Assembly (NCBI GenBank): GCA_963733675.1
Contig: CAVTET010000001.1
Coordinates: 1,024,001 to 1,088,000, forward strand
Length of the DNA: 64,000 nucleotides
Origin: an uncultured Methanosarcinaceae archaeon
GTDB lineage: Archaea; Halobacteriota; Methanosarcinia; Methanosarcinales; Methanosarcinaceae
Direction of reading: 5' to 3'
Position numbers and translations under genes: made by a program
Shown here: positions 1 to 64,000 of the stretch, piece by piece
Position numbering within the stretch: position 1 is the first letter of the stretch
Layout of the letters: each line of letters starts with the position of its first letter
Notes under the pieces: model-generated
Database searches by the model: none
The model's input: only the letters and a program-made list of their open reading frames with translations
What the model was told of the DNA's origin: nothing

Positions 1-337
1 AGTAAATTGAAAAATCAACTACCTTTATAAATAATACAAAATTAAAACAAGTTAGGAGTGTATACAAATATGGAGAAACAAAAATATGATAGAATAAAAA
101 AGCGAATATTTGTCAGTAAACCCGTTGAGTTTCCATTAATTTCAACGAAGGATAAAATAATAAGTAATGCTGAATACTCCAAAAATAAATAGGGAAATAT
201 TTGTTACCTTAAGGAATATCATTATCCATCAGGGTTTATCAACAATAAACTATACTTTATATATATATATGTATATATATCAGTGTTATCTGCATTTAGT
301 GTTAAGTTAAACAATATAAAAGGAGCGTAATAAAATA

Positions 338-648
338 TTGAAACAATCATCTAGTAGAATGAAAAAAATACTGTCCATTTTTTTGTAGTCCTTTTTGTAG
401 TATCGTTGACAGGTATGTTAGCTAGTGCACGTCCTGGTTGGTACCGTGGTGGACCTTGGGGCGGGGGAGGAAGCTGGGGTGACGGCCTTGGCTGGGGATG
501 GAACTGGTTGGGTCCGTGTCATTATGTGTACGATGGCACAGGAAACTGGACGGTGTCTTGTCCTTCCCCAGCAACAAACTTCCCCTACTTAGGTGAAATC
601 CCAGCAGGTACAGTTTCAGATCACTTTACTCCCACTGTCCAGCCTTAG
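338..648 (+). pseudogene. Small secreted Gly/Trp-rich protein with a two-Cys loop; frameshift in the signal peptide
   Basis: TTG338/ATG359 reads KQSSSRMKKILSIF, then a T-run one base short (~378-384). Adding one T restores VVLFVVSLTGMLASA-RPGWYRGG... in the frame of ORF 406..648. The leader DNA is homologous to 39907-40010. Confidence 0.65.
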
Positions 649-1314
649 CCCCAGAAAATAATAACAACAATTGGGGAAAACAAAGTATATATAAAGTGTA
701 AATAACGTTTAAATGCTTTTATTAATCCTACGCAAAAATACTCGAAAAAAGTCTACTATCAATTGGTCGTAAAAGTAAATATGAGACTTTTAATTTGTTT
801 TTTAGGACTAAATCGACTTCTTTTTATGACCATATAATTCTAAATAGATCCAGCTTTCATTAAACATAGTTTCTGTACTAAAATCTCTGAATTTTCAAGC
901 TCCATCCAGAATAAGAAAACATTGAAGATCTGTTACTAATGGAGCACTGGAACTTCTAGAACATTTGGAGCTCCTGGAACACTTAGAACTAATTAGCCTA
1001 AACCACAATTCTAAATGGAAATATTAGAAAAATATAATTATATAGATCTGGCAGTGTACTGAAAGTTCTGTAAAATTTAATTAAACTCTATGCTATTGCT
1101 ATCAATTTATAGCTCGCAATTGTTATTAGCTTGATTTACACAGGAAGGAATCCCCACTCCATCATCTGTTATCATAATATATGAAGTTCCAATGAAAATG
1201 GAGTTATGCATGTTCACACCGTTTATGGTCTGTCGGGGCACATCGTCTATTGTCACTTCACTATCAGTTATGTGGATTTTCTTGCCTTCTGCATAAAAAA
1301 TTCCATTCACTGCA

Positions 1315-1653
1315 ATGTATCCATCTTCTGTAATTACAGGCCTTACAAGAAGAAGTAAATCTAGTAAGGATGAATTAAATCGTAGTAAAGAAGGCTACAC
1401 AGGCCAAATAAAAAGTTTGGAGGAAAAGTTAAAGGCAGCTCCGGATATCGCTGAGTTCTCACGTCTGCAGGCAAGAGCCGAAGATTTACATGATCATAAC
1501 GAGACATTAAAGAAAGAGCTTGAAAAGGCAGAGAGAGATAAAGAGGACCTTAAGACCACGTATAATAACTCCTTTCTGCAGGTTCAAACGCTCATAAATC
1601 AAAAGTCCATTGAAGCACCAGGATCTAAAAAATCTTGGTGGCAATTTTGGTAA
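1315..1653 (+). CDS. Coiled-coil protein with C-terminal KKSWWQFW (DUF536-like), probably 5'-truncated
   Basis: Heptad-rich sequence ending QKSIEAPGSKKSWWQFW. The N-terminus overlaps an unrelated minus-strand fragment (1107-1340). Confidence 0.55.
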   Translation: MYPSSVITGLTRRSKSSKDELNRSKEGYTGQIKSLEEKLKAAPDIAEFSRLQARAEDLHDHNETLKKELEKAERDKEDLKTTYNNSFLQVQTLINQKSIEAPGSKKSWWQFW

Positions 1654-1659
1654 GTCCGC

Positions 1660-2090
1660 CTAAAATTCTCCAACCATAGATAACTTATCTAGAATTTTAT
1701 TCCTAATTGCATCTGTATCTTTAACTATTATCTCAACATTTTCGTTTTTATTCTCTGAAATGACGTCCATTTTTCGGTACAAATGTCGACCAAAATCCTC
1801 CGGGAAACGTCTTTCCAGAATCCACATGCAAACCGGGCAGTTTCAGCATTGGCGGCTTTATTAAGGTGTTCAAGACATTTTTTAGCCGCATCTGCATTAC
1901 ACTTATTTATATATTTATAAAACTGATGATAATTCCCAGATTTCTCTGTCTTGCCCCTATTCATCCAGGAATTGAAAGTTTGGTAAGTTATACCAACAGC
2001 TTCGGCAGCAAGAAAATAGGAAAGTCCCAAAGCAATATTGTCACCAATTTTCTTGGTTATATTAGGCGTCATTTTAGTCGGTCTAGCCAT
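1660..2090 (-). pseudogene. Terminase small subunit-like HTH protein (one frameshift at ~1843)
   Basis: MARPTK..HTH (AAEAVGITYQTFNSW). The shifted frame continues CMWILERRFPEDFGRH...KILDKLSMVGEF* and aligns end to end with 42221..42652. Confidence 0.65.
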
Positions 2091-2575
2091 GGTTACACCG
2101 TTTTTCAGTTCTTTGTAATAATATATGCGGGTCTTATCTTAAATATTTACTTAGTTTGATTATGCACGAAGCCGAGTTTTGGGATATGAACTCATAAATT
2201 GAACGATTGTGGGGCAATCTCATGCCTTTTTTAGGGTAGGTAGGTTTCTACAGGACTTCACATCGAAGTCTCCAGAATGAGCTTATATTAAGCGTTTTTT
2301 GGACAAAAACTAAATCCCATAATTTTACTGCCAAAAAACCGGGGGCATCTCCGAGATATTTTTCACATACTTTTATTAATTTAAAATTATATAAATTATA
2401 TTTATTAAAATAGTCACGTAGCTTTTTAGATCGGAATATGAATTTTTATCCCATTATTATAGAATCTGTAAAAACATATTAAAATAGTATGGGGGATGTT
2501 GACCGATTTCCGTTCTTTCACAATAGGATAGAGAGAATTTATAACAAATTATTTAACAACTTGTTAGTTAAATGG

Positions 2576-2971
2576 CTAGAACTGATCTCCATGATCATCT
2601 GTTTCAATCTGCAAAAACAAAGGTTTTACTTCTGTATTACCATCTTCATCGACTATAGTGCAATCCAATTTGTACATATTAGTAGCTGGTTGATCAAGCG
2701 CAGCTGTTTGGTCTTGTAGTGTTTTTTCGCAGAACGTTAAATATCTACGGTTTCCTTCTTTATCAAGAAGTACCGGAGTATATAATAAACACGGTTTCTC
2801 AATTGATGAGTCAAAGTTTTCACTGGGTACACTTAGGACTTTCCAAGATTCTACCGTACATTCTTCCAATTTAAACGGAAGATCTTGGAGATAATCTTCT
2901 TTTAATTCAGGCGTTAATTTTAATGAAATTTTCGGATCAAACTCTTGCTTTCTGTTGTCAATAAAACTCAT
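2576..2971 (-). CDS. Hypothetical protein of element 1
   Basis: 131-aa ORF abutting 2972..3205. Confidence 0.55.
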   Translation of the reverse strand: MSFIDNRKQEFDPKISLKLTPELKEDYLQDLPFKLEECTVESWKVLSVPSENFDSSIEKPCLLYTPVLLDKEGNRRYLTFCEKTLQDQTAALDQPATNMYKLDCTIVDEDGNTEVKPLFLQIETDDHGDQF

Positions 2972-3205
2972 TTAATCACCTGCAATTTTCTGCCAACCAT
3001 AACCATCGCCTTCAATTTCTATTTTTTTTACTTTGCCTTCATTTACAAGCTTATAAAGCATGATTTTAGCAGTGGACCTGCTGCATCCTACTAAACTCAT
3101 AATAGTTGTAGCGGACTTAATACTGTCAATTGATAGAGCATTCAGTAACATATCTTCTGTAAATTGCTGTTGAAATCTTGTTTTACCACCTTTCATATTA
3201 CCCAA
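2972..3205 (-). CDS. Small winged-helix DNA-binding protein
   Basis: SATTIMSLVGCSRSTAKIMLYKLVNEGKVKK..GYGW fits a wHTH pattern. Confidence 0.6.
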   Translation of the reverse strand: MGNMKGGKTRFQQQFTEDMLLNALSIDSIKSATTIMSLVGCSRSTAKIMLYKLVNEGKVKKIEIEGDGYGWQKIAGD

Positions 3206-3649
3206 TCTATTAGCCCGTAAATTTTCAAGAAAATACGCTACTATATACGATTTGTTATTATTTATACTTTATAATCACCCGATAATGGTAATGGTAAAGG
3301 ATTCCATTTTGATATTTGAATAGTTGGTTATGGAGAAGATTTCGATGGAAAAAATTAAAACCGGGAAAATTTTAGAAATAGAACAGAATAAAACGAGCAA
3401 TATAAGCAAACAGGAGGATAAAAACAATAACTATAGCCTAGTTAAGTAATATATCTAATATATTTATCTCTTGCATTTTTCCATCTTACCCACATTCTAG
3501 GAGAAAATAATCTTTTTTACCTCTACATATTACCAATATTGCCTATTTTTGCATGAAAGGAAAAAATTTGAATTTTTATAAAATATCTTTTAAACAAAAC
3601 TATTTTTTTCTCAATATAGTTTCCTATTTTGGGGTGAACTAATAATTAT

Positions 3650-5363
3650 CTACTTCTGCCAATAATCTGAGAATTTTACATCAACTACACAAGGAATATG
3701 TTTTAAGTATTTACTTCCTGCTTTTTCCATTATTGTTTTTACAAAAGTACAGACTTCCTCAGCATTCTCCTCTTTACACTCAAATACGAGTTCATCATGC
3801 ACGATGTTAATGAATTTTACACCTAAAGGCTCGAATTTAGCCTGGGTTTGGGGAAGAGCTTCCTTAATCATATCTGCGCATAGTGATTGAATAGGTAGAT
3901 TCGTTGCTTCCCTACCTGCTGCACTCTCGTCTTTATCGCCATCAATAATTAATAGCCTACCCTGCAGCATTTCGTAATTCTCTATTCTGTATGCCTTCCT
4001 GACTTATTTTGTCCATATACCTACTTAGAGCAGGATAAGCTCCCTTAAAAGTACGAATGTACTCCTTAGCCTGATCTTCTGTCAGTTCAATTCCAGCATC
4101 TGTTTTTAACTTTTTCATCAAGCTTTTAGCGGACATCCCATAAAGTAAACCAAAATTAATTGTTTTTGCTATACTGCGTTCTTTGTCAGTTTTTTGAATG
4201 CTATCAAATGGCTTGTTAAAGATCTTAGAAGCAGTGAGGGTATGAATATCCACATTAGCAGCATAAGCTTCTATAAAAGCAAGCTCATCTGCTTTGTCTC
4301 CTAATATCCTAAGCTCTATTTGGGAGTAGTCAAAAGCTATTATTTTATTTCCCGACTCAGCTGTAAATATAGTTCTCCATTTGTTGTATTTAATAGGCTG
4401 TTGCTGAAGATTAGGATATTTACAACTGAACCGCCCTGATTTTGTGCCATACTGAAAAAAGTTAGCATGAATCCTACCTGTTGTTCTTGCTCTGTATGCT
4501 GGTAATTTCGAACAAAAGCTTGTAATTAGATGTTTTACTAGCTTGTATTCTTGATATTTATCTATCAGAGGATCTTCGTATTTTGCAAGCTCTTCAACAT
4601 TTATCGATGTAACAGGAATATCTTCTTTATTAAATTGTTTTACCATCTCCTTAGGAGAGTTAAGATTTATCTTGCTAGTTCTAAAATCTTCGTATAAAGA
4701 ATATCTTATATCCTTCTCTAATCCCACAAGTTCTGATGTTATCTCTTCCAATTTCTCCGGGTCATAGTGCATACCTGAAAGTTCAAGCCAGATGGTTGCA
4801 GGAATCACTTTCATTTCTGTATCTATGACAGACTCAAGCCTAAGTTCTTTTATTTTCTCTTGTTGCTTCTCCATAATGATAGGAAGGTACTCAAGGTCTT
4901 TCTTGCAGTATTCAATCTGTTCAGTTGTAAGCTCTTCCCCAAGCCTAAATGAGCACTGAAGCCTTTTACTCATCCTTTCCCTATCACAATAACGATGAAC
5001 TAAATCCTTTAATCGCATACCTTTTTTATCTTTATCTTCTTGCGAACGTAAACGATCTGCAGGGGCAGGACCACCTTTTATAGTAAGCTCAGCTATCATA
5101 GTATCATAAACAGAATGGATATTAACCCCATATTGCTGTTTCAGCATAGCACAGTCAAATTTTAGATTATGGCCTACTATAGTAAACCTATCAAAGAGCT
5201 CTTTGTAATCAGATAAATCATTAAGTTCTTCACCTTTGATAACGTGAAACTCGCCTGATTCGGTTAAAAACTGAACTGTAACTATCTCATCTCTATGATA
5301 ATCCGGCTTCTTACTCTTTGGATCAAACCGCATAGTTTCAATATCAAGAAAAAGGAAGCTCAT
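3650..5363 (-). pseudogene. Family A DNA polymerase with 3'-5' exonuclease and no 5' nuclease; one frameshift at ~3960
   Basis: ExoI DIET, ExoII GHNLKFD, ExoIII YCKKD; GRFSCKYPNLQQ; motif A DYSQIELR, motif B RSIAKTINFGLLYG. Motif C VHDELVFE lies in ORF 3650..3970. Confidence 0.9.
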
Positions 5364-5611
5364 ATTGCATCCGCCCCCTTCTCTGCGTGCAATGCTCGCT
5401 TTAGGATTGCAATACCTTTCTTCTCAGCTGCAGGCTTTTGAATAACATCTTCTTGTTGCTGACTTTTAGCTAAAATAGGAGTAGATTCCAACATTTTGTT
5501 AAAAGCATACTCTAAATGTGGTGTTGATTCATGATTAAATTCAGGACTTAACCCTTTAAAATCGTTATTGTCTTCTGTTTTAATTAAATTACTGGCAGGA
5601 TCTACTGGCAA
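5360..5611 (-). CDS. Hypothetical protein overlapping the PolA start
   Basis: 83-aa ORF whose stop overlaps the PolA ATG. Confidence 0.4.
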   Translation of the reverse strand: MPVDPASNLIKTEDNNDFKGLSPEFNHESTPHLEYAFNKMLESTPILAKSQQQEDVIQKPAAEKKGIAILKRALHAEKGADAI

Positions 5612-5914
5612 GTTGGCAGGCTTCCGAGCAGTTTCCGATGAAAAACCTGCCAGTGTCTTTGGCTGTGTTTTTATATTTATTCCAGATGAAATCTACCCCT
5701 GCTCTTGTTCATGATTTTGAGCAAGCTGGCAGGCTGGCAGGTTAGTAGAGCTTATCTTTTTATCTGTATATTGATATGGAGAAGAGATTTCTTTCTCATC
5801 TTCTTTTTCATTTTCTGTGGTAGAACTACAATAGGGGTTTTCAACCTGGCAGCCTGCCAGTCCTTCTACAGCATTCGAAAATTCCTGGCAGGCTTTTTCT
5901 GTCGTGTCTGCCAA
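5592..5914. repeat. Iteron-like cluster (CTGGCAGG, both orientations, ~10 copies); candidate origin
   Basis: Copies at 5592, 5605, 5613, 5646(rc), 5726, 5734, 5846, 5853(rc), 5885 and 5908(rc). Confidence 0.65.
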
Positions 5915-8679
5915 TTTTAACTGTTTATCTGTTTGATTGTTGATCTGTTTCTCGAATTCAAGCTTGGAAGCATATATATCATATTTATTAATTTGTATAT
6001 CCTCCCAATAAGCTACTTTCTGTTTTGATTCATTATCATAAAGTCTAACATCAATAAAACCTATTTTTTTCATTTTTAGTCCAAATGTAGAATAAGGTAG
6101 CTTTTTTATTTGGTTATATTCAGCCCAGTCCAAATAAACTTTGTACACTTCTTTCTTTTCAGTAAGCTTAGCAGGAGAGTGATCTACACCGGCTTCACAA
6201 AAAGCACTTACAGGGGAGCTGTTTTTAACATAAATATCCTCAACTTGCTCTATATCTTTATCATAAGAGAATTGCATTTCAGCAAGTACATTTTTTAAAT
6301 GAGGTAAAACTAAGTTGAGAAATCCTGATTTTCCTCTTCAGTTATCAGTTTATTGAAAAGAGATTTATCATCATTTTTTCCTTCAACGAATTTTTTAGGG
6401 AAATGAATTAATATCCATCTACGAAAAAATGAATAGCCTCCTTCTTTTATCTCGGGTATTTTGTTGGCAGAAAACATTAACCTAGCTGTATTGTAAAAAC
6501 TAAACGAATCTTTATACTTTTTTCACCTACGATTCTGTCTCCACCAACTAAAGTTTTGAACATATCACTATAATAAACAGCTTGATCTTTCAAATCAGGA
6601 TAAATATTTAATAATTTTCCATCAAGATTGGATACTGCAAATTTATCAGTTTCAAGTTTTTGAAGACTCATACCACTTACGTTCTTGTCACCAATCCAAT
6701 TAGTTATAAATTTTAACCAAATGGATTTCCCATTAGCTCCATCCCCAAAGAGCATGAGAGCCTTTTGGATTTTAGTATCTGGAATTAAACTGTATCCAGC
6801 AAACTCTAGTAATACCTTAGCATCTTGTTTAGAAATTTCAATATCTACTAAGAATTTATTAATATTAGGACACTTTGCGGTAGGATCATAAATTACTGGA
6901 ATTTGTCGTATAGAATAAACGTCAGGTCTATGCTTTTCTAAATTTCCTGTCTGTAGATTGAATAGTCCATTTTTCAAATTAATTAAATGCTCTGAGCCTT
7001 TGTCAATTAAATCTCGTGATTTGTTTGTATACACTTTTATGAATTTTATAACTTCAATAACAAAATCATCGTCACCTACAGGAATATGTTCAGGTAAATC
7101 TTCCGTTAACAACTCTTCCCATTTTTCCTTAAATGTTTTTGAATACTGTTCTCTAATTACTTGATCAATAATGTTGTCAGCACTTTCTTGGGTGTAAACT
7201 CCATCTTGATAAAGATATAATTCTTTTGTCTCACTTAACGTTATTATAGAATGTTTTTCCATTATGATTTTTCCAATTACGTCAAAATGCACCTCATTTT
7301 TAATTTAAAAGTATCAGCTTTTGGATCTCAGAAACGGAAAGCTCATTAATATTTTTCGAGTTTTTAGTTACTGTTGTTCTTGCCCATGATTTTGCGGATT
7401 TCTTTAACGTAAATATATCATCAGCATTAAGTTTAAAAATTAATTTTAATTTATTGATGTAAGCATTACGATATAATGGATCCAGTTTAAGTAAATGTTC
7501 TTTAATGAACTTTTCAACAGAATTTAAGTCAATTACTTTATCATCAGTTACAATATAATTTCTTAAAACAAAAGAAAAAAAATCTTCAGCTTCTGTCACC
7601 AAATTATTGAAATCAGCAACTTTTTTCTCTTTCATATACTCTGCGATATCTATTTTACTAAGATTTTCTCAAGGTAGAGTAATAATTTTCACAGACAAAC
7701 TAGTATCAAAAAGAATTTGCCCAACTTCTCTAGCTCCATTTTGTCCTGCTCTATTCTCATCATTATCAAAACAAACGTAAATTTTAGATTTTGTTCTCAA
7801 AATATCTATTAAGTGGGCTTTGTTTTCGTCTGTTGTATTAGTAGATCCTAGGGAGATACAAGGAAATCCAAACTGATTAAGAACTATACAATCTGCCAGA
7901 CCTTCAGCAATAAAGCAAACATCTGCATTCTTTATTCTGTCTTCCCCAAAAAATCCTTTTTTGTTGATAAATTCAGAAATCTGCTCATTTTTAGTTTCAG
8001 ATCTAATTCGCAGATATTTGTATTTTGGTCCGTTATCATAATCTGGAGCATCAGGAGTTACTCTACCTGCAATATACTGAATTGTACCATTGCTAGTATA
8101 AAGAAAAATGATTCTACCTCTATAAAATTCCCCTCCCATGTTTCCGGTATCAGTAGTGTAAACTAGCCCAGCTTTGATCAAGTTTTTAGGATCCATGCCT
8201 TCCAGATTTCGCTCAGTGGAAGCATATCCTAGGTTCCAATCATCCACTGACTCCTTGGTAATCCCCCATTGATTGAAAATGAAACTGTACTGCTCATTAG
8301 TTAAATTTCCATGGTAGATATCTGCAGCTGTAGTAAGAGTGTTATAAACGTCTTCCTTTTCTGCAAGCTTGTTGGCTTGCTCATCAGAGAATGGCTCAAG
8401 TTGAATTCCAGAAATTTCTGTAGCTTTTTCAAGTGCTTGCCGTTTAGTAAGTCCTCTTTCTATATATTGAATAAAATCAAGAATACCTCCACCAACATGG
8501 TTTTTGTGACAGAACCAGGTATTTGTATTAAGTCGAACATGTAGACTTTTACCTATCTGCCCCACAGGTGGGATTGATCCATAATACAGATCCCCTTCTC
8601 TGGTTAGGTTAATTCCATAAGATCTGATTATTTTGACTATATCCATTTGAGCGAAAATAGAATTAGAAGACATTTTCAA
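5693..8679 (-). pseudogene. DnaG/TOPRIM primase plus D5/P4-type SF3 helicase, probably one fusion gene, now broken into 4-5 pieces
   Basis: 7669..8679 has RGRIIF, PKYKY, AEGLADC and CFDND. An in-frame TGA at 7669 is followed by IDIAEY. 6477..7292 has D5_N (INLKNGLFNL) and Walker A GDGANGKS. FSANKIP..FFRRWI lies in 6300-6480, and a C-terminal wHTH in 5693..6277. Confidence 0.85.
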
Positions 8680-8827
8680 ACTTCCGGGAGTAAAATTAGG
8701 CTTGAGACGAACAAAGCCCTCATAAAATTCTCATTTTCTCGAGCAGCACAGCATTCAGAACAGTATTTAATATATAACAGTTCAAGGGCTGTTTTTTGCA
8801 GGGTTTAATATACATCCAAAACGACAT

Positions 8828-9121
8828 CTATTTCGCCCCCTTGTCTTGCATCTTTCTATACTTCAACTCTTGGTATATATTTTGCAAATTTTGAACCACA
8901 TGGTATGGATACATTGCGAGAAAATTATTTAAAAAGTAAATGCCCCTTATTAAAAATTCTTCTGTTACCCCGCAGGACTTAGACACCTTACGCCAGTTGC
9001 AGTCTTCTATGTCATCTAATTTATGCCATTTGTTGTTAAAAATAGCTTTATAATTTGTACATTTGATTATTTTCGATTCTGTCAGGCAATTCAATTTCGA
9101 GAACTTGTTTTTATTGACCAT
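8828..9121 (-). CDS. Hypothetical protein of element 1
   Basis: 97-aa ORF with an AAGGTGA RBS-like sequence upstream. Confidence 0.45.
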   Translation of the reverse strand: MVNKNKFSKLNCLTESKIIKCTNYKAIFNNKWHKLDDIEDCNWRKVSKSCGVTEEFLIRGIYFLNNFLAMYPYHVVQNLQNIYQELKYRKMQDKGAK

Positions 9122-9264
9122 GTCGTTTTCACCTTTAAAATTTTGGAAAACAGTAACAGTATCGGATACTACCTGAATACCCTTTTTGTGTTAGATTTAA
9201 ATATAATATGAGATCTAATAACACATTTAAGTTGTAGTCAAACACAAAGTATAAATTCTTGAAA

Positions 9265-9361
9265 CGCGACATGGTACATGGGGATAGTACCGCATCGTCA
9301 TTAAAAACCCATACTTATGACGATACTGAGCCCGAGACTGTTAGAGCAATCTCGGGTTTTT
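9265..9361 (-). ncRNA. Candidate structured RNA or leader (three hairpins)
   Basis: Stems at 9331-9356, 9292-9326 and 9273-9291. Two apparent mismatches are G.U pairs on the minus strand. Confidence 0.4.
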
Positions 9362-9522
9362 CCATTCGTACTTTTATATAAATATAACTATATTAACTCT
9401 GTATATCATTTTATCATCTGGTTTTTTGATATTCAGGAAATTTCGCTGTTGTTCCTAGTTAAGTTAATAAATCAAAGCCGTTTCTAGTGTGTTAAAGACA
9501 TTATTATTTAAACTTGCCTCCT

Positions 9523-9669
9523 TCATGTTACTGAAAAAATAATTTTTGCCATCGCTCGTTCAATTGGGGCGCCGAAGTTTCGCATATATTCAATAATTTC
9601 TCTTCTTTCAGAGCAGACTTGTCTAAATGCAGCAATAGTTTCAGGTCGAAAAATTACATCATCTAACAT
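9523..9669 (-). CDS. Small hypothetical protein (48 aa; not in ORF track)
   Basis: MLDDVIFRPETIAAFRQVCSERREIIEYMRNFGAPIERAMAKIIFSVT*. Confidence 0.45.
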   Translation of the reverse strand: MLDDVIFRPETIAAFRQVCSERREIIEYMRNFGAPIERAMAKIIFSVT

Positions 9670-9743
9670 TCTTTTAATTCCTTTTCTGAGTCATATATTA
9701 TGGGTATTTTTCATTCACGCTTTTTATCATGTCAGTTTTAGGA

Positions 9744-9869
9744 TCAGTTTATAGCTTTTTCAATGATTTTGGAAAGAAATTTGCTCCGTGCAGTTTCCCC
9801 CCTGGTAGCTTCGATTCTGGAATAAACATCAGGCTGTACATAGACATTTACGAGAACTTTTTTTCCCAT
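9744..9869 (-). CDS. Ribbon-helix-helix (CopG/Arc-like) regulator, 41 aa (not in ORF track)
   Basis: MGKKVLVNVYVQPDVYSRIEATRGETARSKFLSKIIEKAIN*: alternating beta-strand, helix, then an RS..L..IIE helix. Confidence 0.65.
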   Translation of the reverse strand: MGKKVLVNVYVQPDVYSRIEATRGETARSKFLSKIIEKAIN

Positions 9870-9970
9870 TTGAATTATTATATCAACCCACCAAAATTAC
9901 TTTATTAAGATTATATATACAAATTAATTTAATATTATTTAAACATTTTGTTTTTTGAAGGCTTCCGCTA

Positions 9971-10014
9971 TGTATACGTGTATGCATGTATGCATGTGTG
10001 CATACACGTATACA
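9971..10014. promoter_or_regulatory. Perfect 16-bp inverted repeat within an alternating purine-pyrimidine tract; candidate operator
   Basis: TGTATACGTGTATGCA-N12-TGCATACACGTATACA, ~100 bp upstream of the RHH gene. Confidence 0.55.
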
Positions 10015-10062
10015 CATATACAGTTTAATAAACAAGTGAAAAAAAATTATAAAATTGAAAAG

Positions 10063-11217
10063 TTAACCATTGCTGCTTTTAACTGCATTTATAAGGGCAT
10101 TTAAAATTGCAGGATCAGCTTTTTGAAGTTGCAAAACAAGTTCTGAGATTTCGGTTTTTTCGGTTTCGATGGTTTTGCTAGATTCTGTCGTTAACGGTAG
10201 ACCACATCTAAAACAAAATTGTGCTTTTTTGTCTATAATCTCCTTACATCGGGGACATTTTAAAACTCTGGGCTTCTCTTCTTCTTCTTCAGGTAATTTG
10301 AGACCTGAAGCTTCAAGCATTGCTGCATTAATGTCGTTCGCTGATAGATGAATGTAAATATTAGCCATCTGAGAGTTAGCTTTCCATCCTAAAACAGCTT
10401 TAAGCTTTTGTTCACTCTTCAATTTCTTAGCCAAATCTGTAGCTCTTGCATGTCTAAATGAATGCGGATTGATTCTCTTCTTGATTCCTGCTGCCTTTCC
10501 TATGATCGCAATTTGCTGGTATAAACTTGATCGAGATATCAAATTATAAGGCTCTCGAAATGAACAAAAAATCGGAGCATCAGGGTCTTCTTTCCTAGGA
10601 TGAATTTCCAGCCATTGGTGAAGGTAAGAAGACGCAAAAATCAATCTCACAGGTCTAGCGCCTGTTTTCCCTTCACGAAGCCACAAAAGGCATCCATATT
10701 CGTCGAACTTTGCATCTGCAATGGTTGTACTTAATAATTCTCCCTTCCTTGCTCCAGAGTCTGTTAAACAAGCTATTAATGCTTTATCCCTCGCTGTGGG
10801 AGCATGGCGGATTAAACAATCAATTTCTTCATCTGTTAAAAGTTGATCTGGTGTTATACTGCTATGTTGTGTGTTTTTCGTTTTGATGCATCCTGCGAGC
10901 TTTGGGTTAATTTTTCCTATGAATACCCTGATGACAATCTTGTGAAGCTTGATCGATGAATTTTTCAGGTTCTCAATAGTGTCCAAATAGTCGTTAAAGT
11001 CTTCTTCGGTAATTTTTTCATATGGTTTTTCTAAACACTTTGAGAAGCGTATTAGTATTATCAGATGATTAATTATCGTCCTTGGTTTCCTTTCTTCATC
11101 CTGTAACCTTTTGATGTGCTTTTTGAGCGTTTTGAAATTCTCCGGTAATATTTCGGCCTCTACAATTTTTAGTCGATTGTTCCAGTAAGCTAAGTCAAGA
11201 ATATCTTGTTGAAACAT
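10063..11217 (-). CDS. Tyrosine recombinase/integrase with C-terminal Zn ribbon
   Basis: SGARKGE, GKTG, HSFRH, LGW, IYIH; CPRC..CFRCG. ORF is intact. Confidence 0.93.
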   Translation of the reverse strand: MFQQDILDLAYWNNRLKIVEAEILPENFKTLKKHIKRLQDEERKPRTIINHLIILIRFSKCLEKPYEKITEEDFNDYLDTIENLKNSSIKLHKIVIRVFIGKINPKLAGCIKTKNTQHSSITPDQLLTDEEIDCLIRHAPTARDKALIACLTDSGARKGELLSTTIADAKFDEYGCLLWLREGKTGARPVRLIFASSYLHQWLEIHPRKEDPDAPIFCSFREPYNLISRSSLYQQIAIIGKAAGIKKRINPHSFRHARATDLAKKLKSEQKLKAVLGWKANSQMANIYIHLSANDINAAMLEASGLKLPEEEEEKPRVLKCPRCKEIIDKKAQFCFRCGLPLTTESSKTIETEKTEISELVLQLQKADPAILNALINAVKSSNG

Positions 11218-11475
11218 GATTCTAATAACGCACCTTCCATATAAAGTAGTTTCCTTATTTTAAGTAAACTACCATTACTAAACTGCAAAATTTAATGGCT
11301 TAAGAGCTTGCTTATACATAGTTTTTGTGAGAAAAGTTTTGCATTGGGAATTCAATAACTTATGAAACGCCTGAGTCGCTATATTTCTGCTAATATGAGT
11401 ATCATATTTAGAATACAAATTGCATATTGAAAAAATATATAAAGTAAGCGCGCTAAAAAGTTTGAAGTATAAACT

Positions 11476-12213
11476 ATGGGTAAACAAATATTTAACAAAA
11501 CAAAAAAAATACTAGGCATGTTAATGGTAACCTTTTTAGTAACATCAGTGACAGCCATGGCAGTAAATGCTTACGATGGTATGTATGACCACGATAATGT
11601 TGTGCAAATAACTCAGCTTGAACAGATAAACACATTTCTACATAAGGGACCGGTGTTTGTGGAGCTGAAAGCTAAGTCCTGTAGACCATGCCAGCAAATG
11701 AAGCCTATTTTGGAAAAACTTGCGGCAAAATACCACGGAAAAGCTACAATCGCGTCTATTGATATATATCAGAATCCGGAACTTGTGAAATATTTTGGCG
11801 GCTACAACCTTCCTGATGCTTTTGTGATTGTTGGTACAAAAAGCGGAAAATACGTTTACATAGATGACGATGGAAACAATACTGTGGATAGATCCCAAGC
11901 CAAGATTATTGGATTAAACGCTGAAAATGAAAACAGGTTTGAAAAAATTATTGATCGTGCTCTTATTCAGCAAGATAACAATAAATATATGCTAACTGGA
12001 CAACACAAAAACGGAAAACCCTCCCGCGAACAACAAAACGGTGAAAACTATTCCGGCGAACAATACCGAAGAGGACAATACACAGGTGGAGAAAACCAAG
12101 GGAGACAATTCCCAGGTGGACTATTCCCAGGTGAACAATATCTCAGCGGACTCCCAGGTGAACAATATCTCAGCGGACTCCCAGGTGGACAATTCCCAGA
12201 TGAACAATTCTAA
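11476..12213 (+). CDS. Secreted thioredoxin-family protein with Gly/Gln repeat tail
   Basis: Signal peptide ending AMAVNA; CRPC active site; tail of GxQ(F/Y)(P/L) repeats, including a 27-bp tandem duplication near 12126-12190. Confidence 0.8.
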   Translation: MGKQIFNKTKKILGMLMVTFLVTSVTAMAVNAYDGMYDHDNVVQITQLEQINTFLHKGPVFVELKAKSCRPCQQMKPILEKLAAKYHGKATIASIDIYQNPELVKYFGGYNLPDAFVIVGTKSGKYVYIDDDGNNTVDRSQAKIIGLNAENENRFEKIIDRALIQQDNNKYMLTGQHKNGKPSREQQNGENYSGEQYRRGQYTGGENQGRQFPGGLFPGEQYLSGLPGEQYLSGLPGGQFPDEQF

Positions 12214-12281
12214 AGCGAATAATTTGATGTAACTCATTGATCACCTTGTATTTCCGGGTGAATACTTGATTGACATCGAGC

Positions 12282-12315
12282 TTATGCAGTTGACTTTTTG
12301 CAGTCAACTACATAA
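12282..12315. terminator. 14-bp inverted repeat downstream of the thioredoxin gene (hairpin or operator)
   Basis: TTATGCAGTTGACT-TTTTGC-AGTCAACTACATAA, one mismatch. Confidence 0.35.
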
Positions 12316-12998
12316 TCCCATAATTTTTGGAGTTAATCACTCAGTTACACATCAAATAATTATTTTCCAAATACAACTAATACCAATAAATGCAAAAAAA
12401 GTATTAAAAATTATAAAAATTAAAAATACTTGCTTGCCATCTATTTTAATTTGGGAAGTCTACATAGAATTCTTTAAATCCTGATTGACTTTATATCCTT
12501 TTCTTTGCTGCAAAAAACGATTAATCTTTATTATTAACACACGCTTTTTTTGTCTTAAAACCCGTGTATTCTAGCAATCCTCAGTCGAAGTTATAAGATA
12601 TTTTTACCGAATTGTACTGGAAATGCATAGTTTTTATTGAAATTCATCTTCTGATGTTGGCTCTGAAAATGCGTTTTTTGCTCAAAAAATGTTCTATTGT
12701 TAAAAGAAGCCTTATTAATCGACATCTTCCTCTTTAAAGCTGCATGAACCCTTTTTATTCAACACGCTTTATCCACCAATAAACCGTTGAGATATAAACT
12801 AGTAAATCTTCTCAACTTTAGCTGAACTCAAAATCACTTTTTAGCCAGTAATAGGGCTTGAAGTCTTATTGTTAGTTTTTGTCGCAGAAACTGATGATTG
12901 CCTTAGCAACATAATACTAATGAACATATCAAACATAATTAACCTAATATACTTATCTTATATAGAATAATGTTGTGTTATATTTGAGTTGACTAAAT

Positions 12999-13988
12999 AT
13001 GGCATTGTTGGATACATCTGCAGAAAGTGGTTTAAATAAATTTCTGGAGGAATTCATCGAAAAAAAAAATACTATTCAAGATTTAAAGCAGTTCGAAATC
13101 CTGGAAACTGAAAACGCTACCTCTGACAATATAGTTACAACCAAAAATGATGCCTATTCCAGAAAACTGCAACAAAATTATACACACATTCAACTTGACC
13201 AGAGAGTTATAACCGAAGATAGTGCCATTGGAATAAGAATGGCAAAAATTGCAGAAATCAATTTTAAAAACCAAAATGAGGCTAATAGGTCGCAGGTTTT
13301 TTACTCACGTGTCTCTCAGCTAAAGGGCCCCTTTAAAGAAGAGTTTCTTGAAAAAGCCATTGATTTTGCCTGCAATATTAAATCTGAAGATTTAAGAGCA
13401 CAGACACTTTCTCTCATTATCCCGATTCTGGAGGGGGAAAAAAAGGTAGAACTTATACAAAAAGCCCTTTACTCTGCATCCTATATTCAAGATGAAAACG
13501 GAAGATCCCTTGTACTTTCTTCGCTTGCACGCTATCTAAGAGGTCCGAATAAAGAAAAACTTATTGCACATATTTTTGACTCCTTTTCCCAAATTCAATC
13601 TGGCGATGCAAAGTTCCAAATACTCTCTTCGCTTGTTCCGCATCTTTACGGATCAAAAAATGAACTAATTATGGATAAAGCCCTTGAATTAGTATCGGGG
13701 ATTACATCTGAATATCAAAAATTAGAGTCTTTTTCTCTGCTTATTCCATATCTTACTGAGAAAAGGGAAAAGGAAATTATAGAACAAGCCCTTGAGTTAG
13801 CTTTCAACATTAAAGACAAAGATATGGTACCCCAGGCTCTTTTATTAATCATTCCATATCTGGATGAATCTAGACAAAAAAAAATTATTGAGAAAGCCCT
13901 TATTCTTGCAAACGAGATTCAATCGGAGGATCGAAAAGAACAGGCTTTCACATCGCTTGCTCAGTATCTTTATGAAACAGAAAAATAG
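12999..13988 (+). CDS. Alpha-helical (HEAT/ARM-like) repeat protein
   Basis: ~37-aa repeats of the form L..L.P.L......LIEKAL..A..I. Confidence 0.7.
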   Translation: MALLDTSAESGLNKFLEEFIEKKNTIQDLKQFEILETENATSDNIVTTKNDAYSRKLQQNYTHIQLDQRVITEDSAIGIRMAKIAEINFKNQNEANRSQVFYSRVSQLKGPFKEEFLEKAIDFACNIKSEDLRAQTLSLIIPILEGEKKVELIQKALYSASYIQDENGRSLVLSSLARYLRGPNKEKLIAHIFDSFSQIQSGDAKFQILSSLVPHLYGSKNELIMDKALELVSGITSEYQKLESFSLLIPYLTEKREKEIIEQALELAFNIKDKDMVPQALLLIIPYLDESRQKKIIEKALILANEIQSEDRKEQAFTSLAQYLYETEK

Positions 13989-14059
13989 AGATCATTTTCT
14001 AGATTGTAGCTATTTGAGCTAGCTCTTGTTATACAGGTCAACTGGTCGATTAGATCGGA

Positions 14060-14255
14060 GTAATTTAGGGTTCGGTGTTGGAAATCATGGGGTTCAGATG
14101 AAGTAAAAGATTTCATGGTACCATCATCAATGACTTATAGAGTTTTGATGTATGAATCCTATCGCCGTTTGAGTAAAGATTATGAAAGATCTCCAAAATC
14201 CATTATAACCTTGATCTATACTACTATAATCCATATAAGAATTAAAAGACTGGAT
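14060..14255 (+). mobile_element. IS5-family transposase C-terminal remnant
   Basis: YRRLSKDYERSPKSIITLIYTTIIHIRIKRL at ~14160-14252 matches the RRLSKDYE motif. Confidence 0.6.
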
Positions 14256-14543
14256 AGTATCAACAAATCTTTCAGTAAATGATGAAGAATATTTAAAAAA
14301 TTTGGAAAATAATAAAAATCAATGATTTAATTATATTTGATCGTAAGACAAAATATTTTACTAATCAGCCAATTTATTCCCTATTTGTCACAGATTCACA
14401 TAAATTTGGCATCTATTTTCTCAGTATGACAGTAACTTAAAAATTAATCTAAAATTGTTTTGAAACCGTTTGAGTTTAGAGATGTTCTGAAATATGTCTA
14501 AAGCCTTAATTTAGCTTTTTAAAACTTTCAAATATCATTAAAT

Positions 14544-15257
14544 TCATTCAAATATTTCAGGCACGATTCGCCGGGCAACTTCTTCATAAGCTTTTGAGAT
14601 ATCACCTTTATTAAACCTGAAGATATCTTTATCCATGGACTGGCCAGTCTTCTTATCCCAGAACCGACAGGTATCACAGGAAATCTCATCTGCAAGGAGG
14701 ATTTCTCCATCTTTTCTTCCAAACTCAAGCTTGAGATCAGGGAGAATAATACCTCTTTCATCCAGGTAAATCAAAAGTAATTCGTTGACCCTAAGAGCGA
14801 GTTTTCGGAGAATTGTGAGTTCTTCTCTTGTTGCCAACCCAAGTGCAAGAGCAATATCATCATTCAACATAGGGTCTCCGTATTCATCGCTTTTGAAATC
14901 AAAAACGATCACAGGTGATTTGAAAATAGTGCCTTCTTTCAAGGGATACTTTTTAGTAATTGAACCTGCTGCAATGTTCCTGACAATGACTTCGATTTTT
15001 ATGATTTCTACTTTTTTTATAAGCATATCAATATCAAAAATCATCTCAATATAGTGAGTCTGAATTCCCTCTGATTCGAGCATCTCAAATAGCTTTTTTG
15101 AGATATGAGCATTATAGTAACCCTTTTTTTCCATCTCCCCTTTTTTTTCTCCGTTAAAAGCGGTTAGACTGTTTCGGAATTCAGCAATAAGGATTTCAGG
15201 ATTATCCGTCTTATAGATAGTTTTTGCTTTCCCTGAATAGAGCTCTTCTCTTGTCAT
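14544..15257 (-). CDS. purC: SAICAR synthetase
   Basis: [48 protein letters not shown]. Confidence 0.97.
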
Positions 15258-16459
15258 ATAATGGTCCTCTTTAGGTAGATTCCCTTGGATAGAGAGATCT
15301 TCAGAATTGTAATTAAATATAAGAGTCCTTATGTCCTAGAAATTTTGATAATATGGTAGTATCCCAGAGTGAGTCTAAGAAATAGAATCATTTCCGAGAA
15401 TTATTGACCTTCATGGAACTAATCAAGTCATTTCTAGAACTAACAACCACTCTCTGGAAACTAAGATGCTTGGATTTTTCATGAGCTTTTCCCAAAAATA
15501 TGTTATAGTTTCCCTGAAGAGATAGAGTAGATGATGACCTCTTCTGCTAAATAAAGTTATCATCTTCCAGAAGTTCCGATTTTCTGTAGCTTCGAATGAC
15601 TGTTCTTATTAGTTTACTATTTTCCTCAATAGTTAACAAGAAAGAAAATTTATCAATACATCTTAATTCTTTTTATAATTGCTTCGAGAAAATATAATAT
15701 CCCACTTTTTTATTTGTTCCAAATCAAATTTATTCTTTGTCCTAATCCACCATTTCCATGATATTGAAAATTGATTCCCTTTACATAAACTTAGATTCAA
15801 AAACATTAGTCTTATTTTTCCTTTTATCCTTTCTGTGCTTTTCAAGAATTTCATTAATCTTTTGTTGGATTTAGCTTCAATTACAAATTCCAATTTGTCC
15901 CTATCCATTTTAAAATAACTTCCCTGTTAAAAAAGTATCTATCCTTGTGTATTGCTCTCACTTTTACTCCCATCATTCCAATCCTTTCAAATAAGTAATT
16001 AATAGGAATTGAATATTCTTTGCTTAACTCATTTATGTTAATAACACCAAGTTTAGCTTAGATCTCTAATTGTCTAAGGTGCAGAATGAATATTAGGAAG
16101 GTGTAATTCTTCGTTTTTTAATCTCCCTACTCATAGAATGACTATGAGGCGGTAATATTGAATATCATGAAAGTCAACACAATGTCTTGAAACTTAATTT
16201 AAGATCTATCATCTTAGAACTTCATAGTTTATTTTCCTAAATGAAAACCGAAAAATTACAATAAATTTGTAGAGTTATGTTATTAAAAAATATCACCAGT
16301 TAAAAGACTTCTTATTTTGGGTATTTTGACCTTATATAAATAATTGCAAATTTTAAAAAATTGATTTAAGATGTCGAGTATAAAATAAAACATTAAGAAC
16401 TTCTTAGTAGTATAGATGCTTCATCAGGTAAAGTTATCATATCAATGAATATATATAAC

Positions 16460-17890
16460 TCAGATAATGCAGACAAGAAACATGAGGAGATTTTTCTCTA
16501 TATGCTTCAAAACTCTAAAGTTATTTCTTGCATTGAGAGTCTCGAATCTCAAATAAAAGAACGCACAAAAAGATGAATCTTATTATAAGCTCTTTAAGTT
16601 AAAACAATCTTAACAGTAGAAAACCTATAGCCATCGTTTTATTTTCCAAATAAGAACCCTATCCTAAGAATCGTCTGGAAAGGGTATGCTGAGATAGGAA
16701 GATCAAGAAAGTCACTCATGAACTACTCTTGAATAGTTAATGATTCTGATCGGCTAATAGGATATTCCTTGAACTATTGCGAAAAAGGTGTATACTATCT
16801 TGAATATGTTGAGATTGAAGCTCATGAAAGAAAACAAAGTTTTGATCGCCTACCAATAAATCTTATTGTTACAGAATGTTGAATTCAAATGAAGATCTGC
16901 ACTTACTGTAAAAAATTGAATAAAGCTGTTTTTCTAACCAGTGAATTATTCAGTCAAATATGATCCTAATATTTTAGTGCAAACAATTTACTGTACAAAC
17001 TACCAGCTTATTCCAGATGAAAGTATTTCTGAGTTTTATTAAGGAATTTATATAGATAAAAATCTGTTATGCTAACATAATTAGAGTAGAAAAAAGATGT
17101 TCCCTGAATTTAGAGAAATTTTAAAACGGTTTCAGGAAGAAGTTAGTAACTCCTACACCATCATTGTGATGAGACAGGGATGAATTCAAGAAAGAAGGAT
17201 ATTAGCTTCAGTTGGCTTTCATGGCAAAGCTAAATGTCATCTTGTTCATACAAAAAGGAAATCAAAACAATGGAGAAATTATGGAAACTCCTCCGAAGCT
17301 TAAAGGAATAGCAGTTAATGATAGATGGAAGTTCTACAGCAGTTATGAATGCGCTCACGATCTTTGCAGCGCACACATCATGGTGAATTAATGGTATTAA
17401 AGAGAATTATAAACAACAATTAACTAAAGAGGTGGATGCACTTTTAACATAAATAAAAAAATATACTGATGGATGTAAAGAGCAAATTCAAGAACTGAAT
17501 TTTTAGCAAATTAAAGAGTTGGGAGAAAAGTTCGATTCTATAGTCAAGAAAGGAATTGATGAAAATCAGCTTTCTTCAAACCTTCAAAAACAAGGAAAAT
17601 ACGGCGCAAATCCACAAACAAAAGCAAGGGATCTACTTACTAAGCTTGTACAACATAAAAAAAGATATTGTGGTTCCTTACAGATCTGTGAGTTCCATTC
17701 CAAAATAATCAGACTGAAAGAAGCATCGGAAGGATGAGATTACAGCAAACAAAATATAAGGAATTTTAAAAATCACACAAAAACTGTAGCTTTTTGCAGA
17801 AGTTGAGCCTAATTTCTACAATAAGGAATAACCTTTTGTCGGTTATAGACGGTAGTCTAGCGACATTCAAGGGATCGAAGCTAACAATGC
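16460..17890 (+). mobile_element. Heavily decayed IS66-family transposase
   Basis: Fragments ERKQSFD..PINLIVTE, CTYC, HCDETG, C.AH, and PFQNNQTERSIGRMRLQQ (the NNxAER motif), with many stops. Confidence 0.7.
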
Positions 17891-18139
17891 CCTGGATAAT
17901 TGCAATAATTTTTGTGATATATCTCTGATTTGTATAAATGATTTCAGAAATGACGAGGTTCAAAAACGATGTATTCAGTCAATATCCTACTTTTATTTAT
18001 GTCTGCAGCTTCGTAAATTTTATCTTTGAAGAAAGTCAATTATAAGGTTTAGCAACTTAAACAAAGATTTAAGAACTTACCGCATTTGAGTGCATAACAC
18101 TTGATAGTGGATTGATTTAAGCACGCACGGGTAAAAAAC

Positions 18140-19420
18140 ATGCCAGGCACCAAACTAGATATCGTAGAACTGCTTCTGACCGTGGAGATATATAATCGTT
18201 ATCCAGAACTGGATGTAAATGATCTTCCGAAAAACATTAGAAAAAATTACTGGAGCAGTGCAGAGAAAACAGTACCCAAACCCATTACAGCTACATTTAC
18301 ACGAATTGAAAAACTGTACGGAACTAAGGAAATAGAAACAAACGTAAGAAACGTTCCTTTCATAGTTATTGACAAGTCTCATTTTGAACTTCGCCTGAGT
18401 GCTTTCGAAATTGCTGTTGAATGGTTTGAAAAGCAGGAAAGTTCACAGGAAAGGATTGAAAATAATCCTGTTCTGGCCTATTACTACGGAGAAGTGAAAA
18501 AGGTTCAAGCTGCAAACTATGCACTTACAAAGGCAAAAATAAGGCCTAAAGAAGTTGATAGGGAATGGATAGAATCCCTAGTCGCAGAGATCAGGAAGGA
18601 AGAAAAAAGTGAAGAAATGCTCAAGCTAGTGGTAATTATCGCTCCTGAAGATATAAAACAAAAAATACGGGACCTTGTGCTCACCGAAGAACAGGAGGAT
18701 GAAGTTAAAAAAATCAAAAAAGCCATCGAGCACAGAGAATACCTTAGGGAAATCGGCTTACATGATATAGGAAAAATTCTTTTCGTAGGACCACCTGGAA
18801 CTGGAAAGACTTCAGTTGCCCGCGCTCTTTCAGAACAACTATCAATACCCTTTGTTGAGGTCAAACTCTCTATGATAACAGACCAGTATCTTGGAGAAAC
18901 TGCGAAAAACATTGACAGAGTTTTTTTGCTTGCAAAGAAATTGAATCCCTGCATTCTCTTCATAGATGAGCTGGATTTCGTTGCAAAAGCTAGGAATTCG
19001 GATGAAAATGCTGCCATCAAGCGAGCAGTTAATACCCTCCTAAAGGCTATCGATGAAATCAGCCTTGTGGAGCATGGAGTGCTTTTGATTGCCGCAACAA
19101 ACTATCCTCAGATGCTTGATGGTGCAGCATGGAGGCGCTTTGACGAAATAGTTCATTTCCCTCTTCCTGACATCGAAATGCGTAAAAACATCCTAGATAT
19201 CGTAACCAGACATATCGAAGGAGATTTCGATACCAGAGAAATTGCGGAATTGACGGATGGCTACTCAGGTTCTGACATGCGAATGGTAATCAGAGAAGCT
19301 GTCCTGAGCGCTCTTCTGGAAGAACGCAAAATACTCACCCAACAAGACCTGCTGGAAGCAGTCGGATCATTTAATGAAAGAACTGACCTCAAATTCGAAA
19401 AATATGAGAGGAAAAAATAA
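18140..19420 (+). CDS. AAA+ ATPase (single AAA domain, archaeal)
   Basis: GPPGTGKT, FIDELD, AATN, WRRFD. Confidence 0.92.
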   Translation: MPGTKLDIVELLLTVEIYNRYPELDVNDLPKNIRKNYWSSAEKTVPKPITATFTRIEKLYGTKEIETNVRNVPFIVIDKSHFELRLSAFEIAVEWFEKQESSQERIENNPVLAYYYGEVKKVQAANYALTKAKIRPKEVDREWIESLVAEIRKEEKSEEMLKLVVIIAPEDIKQKIRDLVLTEEQEDEVKKIKKAIEHREYLREIGLHDIGKILFVGPPGTGKTSVARALSEQLSIPFVEVKLSMITDQYLGETAKNIDRVFLLAKKLNPCILFIDELDFVAKARNSDENAAIKRAVNTLLKAIDEISLVEHGVLLIAATNYPQMLDGAAWRRFDEIVHFPLPDIEMRKNILDIVTRHIEGDFDTREIAELTDGYSGSDMRMVIREAVLSALLEERKILTQQDLLEAVGSFNERTDLKFEKYERKK

Positions 19421-19422
19421 TC

Positions 19423-20163
19423 ATGAAGCTAACACTGCTTGGAACTGGTGATGCTGTCGGAACCCCTAAAATAGGATGCTACTGTCCAGCATGCGAAGAT
19501 GCTCGAAGAGGGGGAAAAAGCCAACGTCTCAGGTATTCTATCCTTGTAGAGTCCAAAATAGGTAGAGTTCTTATCGACACCAGCCCAGATCTCAGGCAGC
19601 AGTTTCTCATGCAAAATCTTTCCTCCATAGATGGAGTGATCTGGACCCATGGACATTATGACCATTACTCTGGATTTGGGGAGTTCTACAGAATTCAGAA
19701 TAAAGTTGACGTTTATGGAATTTCCGAGACTCTCGACTACATAAATCAGTATTTTTCGTTCCTTAAGCCTAAATATCATTATGTAAATCTCTGTGAGCCT
19801 TTTGAGCTATTTGGGCTACAGTTTACTCTCATTAAGGTAGACCACCCCCCTGTGGAAGTCCCTACAGGGGTCATAATTCGTGAGGGATATACAAAAGTAG
19901 TGATTACAGGAGATACAAGTCCAGAAATACCCAACGTTAGTCTAGAGTTGATGAGAGATCCAAACCTTCTTATTGCCAATGCAATAGTTCCACCACATAT
20001 CCATATCAAAAAACACATGAATTCAAAAGAAGCTATTGCACTTGCAGAGAAAATTAATGCAAAAAAAGTAATTTTGACCCATCTAAGTCACCTCTTTCGT
20101 CCCCATCATATTGAATCCGTATTTTTACCCCTCGGATATGACGGACAGGTACTCGAGTTGTAA
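19423..20163 (+). CDS. Metallo-beta-lactamase fold hydrolase (PhnP-like)
   Basis: LLGTG, CYCPAC, DTSPDLR, THGHYDH, THLSH. Confidence 0.92.
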   Translation: MKLTLLGTGDAVGTPKIGCYCPACEDARRGGKSQRLRYSILVESKIGRVLIDTSPDLRQQFLMQNLSSIDGVIWTHGHYDHYSGFGEFYRIQNKVDVYGISETLDYINQYFSFLKPKYHYVNLCEPFELFGLQFTLIKVDHPPVEVPTGVIIREGYTKVVITGDTSPEIPNVSLELMRDPNLLIANAIVPPHIHIKKHMNSKEAIALAEKINAKKVILTHLSHLFRPHHIESVFLPLGYDGQVLEL

Positions 20164-22502
20164 TTGATTTTCAACCACTTGCAATTTGGTAAAGATTTTT
20201 CTGATTGAAAGTGAGGTTGCGCACCCCTCAGCAAGATGTTGGGTATTTTAATGGAATAAACTTAAAGAAATTTGATAAAAATAATTCAATAAACCTTTGA
20301 TTTTCATGAGTAATTTATATACTAATTATATATATGAAGAAATAAGGGGATTGTTTTCAGATTTAGAAAACAAAATACCAGGTCTCATGTAAGGGGTTTC
20401 AGACTTCGTCCCATAATCTACTCCTTTTAGAAGCAGACACAATACCAAGCCCTTTCAGAACTTTTAGTTTTTAATTCCTAAAGAGATAAATTTTCTTCTA
20501 GAAGATTACTATCTCAACATTTTGAAGAGTAATGTAGTTACCAGATCTTATTTAAGTTCACTAAATTATATCATAAAGAAGTTATGGTGTCATATACAGC
20601 TGCAAGTAACTAGTATATTAGCATCACATTTCTAGATAGATATATAAATCACTCAAAATTAAAATTTGTAATTTGTTCATGTACTTCTTTTTCTCCCAAT
20701 TTTTCCTGATTTTCAACATAGTTTTAATCCCATCGAAAGTTACACGATCAACAACAGTTCCAATCTTATCCTAGCAACTATAATTAGATCTTTCGTTTCA
20801 TAGCGAAATCGGCCTATTACCTTTAAATCAGTAGCATGCATCAGCAAGTCAGTAATTTTTCGTTCGATTAGTTTTGAGAAGAATTATTCAACCTTCAACC
20901 CAGTTTGTGTATAATCATGAAAACAGAAAAAGCTGAGGTTTTAATTGACTCTTAAAGCAGTCATGATCTCTTGCATCCTTTGAGTGAAGATTTACAATAT
21001 CCGTCATTAAATGACTTATTCCTTCCGGGTGTGTATTACAAATTATAGATATAGTAACATTAAATATAACAGATATTACAAAAAATATTAAATACAAGTT
21101 CATCATACAACATATGTATCTGCGAACAGACACAACAGTAAAAAGCCTCCTAAATTTATTACTTGACCCTGCAGCGCTGGATATTCCTCATCTGTAAAAG
21201 CAGGTAGATCGGAAATTTCAGCTGCAGGGAAGAGCACAAACAATTAAAGTCCTCTGCTCAATTTGACTTTTTGCAGATTTCCTTCCAATTATCAAAACCG
21301 TTCATGCTATTTTTTTGGGAACTACACACTTATTCAACGTTGTTCTTGAAAATAGATTCAACTTTCTATCTTATGCCTTCATCAAAAGATTCTAACTTCT
21401 ATTTCTGAACCTTCAGTTAAGATAATAGTTGTAAATTTTTGAACAAATCCCATAAAAAGGTGGCAAAAAAATATATTATCTTAAGAACATCTGCAGAATG
21501 TCGATTTAACTAAACATTTTATCACATTTTTTCTGAAAAATGCTAATATTTTTTGGACATTTTATGGAATCAACAAACTTGACCTGAAGAATCTGTTCCT
21601 GGAAAATATAGGCTTACGACTACCTCTAAACAAGGATAAACGAGAGGAATTACTGCAGCTTGCTTAATTTTCTGTTAAATCACAAATATCAATAAGTTAT
21701 TGAGTAAAATAATCCATAGCATAAGAACTTAATTAGATCAGTAAAACACAAATCTGACTTCGAATTTACAACAAATTCTTAATACCACCTATCTTTTAAG
21801 GTACTTCAGCTATTACATGCTTGAATTATAATGTTTTTGTGGAGAACTAATATGATAATATCGAAAAATCACGGATCATGATTATTAGATTATTTCGATT
21901 GACCCAAATTTGTATTTTCGGCTATTTCTCTTTTTAGCTTTCATTACTACTCTATATTTATAAGAATTACTTTAGACCAAGATCTTTAAAACCTTTATTT
22001 TCGAATTCATTGAAACGATTATCATTATAATTCATATTTTAACTCCAAATACAATGCGCCTATTGTGCCTATATAAGATTGAAATAAAGCCTTACTTATG
22101 AGTAAAATTAAAATTTATCCAAAAAAGTAATATATATATATATGTAATACTTGACAATCTGGACCTATGAGAATATTCCAGGATTTATGCAGCTGAACTG
22201 AAAAATCAATAGAATTGAATATTTGATAGTCTAAAAACAACGTTTAAACCAGAAAGTCAATTCATTTGATTTCGTTTCTCAAGTGCGTGAGTCTTACATT
22301 CTTTAGATATAAACAACGATGAAATTATATAAGGATTTAAATGAGCTGAGTAGTCTATGAGAAACACGCTCAAAAAATTCATCTCAAAAGTAGTACTATT
22401 TTTCGCATAAGTACAATTCTTCAATGCCGTGATAAATTACTCGGTCAAAATAACGATTTCCGATTTAGAACCACAAGAAATGAGTTAGGGGAACAGAAAA
22501 AA

Positions 22503-23222
22503 ATGCACATTTCTGATGGATATTTAGGGCCACATACATATATTGCGTTTTGGATTATCATGATCCCGATATGGTATTATGCAGGACAGAAGCTGACCAC
22601 AGAGCTCAAATCCAAACAGGTACCACTGCTAGCACTGTCAGCTGCATTTTCATTTATAATAATGATGTTCAATATCCCTGTTCCAGGAGGCAGCACAGGC
22701 CATGCCATAGGCGGTGGAATTATTGCCATAGTCATAGGTCCCTGGGCAGCAATTATAGCTATTTCTGTAACTTTGGTATTGCAAGCAATGATTTTTGGTG
22801 ATGGAGGGATAACAGCCATAGCCACTAACTGCTTTAATATGGGAGTGGTAGTACTCTTTGTCGCTTACTACGCCTATAAGTTTATCAGCGGAAATTCAGC
22901 TATTAAATCATCTACGAGAGTTATTGCTGCGGCCATTGCTGGCTGGATTTCTTTGACCATGGCAGCATTATGTGCAGGTTTTGAATTAGGAATACAGCCA
23001 ATTTTAGAGCACACAGCCGATGGAGTACCACTTTATATGCCATATCACTTGAATGTAACTATTCCTACCATGGTACTTGAACACGCTTTAACATTCAGCA
23101 TTCTTGAGGCAGTGATTACCGCAATTATTTTTGCCTATATCCAGAGAACAGATCCATCTGTATTTTATGGAGAGAAATATAACGCGGAAATGAATAAAAT
23201 GATGAAGAACGGCATAATCTGA
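22503..23222 (+). CDS. cbiM: ECF Co/Ni transporter S component (CbiM/NikM)
   Basis: N-terminal MHISDG; GGSTGHAIGG; FGDGG. Confidence 0.9.
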   Translation: MHISDGYLGPHTYIAFWIIMIPIWYYAGQKLTTELKSKQVPLLALSAAFSFIIMMFNIPVPGGSTGHAIGGGIIAIVIGPWAAIIAISVTLVLQAMIFGDGGITAIATNCFNMGVVVLFVAYYAYKFISGNSAIKSSTRVIAAAIAGWISLTMAALCAGFELGIQPILEHTADGVPLYMPYHLNVTIPTMVLEHALTFSILEAVITAIIFAYIQRTDPSVFYGEKYNAEMNKMMKNGII

Positions 23223-23223
23223 A

Positions 23224-23370
23224 ATGAGAAATGTAAATAAAATGGTCCGAAACTAATCTATTGACCTAGTATTACTTCCATTATTGTACCCTTAAGGTAT
23301 GCTTAAGACAGGCACTACACATGGTGACTGAGGACCAAATGAACGTTAAGATAACTGCTAAATTACAAGG
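23224..23370 (+). pseudogene. Remnant of a NikN/PDGLE-type partner subunit
   Basis: Degenerate PL-GML-TGTTHGD*GPNE resembles the GTAxGEWG motif; no nikQO follows. Confidence 0.45.
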
Positions 23371-23576
23371 TTTTTAAAATGTCAACTAATCAAATGGATA
23401 GCATCTAAGAATATTAGATATAATAAAACTTGCACAGGGAAAGATGGATGTGCTTACATTTTGTAAGCCGTAGTTGTGCGAAATTAAACCATTGATCCAA
23501 TTGAAGTGTTAAATAAAACTTTGGAATAGTTGCGTTAGCTATTTATCCTCAACATGATACTACGAAGCTCAATTCG

Positions 23577-26500
23577 CTACGTAGAATATTTATTTTTTAC
23601 AGGGCTGTGCGGTATATGTCTGCCATAACCTCCACCACCTGGAGTTTCGATTACAAAAATATCTCCGTTCTTCAGCTTAAGTTCAGCCTGTCCTTCAACT
23701 TCAATAACTCTGCCGTCTCTTCTAATAAGCATGTTCTTTCCGCATTTACCAGGCATTCCGCCTTTGAGCCCGAACGGGGGAGCTTCCTGTGGCTCGAGAG
23801 GATAGCAACATTCACATCCTTCAGGAATTTAAACTTTCGGATAACTCCGTTTCCACCCCTGAATTTGCCATTTCCTCCACTTCCTTGCCGGATGGAAAAT
23901 TCTTCAAGCAAAACAGGGAACTTTGCTTCAAGAACCCCAGGATCTGTAATTCTTGAGTTGGTCATATGAGTATGAACAGCATCTGTTCCTGAAAAGTCGG
24001 GGCCTGCACCGGCACCTCCACATATGGTTTCATAATACTGGAAATCAGCGTTTCCGAAAGTAAAATTGTTCATCGTACCCTGAGAAGCCGCAAGCGTGCC
24101 AAGAGCTCCGAAAAGAGCATCAACAATGTACTGTGCAGTTTCAACATTGCCTGCAGCGACTGCTGCAGGAGGTTGGGGCCTGAGCAGGGAGCCATCTGGA
24201 ATAAAGACCTCAAGTGGCCTTAAACAGCCTGCATTCAAAGGTATATCACTTTTTACAAGTGTCCTAAAAACGTAGAGAACAGCAGCTATGCAAACAGATG
24301 CTGGAGCATTAAAATTATTCGAGAGCTGAGAGGAAGTACCCATAAAATCGATTCTAGCATCACGGTTATTGTGGTCAATCGTGATCTTAACTTTAATTGC
24401 ATTTCCATCATCAAACAAATAAGTAAATTCCCCATCTGCAAGCCTGTCAATAACTCTTCTGACGGCTTCTTCAGCATTATCTTGCAGATGGCCCATATAA
24501 GCTTCAACAGTTTCAATGGAAAAGCCTTCGACCATCTTGCGAAGTTCCTGAAGTCCGTTCTCATTTGCAGCTATCTGTGCACGAATATCAGCAATATTTT
24601 GGTCATAATTTCTTGCCGGGTATTTTCCTGAATTCAACCATGCTTTTAACTTTTCTTCATATAAACGACCTTTTTTGACTATCTTCATGTCCTCATTCAG
24701 CACACCTTCTTCTTCAATAGTCCTGCTGCCAGGCGGCATGGATCCAGGACTGATTCCTCCTACATCTGCATGATGACCTCTGGAAGCCAGATAAAAGAAA
24801 ACATCTCCTGAGCTGCCAAACATCGGGGTAACAACTGTGATATCAGGGAGATGAGTTCCTCCGTTATACGGGGAGTTAATCAGGTATACATCTCCTGCTT
24901 GCATTTCTTTAAATTGTGTCATGATGAGAGCTTTTACGCATTTTCCCATAGATCCCAGATGCACAGGAATGTGGGGAGCATTTGCTACCAAGTTTCCCTG
25001 CTTGTCAAAGATAGCGCAGGAAAGTCCAGCCTCTCTTTTATATTTACCGAATGAGCAGTATTCTGCAAAGTATACCCCATTTGTAACATAAACCTATTAT
25101 TGAAAATCTCTAGCATTACAGGATCCACACCCGTCCTTCTCAACCTGGTTCAATAATAATGGTCGTATTTTTCTCAATTAGAACTGCAGGTCCATTTACA
25201 CAAGCCCCCGGTTTTACTTCCTCTTGAGAATAAGAGTCTCGTGAAACTCCCCATAACTATACATTTGAACTGTAGATACAGGTGAGAAAGCAGGATTTGG
25301 TTTAGTTTCCAACACAGGATCAGAAACTCTTTCCGTAATCCCTACGACCTCTACGGAAACAGCCTCAACAACAATGGTTTTTTCCTCCGTTACAAACCCG
25401 AAATGCTTATTGTGAGTTTCCTCAAAACCTTTCCTGAGAGTATCCTTATCCGCAAAATCCACAAGTAATTGAGTGTCTGAACCTGCATAGCGCATATGTA
25501 CTTTGAAGAGCACAATAATGTTGTTCTTCTGCACTCCCTGCTCCAACATCGAGAAGCATCCTTCCTTTTTAAGCTCTAAAAATACGATTTTCAATTCCTC
25601 TATCAGTCTGTCAGACAGTTCAACCCCTATGTACCGCTCTTTTATAAGCCTCTGATCTGCAAGTCCTATTCCGTATGCTGAAAGAACACCTGCAAAAACG
25701 GATGAATGAAGATACTTTTAATCCCAAGACTGTCTGCAACCCTGCAAGCATGCTGTGCAGCAGCTCCTCCAAAGCAGCAAAGGGTATATTTTATATTGTA
25801 CCCCTGTTGGACTGAGACTTTCTTGATAGCATTTGTCATATTCTCGACTGCCACTGAAAAAAAGCCCTCTGCTACCTGCTCAGGCGTCCGAAAACCACTA
25901 TCGCTTGAGACCTCTTTTGAAAGTTCTGAGAATTTCCTGCGCACAAGTTCGGAGTCAAGAGATTGATCTGCATTGAGCCCGAACAGCTTTGGGAAAAATT
26001 CGGGCTGCAATTTTCCAAGCATGACGTTGCAGTCGGTAACTGTAAGAGGCCTACCTTTTCGATAACATGCAGGACCAGGATTCGAACCTGCAGATTCCGG
26101 ACCTACCCTGAACCTACCTCCTTCGTAATGAAGTATGGAACCTCCACCTGCTGCAACAGTATGGATGCGAATCATAGGAGATCGGCAAGTGCACACCTGC
26201 GATCTCGGTTTCAAGCCTGCGCTCATACTCCCCGCTGTACTGAGCTACATCTGTAGATGTTCCCCCATATCGAAAGTAATGATTTTGCGTGCCCCTGCCA
26301 CGAGAGATGTTGCAACCGCCCCCACAATTCCACCCGCTGGCCTGGACAGAATACAGTTCTTGCCCTGAAAAGCTTCTGCATCGATAAGCCCTCCACTGGA
26401 CTGCATGAACATGAGCCTGGAATTTCTTTTTTCTCTTTTCACCTGTCGTTCTTTTCGTTTTTTATCTATTTCTTCTTGCTCTTCGTCTTCCTGTTCCCCT

Positions 26501-27219
26501 TCTATTTCTTCTCCCCCTTCATCTAGAGTTCTCTGAACCATGTCAACGTACCTTCGGAGAACCGGAGATAGGTATGCATCGACAACAGTCGTTTCCCCTC
26601 GGATCACGAGTTTTATCAACGGGCTTACCTGATGAGAAAGGGATACTTGTGTAAAATCTATATCCCTGGCAAGTCTTCCAAGCCTAAGTTAATGCTTAGG
26701 ATATTTATACGCATGCATCAGGACAATAGCAACTGATCGAATTCCTTCTTTGAAGGCCATATCAAGATCTTTTTTTGTATCTTCAAGATTTAGGGGCACA
26801 AACTCTTTTCCATCTGCCCCTAATCTCCTTGATACCTTGATAACCCTTTCATACAACTGATCTGAAAGTTCGATTTTCGGAGCAAAAATATCTGGGCGAT
26901 TCTGGTACCCTATTCTCAAAGCATCCTCAAAACCCTGATTTATCACAAGAACAGTGCTTTCTCCTTTCCGTTCAAGGAGAGCATTGGTATCTACTGTTGT
27001 TCCCATTTTTATGATCTCTATATGTTCCGAAAGCAGAGGTGCATCTTTGGGAAGCCCCAGAATATAACGAATTCCGTGGATGGCTGCATCTTTGTAGTGG
27101 TAGGTATCTTCAGAGAGGAGTTTGTAAGTGACTAGTTTCCCTGTAGGGTTGCGGGCTACGATATCAGTAAATGTGCCTCTGCGGTCTATCCAGAACTGCC
27201 ATCGAGCTTTGGGAGACAT
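23577..27219 (-). pseudogene. Fused 5-oxoprolinase/hydantoinase A+B, multiply frameshifted
   Basis: Fragments DRRGTFTD, GTT..TNALLE, TFDMG, HTVAAGGGS, GGAAAQHA, HIPVHLGSM, GGTHLPD, SQGTMNN, YYETICGG and TPGGGGYG in changing frames. Confidence 0.92.
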
Positions 27220-27401
27220 TAAAGAAATAATTGTATAAGTTGTATTAATTATTAATCCTGAAATTCCAAATTTGATTTTTTCACATCAATTCCTTGTTTT
27301 CACTCATTTATATATTCTTCCGCAACTTTCAAAATATCAATAACTTTTTAACATCAGCTTTTTGGAAATCTTTTATACATTTGAGGTTGCAATGAATCAG
27401 C

Positions 27402-29057
27402 ATGAAAACATACCAGGGAATCATTGTTGATGCTATTTCCAAGAAGCAGTTCAAAGGTGAGATTATCGTCGAAAACGGAAAGATCATTCGTGTTGAAGAG
27501 AAGGAGCATTATAATGAACAGTATATCCTCCCAGGTCTTGTAGATGCCCATGTACATATAGAAAGTTCTATGACCATGCCTTCGGTTTTTGCCAGAATGG
27601 CAGTTGCAAGAGGTACTGTTGCAGCGGTTAGCGACCCTCATGAGATTGCAAACGTGATGGGAGAAGAAGGTATAAATTACATACTGGAGGATTCCAGAAA
27701 AACCCCTATGAAGATATTTTTTGGGGTACCTTCTTGTGTGCCGGCCACACCATTCGAATCAGCAGGAGCAGTACTGGATACAATAGCTGTGGACCGTTTG
27801 TTAGCAAGGGCTTATCTATACTACCTATCCGAGGTGATGAATTTCCCAGATGTGATCTCGGAATCTCCTGAAGTAATGGCAAAAATTGAGTCCGCCAAAA
27901 AATATGGCAAAGTTATAGATGGTCATGCGCCTGGTTTGAGAGGTACAGCCCTACAGAAATACGTGAGCTCAGGAATTTCCACAGACCATGAATGCCTTAC
28001 TTATGAAGAAGCGATTGAGAAAATAAAGCTCGGAATGAAGGTACAGATTCGAGAGGGAAGTTTAGCCAGGAATTTCGAAACACTTTATCGTTTGATATAC
28101 GAATACCCAGAATCCGTTATGCTTTGCACCGACGATTCTCATCCCAATACTTTGATACATGAAGGACATATCGATAGACTAATCAGGCGCGGATATGAAA
28201 AGGGACTTGATATTTATAGCTTGATTCAAGCAGCAGTGATCAATCCTGTGGAGCATTATGGCCTTAATGTTGGGCTTTTGCGTAAGGGAGACTCTGCAGA
28301 TTTCATTATCGTAGACGATCTAAAATCATTTAATGTGTTGAGTACTTTCATTGATGGAAATTGTGTTTATGATGACGGGCAGGTTCTTTTCCCGATTGAA
28401 AAAAATTCTGCAAAAAATGTTTTCAACAGAAATGAAATCTCGATTGAAGATATAAGAAAGTCTCTGCCTCCTGCAGACAATAGAAGGGAGCAGATGAGAA
28501 ATATCAGAGTGATAGTTGCCCAGGATGGAGAACTTGTCACAGGCCAGGAACTAGCCTTGGCAAAAGTAGAAAATGGTAATCTGGTTTCAGATCCTTGCAG
28601 GGATATTTTGAAATTGGTTGTCCTGAGCAGGTATAGAAATGACCCTGTTCAGATTGGTTTCATAAAAAACATAGGCCTGAAAAAAGGCGCTATTGCAAGC
28701 AGCATTGCCCATGACAGTCACAACATTATTGCAGTTGGGGCCACTGACAGAGATATAGTTGAAGCTGTCAATAGGCTGGTAAAAAATAAAGGAGGGATAG
28801 TTGTGGGAACTACAGAAGATCTACTTGATCTTCCGTTAGAGGTTGCAGGCCTTATGAGCGTTCGGAGTGGAGAAGAGGTGGCTTATCGGCACCAGCTTCT
28901 GAATGAAGAAGCTCGGAAACTTGGAACTTCGCTGAAGTCGCCCTTTATGACTCTTACATTTATGTCGCTTCTGGTAATTCCTGAACTTAAACTTGGAGCT
29001 AAGGGGTTGTTTGATGTAACAAAATTCGAATTTATCGAGCTTTTCGCAAAGGGATAA
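27402..29057 (+). CDS. ade: Adenine deaminase
   Basis: DAHVHIESS, DPHEIANV, DGHAP, TDHE, TDD, AHDSHN. Confidence 0.95.
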   Translation: MKTYQGIIVDAISKKQFKGEIIVENGKIIRVEEKEHYNEQYILPGLVDAHVHIESSMTMPSVFARMAVARGTVAAVSDPHEIANVMGEEGINYILEDSRKTPMKIFFGVPSCVPATPFESAGAVLDTIAVDRLLARAYLYYLSEVMNFPDVISESPEVMAKIESAKKYGKVIDGHAPGLRGTALQKYVSSGISTDHECLTYEEAIEKIKLGMKVQIREGSLARNFETLYRLIYEYPESVMLCTDDSHPNTLIHEGHIDRLIRRGYEKGLDIYSLIQAAVINPVEHYGLNVGLLRKGDSADFIIVDDLKSFNVLSTFIDGNCVYDDGQVLFPIEKNSAKNVFNRNEISIEDIRKSLPPADNRREQMRNIRVIVAQDGELVTGQELALAKVENGNLVSDPCRDILKLVVLSRYRNDPVQIGFIKNIGLKKGAIASSIAHDSHNIIAVGATDRDIVEAVNRLVKNKGGIVVGTTEDLLDLPLEVAGLMSVRSGEEVAYRHQLLNEEARKLGTSLKSPFMTLTFMSLLVIPELKLGAKGLFDVTKFEFIELFAKG

Positions 29058-29129
29058 ATAGAAAAGAACTGAGAGAGCCAGGAAAATATTCTTTCCCACT
29101 GTAATTATCACAATAAAATTAAACATACC

Positions 29130-30347
29130 TTAAAAAAAATCCAACGTAGTTTGAAAACGGAAGTCTGAAAGCATGATCGCCTTCTTCAGCCATTCTGCTT
29201 TTGGTGTGCTCACCCTGCCTGTAAGGTATGTAACGGCTGCTGTGAGAGAATCAAATTTTTGAGGGGAATTTTTAAGAGTTTTTCTCACGCCTTCCCGGAC
29301 TACCCACACCCCAAGAGGTGCCCAGTAATGAGAAGTTATTTCCCTTAGCACAAAAACAGAGGCCTGTTTTCGGATTTCAGTGAGATATTCAAGTGCTGCC
29401 AACCTTGTGGCATAATAACCTCCTGCCAGAAGAGAATATCCTTTTTTTCCGCTGGGCCCTTCACTGTCTTCACCAATCCAAATTGATTCTCCAGACCAAA
29501 TTGTATTTGGGAGCCAGATCTCAATAAGTTCGAAAGAATAAGTTCGTGGAAGAATGAGGACTTCAAACCGGTTCCCAAAATGAGTTCCACTGAAAAGCAA
29601 AATATCGGAAATTAAGGAAAAGTCCTTTATGTGATCTACAAGTTCCTTTCCGGCCATATCATCCACGGCTGTTATTGACCAACGAGTAGGGACTATTTTT
29701 CGTTCTTTCCCCAGCAAGCCGATTGAAAAAAGGCGTGTGATATGTTCAGTTGTAACATTATCTTTTAAAAGTTCAGTAATAGCATCTTTTGCCAGGGAAT
29801 CAGTATCATAGACTAGGTAATCTACTTTTCGTGGAACTTTCGGGTTTTCTGTAAGCTCAAAATTTTTTACAAGACCTGATGGGCCCATAGGCATGAGAAT
29901 TGTATCAAAATTTAGTTCTTGCTTTGGAATTTTGTAAAACCAGGCTTCAGTGTCCACTGGTTTTCTGGAAAGAGCGAGTTCCTGAGCTTTTACAAGAAGA
30001 GAATTTTCTTTGCTACGTGCATCTTTTATATGAAAAGTTGTATTTGCCCTAACCATGCGGGACCGCATGAAGATTATATCTTCAATTTGCATGTTTGCCC
30101 AGGCTGAAGGATCTCCCATGAATAAGGCTTCGCTTTCCGTTGTCAAGGGGGAAATCATTGGGCCTGCTGTAATCCGAGGGTAGCCATAGCCACCAACAAA
30201 AAGAGAAGGGGGAGATGCTCCAAAAACAGAACATCCTGAGATCGCAGGAGCAATCGATTGTACGGACCTATATTTTTCAAGGATTGGACAACGAGGACGC
30301 CCACATATTCCTTTTCCTTTACATTTGATACACAGCGTTCCATTCAC
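29130..30347 (-). CDS. nreA: Archaeal DNA repair protein NreA
   Basis: CIKCKG..CGRPRC Zn finger, VPTRWSITAVDD, GGYYA, PLGVWVVRE, C-terminal PIP box QTTLDFF. Confidence 0.92.
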   Translation of the reverse strand: MNGTLCIKCKGKGICGRPRCPILEKYRSVQSIAPAISGCSVFGASPPSLFVGGYGYPRITAGPMISPLTTESEALFMGDPSAWANMQIEDIIFMRSRMVRANTTFHIKDARSKENSLLVKAQELALSRKPVDTEAWFYKIPKQELNFDTILMPMGPSGLVKNFELTENPKVPRKVDYLVYDTDSLAKDAITELLKDNVTTEHITRLFSIGLLGKERKIVPTRWSITAVDDMAGKELVDHIKDFSLISDILLFSGTHFGNRFEVLILPRTYSFELIEIWLPNTIWSGESIWIGEDSEGPSGKKGYSLLAGGYYATRLAALEYLTEIRKQASVFVLREITSHYWAPLGVWVVREGVRKTLKNSPQKFDSLTAAVTYLTGRVSTPKAEWLKKAIMLSDFRFQTTLDFF

Positions 30348-30907
30348 TTTGAATCCATGTCCTCACATATGAATGCAAGCTTTAATTTAAGGAACTTCCC
30401 TGTATAGCAGACCAGGTTTTTCGAACAAAGATACAAATACAGCACATGCTTGTTACCTTTTCCGGAGATAAGTTTCTGTTTAAAAGTACCAAAGCAAAAT
30501 TTCAAATTTCTTTCTGTGAATCCTCATAAAAGTCAACTTCAGCTTCAAGTTTTTCACTAATTTCTGAGATACTGAGACTCTTAAGCATTTCGGAATATCT
30601 GTCAAATCTTGCCATATATACTTCATGCTAAATAAAATCATTGTTCTCTAAGCTAGCCAGGATTTCAGGTAAGATATTCTATGCAATAATTTTACAAATT
30701 GATTTCATGGAACCAAGTTTAGAGGATAAATTAAAGTTTACTACACATGTACCTTTGCTCTTAATTTTCAAGTAGAAATGAGGTCTCCCTTGATGCATCA
30801 TATAGAAAACGCATGCTACCAAAAAACTAGTAAGAATATATATAATTTAGAAACTGAAAATGTTATATTCATTTCTCATGCCTCTTTTTCATAAAGGCTG
30901 TTAAAGT

Positions 30908-31216
30908 TTAATTTTTAATTTGTTCAGCAGAGAAACCCTTTTCCATGAGGACTTCTTTCATACGGGCCAGGTGGTTTCCTTGAAGTTCCACAGTATTTCC
31001 TTTTACTGTGCCTCCGCATGCAAACTTTGATTTCAGATAAGTAGACAGTTCGTGCAGATCAATTTCACTGGCATCGAAGCCTTCCACAACGGTAACTTCT
31101 TTCCCGTATCTTCTTCTATTTATTTTCACTGTGATTCTCTGTTGCTCTTTTGCAACCTCTTCGCATATGCAAAGTTCTTTTGGAAGCCCGCATACCGGGC
31201 ACATTCCGCTGCTCAT
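30908..31216 (-). CDS. Translation initiation factor aIF1/SUI1
   Basis: [27 protein letters not shown]. Confidence 0.96.
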
Positions 31217-32034
31217 TTGTTGGTATGTCCTCCGAATTTGTAATAATTGTATGTGTAATTTAAATTCAAAAATAACTAAAAAGACATCAAGTACTTATCA
31301 ATGAAGGTATTAAAGCCTAATGGTATTATTCTGCCACTTTATACTGAATTTAGATTTATGGGCACAAATTTTTGCAGTATAAAATCCAGTCAAAGCTGTA
31401 TTATTATTTTTATTTTTTTATGTAATAATAACTTTGTAGAGTGGAATTAATACCAATGTAATGTTGCATGAATAATTCATACATCAAATGAAAGGGCTGA
31501 ATCTTGACTTATAGTCATTCAAGATCTAGGTCATTTCACTAAGTGTTTAATATTTTCATGATTAAAGCTTCCAGCATAGCAAATATTTTCTTTTCATGCA
31601 CTGAAGTACATCTGCTCTAACTAACCTCAACGAAATGAAACAAAAATACCGGAAAATGGTACTAAGTGAATTTTGAAATAAAATCAAACAAAGAATAGAT
31701 GACGACCGAATAGCTAAACTTCCCAGAAATCTCAATTTCAAATCGGCAGGAAAAATTGCCGCAATTTATAGCCCCTGATTACAGATGACTAGGTATACAA
31801 GGAAGATACAGGATTCCAAAAGGAAGAAATTCAAAAAAGGAAAATTGTTGAGACTGAAACATTTTCAGTGGATATTTGTATAAAAATATTAGTGGAATAA
31901 TCGCAATTCTAAAAAAAGAAGATTCTAAGAGTACGTGAGTAAACAGTTTCTTCACGTACTTTCATGTCAAATTGGAGTGAATTATTTGTACTATTTACGT
32001 TCAAATATACAAATTGACGTTCTGTTTGATATGA

Positions 32035-32487
32035 TTATACTTTTGTTTTTATGTGCTTTAGTTTTTCTGCAATATCAATCCCGAGTCTTCTACACTCCTC
32101 AACATCCTTATCTGTTGGTTTGTGAAGAATCCGAAGTACCGGATCTATCACATTCATACCCATCTCTCGCATCTTTTCAGCTATCATTACAGGTGCTTCT
32201 CCGCTCCATCCATAAGACCCAAAAGCAGCTCCTATTTTACCTTTTGGGTCTGAGGAAGCAAGAGTCTCATTTATGAATTTTTCCATGGGAGGCAACATTT
32301 TGTAGTAGAAAGTAGAAGAACCAATTGCAATTGCTTCTGCGTCATTAAGGTCTTCAGGCTTTACGTCATAAAAGCTAACAGCCTTTGCATCTATATTCCT
32401 TGATTCGATTCCATTAGCTATAGCCTCGGCCATAGATTTTGTATTCCCTGAAGTACTGAGATATACTACTATCGCTTTCAAACTCAT
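32035..32487 (-). CDS. Flavodoxin
   Basis: STSGNT FMN loop; FGSYGWSGEA. Confidence 0.9.
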   Translation of the reverse strand: MSLKAIVVYLSTSGNTKSMAEAIANGIESRNIDAKAVSFYDVKPEDLNDAEAIAIGSSTFYYKMLPPMEKFINETLASSDPKGKIGAAFGSYGWSGEAPVMIAEKMREMGMNVIDPVLRILHKPTDKDVEECRRLGIDIAEKLKHIKTKV

Positions 32488-32716
32488 CCCCTTCCGATTT
32501 AAGATAAGACGTTAATGTCATAAATGGACAAAAAGTGAGTAAACTCGCCAGTTTTGCATATAACCGGATCCCAGGACCATAAAAAACGAAGCCTGATGTA
32601 ATCTCGCTTTCCAACCATTTACTAGTTATAAAAATTATTTTAAATAAGGATTTCGTCCCACATTAAATTGATTTAAGATATTAAAGAAAAATTCCTGATG
32701 GATATACACCATTTAG

Positions 32717-33563
32717 GGTTCCGTTGCAAAAATTCAAAAAAATATGTAAATCTATAAGTAATGAATAAAAATCAAAATATTCAAGGAAAATGTACTAACA
32801 TTATAAAACTATACCAAATAATTGATTAATACATTTGACTTCATTAAAAACAGAGTAATTTAGATCATTTACTTGTCCTTTTTTGATCATATTCATAGCT
32901 TCAATTCCTTTTAAAGTCTTATTAGCAGATCGAAAAGACTGAAATCCTAACATTGGATTAACGATTCGTTTTATAGATCTATGATCTTGTTCTATAATGT
33001 TATTCAAATACTTTATTTGTCGAATGCCTACGTTTTTAGGTAATATTTTATTATTTTTCAGTTTATCTATAGCAGGTGGATAACCTGGATTCTTATCAAC
33101 TGTTATTACTCTTGGAATTTGGTTATGATTAGAACTCAAAGCTTTCTTAAAAAATCTCTTCGCTGCTATCCTATTTCGTTTTGCACTTTACATGAAATCG
33201 ATTGTTTCTCCATCTGAGTCAACTGCTCGGTAAAGATATTTCCATTTACCTTTTACTTTGATATAGGTTTCATCAACTTTCACGAATAGTTTGTTAGTCT
33301 TAAATGTCTTCTTATCTTCGTTTCTATTTCAGGGGAATATTGATGCACCCATCTCATTACAGTACTGTGATCAACTTGAATTCCTCTTTCTATCATCATT
33401 TTTTTTAAATTTCTATAGCTCAATGGATATTTTAAGTACCATCTTACATTTAATAGGATAATTTCTCCTTCAAAATGCTTCCATTTAAAGGAATCAGATA
33501 GCATATTACTATCTTTGGTTTTCTTTTTATTCTATTGTATTAGTAGAAAGGATTTTTTGCAAC
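32717..33563 (-). mobile_element. IS6-family element, inactivated (copy 1)
   Basis: IR GGTTCCGTTGCAAAAA at 32717, other IR truncated; transposase fragments (VDETYIKV, TVDK, NNIIEQDHR) with a frameshift and an in-frame TAA. Confidence 0.92.
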
Positions 33564-33717
33564 CAAAAAACAAAAATATATTATTAATTATTTTTATTAC
33601 TGGTGAAGCTATCAGAATCTAAAGTTATTTTTTTTCTAGAGAATAAAACTTTACTTAAAGCCTATCAATAGCTTATTCAGTGTTTATAATTATGACTATC
33701 AAATAAAGAAAAAAATT

Positions 33718-33830
33718 TACTGAAAGGCTCTTAAAAACTACTGTTCACTATTTTTCATTATCGAATAAGATTTTTTGGTTTTCATTGGTGCACAGGTTTT
33801 ATAGCATAAACTATGCATAATCAAGAAATT
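33718..33830 (+). repeat. ~110-bp repeat, copy A, containing a 29-bp palindromic core (33789-33817)
   Basis: 46/60 identical to 37841-37900 over 33751-33810; core TGCACAGGTTT-TATAGCA-TAAACTATGCA. Confidence 0.6.
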
Positions 33831-33921
33831 TACATTCAAAAATTGATCCAGGAGAACAGATTGTGAACATTAAACTGCTTTCTGAAAATCTAAAAATAAA
33901 AAAGCTCTAGTGGAAGTTTTG

Positions 33922-34203
33922 CTAATTAATATTAAATTTTCCCATATTTTTTATGCGCTTTTTCGGCGGTCGAATATCGAAAACGTATACTTTTTTCTCT
34001 TCTTCATCAATTTGATAGAAAATTCGATAGTCTCCAACTCTCAGACGATATGTAACTAATCGAATTCCTTTGAGTTCTTTTTTGTTTCCGTTACTATCTG
34101 GAAATGGATCTGTAAGCTCTTTAATTGCAGATTTTATATGTTCTTTTCGTTCTGCGGGAGCCTTAACAAAAATAGTGGGATGCACAAAAACTTTAAAGAT
34201 CAT
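33922..34203 (-). CDS. RelE/ParE-family toxin
   Basis: YRLRVGDYRIFY, VYVFDI. Confidence 0.88.
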   Translation of the reverse strand: MIFKVFVHPTIFVKAPAERKEHIKSAIKELTDPFPDSNGNKKELKGIRLVTYRLRVGDYRIFYQIDEEEKKVYVFDIRPPKKRIKNMGKFNIN

Positions 34204-34387
34204 CTATACTCACAAACTCATTCTTATGCTCTTTTATAAATTTCTCACTGCGCTCTGTTAATTTATTCATATTGTGTTCGACTATAAGGTCATTAATAAC
34301 CTTATTATAATCGTCTCCCATCTTTCCAATTTTCCGTAACTCTTCGAGAATTTGTTTTGTTATCTGGATAGTTGTTGTTTCAGACAT
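34193..34387 (-). CDS. Cognate antitoxin (RHH-like N-terminus, acidic C-terminus)
   Basis: TTIQIT..L..GDDYNKVINDLI; ends FVSIDDL; overlaps the toxin start. Confidence 0.8.
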   Translation of the reverse strand: MSETTTIQITKQILEELRKIGKMGDDYNKVINDLIVEHNMNKLTERSEKFIKEHKNEFVSIDDL

Positions 34388-34590
34388 TTTATATATTATA
34401 GTAGTAATAGTATCTATAGCAACTCGGTTAAAAAGCTCTGCTGATAGTTATGATAACAAATTAGCACATATTTGGTATAAATAAGCAATTTTCTGGAATC
34501 GTTCTCAAAAGTTGCTTGCGGGTAGAAGGTTTTAGACTTTATGCATTATCAGATAAACATTAGGCACTCTGGCGCTGAAATTGGGAAAAA

Positions 34591-34619
34591 TGCACATATT
34601 TTAATACAAAAACTATGCA
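34591..34619 (+). repeat. 29-bp palindromic site, copy B
   Basis: TGCACATATTT-TAATACA-AAAACTATGCA. Confidence 0.5.
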
Positions 34620-35112
34620 TTAGTAACAACGATAGATCTTATTTTTGTGGCAGAGAAAAGAGCATAGAGTCAATTAGAATTATTTGATAAATTGTTGATT
34701 TTTATTGTGAATGGTATCAACTACAATTCAAATATAATCCATTAAATGGTATATTAGGACGAGTTTGGAAGTTTCTAACATGTAGCTGGATATGATAAAC
34801 TAAAATACCGGTAGCAAAAAAGCTTATAATAAAATCGGAGAAAAAGATTAAAAAGCTATGTTTTTAATTATTGTAAGGCTTTAGATTATCAGCAAATTCT
34901 CTTTTTATTACATATGGACCCAAACTTATAAGAAAATAAAAACATAGCCATCAATTCAAGGCAGTTTATCAAGAGTTTATCCCTAATGCCTTGAAAAAAA
35001 GGTTATGATGCTGTTTTATTTCATACTCAGTGATTCTTAGATTCAGTGCCTATTCTATTAGCTCTATCAGTATGAAAATACCACAAATAGAGCTATTTCC
35101 TAGTGGTGACTA

Positions 35113-37080
35113 TTACTGATACAAGTTACCAGGGTTACTATATACAATTGTAGGAATCTTTTTAGGAGTCTTTTTCAGAACATTGATTGTAGAAAGCATT
35201 GAATTTGTACCTACTGCATTGCTTACTGTTAAATTAACTGTATAGATTCCTGCTGCAAGGTAAGTATGCATTGGATTCTTCTGAATTGATCTAGCTCTGT
35301 CTCCAAAGTTCCACTTCTGTCCTATGGCATTTGTCGAGAGGTCTGTAAATTGAATCGTAAGGGGAACATAACCATTGGTTACGTTTGTACTGAACTTAGC
35401 TACAGGCAGACCTTTTACAGAAATATCTTGCGGATCAGTAAATGCTTTGATGCACACATTAGTATTTGAGTAACTTGGTTCTGTTGTTATATCGGTCCAT
35501 GTCTTTCCATCAGAACTTACAAAACTTTCGGATGCATTTGCTTTTGCTTGACTACTGTAACCGGAGATTGGCATTTCCACAGCAATTGGATAATTGTATA
35601 CAGGGTTTATAAGCTTCATTACTACGGAGAATTTTTGACCGGCGTTGAGCTTAACTCCAAAATTCAGGGGGACTGTATTGTAGCCTGCATTTGGAATTTT
35701 TCCATTTTGTGTAAGAGTAGGGCTATTTTGACCAATAGGTTGGAACCCAGTATTATTGTAGATCTTAATTACATAATTGCAGTTTATATCTGTCGTGTAG
35801 AAACTTATTGCCTTGAGGACTTCGTTGGATTTTGCAGTAAAGATATTTGCACACCAGCCAGTTGTGGGATTAGCTTGTGATGTGTTAATTTGCTGGGTCC
35901 ATCCAAGTGGATCGTATTGGTAGATATTTGTATAATCTTTAGGATTTTCAGCCATGAAGAGTATATTCATATCATATCCTATATTGGAATCGTAATAGGA
36001 AACATAGAAATACCCATTATTATTGTTTACATTACCCCAATCTGCTGCAGTTGTACCCCAGCTATTTTTTATGATAAATGCTCCATCTCCGGGTGGAGTT
36101 GTGGAGAAATTATTCTTACTAAAAGAGTCATTCCAGCCTACAATGGTCACTTCATGGTCAGATGATGTTGTTCCACTATAGTAATAACCATATGTGTTTT
36201 GGTTATAATTATTAGCATTAGTATTATAGGGATCAAAATACATTGCAGTAGCTACTCCTCCATAATTCATAATTGCTTGTTTTATATCCAGATTGTCCGT
36301 AGGACTATTTCTGGTCGGAAGAAAAGTTACATTTTGTACATGTTTATGTACAGGGAGTCCGATCTCATTGGACGAAAAGCTTGATGTATCGCTATAAGGG
36401 TCATCGCTGGTGTTCACAGGTCCGGTCCAGCGTGCCAGATAGGCAGTTGACATCACAGAGTCACCCCCGTCGTTGGGACCGTAATCAAAACCTTGCGGGT
36501 TATTTGCAGAAGAAAGCAGATTTTTCAGATTATTTTCTGAAAAGCTCCATAATCCTTTTGGCATTAAAGATGATTCAAGAGATCCGTAAGTTGCAAATGT
36601 CCAGCACGTACCTGCATCACCCTGGTTTTCCACAGGGGTTATCCTTTTGAGAGTTCGTAAGTCATAGGAAGTTGGAATAGATGTGCTTGCTGAAGCATAT
36701 ACTTCTGCGACTGAAGTATGTTTGAGATGACTAAGGTCCACAGGCGAGGGTGAGAAGCCAGATTTATGTCTACTTGGGGACTGTGTGGTTTGGTAAACAA
36801 ATTTTTTATTCTTGTATTCGGTAAATTTAGGATTTTCTGGTGCAAGTCCAACCTTTGTAGAAAATTCAGTTTGGTTTGTAATATCTGTGTGAATAAATTT
36901 ATAATCAATGGGTACAGATATTGATTTGTTTTCTTCTGAAAATCCTGCATATGCCATTGCTATTGATGAACCTATTACCAAGAACAAAACAAGAAGTTCA
37001 GTGAAAGTTACTAAATTTTTTAATATATTTATATCATTATTTATATTTCGATTCTTTTTCATATTTATCTCCTTATCCAT
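35113..37080 (-). CDS. Secreted C1A (papain-like) cysteine protease with lectin-like and PKD domains
   Basis: QGDAGTCWTF, HEVTIVGW, KNSWG, YQYD, PKD WNFGD; signal peptide. Confidence 0.92.
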   Translation of the reverse strand: MDKEINMKKNRNINNDINILKNLVTFTELLVLFLVIGSSIAMAYAGFSEENKSISVPIDYKFIHTDITNQTEFSTKVGLAPENPKFTEYKNKKFVYQTTQSPSRHKSGFSPSPVDLSHLKHTSVAEVYASASTSIPTSYDLRTLKRITPVENQGDAGTCWTFATYGSLESSLMPKGLWSFSENNLKNLLSSANNPQGFDYGPNDGGDSVMSTAYLARWTGPVNTSDDPYSDTSSFSSNEIGLPVHKHVQNVTFLPTRNSPTDNLDIKQAIMNYGGVATAMYFDPYNTNANNYNQNTYGYYYSGTTSSDHEVTIVGWNDSFSKNNFSTTPPGDGAFIIKNSWGTTAADWGNVNNNNGYFYVSYYDSNIGYDMNILFMAENPKDYTNIYQYDPLGWTQQINTSQANPTTGWCANIFTAKSNEVLKAISFYTTDINCNYVIKIYNNTGFQPIGQNSPTLTQNGKIPNAGYNTVPLNFGVKLNAGQKFSVVMKLINPVYNYPIAVEMPISGYSSQAKANASESFVSSDGKTWTDITTEPSYSNTNVCIKAFTDPQDISVKGLPVAKFSTNVTNGYVPLTIQFTDLSTNAIGQKWNFGDRARSIQKNPMHTYLAAGIYTVNLTVSNAVGTNSMLSTINVLKKTPKKIPTIVYSNPGNLYQ

Positions 37081-37796
37081 TTATCTAAGAATGTTTCATT
37101 AACTCTCATTTGTTACTTTTATCATATTTTAAAGATTACATTTTCCTAAAATCCAATACTTACTTCTCAAATTTTAAGTAATCTTCGATATCTATTTGCC
37201 AGCGACTAAAAACCAAGAACAGTTCTTATGTATCAAATTTTTGGAGTTTTCAGAGCTTCTTACTTCTAATAACTTTTGATAATAGTTTATATACTTTTTA
37301 ATTTTTTTCTACATATATTGTGCAGTGCTTGGTATGTAACTCACTGAATAAATTATGTGTTTATTGGTCACATCTTAAATTAATTTTTGAACACCCACAT
37401 TTCCGGTTTTTTGCATATTAATATAATTAGTCACATATAATAAAATGAGGTAAATATAAAAATAATTCTACAGATTGGAACTTTCGTCTGGAAAATATTA
37501 AAAGCTTTTTGTTGCTGAAAAGAGATTAAAAAGTGCTAAAATTTACAGAAAAATTTAAGCATTTGAGATGTTTAAGAATTGTTATCTGAACACATGGGTT
37601 GCTAATTTTTTTCCAGTTGATATAAACACAATTTTAGATTGGATAATTATTCAGTTCGCATGCTAATTTTTCTAAAAAACAAATAATGTCATGAAGTTGT
37701 GAGAAAGGAAAATACACCTCGAAAGAATCAGATCACACAAATTATGTATAAATTTAGCATTAGATTTTAGCAAATTTTAAACACTACCAAAATTAG

Positions 37797-37915
37797 CAAT
37801 GTACTGAAAGTTCCGTAAAAATGACTGATTTTCATCCTTTTCTTTCATTACAAAACATGATTTTCTGGTTTTCACTTATGTACAGGTTTTATAGTACAAC
37901 TGTGCATCATTGGAA
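37797..37915 (+). repeat. ~110-bp repeat, copy C
   Basis: Begins GTACTGAAAGTTCCGTAAAA, which also occurs near-identically at 1056-1075; core TGTACAGGTTT-TATAGT-ACAACTGTGCA. Confidence 0.6.
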
Positions 37916-37961
37916 ATGATAAGTCCTGCTTATTTAATCGTATATCACCATTGTTGACTCA

Positions 37962-38831
37962 GTGATAGATTTTTTATTGACCGGAAAATTGACTTTTTGG
38001 ATAGGGTATAAGTCCTTACTAAAACACCAGAGAATGATATTAATGATCAACGTGAACCACGATAGTGAATCTCTAGCAGAAAAGTATGATAAAGTAAGCA
38101 AATATCAATACATTAATGGACTTACTTTGGTAAAAAAATTAAATATTTCATCTAGGCACAATGTCTTGGACGTAAGCTGTGGTACAGGGCTTCTCACATT
38201 GAAACTGGCAGGTAAGGTTGACCATATTACGGGTATTGATCCTTCTATCCAAAGAATTGAAATAGCCTGTAGAAAATTAACTAAAATGAATCCTGGAAAC
38301 GTAACTTTTGAGCTTGGTAGCAGTGATGACATCGATCGTTATGGTGAAGACGTATTCGATGTTGTATACTTGAACGCAGTTTTTCACTGGATAAATGATA
38401 AAGAAGAAGCGCTGAATAATATCTACTGGGCATTAAAGCCCGATGGAAAGCTTGGTATATGTACCGGTGATAAGGACCATCCGTTCACGGTAAAGATAGC
38501 AGCAAAAGAAGTGTTCCGGAGGGCTGGAATCATTGAAGAAAGCGCAGATTTTAGCGCTCCAGTAAATACAGTAGAACTGGATTCAATGTTAAGAAAATCG
38601 GGTTTTAGGGTAATAGAAATAAAGCCAAAAAGAGATTTACGGTATTTCGAGACCCCTGCTAAATTCCTGGAATACGTCGAAGCGAGCTCTTTTGTGAATT
38701 TTCTGGGCAATACTCCGGTATCAGTACGCGATAACATAAAGGCTGAAATCGTGGCGGAGCTGAAAAAATATCAGATTCCGAAAGGCATAGAAAGCATTTA
38801 TCACGATTTGTTCGCTCTTGCTGAAAAATAA
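37962..38831 (+). CDS. Class I SAM-dependent methyltransferase (true start probably ~38034-38043)
   Basis: VLDVSCGTG, FDVV..AVFHW, LKPDG. Confidence 0.88.
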   Translation: MIDFLLTGKLTFWIGYKSLLKHQRMILMINVNHDSESLAEKYDKVSKYQYINGLTLVKKLNISSRHNVLDVSCGTGLLTLKLAGKVDHITGIDPSIQRIEIACRKLTKMNPGNVTFELGSSDDIDRYGEDVFDVVYLNAVFHWINDKEEALNNIYWALKPDGKLGICTGDKDHPFTVKIAAKEVFRRAGIIEESADFSAPVNTVELDSMLRKSGFRVIEIKPKRDLRYFETPAKFLEYVEASSFVNFLGNTPVSVRDNIKAEIVAELKKYQIPKGIESIYHDLFALAEK

Positions 38832-39313
38832 CTTGATAATAGTCCTAAAAAGCCTTAATCGAATTATATATGCTTTATTTTTGGAATAAAAGCTCAAATA
38901 ATAGTATTTATTGAAATTGAAGTTTATTTAATCTTTTTTACAGATATAAACACTTATTAATCAAAATTTTAACCAAACAACTTGATAGCAATCAAAAGAA
39001 CTGTTAATCACGTCATACAAGTTTTATTGTAAAATTAGTAGCTCAAATAGCTTTATTTTTTGAAGTCTATTTTTATTTAATTTTTTCAATTTTAAAAAGT
39101 AGCTATTTATTAAAGCCAAATAATTTAAGCACTGTAAATCACAAAAGACGCCTTTAATGATTTTAAAAATGGTGTAACATATAAAACCAATAAATATAAA
39201 ATAATGTATTATAATGTATTATTATCAATGCAGTCAAATTTGATGCAGTTAGATAATCTTACATAAGTGTTTTGTAGAAGAATTATTTAGAATAAAAAGT
39301 AGGAGATCAAAAT

Positions 39314-39661
39314 ATGTTAAAACAAATGAAAAAGACACTTGGTATTTTGCTAGCAGTTTGTTTTTTAATGTCCGTGACAGCTGCAGCAGTAAGCGCAGGA
39401 TCCGTAGTGGTTAAGGATAAGAAAACAGCCATTATAATCCTAAAAGATGTGAAGACTAAATTCTTCAAATATCAACACAAGTTGCATAGCCATCACCATA
39501 AATGGCACCACCACCACAAAAACACAAATATGAGTGGCAAAAAAGGTAAAAAAATGACCGTTAAAACCGAAAATGTTAATAAAATACCTATTAAAACCGA
39601 AACTAATAAAAATATGCCTATAAAAAGCGGAACCAGCAAAGATATGGCTGTGAAAAACTGA
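39314..39661 (+). CDS. Small secreted His/Lys-rich protein
   Basis: Signal peptide KKTLGILLAVCFLMSVTAAAVSA; HSHHHKWHHHH; RBS AGGAG. Confidence 0.75.
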   Translation: MLKQMKKTLGILLAVCFLMSVTAAAVSAGSVVVKDKKTAIIILKDVKTKFFKYQHKLHSHHHKWHHHHKNTNMSGKKGKKMTVKTENVNKIPIKTETNKNMPIKSGTSKDMAVKN

Positions 39662-39906
39662 ATCGGAAAAGATCTACAAATATCATTGATGGCTGAAGCA
39701 GAAACACTGATTTAAAAAAAATCAAACAAACTTCTCTAAAATGTTTTTAGTGGCATTTGGTGATATCCACATAGAAGACTTACAAACACATCTGCTTATA
39801 CCACCATGAATATCACAATAAGCAACTTGTTGAAATCAGAAGTTTGTTGAAATTATCTAGATTTTAACATGTTATTAATTTAAACAATATAAACGGAGTG
39901 AAATAA

Positions 39907-40062
39907 ATGTTAAAAATGTTAAAACAATCATCTAGTGGAATTAAAAAGGTACTGGCTGTTTTGCTGTTAGTCCTTTTTGTAGTATCGTTGACATCTGTGG
40001 CAGCTAGTGCTCGAGAAGAACGACATGGTGACCACGGACGCCATGGTGGCCACGGGCATTAA
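39907..40062 (+). CDS. Small secreted His/Gly-rich peptide (51 aa), probably truncated by a nonsense codon
   Basis: MLKMLKQSSSGIKKVLAVLLLVLFVVSLTSVAASA-REERHGDHGRHGGHGH*. The same frame continues QPGSYGYG...GCYQDPYTGLITCP. Confidence 0.65.
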   Translation: MLKMLKQSSSGIKKVLAVLLLVLFVVSLTSVAASAREERHGDHGRHGGHGH

Positions 40063-41086
40063 CAACCAGGTAGTTATGGTTATGGAACATATCCCTACTA
40101 TAGCAGTAGTTCTGGATGCTACCAGGATCCATATACTGGTTTAATAACTTGCCCCACATACGGTTCCTTATATTTGAACATGAAAATATACCACCTGACC
40201 ACATGGAAATATCATCTCAATGAAAACAAAAACTGCAAAAGATAAAACTGTAAATAAAGTACATGGAGTAACTTTACTAGAATATGAATGATAGCAATCC
40301 CTGTATGCAAATTGGAATAATTTCTTATCTGCATTTGAAGTCAAGCTTGCTCATTTATATTTATAAAAATGGATTTAATTTTAAGGCATGCTTTTACTTG
40401 AAAGATTGCTATTACTCTTGATTCTTAAGATTCTGCGCTCTCTGATCTCGTATGGTTATTATATGTGTGTAAGAGAAACTATACATCAGAGGGTTCCTTG
40501 ACGATTTTTCACTTTCATACACATAAACACACTAAGACATTTTATTTTGGGATCGATGCCATAGTGCATTTGTGTATTCTGACATATTACTTGAACATGA
40601 AATAATATCTAATTTTCACATATTAGTTAAATAGTAATTACAGTAACTAAATAGACTGAAATTTACATAGTCCTAATCCTGTAGACCATGATGGCAACCT
40701 TTTGGGATGAAGTTTATATTCCACTAATATGCAGAATATAAAATATAATCATCGTAAAATATATTAAAAATATATTTCTTAGTGAAAGCAAAAGTTGAAG
40801 AAATTTATTAAAAATTTATTAATTGAGACTAGGGTATTGAAAATTTGAGTTTTTGATCCATTTTGTTCATATTTCTAATTTTGTTTAGAGTACTATATAA
40901 TTATTTTTTCCATTACATTTTTTATTTATGCTTGTGATTCAGTTTAATTAGTTTCAAGTGTTCAAAGAGCTCCATATGTTCTATAGGTTACATAAGCTCT
41001 ATGCGTCATAGATCCATAATAATTTTCCTTTATCCTGAAAATTTAGTTCTGTATCAACTACCTAGGATGAAATTATTATCTTAGAA

Positions 41087-41938
41087 GGTTCCGTTGCAAA
41101 AATCCTTTCTAATGATACAATAGAATAAAAAGAAAATCAAAGATAGTAACATGCTATCTAATTCCTTTAAATGGAAGCGTTTTGAAGGAAAAATTATCCT
41201 ATTGAATGTAAGATGGTACTTAAAATATTCATTGAGCTATAGAAATTTTAAAAAAATGATGATAGAAAGAGGAATTCAAGTTGATCACAGTACTGTAATG
41301 AGATGGGTGCATCAATATTCCCCTGAAATAGAAAAGAAAATAAGAAGACATTTAAGACTAACAAACTATTCGTGAAAGTTGATGAAACCTATATCAAAGT
41401 AAAAGGTAAATGGAAATATTTTTACCGAGCAGTCGACTCAAATGGAGAAACAATCGATTTCATGTAAAGTGCAAAACGAAATAGGATAGCAGCGAAGAGA
41501 TTTTTTAAGAAAGCTTTGAGTTCTAATCATAACCAAATTCCAAGAGTAATAACAGTTGATAAGAATCCAGCTTATCCACCTGCTATAGATAAACTGAAAA
41601 ATAATAAAATATTACCTAAAAACGTAGGCATTTGACAAATAAAGTATTTGAATAACATTATAGAACAAGATCATAGATCTATAAAACGAATCGTTAATCC
41701 AATGTTAGGATTTCAGTCTTTTCGATCTGCTAATAAGACTTTAAAAGGAATTGAAGCTATGAATATGATCAAAAAAGGACAAGTAAATGATCTAAATTAC
41801 TCTGTTTTTAATGAAGTCAAATGTATTAATCAATTATTTGGTATAGTTTTATAATGTTAGTACATTTTCCTTGAATATTTTGATTTTTATTCATTACTTA
41901 TAGATTTACATATTTTTTTGAATTTTTGCAACGGAACC
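41087..41938 (+). mobile_element. IS6-family element, inactivated (copy 2, inverted relative to copy 1)
   Basis: Both IRs GGTTCCGTTGCAAAAA present; same frameshift and TAA as copy 1 plus an extra TGA; no target duplication. Confidence 0.93.
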
Positions 41939-42220
41939 CTAAATGGTGTATATCCATTTTGATTTTACATTAAAAAGAAAAACATATATACTAATATAGT
42001 TATCAAAATATCGATTATTAAATAGTTATTATGATTTTTACTATTTTTTGCTCGAATAAGGTCAATTTATAAAATAAAACTGTTTTTGGGAAAAAGGAGC
42101 CGCTCTGGAAGTTTTGGTAATTCCAGCTACAATTAGATGACATAATAAAAATAAGCAGGAAAGAACAATTTATTAAAAATAATTCCGGTTAGAGTAAAAA
42201 TATTAACCAGTTAAAGGCTC

Positions 42221-42652
42221 TTAACTTTCTCTACCTAAAGCAAACTTTTCTAGAATTTGTGCCCTAATGCCATCTGCATCATTGATTGCTATATCAACAA
42301 ATACATTCTGATTATCTGAAACAACATTCATTTTACGATATTGTCGTCTTGCGAAGTCTTCCGGGAAACGTCTCTCCAAAATCCGCATGTAAACTTGGCA
42401 ATTTCCAGCATCAGCTGCATCAGTAAGACGTTTAATGCATCCTTTTGCGGCATCTGCATCACGTTTCTGAATATGTTTATAGAACTGAAAATATTTCCCA
42501 GATTTTTCTGTTTTCCCCTTCTTCATCCAAAGATTGAATGTCTTATATGTTATGCCCATAAATTCGGAAGCAAGAGAGTATGTGAGTCCCAAAGCAACAT
42601 TATAGCCGATTCTCTGTTGTAGTTCAGGTGTCAATTTACAAGGTCTCGCCAT
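42221..42652 (-). CDS. Terminase small subunit-like HTH protein
   Basis: MARPCKLTPE..GITYKTFNLWMKKG...ILERRFPEDFARR. This pattern resembles phage genes that precede TerL; paralog of 1660..2090. Confidence 0.65.
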   Translation of the reverse strand: MARPCKLTPELQQRIGYNVALGLTYSLASEFMGITYKTFNLWMKKGKTEKSGKYFQFYKHIQKRDADAAKGCIKRLTDAADAGNCQVYMRILERRFPEDFARRQYRKMNVVSDNQNVFVDIAINDADGIRAQILEKFALGRES

Positions 42653-43383
42653 GGCTGTACCGTTTTTTATTTTGAATAATTAGTATAAGTGGATTTTATA
42701 TTTAAAATTTAGTTAGTTTCGTTATGTATGCGGTCGGGGTTTATACACATCAAATCTAAGCCATTTTTTGACTAGGCCAATATTTTACTAAGGACGGTAA
42801 GTTAAAGTTCCACCAGTAAGCTTAGAGTAAGTCGGTTTCTGACCACATTAAATCCCCATGTTCCTAATGTCATAGCACGGTAACTACCTTTAAGACATTT
42901 TTCATATATTTTTATCACTTTTAATTAATATAAATTAAGTTATTAATTATGTAAATAAACTGATGAACTGTAACTTACGATAAATATAGAACAGGAAATA
43001 AATGATTGTGGGGCGATTTAAGACATTTTCCTGAGTAGGTAAGGGGTGTATTTACAATAGATTAATTATAAACATGTTGTAGGGGCTGAGATTAAGTCCA
43101 GTAACTGGCAACCTTTCTGAGATTTAGACCGATATTATTCCTTTTTTGTGAGTCTACGACGTCCTGTAGCAGCTTCATCTGAACTTGGCAGGATCACCTA
43201 CCATGGTATTATTTCCCAGCTTCGTCTTCGATACTTCAAGACCTTTAGATCCATGAGGAATTAATGGTTTTTTTCCTGAAGTCATGCTTGAAATGTGAAA
43301 ACTAGGGGCCTATAAGGATCCGGTTCCCCAGAATCACTGATATCAATATCAATAAAAAGGAAAGATAATATTTTGAGTTCCTA

Positions 43384-43770
43384 CTATTCCCAAGCTTCAG
43401 TCATTCCTTCAGGCGCCATCATTCGGTTATTGGTATGTGTTCTTAAAGTGGGGTACTCTTCATAACAATTGTCACATAAAACAATTACAGTGGGGCTTTT
43501 ACCCCGTTGTCTTATAGTTTTTATCATCCCACGTTCTTCTAACTCATCCAATGCTTTAGGAAAAGCCCAATCAGGGATAGGGAGAAATGAGTTTATACCC
43601 TTCAGGGTGACTATTAAGTCTTTAGATTTCTTCACCCCTTTTAAATGTTAAATGTACATAGCAACTCTATATGTATGTCCCACTGAATTGGAAGGTAACT
43701 TTATAATCCATTCTGAAGGCATTTGAGATATGAAAGATCCCTTTATTTTATCTTTAGGATTCACCAGCAT
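43384..43770 (-). pseudogene. Winged-helix protein of the PolA module (internal stop and frameshift)
   Basis: ATG43770 after a GGGAG RBS; GSFISQMPSEWI..RVAMYI*HLKG joins 43384..43635 (ALDELEERGMIKTIRQRGKSPTV). Confidence 0.55.
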
Positions 43771-43870
43771 TATCTTACTCCCATTAGATATTACTTTTAA
43801 ATATTAAGTAGAAATAAAGAAGATATATTAAAGAAATATAAGTAGTAAAATCGATCCCGGAAGGCTTATG

Positions 43871-43982
43871 AATTTAGCTGTAAAGCTAATTAATTTTAGC
43901 TACAGGGCGAAATATATTTTGCTGTACAGCTAATTAATATGGCTCTACAGCTAAATTGGGATTAGGTTCTACAGCTAAATTG
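43871..43982. repeat. Iteron-like cluster TACAGCTAA(A/T)T
   Basis: Reverse copy 43871-43882; forward copies 43925, 43944-43958 and 43968-43982 (TCTACAGCTAAATTG twice); AT-rich tract adjacent. Confidence 0.6.
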
Positions 43983-44024
43983 AAAAGTCTGTCCAGGATC
44001 TTTCAGCCTCATTTATGGTGGGTT

Positions 44025-45793
44025 TTACTCTTGTTTTATCTCCATGAGTATCCGCGTAATAGGCTCCCAAGTTTCGACACCTTTCTCATCTATATACCTG
44101 TCAGGATAGCGGACAATATCGACATCTGTTTTCAATCTGTTACCTGCACCCAAAACGATCTCGGATGCATCACACATCAGCTTTCTTGCTATCTCTATCT
44201 CTTTGTCTGCCATCTTTCCGTCGCACTCAATCATCACTGCATCGTGAACTGGTGCAACAATTTTAATTTTATTCTCCGAAAGAAGGATGCATGCCACTCT
44301 AAGAATTTCAGCCCCAGTGGCTTGAATTGGAAAATTTTGGACAGTCAACATTTCCTTATTGCTGGAGCCTGAAACAATCATTTTCCATTTGTAGCAGGTT
44401 TCGATCCTTTTCATCAAACAGGCTTGAGTCCAGGTCATATCTACCCACCGCCAATAATTTTTGAAAATTCTTTTATGATGACTCAACAGTTCTTTTGCAT
44501 AAGGTGTAGGCTTGCCAATTTTAAACCCAAGTGATTCTGCACCCAGGCCATATTGAACGCCGAGTACACAAGATTTAAAAAGCTGTCTCACACTACCATG
44601 CGTTTCTTTTGTAGCATCTGCGGGGATTGAACCTGCTAATTTTGCAAAAGCTAGATATGGAGCCCCACTCTTATATGCCTCAATCATATTGGGGTCATTA
44701 GAAAGAACAGCTGCGATAAAGAATTCTTGTTGTGCATAATCAATATCTGCAAGTACTTTTCCCTCAGTCGGTGTTATTAGACTTCTCAGACTAGCAGGAA
44801 GTCAAAACATAAACCTAACTCTTAATTCTTCTCTATTCTTCTTCTCCTCGTCATCCTTAGGGGCATTTCTACCAGTCTTAGTTCAGAATGGGGAGATTAA
44901 GGTTCGACTTCTGCCATCTGAACCAGCCATAATAGACTTAAAGTTTAGCCCACCGATAAGAGCTTTTAATTCCTTCAAAGACCCTATTTCAGGATGGATT
45001 TCTGCCATTGCCTTGAAAGTTTCCTTATCGTTTTTGGCAGACCTGTATCAGTTCTCGGCCACATCCAATTATTGACTTGAATTGATCTCTCAAGATTATG
45101 TATCTTAAAACTAGTTCCTTCGTAAATTCCAAATTTGTCAATATTTTTGATCAACTTTAATTTTATTTTTTCCCATTTTTTTTGTAACTCATTAAGTAGA
45201 TAGGTATCAATTGGCACACCATTATATTCGATTTCTGCCACAGATTTCATATACTCCCCCCGATAGAGAGAAGTTGGTATATCAAAATCAGGAACCGTAA
45301 TCATCCGTTTGAATAACTCTACTGTTTCAAGCACTTCAGATTCACAATAACGCATAATGTATTCTTGATCTTCTTCAGAGTAAGGAGCGCCAGCTAAAAT
45401 ACGATCTCTTGCAGCATCTTTCTCCACTTTGCTAATAGTATCTATGCCAAAAGCTTTACACGCATCCAGCAGGTTTGCACCTCTTCTTTCATAAGAATGA
45501 TTAGTAAAGCATCTGTACTCTACGAACGTATCAATCACATTGAATGGCAAGGGCCAGTTTAAGACCAGGTGACACCCACACTCTGCTGAGCTCATGTGAG
45601 CAACAAATAAGTCATTTTCATTTATTGAATATGGTGGATGACGATTGTTTTCTCCAAAAAGCCACAGTCTTTTAGTTTCTCCAGAATTAATCTCATGGGA
45701 AACAACACAAACAGGTATTGGATGTTCGCTAGGTTTTGCGATGAATTCAAAGTCTATCACGTAAATGCGATCAAAAAATGGTAGGGGGAGCAT
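44025..45793 (-). pseudogene. Family A DNA polymerase (different subgroup from element 1), disrupted
   Basis: ExoI IDFEF, YCESE; DGRSR..TKTGRNAP; motif A DIDYAQQEF (~44725-44750); motif B RQLFKSCVLGVQYG; NFPIQ; motif C VHDA. Frameshifts and a stop in 44690-45030. Confidence 0.88.
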
Positions 45794-46362
45794 TAAAGCT
45801 CGCCTCTGAGTCTCTTTAAAACAGGGTGATTATAGTCATCTATGAACCGATCCTTGAAAGCTATCTCAATAGCCTTGATTATATTCTGCGGTTCCTCAGG
45901 CCATTCAGGTTCCGGAAGCTTACTAACTGCTAAAACGATGTCGTAAGCGCCGATTGAGTCATTCCTTTGCAACTTTACCCATTGAGTTTCCCCTTTAGTG
46001 TATGCGATCCGTCGGGTACGGTTGAACTCATTGTCCTTACCTTCCACGTCAGGTTGGGCTATTTCTGAGAGAAATATTTCACCTGACCCGTAGATAATTC
46101 CAACGTAAATTCTCACAAGCTTTAGCTTTTTTGTCTCGATCACCTTAGGATACAGATCTGGATTGAGGAGGTATTTTCCTTCCCCCTCACTGTTGCCGCC
46201 TAAATCCAAGAGATAAGTGTCGAATTTCCATTTTGGCCCTGGCCTGATCCTGAAAAATTTCACACGAGTGTTGGGCTTTCTAAGAGGAATTGAAGTTAAC
46301 ATGTGCTTTATAAGGATGGGGGTAACTTCGGTAACTCGGAGAGTCTCAAAATTGAAGGGCAT
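45793..46362 (-). CDS. Hypothetical protein coupled to PolA (possible SSB or accessory factor)
   Basis: 189 aa, beta-rich (RKP..FFRIRP, EPEWP, AFKDRFID..HPVLKRLRG); its stop overlaps the PolA start. Confidence 0.65.
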   Translation of the reverse strand: MPFNFETLRVTEVTPILIKHMLTSIPLRKPNTRVKFFRIRPGPKWKFDTYLLDLGGNSEGEGKYLLNPDLYPKVIETKKLKLVRIYVGIIYGSGEIFLSEIAQPDVEGKDNEFNRTRRIAYTKGETQWVKLQRNDSIGAYDIVLAVSKLPEPEWPEEPQNIIKAIEIAFKDRFIDDYNHPVLKRLRGEL

Positions 46363-46590
46363 CTAAAAAACCTCCTTTGTTGAATTGAAGATTTTTAAAA
46401 GACACCTCAACCCGCACGTAGATAAGTTGAAGAAAGAACATATATTAAGGATACTGCCTATATTAATCATAGATATCACTCCTGATTTGTTTAGGAATTG
46501 GTACCACATGAGCGGTTTTGCAAGCGTCGGAAGCCTCCAAGCAAACAGGCGCGTGCAAATCACCAAAAATATCAAATTTTGTTTTTTGTA

Positions 46591-46782
46591 TCAAAGCAAT
46601 CCTCTCTCCTGTGTTACCGCTTTGAGAGTTGTTTCTCCTCGTTCAACAGATTTTTTTATTTGTTGGAGACGATGCTGGGCCATTTGTTCAATTTTGATCA
46701 TTGTTTGGAACGCTTTGGACATATGTTGATCCAATTCGTTGTTTATGGATAAATTTTTATCATATACTGAGACGGTATTCAT
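46591..46782 (-). CDS. Small hypothetical coiled-coil protein
   Basis: ATGA overlap with the upstream AbrB-like gene. Confidence 0.5.
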   Translation of the reverse strand: MNTVSVYDKNLSINNELDQHMSKAFQTMIKIEQMAQHRLQQIKKSVERGETTLKAVTQERGLL

Positions 46783-46985
46783 TGGTATTCACCACTGTGG
46801 AAATGGTCAATAGCTGCCGTATTTTGTAGCGTATCGCCAGCTATGAGTTTCAGTCTATTTTTGCTGTTCATATCTACCATCAAAGTTTTCGCTTCTAAAT
46901 CCATTGATCTCATCCACTGCATCGGAAGTGAAATCAAATAACTTCCATCTTGTTTGACAACAGTTCTGTTTCTAGATTTAAACAT
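46779..46985 (-). CDS. AbrB/MazE/SpoVT-like DNA-binding protein
   Basis: RTVVKQDGSYLISLPMQW; RBS GAGGT. Confidence 0.75.
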   Translation of the reverse strand: MFKSRNRTVVKQDGSYLISLPMQWMRSMDLEAKTLMVDMNSKNRLKLIAGDTLQNTAAIDHFHSGEYQ

Positions 46986-47052
46986 ATTTACCTCGCAATT
47001 AATGTTGTAATGCAGATGAGGAGATGTAACTGATTACATACAGTTATATTTT

Positions 47053-47108
47053 GTAGGTAATAAAAATCAAAATACCTATATATAGGTCAATTTTTACAAT
47101 TTACCTAC
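47053..47108. promoter_or_regulatory. Symmetric operator array in the divergent promoter region
   Basis: GTAGGTAA(47053) ... ACCTATATATAGGT(47074-47087) ... TTACCTAC(47101); all share one dyad axis. Confidence 0.6.
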
Positions 47109-47163
47109 TATTATAGGCCAATCACCAATACGTCTTAATAAAGGTTTGAGCTACCTATAAAAT

Positions 47164-48180
47164 ATGAAAACAGAAACTAACAAAGAATTAATTTTAGGTA
47201 GTTTATTCGAATCCCCTAAAACAACTGGACAATTAGCACGTGGACTAAACTATGTTAATAAAAAGGGCACCGCCGGTTATAGTACAATTAATAATGATTT
47301 GAAAAAACTTATAGAAAAAGGATATATTGAAGGTAAAATAGTGAAAATTAAGGGAAAACGTGGACAGCCTCCAACATTATATTCATTTGTTTTCAATATT
47401 CCGAATTTAATTGGCATACTGGCAGAGTATCCACGTTTAATGCCAAAAATGCAAAAAAACGCTTCAATTTCCGAAAATATATTATCTCATTATTCAGACA
47501 TAATTTATGGTTCGAATGACAGTGAATATTGTAACACATTTGGGAAAAATGGAAATGAAAGCTGGTCTTTAGCATCTAGGGAATTATTTATCCACGCCGT
47601 ATATTCAACTTCTGATTCACTTTCTGTTTCACTTAAGAAGGATTGGGAAGAAAATTCAGGAGCTGAACTTTTTGAAAAAACAAAAAAAGATTTTGAGATA
47701 AAATTACAATTGTCTCCTGAATTTTTCAGACTTTTCCTGACCAATGATAAAAATAAATTAATGACGGATATTAAACAACTTGCTAAATTGTCAGAAACTA
47801 ACATAATATTCTTAACGGATTGGGACTATAATCATCACCCAGATAAATTGCTATCAATATTTGGAACAACTTTATCTATCAATATAGCGTTCGAAGCATG
47901 CGTTTCCATGGATATAATAAAAGGCCAATCCAATAAAGAAGCCATAAAATACTTCACACAAAAAAAGAACGAAGTGTCAGATGCAGAAATTGCACATTTA
48001 AGAAATTATTATATGCATACTAAATTTGCACCTAAGTTTCTTAAAGGGAAAAAATTAATTCCCATTCAAAATCTCAAACTTGAAAAGATAGAAAAAGAAT
48101 TCGAAGACCATGGAGGAGATTACATAGTTTATTATACTCCAGTAAACCAGGGATATAAGAATAACAGGACAATCTACTAA
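47164..48180 (+). CDS. wHTH-containing regulator (candidate master repressor)
   Basis: N-terminal PKTTGQLARGL..YSTINNDLKKLIEKGYIE..RGQPPTLY; divergent from the AbrB operon. Confidence 0.7.
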   Translation: MKTETNKELILGSLFESPKTTGQLARGLNYVNKKGTAGYSTINNDLKKLIEKGYIEGKIVKIKGKRGQPPTLYSFVFNIPNLIGILAEYPRLMPKMQKNASISENILSHYSDIIYGSNDSEYCNTFGKNGNESWSLASRELFIHAVYSTSDSLSVSLKKDWEENSGAELFEKTKKDFEIKLQLSPEFFRLFLTNDKNKLMTDIKQLAKLSETNIIFLTDWDYNHHPDKLLSIFGTTLSINIAFEACVSMDIIKGQSNKEAIKYFTQKKNEVSDAEIAHLRNYYMHTKFAPKFLKGKKLIPIQNLKLEKIEKEFEDHGGDYIVYYTPVNQGYKNNRTIY

Positions 48181-48260
48181 AATTAAAATTTTGACAGTAT
48201 AATTTTGTCTACTTTCGTTTTTAGTTAGGATACTCAAACCCTATATAACAGATTTATTTT

Positions 48261-49427
48261 TTAAGTGATTTTAGCTAGCAACTCATTAAGTCTTGCTTCA
48301 ACTAACTCGTTAATTTTTGATTTTAGTAATTCATTAAGACTATCATCAACAGGTTTAGCTTTTTCTTCTAAATCCATGGCAGTTTTTAGCGTCAAAACAG
48401 CACCGCACTTATAACAGAAAAGATTATTCGGCGTGTTTATGTTCTTACATCTTGGGCAAACATTAGTTTTTGGTTTATTTTCATCTTCTTTAATTTCAAT
48501 ACCATTTGCTCTCAAAATAGCCTGATCCACATCTCTGCCAGACAAGTGGACGTAAATACTAGGCATGTTAGAACCCTGAACCCATCCAAAATGCATATTC
48601 ATTTGAGCTTCTGTCAAATGATTTGCCATGTAAGTCGCCCTTGAATGCCTGAAAAGATGAATATGAACTCTTTTTTTAATTCCAGCTTCTTCTGCCACCC
48701 TTTGCAACTGCATTCTTATCGCGTCATATTGCATGCCTTCAATGCCCTTTTTCCTGCGTGAAAGATTGAACCATAAAGGAGCTTCTAAATTATCTTTTTC
48801 AGGATGCTCTTCTAACCAGTTCATCAAATATGAGACGCTCCAGACAGCTCTCACCCTTCTTGGGCCAGTTTTACCATTGACGATTATCACTGCCCCATAC
48901 TCATCAAATTTGATATGTTTAATTTTTAGCGTGCCTACTTCTCCAATTCGTGCACCAATATCCCATAATAAGCCTATCATAGCTTTATCACGAGTATTTG
49001 GTGCGGCATTTATCATTTTAATGATTTCTTCTTCTGTTAGCAAATCTTCAGGCAGCTTCTTATCTTTATTTATAATGTTAGTAGTAAACCATTTCGTGAG
49101 TTCAGACTCGTCTCCTTTCGACAACCATCTATAAAACTTCTTCAGTGTAATTTTATATTCGCGCCTACTTGCTTCACTTTGCGTTTTTTTGTTGATTAAG
49201 ATTAAAAGATATTCAATATCCTTTTTAGTGGCTTTGTCAAAGTCCTTATTCATCAAAATTGCAATACTTTTTAGCGTGGCAACATATTTCAAAATCCGTT
49301 GATCTGATAAACCTTCAATATAACAGCTATGAACAAAATCTTTAATTAACCTTATATTTTCTTTTGACAGTCCGGAGCCATCTAAAGTATCTATTCTCGC
49401 TTGTACGTTTATCTTGTAAAGTTCCAT
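48261..49427 (-). CDS. Tyrosine recombinase/integrase with C-terminal Zn ribbon
   Basis: GARIGE, GKTG, HLFRHSRAT, FGW, IYVH; CPRC..CYKCG. Intact; paralog of 10063..11217. Confidence 0.94.
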   Translation of the reverse strand: MELYKINVQARIDTLDGSGLSKENIRLIKDFVHSCYIEGLSDQRILKYVATLKSIAILMNKDFDKATKKDIEYLLILINKKTQSEASRREYKITLKKFYRWLSKGDESELTKWFTTNIINKDKKLPEDLLTEEEIIKMINAAPNTRDKAMIGLLWDIGARIGEVGTLKIKHIKFDEYGAVIIVNGKTGPRRVRAVWSVSYLMNWLEEHPEKDNLEAPLWFNLSRRKKGIEGMQYDAIRMQLQRVAEEAGIKKRVHIHLFRHSRATYMANHLTEAQMNMHFGWVQGSNMPSIYVHLSGRDVDQAILRANGIEIKEDENKPKTNVCPRCKNINTPNNLFCYKCGAVLTLKTAMDLEEKAKPVDDSLNELLKSKINELVEARLNELLAKIT

Positions 49428-49798
49428 TTCTCGCCTGACTAAATGTAGGGCCCATTAGTATTTAAAAGTAATTAAGTGCATCGAACATTAAGTTCTGATC
49501 AGTAAAAGAACATCTTTTGAGCAAAAGGGATCTATTCAGAAACACGAGATTCAGCTCAAAAAGAGTTCAGAGGAAGAGTTTATGCAGGAATTAAAAAAAT
49601 ATTCAAGACAGGGTAAGATCTTGGGTCAGCGTCCGAAGACTACATAGATCATCATTTTGCAAGCAATATGATAAATTTAGTTTATATATCCTTTATGATA
49701 TAATTGAAATTTTTCATAAACCAACAATTATCGGCAACATTATCAGAAAAATTTTATATACTTAATAAATTAATCAGTATCTAGCAGTAATTTATGAG

Positions 49799-50092
49799 GT
49801 GATCTTAATATCCAACATGAGAAATTTTGTTTTACGAGGGAAAGACGGCAGTGAACAGGGTATTTTCACTGGAAAACAGCCTCGACAAGCTGCTTTGAAA
49901 GCTGCAAATCGAGGCAAGGGGACAAAGTCAAAACCGGAGATTATCAGCCTCCGGGAACGCGGAACAAAGAAAGTACATGTTTTCAAGGCATGGAAGCAAA
50001 TTGTCGAAGCCCCAAAAAATAAGCCTAGCTGGATGCCAGAAAAAATCAACAAGCCCTTTGTCAAAAAAGAGAAAATAGAAACAATCGAATAA
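49799..50092 (+). CDS. Non-histone chromosomal protein MC1
   Basis: RNFVLR..GIFTGKQPRQAALKAANRG..LRERGTKKVHVF..WMPEKI. The real start is probably ATG49817, since the usual start position reads ATA. Confidence 0.95.
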   Translation: MILISNMRNFVLRGKDGSEQGIFTGKQPRQAALKAANRGKGTKSKPEIISLRERGTKKVHVFKAWKQIVEAPKNKPSWMPEKINKPFVKKEKIETIE

Positions 50093-50291
50093 ATATAGGT
50101 TCTTTTATATGCCCTGAAACTCGGGGTTCTTTCATTTCTTTTTGATATTCATAAACTAAATTAGCCTGGAAATGTTGTTTCATAGCTAAGACTGTTTGAT
50201 TGAACAACACTTTTCTCCTGCAAATTCAGTATTTCAGTCCATAAATCCAAAAATCACTAAATTTTGGACCATAATCCATAAGGGTGAATTT

Positions 50292-50960
50292 TTATTTTAT
50301 CAATCCTTTCTGGACATACCAATCATAATCATGAGCAAAGCGCTCCTTATTGAATTTTGCCAGCTGGCAAAAATATTCTGTTCGCTGACGATGTATTTCA
50401 TCCTGGTCGGTATATTTGATTTCTCCGCGGATTGACTTTACCAACTTCTTCCCAAGATTTTGCGCAGGCCCGATATAATTCTCAAGTGCAGAGGGGTCTC
50501 TTCCGATTACAACTTCAATGCTTCCGACAACGGTAACGCCAAGATTTATGAGAACTCCATTCATGTATTTCAAGACTTCATCGTCACTGCTCCCACCAGC
50601 TGTGCATACCGAGTACCCAAATTTTCCAGTCAGCGTCTGGCAGTGAATTGCATCTGAAAGTCTATCGAAAAGAGTTTTCATTGGACCCGGAACAGAGTTA
50701 ATGTAGTTAGGAGCACCAAGAACAACTCCATCAGCGTTCATAATTTTTCCAAACATCTCCATAAAATTATCAAATAAAAAACATTCACCTGTAGCATAAC
50801 AGGCTCCACATCCAGTACAATATTCGATATTTAGTTTATATAGATCTATAATCTCAGTTTTTGTCCCTTCAGATTCAGCACCTTTGATGACAAAATTTAC
50901 CAGTTTCAAGGTGTTACTCGCATTGCCCTTTGGACTTGTATTGATTCCAATGATTTTCAT
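50292..50960 (-). CDS. Iron-sulfur flavoprotein / NADPH-dependent FMN reductase family
   Basis: SPKGNASNT, CTGCGAC..GEC, APNY, DRL. Confidence 0.88.
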   Translation of the reverse strand: MKIIGINTSPKGNASNTLKLVNFVIKGAESEGTKTEIIDLYKLNIEYCTGCGACYATGECFLFDNFMEMFGKIMNADGVVLGAPNYINSVPGPMKTLFDRLSDAIHCQTLTGKFGYSVCTAGGSSDDEVLKYMNGVLINLGVTVVGSIEVVIGRDPSALENYIGPAQNLGKKLVKSIRGEIKYTDQDEIHRQRTEYFCQLAKFNKERFAHDYDWYVQKGLIK

Positions 50961-50994
50961 TTAGCTTCCTGGATGAAATACTTCAAAATAAAAA

Positions 50995-52505
50995 TTATTT
51001 TGCCGTTTTTTTACCTTTTGCAGGTATACCTGGATAATTTATTGAACTTGCTTTTCCTCCTACCAGAGAAGCGAATATTCCAATGAAACAGAAGATCGTA
51101 AACAGAATAAACGCATAATGCAAACTTAAAAAGAATTGCGGATAATAATCGGGCGTGATCTCTATAGGGCCGATAAAAATCGCAAAAGTCATCATTGCAA
51201 CACCCATCGAAAGCATCTGACCAAGGAGTCGCATAGTCCCGTCCATCCCATATGCAACGCCGTAAAATTTTTTGTCGACTGAACTCATAATGGCATTTGT
51301 GTTAGGGGACGAGAAAAGCCCGTAACCTGCGCCAAGTACGAGGAGACTGAAAATCAGGTACCAAAGAGATATTTCGTCTGTGAGGAAGACTAGTAGGAAG
51401 AGTCCAATTGTAGTTAAAGCCATTCCTGCAGATGCAACGATCCTTGGCTCAACTCTGTCGGAAAGTTGGCCAGCAATCGGTGAAATCATAGCTTGGACAA
51501 CTGGCTGAACAACCAAAATAAAACCTGCATACTCAGGGTGTGAATCCTCTCGTATACTGCAGGTAAAGGCTTAAGAGAAAAGTCACTGCGTAAGTTGCAC
51601 TGTAATTAATGAGAGTAGATAGGTTCGAAAAAGCAAAGGTTCGGTTTTTGGTTAAAAGGGCTATATCAAGGGCAGGAGACGAAATCCGCATCTCATACAG
51701 AGCAAAAAGCAGCATTCCAATAATTCCAACAGCTATCAGAACAGCACCTTTTAATTCAGAGATGACTGAGAAACCGTACATAACGGCAAGGACAGCGAGA
51801 CCGTAGATAATTGATCCTGTCAGGTCAAAAATATCTCCCTTGCACTCGGCCCATTCATCTTTGAGTTTCCAGAGAATTAAAAGAATTGTTGTGATGCCAA
51901 TAGGTACGTTTACGAAGAAAATACTTCTCCAGCCAAGAAGATCTGTCATGAAGCCGCCAAGGAAAAGGCCGATTGAAAGGCCAATATAAACTGCGATAAT
52001 GTAGATACCAAGAACTCTCCCACGCTCGCCTGAGGGAAAAACAGAAGTCAATATAGCAACCGCCGGTTCCGAAGATCATGGCACTTCCTATACCCTGTAT
52101 GACTCGGATTGCAATCAGCATCTCTGTTGAAGGGACCATTGTCATTGCAAGGGATGCAAGGCTGAAAAGCGCTATTCCATAGAGATAAATTTTTTTTCTC
52201 CCATAAATATCGGCGATTTTTCCGAAAGGAATCAGAAAGATTGCTGCAGTAAGAAGATATGCAGTTGCAACTCATGAGAGGGCAATTGCGTCCATGTGAA
52301 ACTCTTTCCCCATCGAATGAAGGGCAAGGTTAACTGCTGAGCCATCAAATGGAGTGATAAATCCCAAAAGTACCGCGATAAAAAGTACAATTCGTTTTTC
52401 TGTATCATTGGTAGAGGTATCAGGAGTTTTGCATGTCTCAGTAACTTCAGGGAGTAGTTCGGTATTTTCAGCAAATGATTTATTATTACTTGGTTTTTTC
52501 ACCAT
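50995..52505 (-). pseudogene. DHA2-type MFS transporter, fragmented
   Basis: Consecutive TM fragments (DGSAVNLAL, RVIQGIG, ERGRVLG, GWRSIFFVNVP, SPNTNAIM) split by stops and frameshifts. Confidence 0.88.
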
Positions 52506-53584
52506 GTATATCACTGATCTGCAAAGCCATCGGCGACTATTGAGAGCATTAAGAATTAAAAACATATCGAAGATCAAGATAAATTTGTTACACAAGAAAA
52601 TCTTTCAGGAATAAAGATCCTTTAGATCGCTCAGCTTATTGTAGTCTTTTTTAGATATAGTTAACTGATACACTTTTTAGTATTATCTACTTGTTATGCA
52701 TAGTATCTCTTTTTACTAGTTTTCAATATTCTCGTCCTCTCGTTCTCTTGAACCTTAGAATAAAGGGCATTACCCTTGGCTCCACATCCTCGGCCTGTGA
52801 TTCTCCAAAAAGTTCTCAAAGTGCTGGTAGATAACTTCAACATCAGGTCAAATATGACCGTTGAAGAAGACGTGAAAATACTCATGTGTCAAGTATGAGT
52901 TTAAGGCTAAAAGGAAAAACCTGAAGAGGAATAGTGAATAGCTTGTTTCAAGTTATGGCTCTCTTTGTTTTTGATTACAAGTTTTTACATTAACAATTTA
53001 GTAGGGAATGGAGGGGGAAAAAGTATCATGATCTCCAATTTGCTGAAAGTAGTTTTTATCGTGCTTATCCGCTTGCATTAAAAACAGAAGGTAGCAATAA
53101 GGGCACAATCGCAAGAATTGAAAAAAATACACAATAAATTGAATCTAAAAGAATAAGAACTTTTTATAGAATTGTCTGGTGAAGTTAAAATAACTGAGGT
53201 GCAGCATCTCAACCTCCAACACAAGTTGATCGTTGCAGAGTCAGCTAGTTTTTAGGTTTAGTTTATAAAATCTATATATTCAAATTGTTGAAATAGGAGG
53301 TTTATCGAAATTCTCTATTCTAAGGATCTTAGAGAAAGGCGACAGTGAAGTTTAATTGATCTATATTACCTAAACGTAGTTAAATAGAAGTCTATCTCAC
53401 TATATTTAGGTAGATTAGACGGCAAATTTGGAGAACATCTTATTTTTTTGGATAACACGGCTGTAAACAATTTGATTTAGGTATCAATGATTAAATTATT
53501 TGGCCACTAGTTTTTCTCTCAAAATCGCTAAACACTTCTTTTTGACTCCAAAGCTATTATTCTATTTTTTTAATCTTGAAGTCA

Positions 53585-54565
53585 TTATTCTTTGCAAGTT
53601 TCTTCTTTTTCATTCTTATTAAGGATCACTCTTGTCTTTTCCATATCTTCTTTTGAATTGATTTTTATGAGTTTTCTCCGCTCTTCACTCATCTGTGACA
53701 TATCTTGTGAAAGTAGTCCAAAAGCATCAGCTCTACACTGCCTGCAGTGTCGCATCTGCATGACATAAGGTTCACAATCTTCTTGGACAGCCTTTCTCTC
53801 TTCTGCTGTAGGTGGCTCAATGTCTGCAAAAGCTCCCTGATTGATAAGAGGCATTACATTCATAATGTAAATTCCGAGTTCATTGAGTTTTCTGGCGATC
53901 TCAACGACATGCTTATCATTTATACCAGGAATAAGCACGGTATTAACTTTGACAACTAAACCTGCATCAACAGCTTCTTTGATACCCTGTAGTTGATTCT
54001 TAATATGAATTTCTGCGGCTTTGGTTCCCCTGTACACTTCCCCATGATAGATAATATGATCAACTATTTTTGCATGAATCTCTGGATCAATTGAGTTTAA
54101 TGTAACTGTCAATGTAGAAACTCCCAAGCGTAGTAAATCCTGTAGCTTTTCGGGAAGCAATAGTCCGTTTGTGCTCATACAGAGGGTTATTTCTGGAAAT
54201 TCTTTTTTTATCAGCTCAAAGGTCTCGAAGGTTTCATCATTAGCCAGAGGATCACCTGGACCTGCAATCCCAACGACCTTGATGAAAGGATAGTCTGCTA
54301 GGATCTGTTTTGTTTTCTGAAGAGCTTCTCGTGGAGTTAGGACTTTACTTGTAACTCCTGGACGGCTCTCATTTACACAGTCAAATTCCCGAATGCAAAA
54401 ATTACACTGGATATTGCATTTTGGAGCCACAGCCAGGTGAATTCTCCCGTATTTATGCTGGGCTCTCTTGTCATAACAAGGGTGCTTTGCGATCTTTCTC
54501 AGGAGTTCCTCTTCATATTTTGGCCCGGTATCGGTCTCATTCATAGGATTGTCTTCTTCTGGCAA
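53585..54565 (-). CDS. nifB: Stand-alone NifB radical SAM protein
   Basis: HPC, CNIQCNFC, ESRPG, AGPGD, TLTVTLN, CRQCRADA. Confidence 0.92.
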   Translation of the reverse strand: MPEEDNPMNETDTGPKYEEELLRKIAKHPCYDKRAQHKYGRIHLAVAPKCNIQCNFCIREFDCVNESRPGVTSKVLTPREALQKTKQILADYPFIKVVGIAGPGDPLANDETFETFELIKKEFPEITLCMSTNGLLLPEKLQDLLRLGVSTLTVTLNSIDPEIHAKIVDHIIYHGEVYRGTKAAEIHIKNQLQGIKEAVDAGLVVKVNTVLIPGINDKHVVEIARKLNELGIYIMNVMPLINQGAFADIEPPTAEERKAVQEDCEPYVMQMRHCRQCRADAFGLLSQDMSQMSEERRKLIKINSKEDMEKTRVILNKNEKEETCKE

Positions 54566-56121
54566 ATGTGTTCGCCTCCGTTAGGAGTTTAAAAATCGGC
54601 AGGATCCTCAAGTATAGAGAATACTGAAACATCTAAAGCAAACTATGTTACAGCACCTTGATATACATTGTGGAATTTTTAGAATCCCAAATTGAAATTT
54701 AAGACCAAATTAGACAAAATCATAAATTTCACTATGCATAAATAAGCTTTGTGCTTCTGCTTTCTTCATAAGATTCAAAATTATCTTTATATTTTTTGGC
54801 TTGGGGTTTCCCTCTAAATACATCCTGTCTATAAATGTATATAATGCGTTTTTTGTAATAATAATACTTACATTATTTCAATAAATATCCGATTCACACG
54901 ATTCATTTATACACCACTTATAAGCAGATGAAAGCAGATGACGAAATTGGAGGTTTCTCGAAACCCTCTGTAGTTTATCGCAGGTCACTTGATCAATAAT
55001 ATTTAAAACCATTAGACTTTTGGGAGCTGGTTGTCAACATTTATTTTTTAGGAGCCATTATCTATTTGAATTGGTGACAGCAAGTCGGTTTGAAAGGTCA
55101 AGTAATAGGCGGATTGAGATATGTTTAGGATCTAAATTTGGGGATTTGCGTTTGTCATAGCTACTTACCCTACTGTTCTCTCTTCTGGCCAGTATTTTTT
55201 TCGATTCTCAAGCCTGCCAACAACCTAGAGAGTTCTTATGCTTGTAACCATCAATATTTGATGATAGGAGTAGTGAGGAGTTTATGTTTCGAGGAATATT
55301 GTTCCATGGGGCTCATCGTCATTCAAGATCTTACTTGTAGTTTGAAGCACATTGATTATTTTCGGTGCTTGCAATACATTAAACGGCTTTATTTTGGAAC
55401 TTTAGTGTGAGCATAGTTCAGATTTTTTTTCATTTATATTTGGTATATATATGTTAGCTTTGAGAATCCACCTCAGCACAATTATTCAGAGGATCATTAT
55501 TTATTTGGTGTGGGATTTTTTTGATATCTGTCCCAATTACTTTGTGTAGGTGACATTAATTCTTTTTCATCTGCTGATTTTCTATTATGCTGCTGGTTAT
55601 TGCGAAACTATTTTCCCATCCAGATGTTAACATGATATAGCAAAGTCGACTTTTGGGTGAGTTAGTGTTAAATTGAATGAGTTGGAGAACGCATCAAAGT
55701 GCTAAGCTTTAGTGTATCCAAAGATCATCTTTTCAATAAAAGTCGAAGTCGATTAATATCGGAATCAATTCTCTTCACTTGAACCATACTACTCTCATTT
55801 ACATCCAAGCTTTGTTGATTATTCATCCTTTTCAGGGATAAAGATATCAACTTGTTGGCTTTTGCTATCAAAATTATTTTAATAAAATCTATGATTTTTC
55901 TTAAAATTTAGGTGAAAAAGATGCATAATTTCTGCTTTAGAACTCTACAATATTGACTTTTCTGGAGACGATTATAATAAATGGAATTAAGATGTATGGA
56001 TAAAGTTTTTTTATTATGAGCCATTGAGGAAAGATTGAGAAGAATAAATTAGTCGTTCGGTCCTACTGATGCCGACATATGAAACCTATGTATCTAAAAT
56101 TATTATTCCTGATCTTTCCAT

Positions 56122-56724
56122 TTATAAATTCCAGCGTTTATCTATTGGGAAATGTTCGTTGATCCACATAAAGGTACAGCTGTTGTGAATTATCTTGTAG
56201 GAACGGGAGAGCACAGGTATATCGTTGAAAGTAGATGCACTTTCTAGAATCTCGAGTTCGCTCATGTCACGTCTTATCTCGAGATTGTGGCTGCGCAGAA
56301 TCCGGCCTATAGGGATGTCCGCACGCATGAGCTGTTCTCGAATGGTTTCAGGCATGCGTTCGAGAGGCGAGAGTGACCTTGCGTGCACAAAAACCGTATC
56401 CCCTGTAGAGAGCGTTACTACTCTGTTATTCACCTCACTGCCTTCTTTTATTTCCAGAAGGTCAGCGGTCTCAATATCGGCTTTTACAGTGTATTGTGAT
56501 TCGGTTGTTACAATTACTGGCTTTCTGGTCATTATCTCCAGGAGAGTCGTCAATGAACCATCAGTCCCACAGCAAACGCGAAGACAGGTGGGTATTTCTA
56601 GGTTATTTAATTTTTCCAAAAAATATGTGGCCAAAAAATACCTCCGAATAAGGCCTCTCAAAGTTAGGATATTATTGAGATGAGAATAGGCATCAGGATT
56701 TTTAGTCTCCATCTTTAGCTGCAT
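56122..56724 (-). CDS. Chorismate pyruvate-lyase-like (DUF98) protein
   Basis: TDGSLTTLLE, ADIPIGRIL, INEHFP. Confidence 0.82.
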   Translation of the reverse strand: MQLKMETKNPDAYSHLNNILTLRGLIRRYFLATYFLEKLNNLEIPTCLRVCCGTDGSLTTLLEIMTRKPVIVTTESQYTVKADIETADLLEIKEGSEVNNRVVTLSTGDTVFVHARSLSPLERMPETIREQLMRADIPIGRILRSHNLEIRRDMSELEILESASTFNDIPVLSRSYKIIHNSCTFMWINEHFPIDKRWNL

Positions 56725-57010
56725 TTTTCATACGCTCTTTTGTCGTGTATCCAGTAGCTTTGTATAAAAACTCCCGGAAGTCCTTATTTGTCTGCAAGAT
56801 TATTTCATCACCTGACATGGTTTTGTCGGAAACAGTGTCAACACATAGCATTTTATTAGATATCCACACTTTTATCTTTGACATAGCTCCGTAGGCTGTC
56901 TCTAGATATATTCCGTTTCTGAAGATTTCCCCGGGAAAGCATTCCTCCATTACCGAGTAGATCCTTTCAATGTCAGGCTTAAAACCGCGTTTTATTTTAT
57001 ACTGTTTCAT
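56702..57010 (-). CDS. Conserved archaeal protein (DUF5611-like)
   Basis: YKIKRG..YGAM..FL..ATGYTTKER. Confidence 0.75.
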   Translation of the reverse strand: MKQYKIKRGFKPDIERIYSVMEECFPGEIFRNGIYLETAYGAMSKIKVWISNKMLCVDTVSDKTMSGDEIILQTNKDFREFLYKATGYTTKERMKNAAKDGD

Positions 57011-57512
57011 TGTTACCCTCTTATAAAAGATCTTCAGCTCAAATGAAATTTGCTTAAGGTTGGTTTGTTATAATTAATTTCCTGACCTTTACATTTGGGT
57101 TGAACAGGAAAAATTCATACCTCATTTCTACAAGTGGTTTCCGTTTCTAATATTCAGTTCTGCGTGTATTAACATTAGCTAGTAATTTTAATATATATAG
57201 GATTTGTGCGGTTGAAACATTTTTCTGCAAATCTAAATAAAATTTTTTCATAATATAATATACAATAATATAATATATATATCTCTAACCTTTCTACTTG
57301 ACGAAATAAATTCACCGAAATGTACTTAACTTGATAACATCAACTTTCTCTTTGCTTCTTCCAGAGTGTTTGCATAGCTTAGTGTTATTTATCTTCATTA
57401 TTTCCAAAACAGGCTAATTCGATTTTTTCCCCACCTTAATTTTAAATGGAGATATTCTAGTCGCTCTATAAGCTCTTAAATTGGACTTTTAACTTGAAAA
57501 TTCATTTTTTCA

Positions 57513-58440
57513 CTAATTCTTATAAATGTTACTTTCGTACTGGGCAAAATTGCGAGAATGTGACAGGGCTTCAAAGCCGGAGAAAACTTCAAATAACTCC
57601 TCATCGATGCTATTTTGTCGTAAACGGTATTATTTTCCATTGAGGTCTTCTAACATCTCCTCTATGTTTCTGTCGGCATGCTGCATTGTTGCCAAGCGGC
57701 TCGCATTCTCACTTGCAAGCGACTAGGCGCACGCTCTGAAGAGCGAGACGAATAAATATTCGCGAATGAACGCTCTCAAAGTTGATGTGCTCTCATCAAT
57801 TATTTCGGGTAGATTTTTAGTTGGCCAAGGTAGTTCAGCCAATTCTTGACTCAGAATTTTATCAAGTGGTAACAATAGTTGACTAGTCGGTTTATATAAA
57901 GTCCTTGATTTATGAAGATTATAGAATATATGGATCTCGGAAACTTTACCCTGGCTATGGCTGGTCTCGATCTTCACTAGAATCTGCTCAACTAGTGGGG
58001 TAATGGCCTTGATATAATTCGGTACTGTATAAAGTTCCATGGTCTGCAGGTTAGTATCTTCCAAACGTACATAAACGCGCTCACCGACAACTAAAATCTG
58101 AGCTTTGCCTGGCAAAGCTGACAATATTTTGACAGCATAATCAGCTATCATGTCATTAAATTGGTCCACCAGTCCCTGATCTGAACCAAATACAACCGCA
58201 CTGATCACAATAGCTTTTTTCTGCCTCTTTAGTCCTGAATAAAAAAATATCTGGTGTACTATCCTTAAAAAATGCGCTCAACCCAAGCTCCACGGTGCGA
58301 TAGTAATCATCCAACGAGCTCACTGCTTTCTCGTATTGACCTATATTCGAGGCTGCCAAGGCTTTCATTGTGCGAACTACGGATTGAAGATCTCCTGCTC
58401 GATTTATATTTCGGCGCAGACTCTCCATGGTGCCGCTCAT
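57513..58440 (-). pseudogene. atpG: N-ATPase gamma subunit, disrupted
   Basis: SVVRTMKALAA, GSDQGL, SENASRL..MQ, RQNSIDEELFE; frameshift ~58215, in-frame TAG at 57723 and TAA at ~57630. Confidence 0.88.
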
Positions 58441-58532
58441 TCATCCTCCTTATTTTGAGGTTTTGTACTCGACCTCGGTTGTAGCTTCCTACTTGTTTTT
58501 ACTTCAGTTTTCGATTTCGGTTTGAATTTGAA

Positions 58533-59300
58533 TTAGGAAGTATGCTGGAAGATTGCTAATGCTTTATGGGCGATTTCGAGGATGATTTCACGATCCTTGT
58601 CGCTCAATTCTTCATTGGTATCGAAAAACTTGTGTACCTCTGCATAGACAGCCTGTACCGCCTCTAGTAGAGAACAGTCGGCATCCTTCATCCGGTCAAG
58701 TGGCATGTTATCAAAGAGTTTAGCGTTCAAAGCAAGTAGAATGAAGATTTGTTCAGGCATGGGTACAGGAAAGTTTTCAGGCTGCTTAAGAAGGGCACGG
58801 ATCTGTCGTCCATGATCGATAACTTTGCGGGTGTTTTCGTCTAGCTTTGCGCCAAATCGAGTAAACGCTTCGAGTTCTTCAAATTGTGAATAGGCAAGCT
58901 TGATGTCTCCAGCCAGTGCTCTATAGGCAACAAGCTGCGCTTTACCGCCTACACGAGATACGGATTTACCGACATCAACTGCTGGTAGCACACCCAATTC
59001 AAAAAGCGAAGGTGAGAGGTAAATCTGTCCGTCAGTAATGGAAATCAGATTAGTTGGAATATAGGCGGAAATATTCTGCGCTTCGGTTTCGATAATGGGA
59101 AGGGCAGTCATCGAGCCCCCACCAAGCTCTTTTAGTAGGTGTGTAGAGCGCTCCAGTAAACGAGAGTGAATATAAAAAATATCCCCAGGATATGCTTCAC
59201 GTCCTGGAGGACGGCGAAGTAAGAGAGATAGTTCACGATAGGCACGTGCGTGATTGGTTAGGTCGTCGTAAACAATCAACACGTCTCGGCCAGCTTCCAT
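58533..59300 (-). pseudogene. atpA: C-terminal half of N-ATPase alpha subunit
   Basis: Starts abruptly at [14 protein letters not shown]; [25 protein letters not shown]. Lacks the N-terminal domain and Walker A. Confidence 0.92.
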
Positions 59301-59483
59301 AATTTTTAATAAAAAGATATTAATATAAGATAATTGTCTAATGTTAAAATATTTTATGGAAAAATAATTTTTATTCAGAACTGATTTTTTGTGTAATTAA
59401 TTTAAAATAAATAGAAGGGTAAGTGTAAGCAAAAATATAATCAAGCTGAAATAAGCAATCCAACTTGAATGATTCCTTAATCA

Positions 59484-59632
59484 GGTTCCGTTGCAAAAAA
59501 TCTGGCTATTTTACAAAACAAGTGAAAAACATTACAAATAGGATATTTATACGCCATAAACAGGTTACTAATGACACAAAAAGCAATAGTTATATCCTAA
59601 AAAGGCAGTAAAATTATTTTTGCAACGGAACC
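59484..59632. mobile_element. 149-bp MITE with IS6-type ends
   Basis: GGTTCCGTTGCAAAAA ... TTTTTGCAACGGAACC, the same IRs as the IS6 copies; no ORF, no target duplication. Confidence 0.85.
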
Positions 59633-59729
59633 ACATTTCCTACTCATTGTGATTCTTGTGATATCAAATTAATTTGAATTCCCATAAAACCGTTTAGTTC
59701 TCAGATTTTATTTCGGTTCCTTATAATGA

Positions 59730-61557
<1,828 letters not shown>

Positions 61558-61565
<8 letters not shown>

Positions 61566-61896
61566 CAGACCAACAGAGAGACCATTGAGTGACGAGTCAC
61601 CTTTGGCCCGTCAGGTTGGAACAAAAGTTGAACGCAAACTAAGGGCACAGCGACATAAAGACAGGACTGTCTGGTTTGGTCTAGGTATGATAGGGCTCAT
61701 AGGCTGGTCGGTGGCAGTTCCAACACTACTTGGTGCTGCACTTGGGCTCTGGTTAGATGAGCACCATCCAGCAAGCTTTTCCTGGACACTCACGATGCTT
61801 ATTATTGGCCTGTTTATTGGTTGCTTAAATGCATGGCATTGGGTGGCTAAGGAGCGGAAGGAAATGCAAGAGGAACTGGAGGATTACAATGGATGA
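61558..61896 (+). CDS. atpQ: N-ATPase AtpQ (AtpI/AtpZ-like)
   Basis: GMIGLIGWSVAVPTLLG; position in the operon. Confidence 0.85.
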
Positions 61897-62203
61897 AATT
61901 TTGAATCTTATCTTGGCTCTGATAACTGGCTTTCTGCTCGGAGCTGTTTTCTTCGGTGGCCTCTGGTGGACGGTCCAGAAGGGATTTTCATCCAAAAGAC
62001 CTGCGTTTTGGTTCCTCGGCAGCCTGTTGATACGGACTAGCACTGCTATAGCTGGATTCTACTTTACCTCGGACGGCCATTTGAAGAGGCTGCTAATGTG
62101 CCTGTTTGGATTTTTTGTTATGCGGCATATAATAGTTAGGCTCACCAGACTACCGGATAAAGATCCGAATCAGCTGACAAAGGAAGCCAGTAATGCGACT
62201 TAG
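61889..62203 (+). CDS. atpR: N-ATPase AtpR
   Basis: FFGGLWWTV..SLLIR; position in the operon. Confidence 0.82.
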   Translation: MDEILNLILALITGFLLGAVFFGGLWWTVQKGFSSKRPAFWFLGSLLIRTSTAIAGFYFTSDGHLKRLLMCLFGFFVMRHIIVRLTRLPDKDPNQLTKEASNAT

Positions 62204-62903
62204 TCCTGATGAGCTGGTTTTCTGGCAGTATGGAATTATCAAACTCAATGCCACGATTGTATACACCTGGGGGCTGATGCTGGTAATGGTAATTGGTTCC
62301 AAAATAATTACCAGCAAACTCTCCATAGGTCTAGAACATTCCCGTTGGCAAAATATTTTGGAAATTATTGTCACAGGCATCCTGGAACAAATTGAGGACG
62401 TTGGTTTGGATCGGCCGAAAAAATATATAGGGTTTTTGGGCACTTTATTCCTATTCATTGCCGTAGCCAATCTTTGTATCATTTTCCCAGGCTATGAACC
62501 ACCAACTGGGTCTCTTTCTACCACAGCTGCATTGGCGTTGTGTGTATTTGTAGCCGCACCTTTTTACGGGATTGCAAAGCAAGGGGTGGTTAACTACCTT
62601 AAAACGTATACAGAGCCGACAATTATCATGCTGCCGTTTAATATAATCAGTGAATTCTCTCGTACTCTGGCTCTGGCAATTCGTCTGTTTGGTAATATGA
62701 TGAGCGGGTCTATGATAGTGGCCATTCTGCTGGCCATTATACCTGTCATCTTTCCAGTTGTCATGACTGCTCTAGGTCTGCTTATTGGTATGGTGCAAGC
62801 CTACATCTTCGGTGTTCTGGCTGTCGTTTATATCGTAGCTAGCACACGCCGCACTCATAAGTCCAGACCTGAACAGGAGCAAAAGAATGCTAAACAGGGG
62901 TAG
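62193..62903 (+). CDS. atpB: Fo subunit a
   Basis: SRTLALAIRLFGN, QAYIF. Confidence 0.94.
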   Translation: MRLSPDELVFWQYGIIKLNATIVYTWGLMLVMVIGSKIITSKLSIGLEHSRWQNILEIIVTGILEQIEDVGLDRPKKYIGFLGTLFLFIAVANLCIIFPGYEPPTGSLSTTAALALCVFVAAPFYGIAKQGVVNYLKTYTEPTIIMLPFNIISEFSRTLALAIRLFGNMMSGSMIVAILLAIIPVIFPVVMTALGLLIGMVQAYIFGVLAVVYIVASTRRTHKSRPEQEQKNAKQG

Positions 62904-62973
62904 GTATAATTGAAACAATATAATAACAGAAGGTGAAACTATTCTGCTAGATACTTATTCGACTACTATTGCT

Positions 62974-63216
62974 GTGGCATCAATCGTCACCTCAGGCATC
63001 TCTATTGGAATTGGAGTTCTCGGACCAGGACTTGGTGAAGGGTATTCGGTCGCAAATGCGCTTAATTCAATGGCACAGCAGCCAGATTCTGCTGCAACAA
63101 TAACCCGCACCCTGTTCGTGGGATTGGCTATGATCGAGTCTCTAGCTATTTATTGTTTCGTAGTCTCTATGATTCTCATATTCGCTAATCCGTTCTGGAG
63201 CCGTGCAATTTCTTAA
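62974..63216 (+). CDS. atpE: Fo subunit c (N-ATPase type); original start near 62941 may be mutated
   Basis: GLGEG (Glu in helix 1), AQQP, IESLAIY. Confidence 0.9.
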   Translation: MASIVTSGISIGIGVLGPGLGEGYSVANALNSMAQQPDSAATITRTLFVGLAMIESLAIYCFVVSMILIFANPFWSRAIS

Positions 63217-63235
63217 AATAAAGAGGAAAATAATT

Positions 63236-64000
63236 ATGCTGCTGATAGATTGGTTCACCGTCATTGCGCAGGTGATCAACTTCTTCATCCTGGTGTGGTT
63301 ATTAAAGCACTTCCTTTATAAACCTATAATTAACGCCATCGATGCGCGTGAGAAGAGGATAGCAGATGAACTTGCCAATGCCAAATCAAAAGAGGAAGAA
63401 GCAGAAAAAGAGAAAGAAGGATTCAAGCGCAAGAATGAAGAGTTCGATCAGCAGCGCAATTATCTCTTGAACAAAGCAAAGGAAGAAGCAAAAGCAGAAC
63501 GTCAGCAGCTTTTAGAAGAGGTACGTAAGGAAGCCTCCGAATTGAAAGCAAAACAGCAAGAGGCATTGAAGAATGAAGAACATAATTTAAGTAAGGAAAT
63601 TGCCCAGCGAACTCAACAGGAAGTCTTTAGTATAGCGCGAAAAGTATTGCACGACCTGGCTGGAATCAGTTTGGAAGAGCGTACGGTTGATGTGTTTTCT
63701 CAAAGGCTACACAATCTGAAAGACGAGGAAAAGAAGCAGTTATCCTCAGCCCTAAGTGCGTCACCTAATCAGGCACTCGTGCGTACCGCATTCGATCTTC
63801 CACAAGCACAGCAGGATCTGATAAAAAAGACGATTAAAGAAACTCTTGGTATCGAAATTCAACCCAAATTCGAGACTGTGCCAGAACTTGTCAGTGGTAT
63901 CGAATTAATCACGGACGGACAAAAAGTGGCGTGGAGTATTGCAAATTATCTAACATCACTGCAAAAGAGTATCAGTGAACTGACGAACGAGCAGCCTAAG
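63236..64000 (+). CDS. atpF: Fo subunit b (b-delta-like), runs off the window end
   Basis: MLLIDWFTVIAQVINFFILVWLLKHFLYKPIINAIDAREKRI... Confidence 0.92.
   Translation, partial: MLLIDWFTVIAQVINFFILVWLLKHFLYKPIINAIDAREKRIADELANAKSKEEEAEKEKEGFKRKNEEFDQQRNYLLNKAKEEAKAERQQLLEEVRKEASELKAKQQEALKNEEHNLSKEIAQRTQQEVFSIARKVLHDLAGISLEERTVDVFSQRLHNLKDEEKKQLSSALSASPNQALVRTAFDLPQAQQDLIKKTIKETLGIEIQPKFETVPELVSGIELITDGQKVAWSIANYLTSLQKSISELTNEQPK

Follow-up and report, generated by a model that had tools for sequence, protein, structure and literature searches.

Islands of the SaPI type carry an integrase at one end and a small terminase gene (terS) at the far end, and they redirect packaging by means of this TerS. 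Does an archaeon carry elements of the same kind? The question is raised by two islands in a 64,000-nucleotide stretch of DNA (the window) from the genome of a peat-soil Methanosarcina, which the original prediction took for satellites that replicate with family A DNA polymerases (PolA) and divert the packaging of a helper head-tail virus through their own TerS.

Two islands with a shared gene order

Both islands lie on the minus strand, element 1 at ~1.3-11.3 kb and element 2 at 42.05-49.5 kb. They are separated by ~31 kb of chromosome, and the genes in this 11.3-42 kb span are ordinary chromosomal ones, including SAICAR synthetase, adenine deaminase and archaeal Nre. Our ORF and domain scans confirm that these are two separate islands with a common order: Zn-ribbon tyrosine integrase, small ORFs, family A polymerase module, small ORFs and TerS-like gene. 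The integrases are 33% identical to each other, while the terS products share 62% identity across 82 residues, as expected from the predicted homology of this gene between the islands.

Element 1 begins with an intact integrase of 384 aa (10063..11217, minus strand; Phage_integrase 9.3e-21), whose C-terminal CxxC...CxxC Zn ribbon scores slightly below the Pfam cut-offs; on this side the homology to a second genomic copy stops at ~11271. It is followed, in order, by a 97-aa ORF, a DnaG-type primase of 336 aa with a CHC2 Zn ribbon and a Toprim domain (7669..8679, minus), a 111-aa ORF, a D5-like helicase with D5_N, DUF5906 and Pox_D5 matches (5693..7292, minus), PolA (3650..5363, minus), a 77-aa ORF (2972..3205, minus), a conserved 131-aa ORF with no assigned function (2576..2971, minus) and the terS-like gene (1675..2090, minus). 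Many elements have this 131-aa ORF in the same place, flanked by the HTH-like ORF and terS. A convergent coiled-coil ORF of 112 aa ending in ...KKSWWQFW (1315..1653, plus) is the usual partner just 3' of terS and may lie inside the element.

In element 2, an intact integrase of 388 aa with a C-terminal Zn ribbon (48261..49427, minus; Phage_integrase 6e-17) is adjoined by an opposite-strand ORF of 338 aa without family match (47164..48180, plus), which takes the place of a 400-aa ORF in other elements. Next come three small ORFs of 70, 63 and 68 aa (46363..46985, minus) that match no family and that only their position marks as candidate regulators, a 189-aa ORF with no assigned function that invariably precedes PolA of the element 2 type (45793..46362, minus), the polymerase itself (44025..45793, minus), a conserved 83-aa ORF (43384..43635, minus) and an intact terS of 143 aa (42221..42652, minus). 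The conserved tail 3' of this terS (42050..42220, minus) holds what is left, in degenerate form, of the 3' end of the convergent gene and is abutted by an 855-bp multi-copy repeat (41087-41938). At the other end, beside the integrase, a duplicated 1.5-kb chromosomal segment begins at 49497.

Of the finer features predicted for both islands, some are present in one of them. An iteron-like cluster, a candidate replication origin, is found in element 2 (43862..43990), where a TTAGCTGTA[A/C]AGCTAA-like word occurs in at least five copies, direct and inverted, whereas element 1 offers only a weak 2-copy repeat. Palindromes, predicted to be operators, do exist: one at 9971..10022 just 3' of the integrase stop of element 1, with 24-nt arms that are 88% complementary and a perfect inner 16 nt, and one at 47046-47059/47152-47165 in element 2. 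As for the expected winged-helix gene, the 77-aa ORF of element 1 has weak HTH matches only (DIP2311-like_C 2.6e-4; TrmB 0.079) and the 83-aa ORF of element 2 has no assigned function.

The predicted lack of capsid, portal, TerL, tail and conjugation genes stands: none of these families is matched by Pfam or PHROG models among the window ORFs scanned, a set that leaves out some small ORFs and a result whose sensitivity is that of the models. Flanking direct repeats longer than 12 nt were not found at either window element, and the pair at 860-893/11312-11345 is only 74% alike.

Both window copies are damaged. In element 1, the terS ORF (1728-2090, 120 aa) fits the family to about residue 82 and the remainder continues in another frame (1675-1842), PolA is split into 468 and 106 aa near 3960-3985, and the helicase is spread over three reading frames. 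The PolA gene of element 2 is also frame-broken, near 45023-45041, at an A5 run. Thus both copies are probably inactivated, although the frameshifts, one of which was partly checked, could be assembly indel errors. None of the contigs from four metagenome runs skips element 2, which is uninformative either way. Broken terS copies are numerous across the family.

The TerS-like protein belongs to the Sf6-like family

The terS of the elements matches phrog_4102, 'terminase small subunit', over residues 1-124 (3.5e-20). With a profile built from 97 members of the family, the Sf6 gp1 TerS structures 4dyc and 3hef are recovered (E 0.002, query positions 2-120), and 31 of these 97 members have a Pfam Sf6_terminase (PF20901) match, the window protein itself having none. 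The AlphaFold model (pLDDT 88.5) finds Sf6 TerS as its top PDB match in Foldseek with a probability of 0.91, but with E 0.28 and TM 0.38-0.41, and the structural alignment has ~17% identity. The protein resembles Sf6 gp1-like TerS in its N-terminal HTH followed by long helices and in the near full-length profile match, and differs from it in this low identity and weak structural score. The gene is under purifying selection (median dN/dS 0.20; 71 of 78 pairs with dS defined).

We considered whether the protein might instead belong to an HTH family without a packaging role, and rejected this, given the near full-length match to an Sf6-type profile and the position of the family before TerL in viruses. 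Judged by profile and gene position, the TerS identity originally predicted holds, and the family is that of the Sf6-like small terminases; the redirection of packaging is putative.

Homologues stand before TerL in viruses and distant relatives

The gene position that supports this assignment is that of viral homologues, not of the elements. A TerS homologue directly precedes TerL in 9 of 77 IMG/VR loci (E<=1e-30) and at one locus of a congeneric genome (L107); it also does so in the IMG/VR contigs L029 and L030, where portal or capsid genes follow. In the isolated Methanobacterium virus PhiF3, only 14 bp separate the homologue, ORF8, from the annotated TerL gene after it, which is followed by portal, protease and capsid genes.

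The relatives that bear TerL are more distant, with 36-37% TerS identity, and the nearest of them have no portal-sized ORF after TerL, so these may not be viruses themselves. Two loci link them to the elements. At L194, terS and terL are followed by the convergent coiled-coil gene, while in the elements terS is followed directly by that gene; this order fits a past loss of terL in the elements. L197 has the same UvrD and 440-aa pair as some elements, with TerL at its end, and UvrD is indeed common to elements and TerL-bearing IMG/VR records (6e-101, 1e-266). A related record of 21.4 kb has terminal repeats and, from its size, seems too short to encode a complete tailed virus.

A large family in Methanosarcina

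The terS-type gene is present at 37 loci in the source genome and in 12-51 copies in each of 6 of 59 Methanosarcina genomes. The layout without TerL recurs at scores of chromosomal sites in at least six species-level genomes, and the proteins that the terS copies encode are 25-45% divergent from one another. Intact elements of 7-10 kb with integrase, replicase and terS are found in related genomes (L050, L057, L064, L065, L081, L085), and intact single-copy islands in three near-complete congeneric genomes; for one island, mapping placed the left edge 43 bp ahead of the integrase. A typical element comprises a Zn-ribbon integrase, a large opposite-strand ORF (338-413 aa, no family match), a few small ORFs, a replicase set and terS, which is always at the end opposite the integrase and usually has the convergent coiled-coil gene next to it. 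Taken together, the sequences indicate that a large family of integrative, self-replicating, TerS-bearing elements in Methanosarcina is real.

Many loci are less complete. Where 9 kb or more of sequence upstream of terS is available, the gene has neither a recognisable integrase nor a recognisable replicase at 17 of 25 loci in the source genome, 25 of 48 in related genomes and 12 of 20 on metagenome contigs. Many solo terS copies adjoin cellular genes. The source genome is also rich in insertion-sequence-like repeats.

A search with an HMM built from 12 TerLs found no TerL beside terS among the six-frame ORFs of 150 related loci (1.82 Mb) and of the whole 3.92-Mb genome (~190 close copies), the sole match being a 96-aa fragment elsewhere. 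Of the 29 larger ORFs downstream, ten were scanned; nine are of cellular type and of differing kinds and one is unassigned. We thus reject, for these 150 loci and the source genome, the possibility of TerL or capsid genes in closely homologous elements. Around nine elements, direct repeats that could serve as att sites did not exceed chance (matches of only 11-12 nt). The elements contain no recognisable repressor, capsid-size or packaging-interference genes, and the helper virus markers Terminase_6N, Phage_capsid and phrog_2 have no match in the source genome, which is 92% complete.

Satellites, plasmid-like elements or remnants

The elements combine an end-placed integrase, their own replication module and a TerS gene with a lack of structural genes; the opposite-strand ORF of 338-413 aa lies where a PICI master repressor would be expected but matches no family. 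We take TerS-bearing virus satellites with helper-dependent packaging as the best reading of the islands, one that may equally well prove right or wrong. Such an element would sit integrated in the host chromosome, from which it would excise and copy itself with its own replicase; its TerS would recruit the TerL of an infecting tailed virus to the element DNA, which would thereby be packed into helper capsids. This reading is weakened by the absence of any identified helper or att repeats, the decayed look of the window copies, the many loci without integrase and replicase, the nearest TerL-linked relatives that have no portal-sized ORF, and the match of some family members to a transposase HTH family.

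The strongest alternative, unlikely but far from negligible, is that these are integrative plasmid-like ('cryptic integrated') elements whose TerS-like protein has taken on the role of a DNA-binding regulator, a recombination directionality factor or a partition protein, with neither helper nor packaging. The absent helper and the solo terS copies beside cellular genes would fit, and so would the small size of the 21.4-kb record; its N-terminal HTH is moreover shared with transposase and resolvase families, and 24 of the 97 family members match HTH_Tnp_1, a transposase HTH family. However, the TerS match extends nearly full length, beyond the HTH, the family occupies the TerS position in real viruses, and, just as the TerS gene of bacterial satellites does, it invariably occupies the element terminus far from the integrase.

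We consider it improbable that the islands are remnants of proviruses, or of elements with TerS and TerL, from which the genes for large terminase and structural proteins have disappeared and which now decay as immobile relics. Frameshifts in both window copies, the many broken terS copies, the TerL carried by relatives with 36-37% TerS identity, the gene order of L194 and the TerL at the end of L197 are all compatible with such an origin. Yet independent decay would not halt repeatedly at one point, whereas the layout without TerL is repeated at scores of sites in at least six species-level genomes, intact single-copy islands exist, and purifying selection acts on terS. Finally, that terS encodes the DNA-binding subunit of a transposon, which would explain the high copy number (37 loci) in a genome full of insertion-sequence-like repeats and the JGI annotation of some members as 'transposase', is very improbable, because no transposase-type catalytic gene is consistently adjacent, the accompanying recombinase is a tyrosine integrase 8-10 kb off, and the copies are too divergent for a recent burst.

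Returning to the satellite reading, the elements share with SaPI-type PICIs the end integrase, the opposite-strand gene beside it, a replication module of their own with an iteron-like cluster, TerS at the far end, the absence of structural genes and a size of ~7-10 kb. They differ from them in their archaeal host, in using PolA, DnaG, D5, PrimPol or UvrD replicases instead of the SaPI primase-rep, and in having no recognisable repressor, capsid-size or interference genes and no att repeats that we could find. Tens of copies per genome (30-50) are also far above the numbers known for bacterial satellites. In agreement with the original prediction, the literature searched contains no such Methanosarcina family, nor any integrase and TerS satellite family of archaeal tailed viruses. 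Tentatively, with slightly less than an even chance of being right in full, we propose that this is the first such satellite family for archaeal head-tailed viruses, that in one Methanosarcina clade from soil and peat it has multiplied to 30-50 copies per genome, that its replicases, among them family A polymerases and a primase-helicase-exonuclease-polymerase fusion of 1248 aa, can be freely exchanged, and that its packaging end (terS and the convergent coiled-coil gene) derives from terS-terL elements by loss of terL.

The marine VEIMEs are satellites with tyrosine integrases and primase/helicases, and some 'module 6' members have small terminases and DNA polymerase genes, with TerS closest to that of co-occurring phages (PMC9618062). 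The source of the VEIMEs was virus particles of marine bacteria, an observation of packaging itself (PMC9618062). The Methanosarcina elements are known from genome sequence and have an archaeal host. Among archaea, pSSVx/pSSVi, the haloarchaeal SRCEs and the Asgard NMV2S are plasmid-like replicons thought to hijack helper particles; the first two of these groups make use of spindle-shaped viruses and encode capsid proteins or ATPases, and the accessible portions of these sources describe no TerS or island with integrase and TerS for any of them (10.1101/2025.02.15.638363, 10.64898/2026.08.12.739948). If our reading is true, PICI-type parasitism extends to archaeal tailed viruses, beyond the spindle-virus satellites and one putative Asgard element that those sources, as far as accessible, present as the known archaeal cases. 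In bacteria, virus satellites influence both the transfer of genes and the resistance to viruses, and Methanosarcina is a main methane producer of peat and soil. Laboratory tests of archaeal satellite-helper biology would become feasible with the intact single-copy islands that other Methanosarcina species carry in near-complete genomes, and the annotation and binning of genomes from one clade have to reckon with tens of family loci in each.

Replication modules and the family A polymerases

The replication module is interchangeable between elements. The sets found are PolA alone, PolA with DnaG primase and D5 helicase, a PrimPol-D5 fusion, UvrD with the 440-aa protein, and a DUF927 helicase. 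PolA is present in both window islands, as foreseen, but it is just one of several alternative replicases, and PolA of Methanomicrobia was already in print: that study places these genes in cluster #8 in a context 'not indicative of a prophage', with relatives fused to primase or helicase domains (PMC10201439). The window enzymes resemble this cluster in being PolAs of Methanosarcinales-type archaea, although they could not be placed in its classification. If the satellite reading is true, the islands provide a mobile-element context for PolA genes already seen in such archaea. The PolA of element 1 joins a 3'-5' exonuclease (PF01612, 8e-18) to a polymerase domain (PF00476, 6.6e-55) and gives similar scores with Klenow and with the apicoplast enzyme, while the element 2 type is far more divergent.

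Anatomy of the two islands

The original prediction described two islands, each running from an integrase through a replication module to a terS-like gene. This overall observation is real, with the correction that both elements carry frameshifts. In element 1, a 384-aa tyrosine integrase with a C-terminal CxxC...CxxC Zn ribbon (10063-11217) is followed on the minus strand by a 97-aa ORF, a DnaG-type primase (7669-8679), a 111-aa ORF, a D5-like helicase (5693-7292), an 83-aa ORF, a family A polymerase (PolA) with exonuclease and polymerase domains (3650-5363), ORFs of 77 and 131 aa and the terS-like gene (1675-2090). A convergent coiled-coil ORF of 112 aa lies beyond it on the plus strand (1315-1653). 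Comparison with intact relatives places a frame change in PolA near 3960-3985. The alignment of the helicase with an 808-aa relative runs through three frames, and the terS frame is lost beyond about residue 82, apparently through one missing base. An alternative genetic code does not account for the split genes, whose pieces occupy different frames.

Element 2 carries a 388-aa tyrosine integrase (48261-49427, minus strand; 33% identical to that of element 1) and, next to it on the opposite strand, a 338-aa ORF. These are followed by three small ORFs, a 189-aa ORF, a PolA more divergent than that of element 1 (44025-45793), an 83-aa ORF and an intact terS of 143 aa (42221-42652). The PolA gene is interrupted near 45023-45041, where an A5 run lies. 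One contig from each of the metagenome runs X1 and X3 has an extra base at 45029, the frameshift site; with 90% likeness, these contigs may come from paralogous copies. ESM Atlas searches with the 131-aa ORF of element 1 and the 338-aa ORF of element 2 returned no usable match.

The predicted regulatory and origin features held in part. An iteron-like cluster is present in element 2 (43862-43990), whereas element 1 has only a weak two-copy repeat; a strong palindrome is found in element 1 (9971-10022); and the 77-aa ORF of element 1 has weak HTH matches. The two islands are not parts of one large element spanning 0.9-49.5 kb, because the DNA between them holds ordinary housekeeping genes, such as those for SAICAR synthetase, adenine deaminase and archaeal Nre.

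The terminal gene as a small terminase

Several independent lines, drawn from sequence comparison and structural modelling, give good support to the terminal gene being a small terminase, as had been proposed. Its product matches phrog_4102, annotated 'terminase small subunit' (3.5e-20, residues 1-124), and belongs to a large family, with 7916 cluster representatives at E<=0.001, falling to 1369 at the stricter E<=1e-10. A profile of 97 family members matches the solved small terminase Sf6 gp1 (4dyc, 3hef) at E 0.002 over positions 2-120. The Pfam family Sf6_terminase is matched by 31 of these 97 members and a transposase HTH by another 24, hence the 'transposase' labels in some sources. AlphaFold with a 10-sequence alignment gave an unusable model (pLDDT 50.7); repeated with the 97 sequences, it reached a pLDDT of 88.5. 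The best PDB fold match of this model is again Sf6 TerS, at probability 0.91 with a weak E-value of 0.28 and a TM score of 0.38-0.41.

Gene neighbourhood in viruses agrees with this assignment. Two IMG/VR records (L029, L030) carry a terS homologue immediately before TerL and portal genes, and L029 also has a major head protein. One congeneric genome (L107) encodes a 161-aa homologue, with 36% identity, that overlaps the beginning of a TerL of 459 aa. A strong family member (E<=1e-30) lies at or just before TerL in nine of 77 IMG/VR loci that contain a related TerL, and any family match in 14. The sole match among 50,697 GenBank phage records was ORF8 of Methanobacterium virus PhiF3, located 14 bp ahead of genes annotated as large terminase, portal, protease and capsid. 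Across the 13 intact copies, dN/dS has a median of 0.20 (dS being defined for 71 of the 78 pairs) and does not exceed 0.45. In the terS tree, the copies from the elements cluster tightly together, at 57-77% identity; the nearest TerL-linked genes (those of L107 and of the IMG/VR records L194 and L195) are 36-37% identical to them.

Absence of TerL and structural genes around close terS copies

We searched for TerL with an HMM of 12 TerLs; the targets were 20,814 six-frame ORFs, taken from the whole genome together with the 150 related loci. No TerL was found next to a terS in either set, in agreement with the original prediction that the elements lack one. The sole HMM match was a 96-aa fragment at C4:295871-296158, which does not adjoin a terS. 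Likewise, Terminase_6N, Phage_capsid and phrog_2 had no match in the islands' own genome; Terminase_6N is present in 11 of 59 congeners. Downstream sequence of 2.5 kb or more is available for 84 terS copies, and among these the nearest same-strand ORF of at least 300 aa begins at a distance of 205 bp. Of the 29 downstream ORFs of this size, ten were scanned: nine are unrelated and of cellular type, and one gave no match.

TerL-like stretches of 50-66 aa occur in the genome (G000) at C1:722937-723134, C1:241030-241188 and C4:295994-296149. All three resemble approximately residues 350-430 of the Methanosarcina-type TerL and could be either remnants or a small domain unrelated to it.

Relatives that carry TerL

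The nearest TerL-linked relatives may not themselves be viruses: in the IMG/VR records L195 and L196 no portal-sized ORF follows TerL. L196 is complete-looking, with 21,371 bp and direct terminal repeats. It contains UvrD, D5-like helicase pieces and a weak integrase alongside TerL and a coiled-coil ORF, and may represent a TerL-bearing relative of the elements in its free form. A further record, L197, has a UvrD and 440-aa protein pair matching own-genome elements at 1e-266 and 6e-206, and ends in TerL. In L194 the order is terS, terL and then the convergent coiled-coil gene, which in the elements directly follows terS. These shared cassettes indicate that the same replicases occur with TerL-bearing or TerS-only ends, and the TerS-only ends appear to have arisen through loss of terL. 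Pfam portal and capsid models had no match in the TerL-bearing IMG/VR records; as they also missed the virus-like L239, we draw nothing from this result.

The 3' end of the coiled-coil gene is conserved at the DNA level downstream of all 13 intact terS copies, and the protein ends in K(K/S)(P/S)WW(R/Q)FW. The ORF is intact in four of 14 copies inspected, and its product matches phrog_736, of unknown function (1.5e-4). The gene lies downstream of most terS copies, for example at G000:C13:21290-21688.

Family size and replicase cassettes

That the element family exists is certain. A tblastn and profile search found 37 terS loci in the own genome, 13 of them distinct intact copies and many broken. 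Across 59 Methanosarcina species genomes, six had 12-51 terS matches, 14 had one to three weaker ones and 39 had none. Protein-pattern scans covered 70 loci from five related genomes, along with 80 metagenome loci, the best of 274; the relatives are metagenome-assembled genomes of Methanosarcina sp. or uncultured Methanosarcinaceae archaeon, and we call the host a methanogen because of this taxonomy in the record titles.

Clustering of the neighbouring ORFs shows that the replicase set before terS varies: PolA; PolA with primase and D5 helicase; a PrimPol-D5 fusion; UvrD with the 440-aa protein; or a DUF927 helicase. Intact elements of 7-10 kb are present in relatives (L050, L057, L064, L065, L081 and L085), comprising an integrase, an opposite-strand ORF, a replicase, small ORFs and terS. 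Three near-complete genomes hold single-copy islands. Two of these (L272, L273) lie after pyrF and consist of an integrase, a 400-aa ORF, a helicase and terS, and the third (L274) combines terS with a PrimPol-D5 gene.

One of the intact elements encodes a 1248-aa ORF (L085:4174-7920) that fuses an NrS-1-type primase-polymerase helix bundle, a DUF3987 helicase, a 3'-5' exonuclease and PolA, with the polymerase domain seemingly cut short at the ORF end. Its architecture resembles that of the apicoplast PREX enzyme.

Integration, excision and the satellite reading

The original prediction took the islands for satellites that would replicate with their own PolA and redirect the packaging of a helper head-tail virus through their TerS. 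Judged by anatomy and homology, such a mechanism is the best-supported reading, and we consider it evenly poised between right and wrong. Against a simple form of it stand the composition of the wider family and the TerL-bearing relatives described above. With queries limited to families already found here, both a recognisable integrase and a recognisable replicase were lacking from more than half of the terS loci with 9 kb upstream: 17 of 25 in the own genome, 25 of 48 in relatives and 12 of 20 on metagenome contigs. A search for att direct repeats gave only chance-level matches of 11-12 nt, and contigs of four runs aligned to 40000-51500 showed no excision joint across element 2. A 34-nt pair (860-893/11312-11345) was rejected as att, being 74% alike with a left copy that starts a dispersed repeat of about 200 bp. 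The proposed search for an empty-site strain yielded no clean site: homology of two genomes (G003, G005) to the island locus of a third (G058) ends 43 bp before the integrase, and the far flank is not syntenic. Neither the window nor any of five island loci contains a tRNA gene, and tRNA targeting is therefore not supported.

A crude exact-22-mer scan of the assembly found no CRISPR array, so that spacer-based linking of host and virus was not possible; two candidates, at C1:1600-2500 and C4:63171-63510, proved to be tandem repeats.

We found no literature report of archaeal integrase-plus-TerS satellites; supplementary lists of proviruses and mobile elements (PMC13573593, PMC9796341, PMC6563490) might include such elements. 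A 2025 preprint, in its accessible part, states that pSSVi and pSSVx had been the only known archaeal satellites and adds satellites of spindle-shaped haloarchaeal viruses (10.1101/2025.02.15.638363). For an Asgard tailed virus, a 2026 preprint proposes a satellite that is small and circular, with TerS not mentioned in the accessible text (10.64898/2026.08.12.739948). According to the portions available, satellites that carry TerS and DNA polymerase genes are already known from marine bacteria (PMC9618062), and PolA genes in Methanomicrobia were noted in 2023 in a context 'not indicative of a prophage' (PMC10201439).

Genomic surroundings

The window (G000:C1:1024001-1088000) belongs to an assembly of 3.92 Mb in 15 contigs, with 35.7% G+C and 92% completeness. 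Its coding density is low throughout, with many short or broken ORFs within and around the islands, reflecting either many pseudogenes in the genome or indel errors in the assembly.

Several repeats border the islands. An 855-bp repeat (41087-41938) lies 283 bp past the terS of element 2 and recurs at well over a hundred genome sites with approximately 91-94% identity; it encodes a 234-aa ORF family and is insertion-sequence-like in appearance. The dispersed repeat of about 200 bp at 865-1082 occurs in at least some 30 copies with 70-83% identity; these do not track terS loci, and the repeat may be a miniature transposable element. At 49497-50992, starting 70 bp beyond the integrase of element 2, a 1.5-kb segment with an FMN reductase gene has a second copy at G000:C1:706118-707608 (90% identity). 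Finally, the integrase of element 1 is adjoined by a multi-copy, thioredoxin-like gene of 245 aa (11476-12213), with copies of about 80% identity at C13:12608-13371 and C5:320415-321212; since one copy adjoins another terS element, this gene may be cargo.
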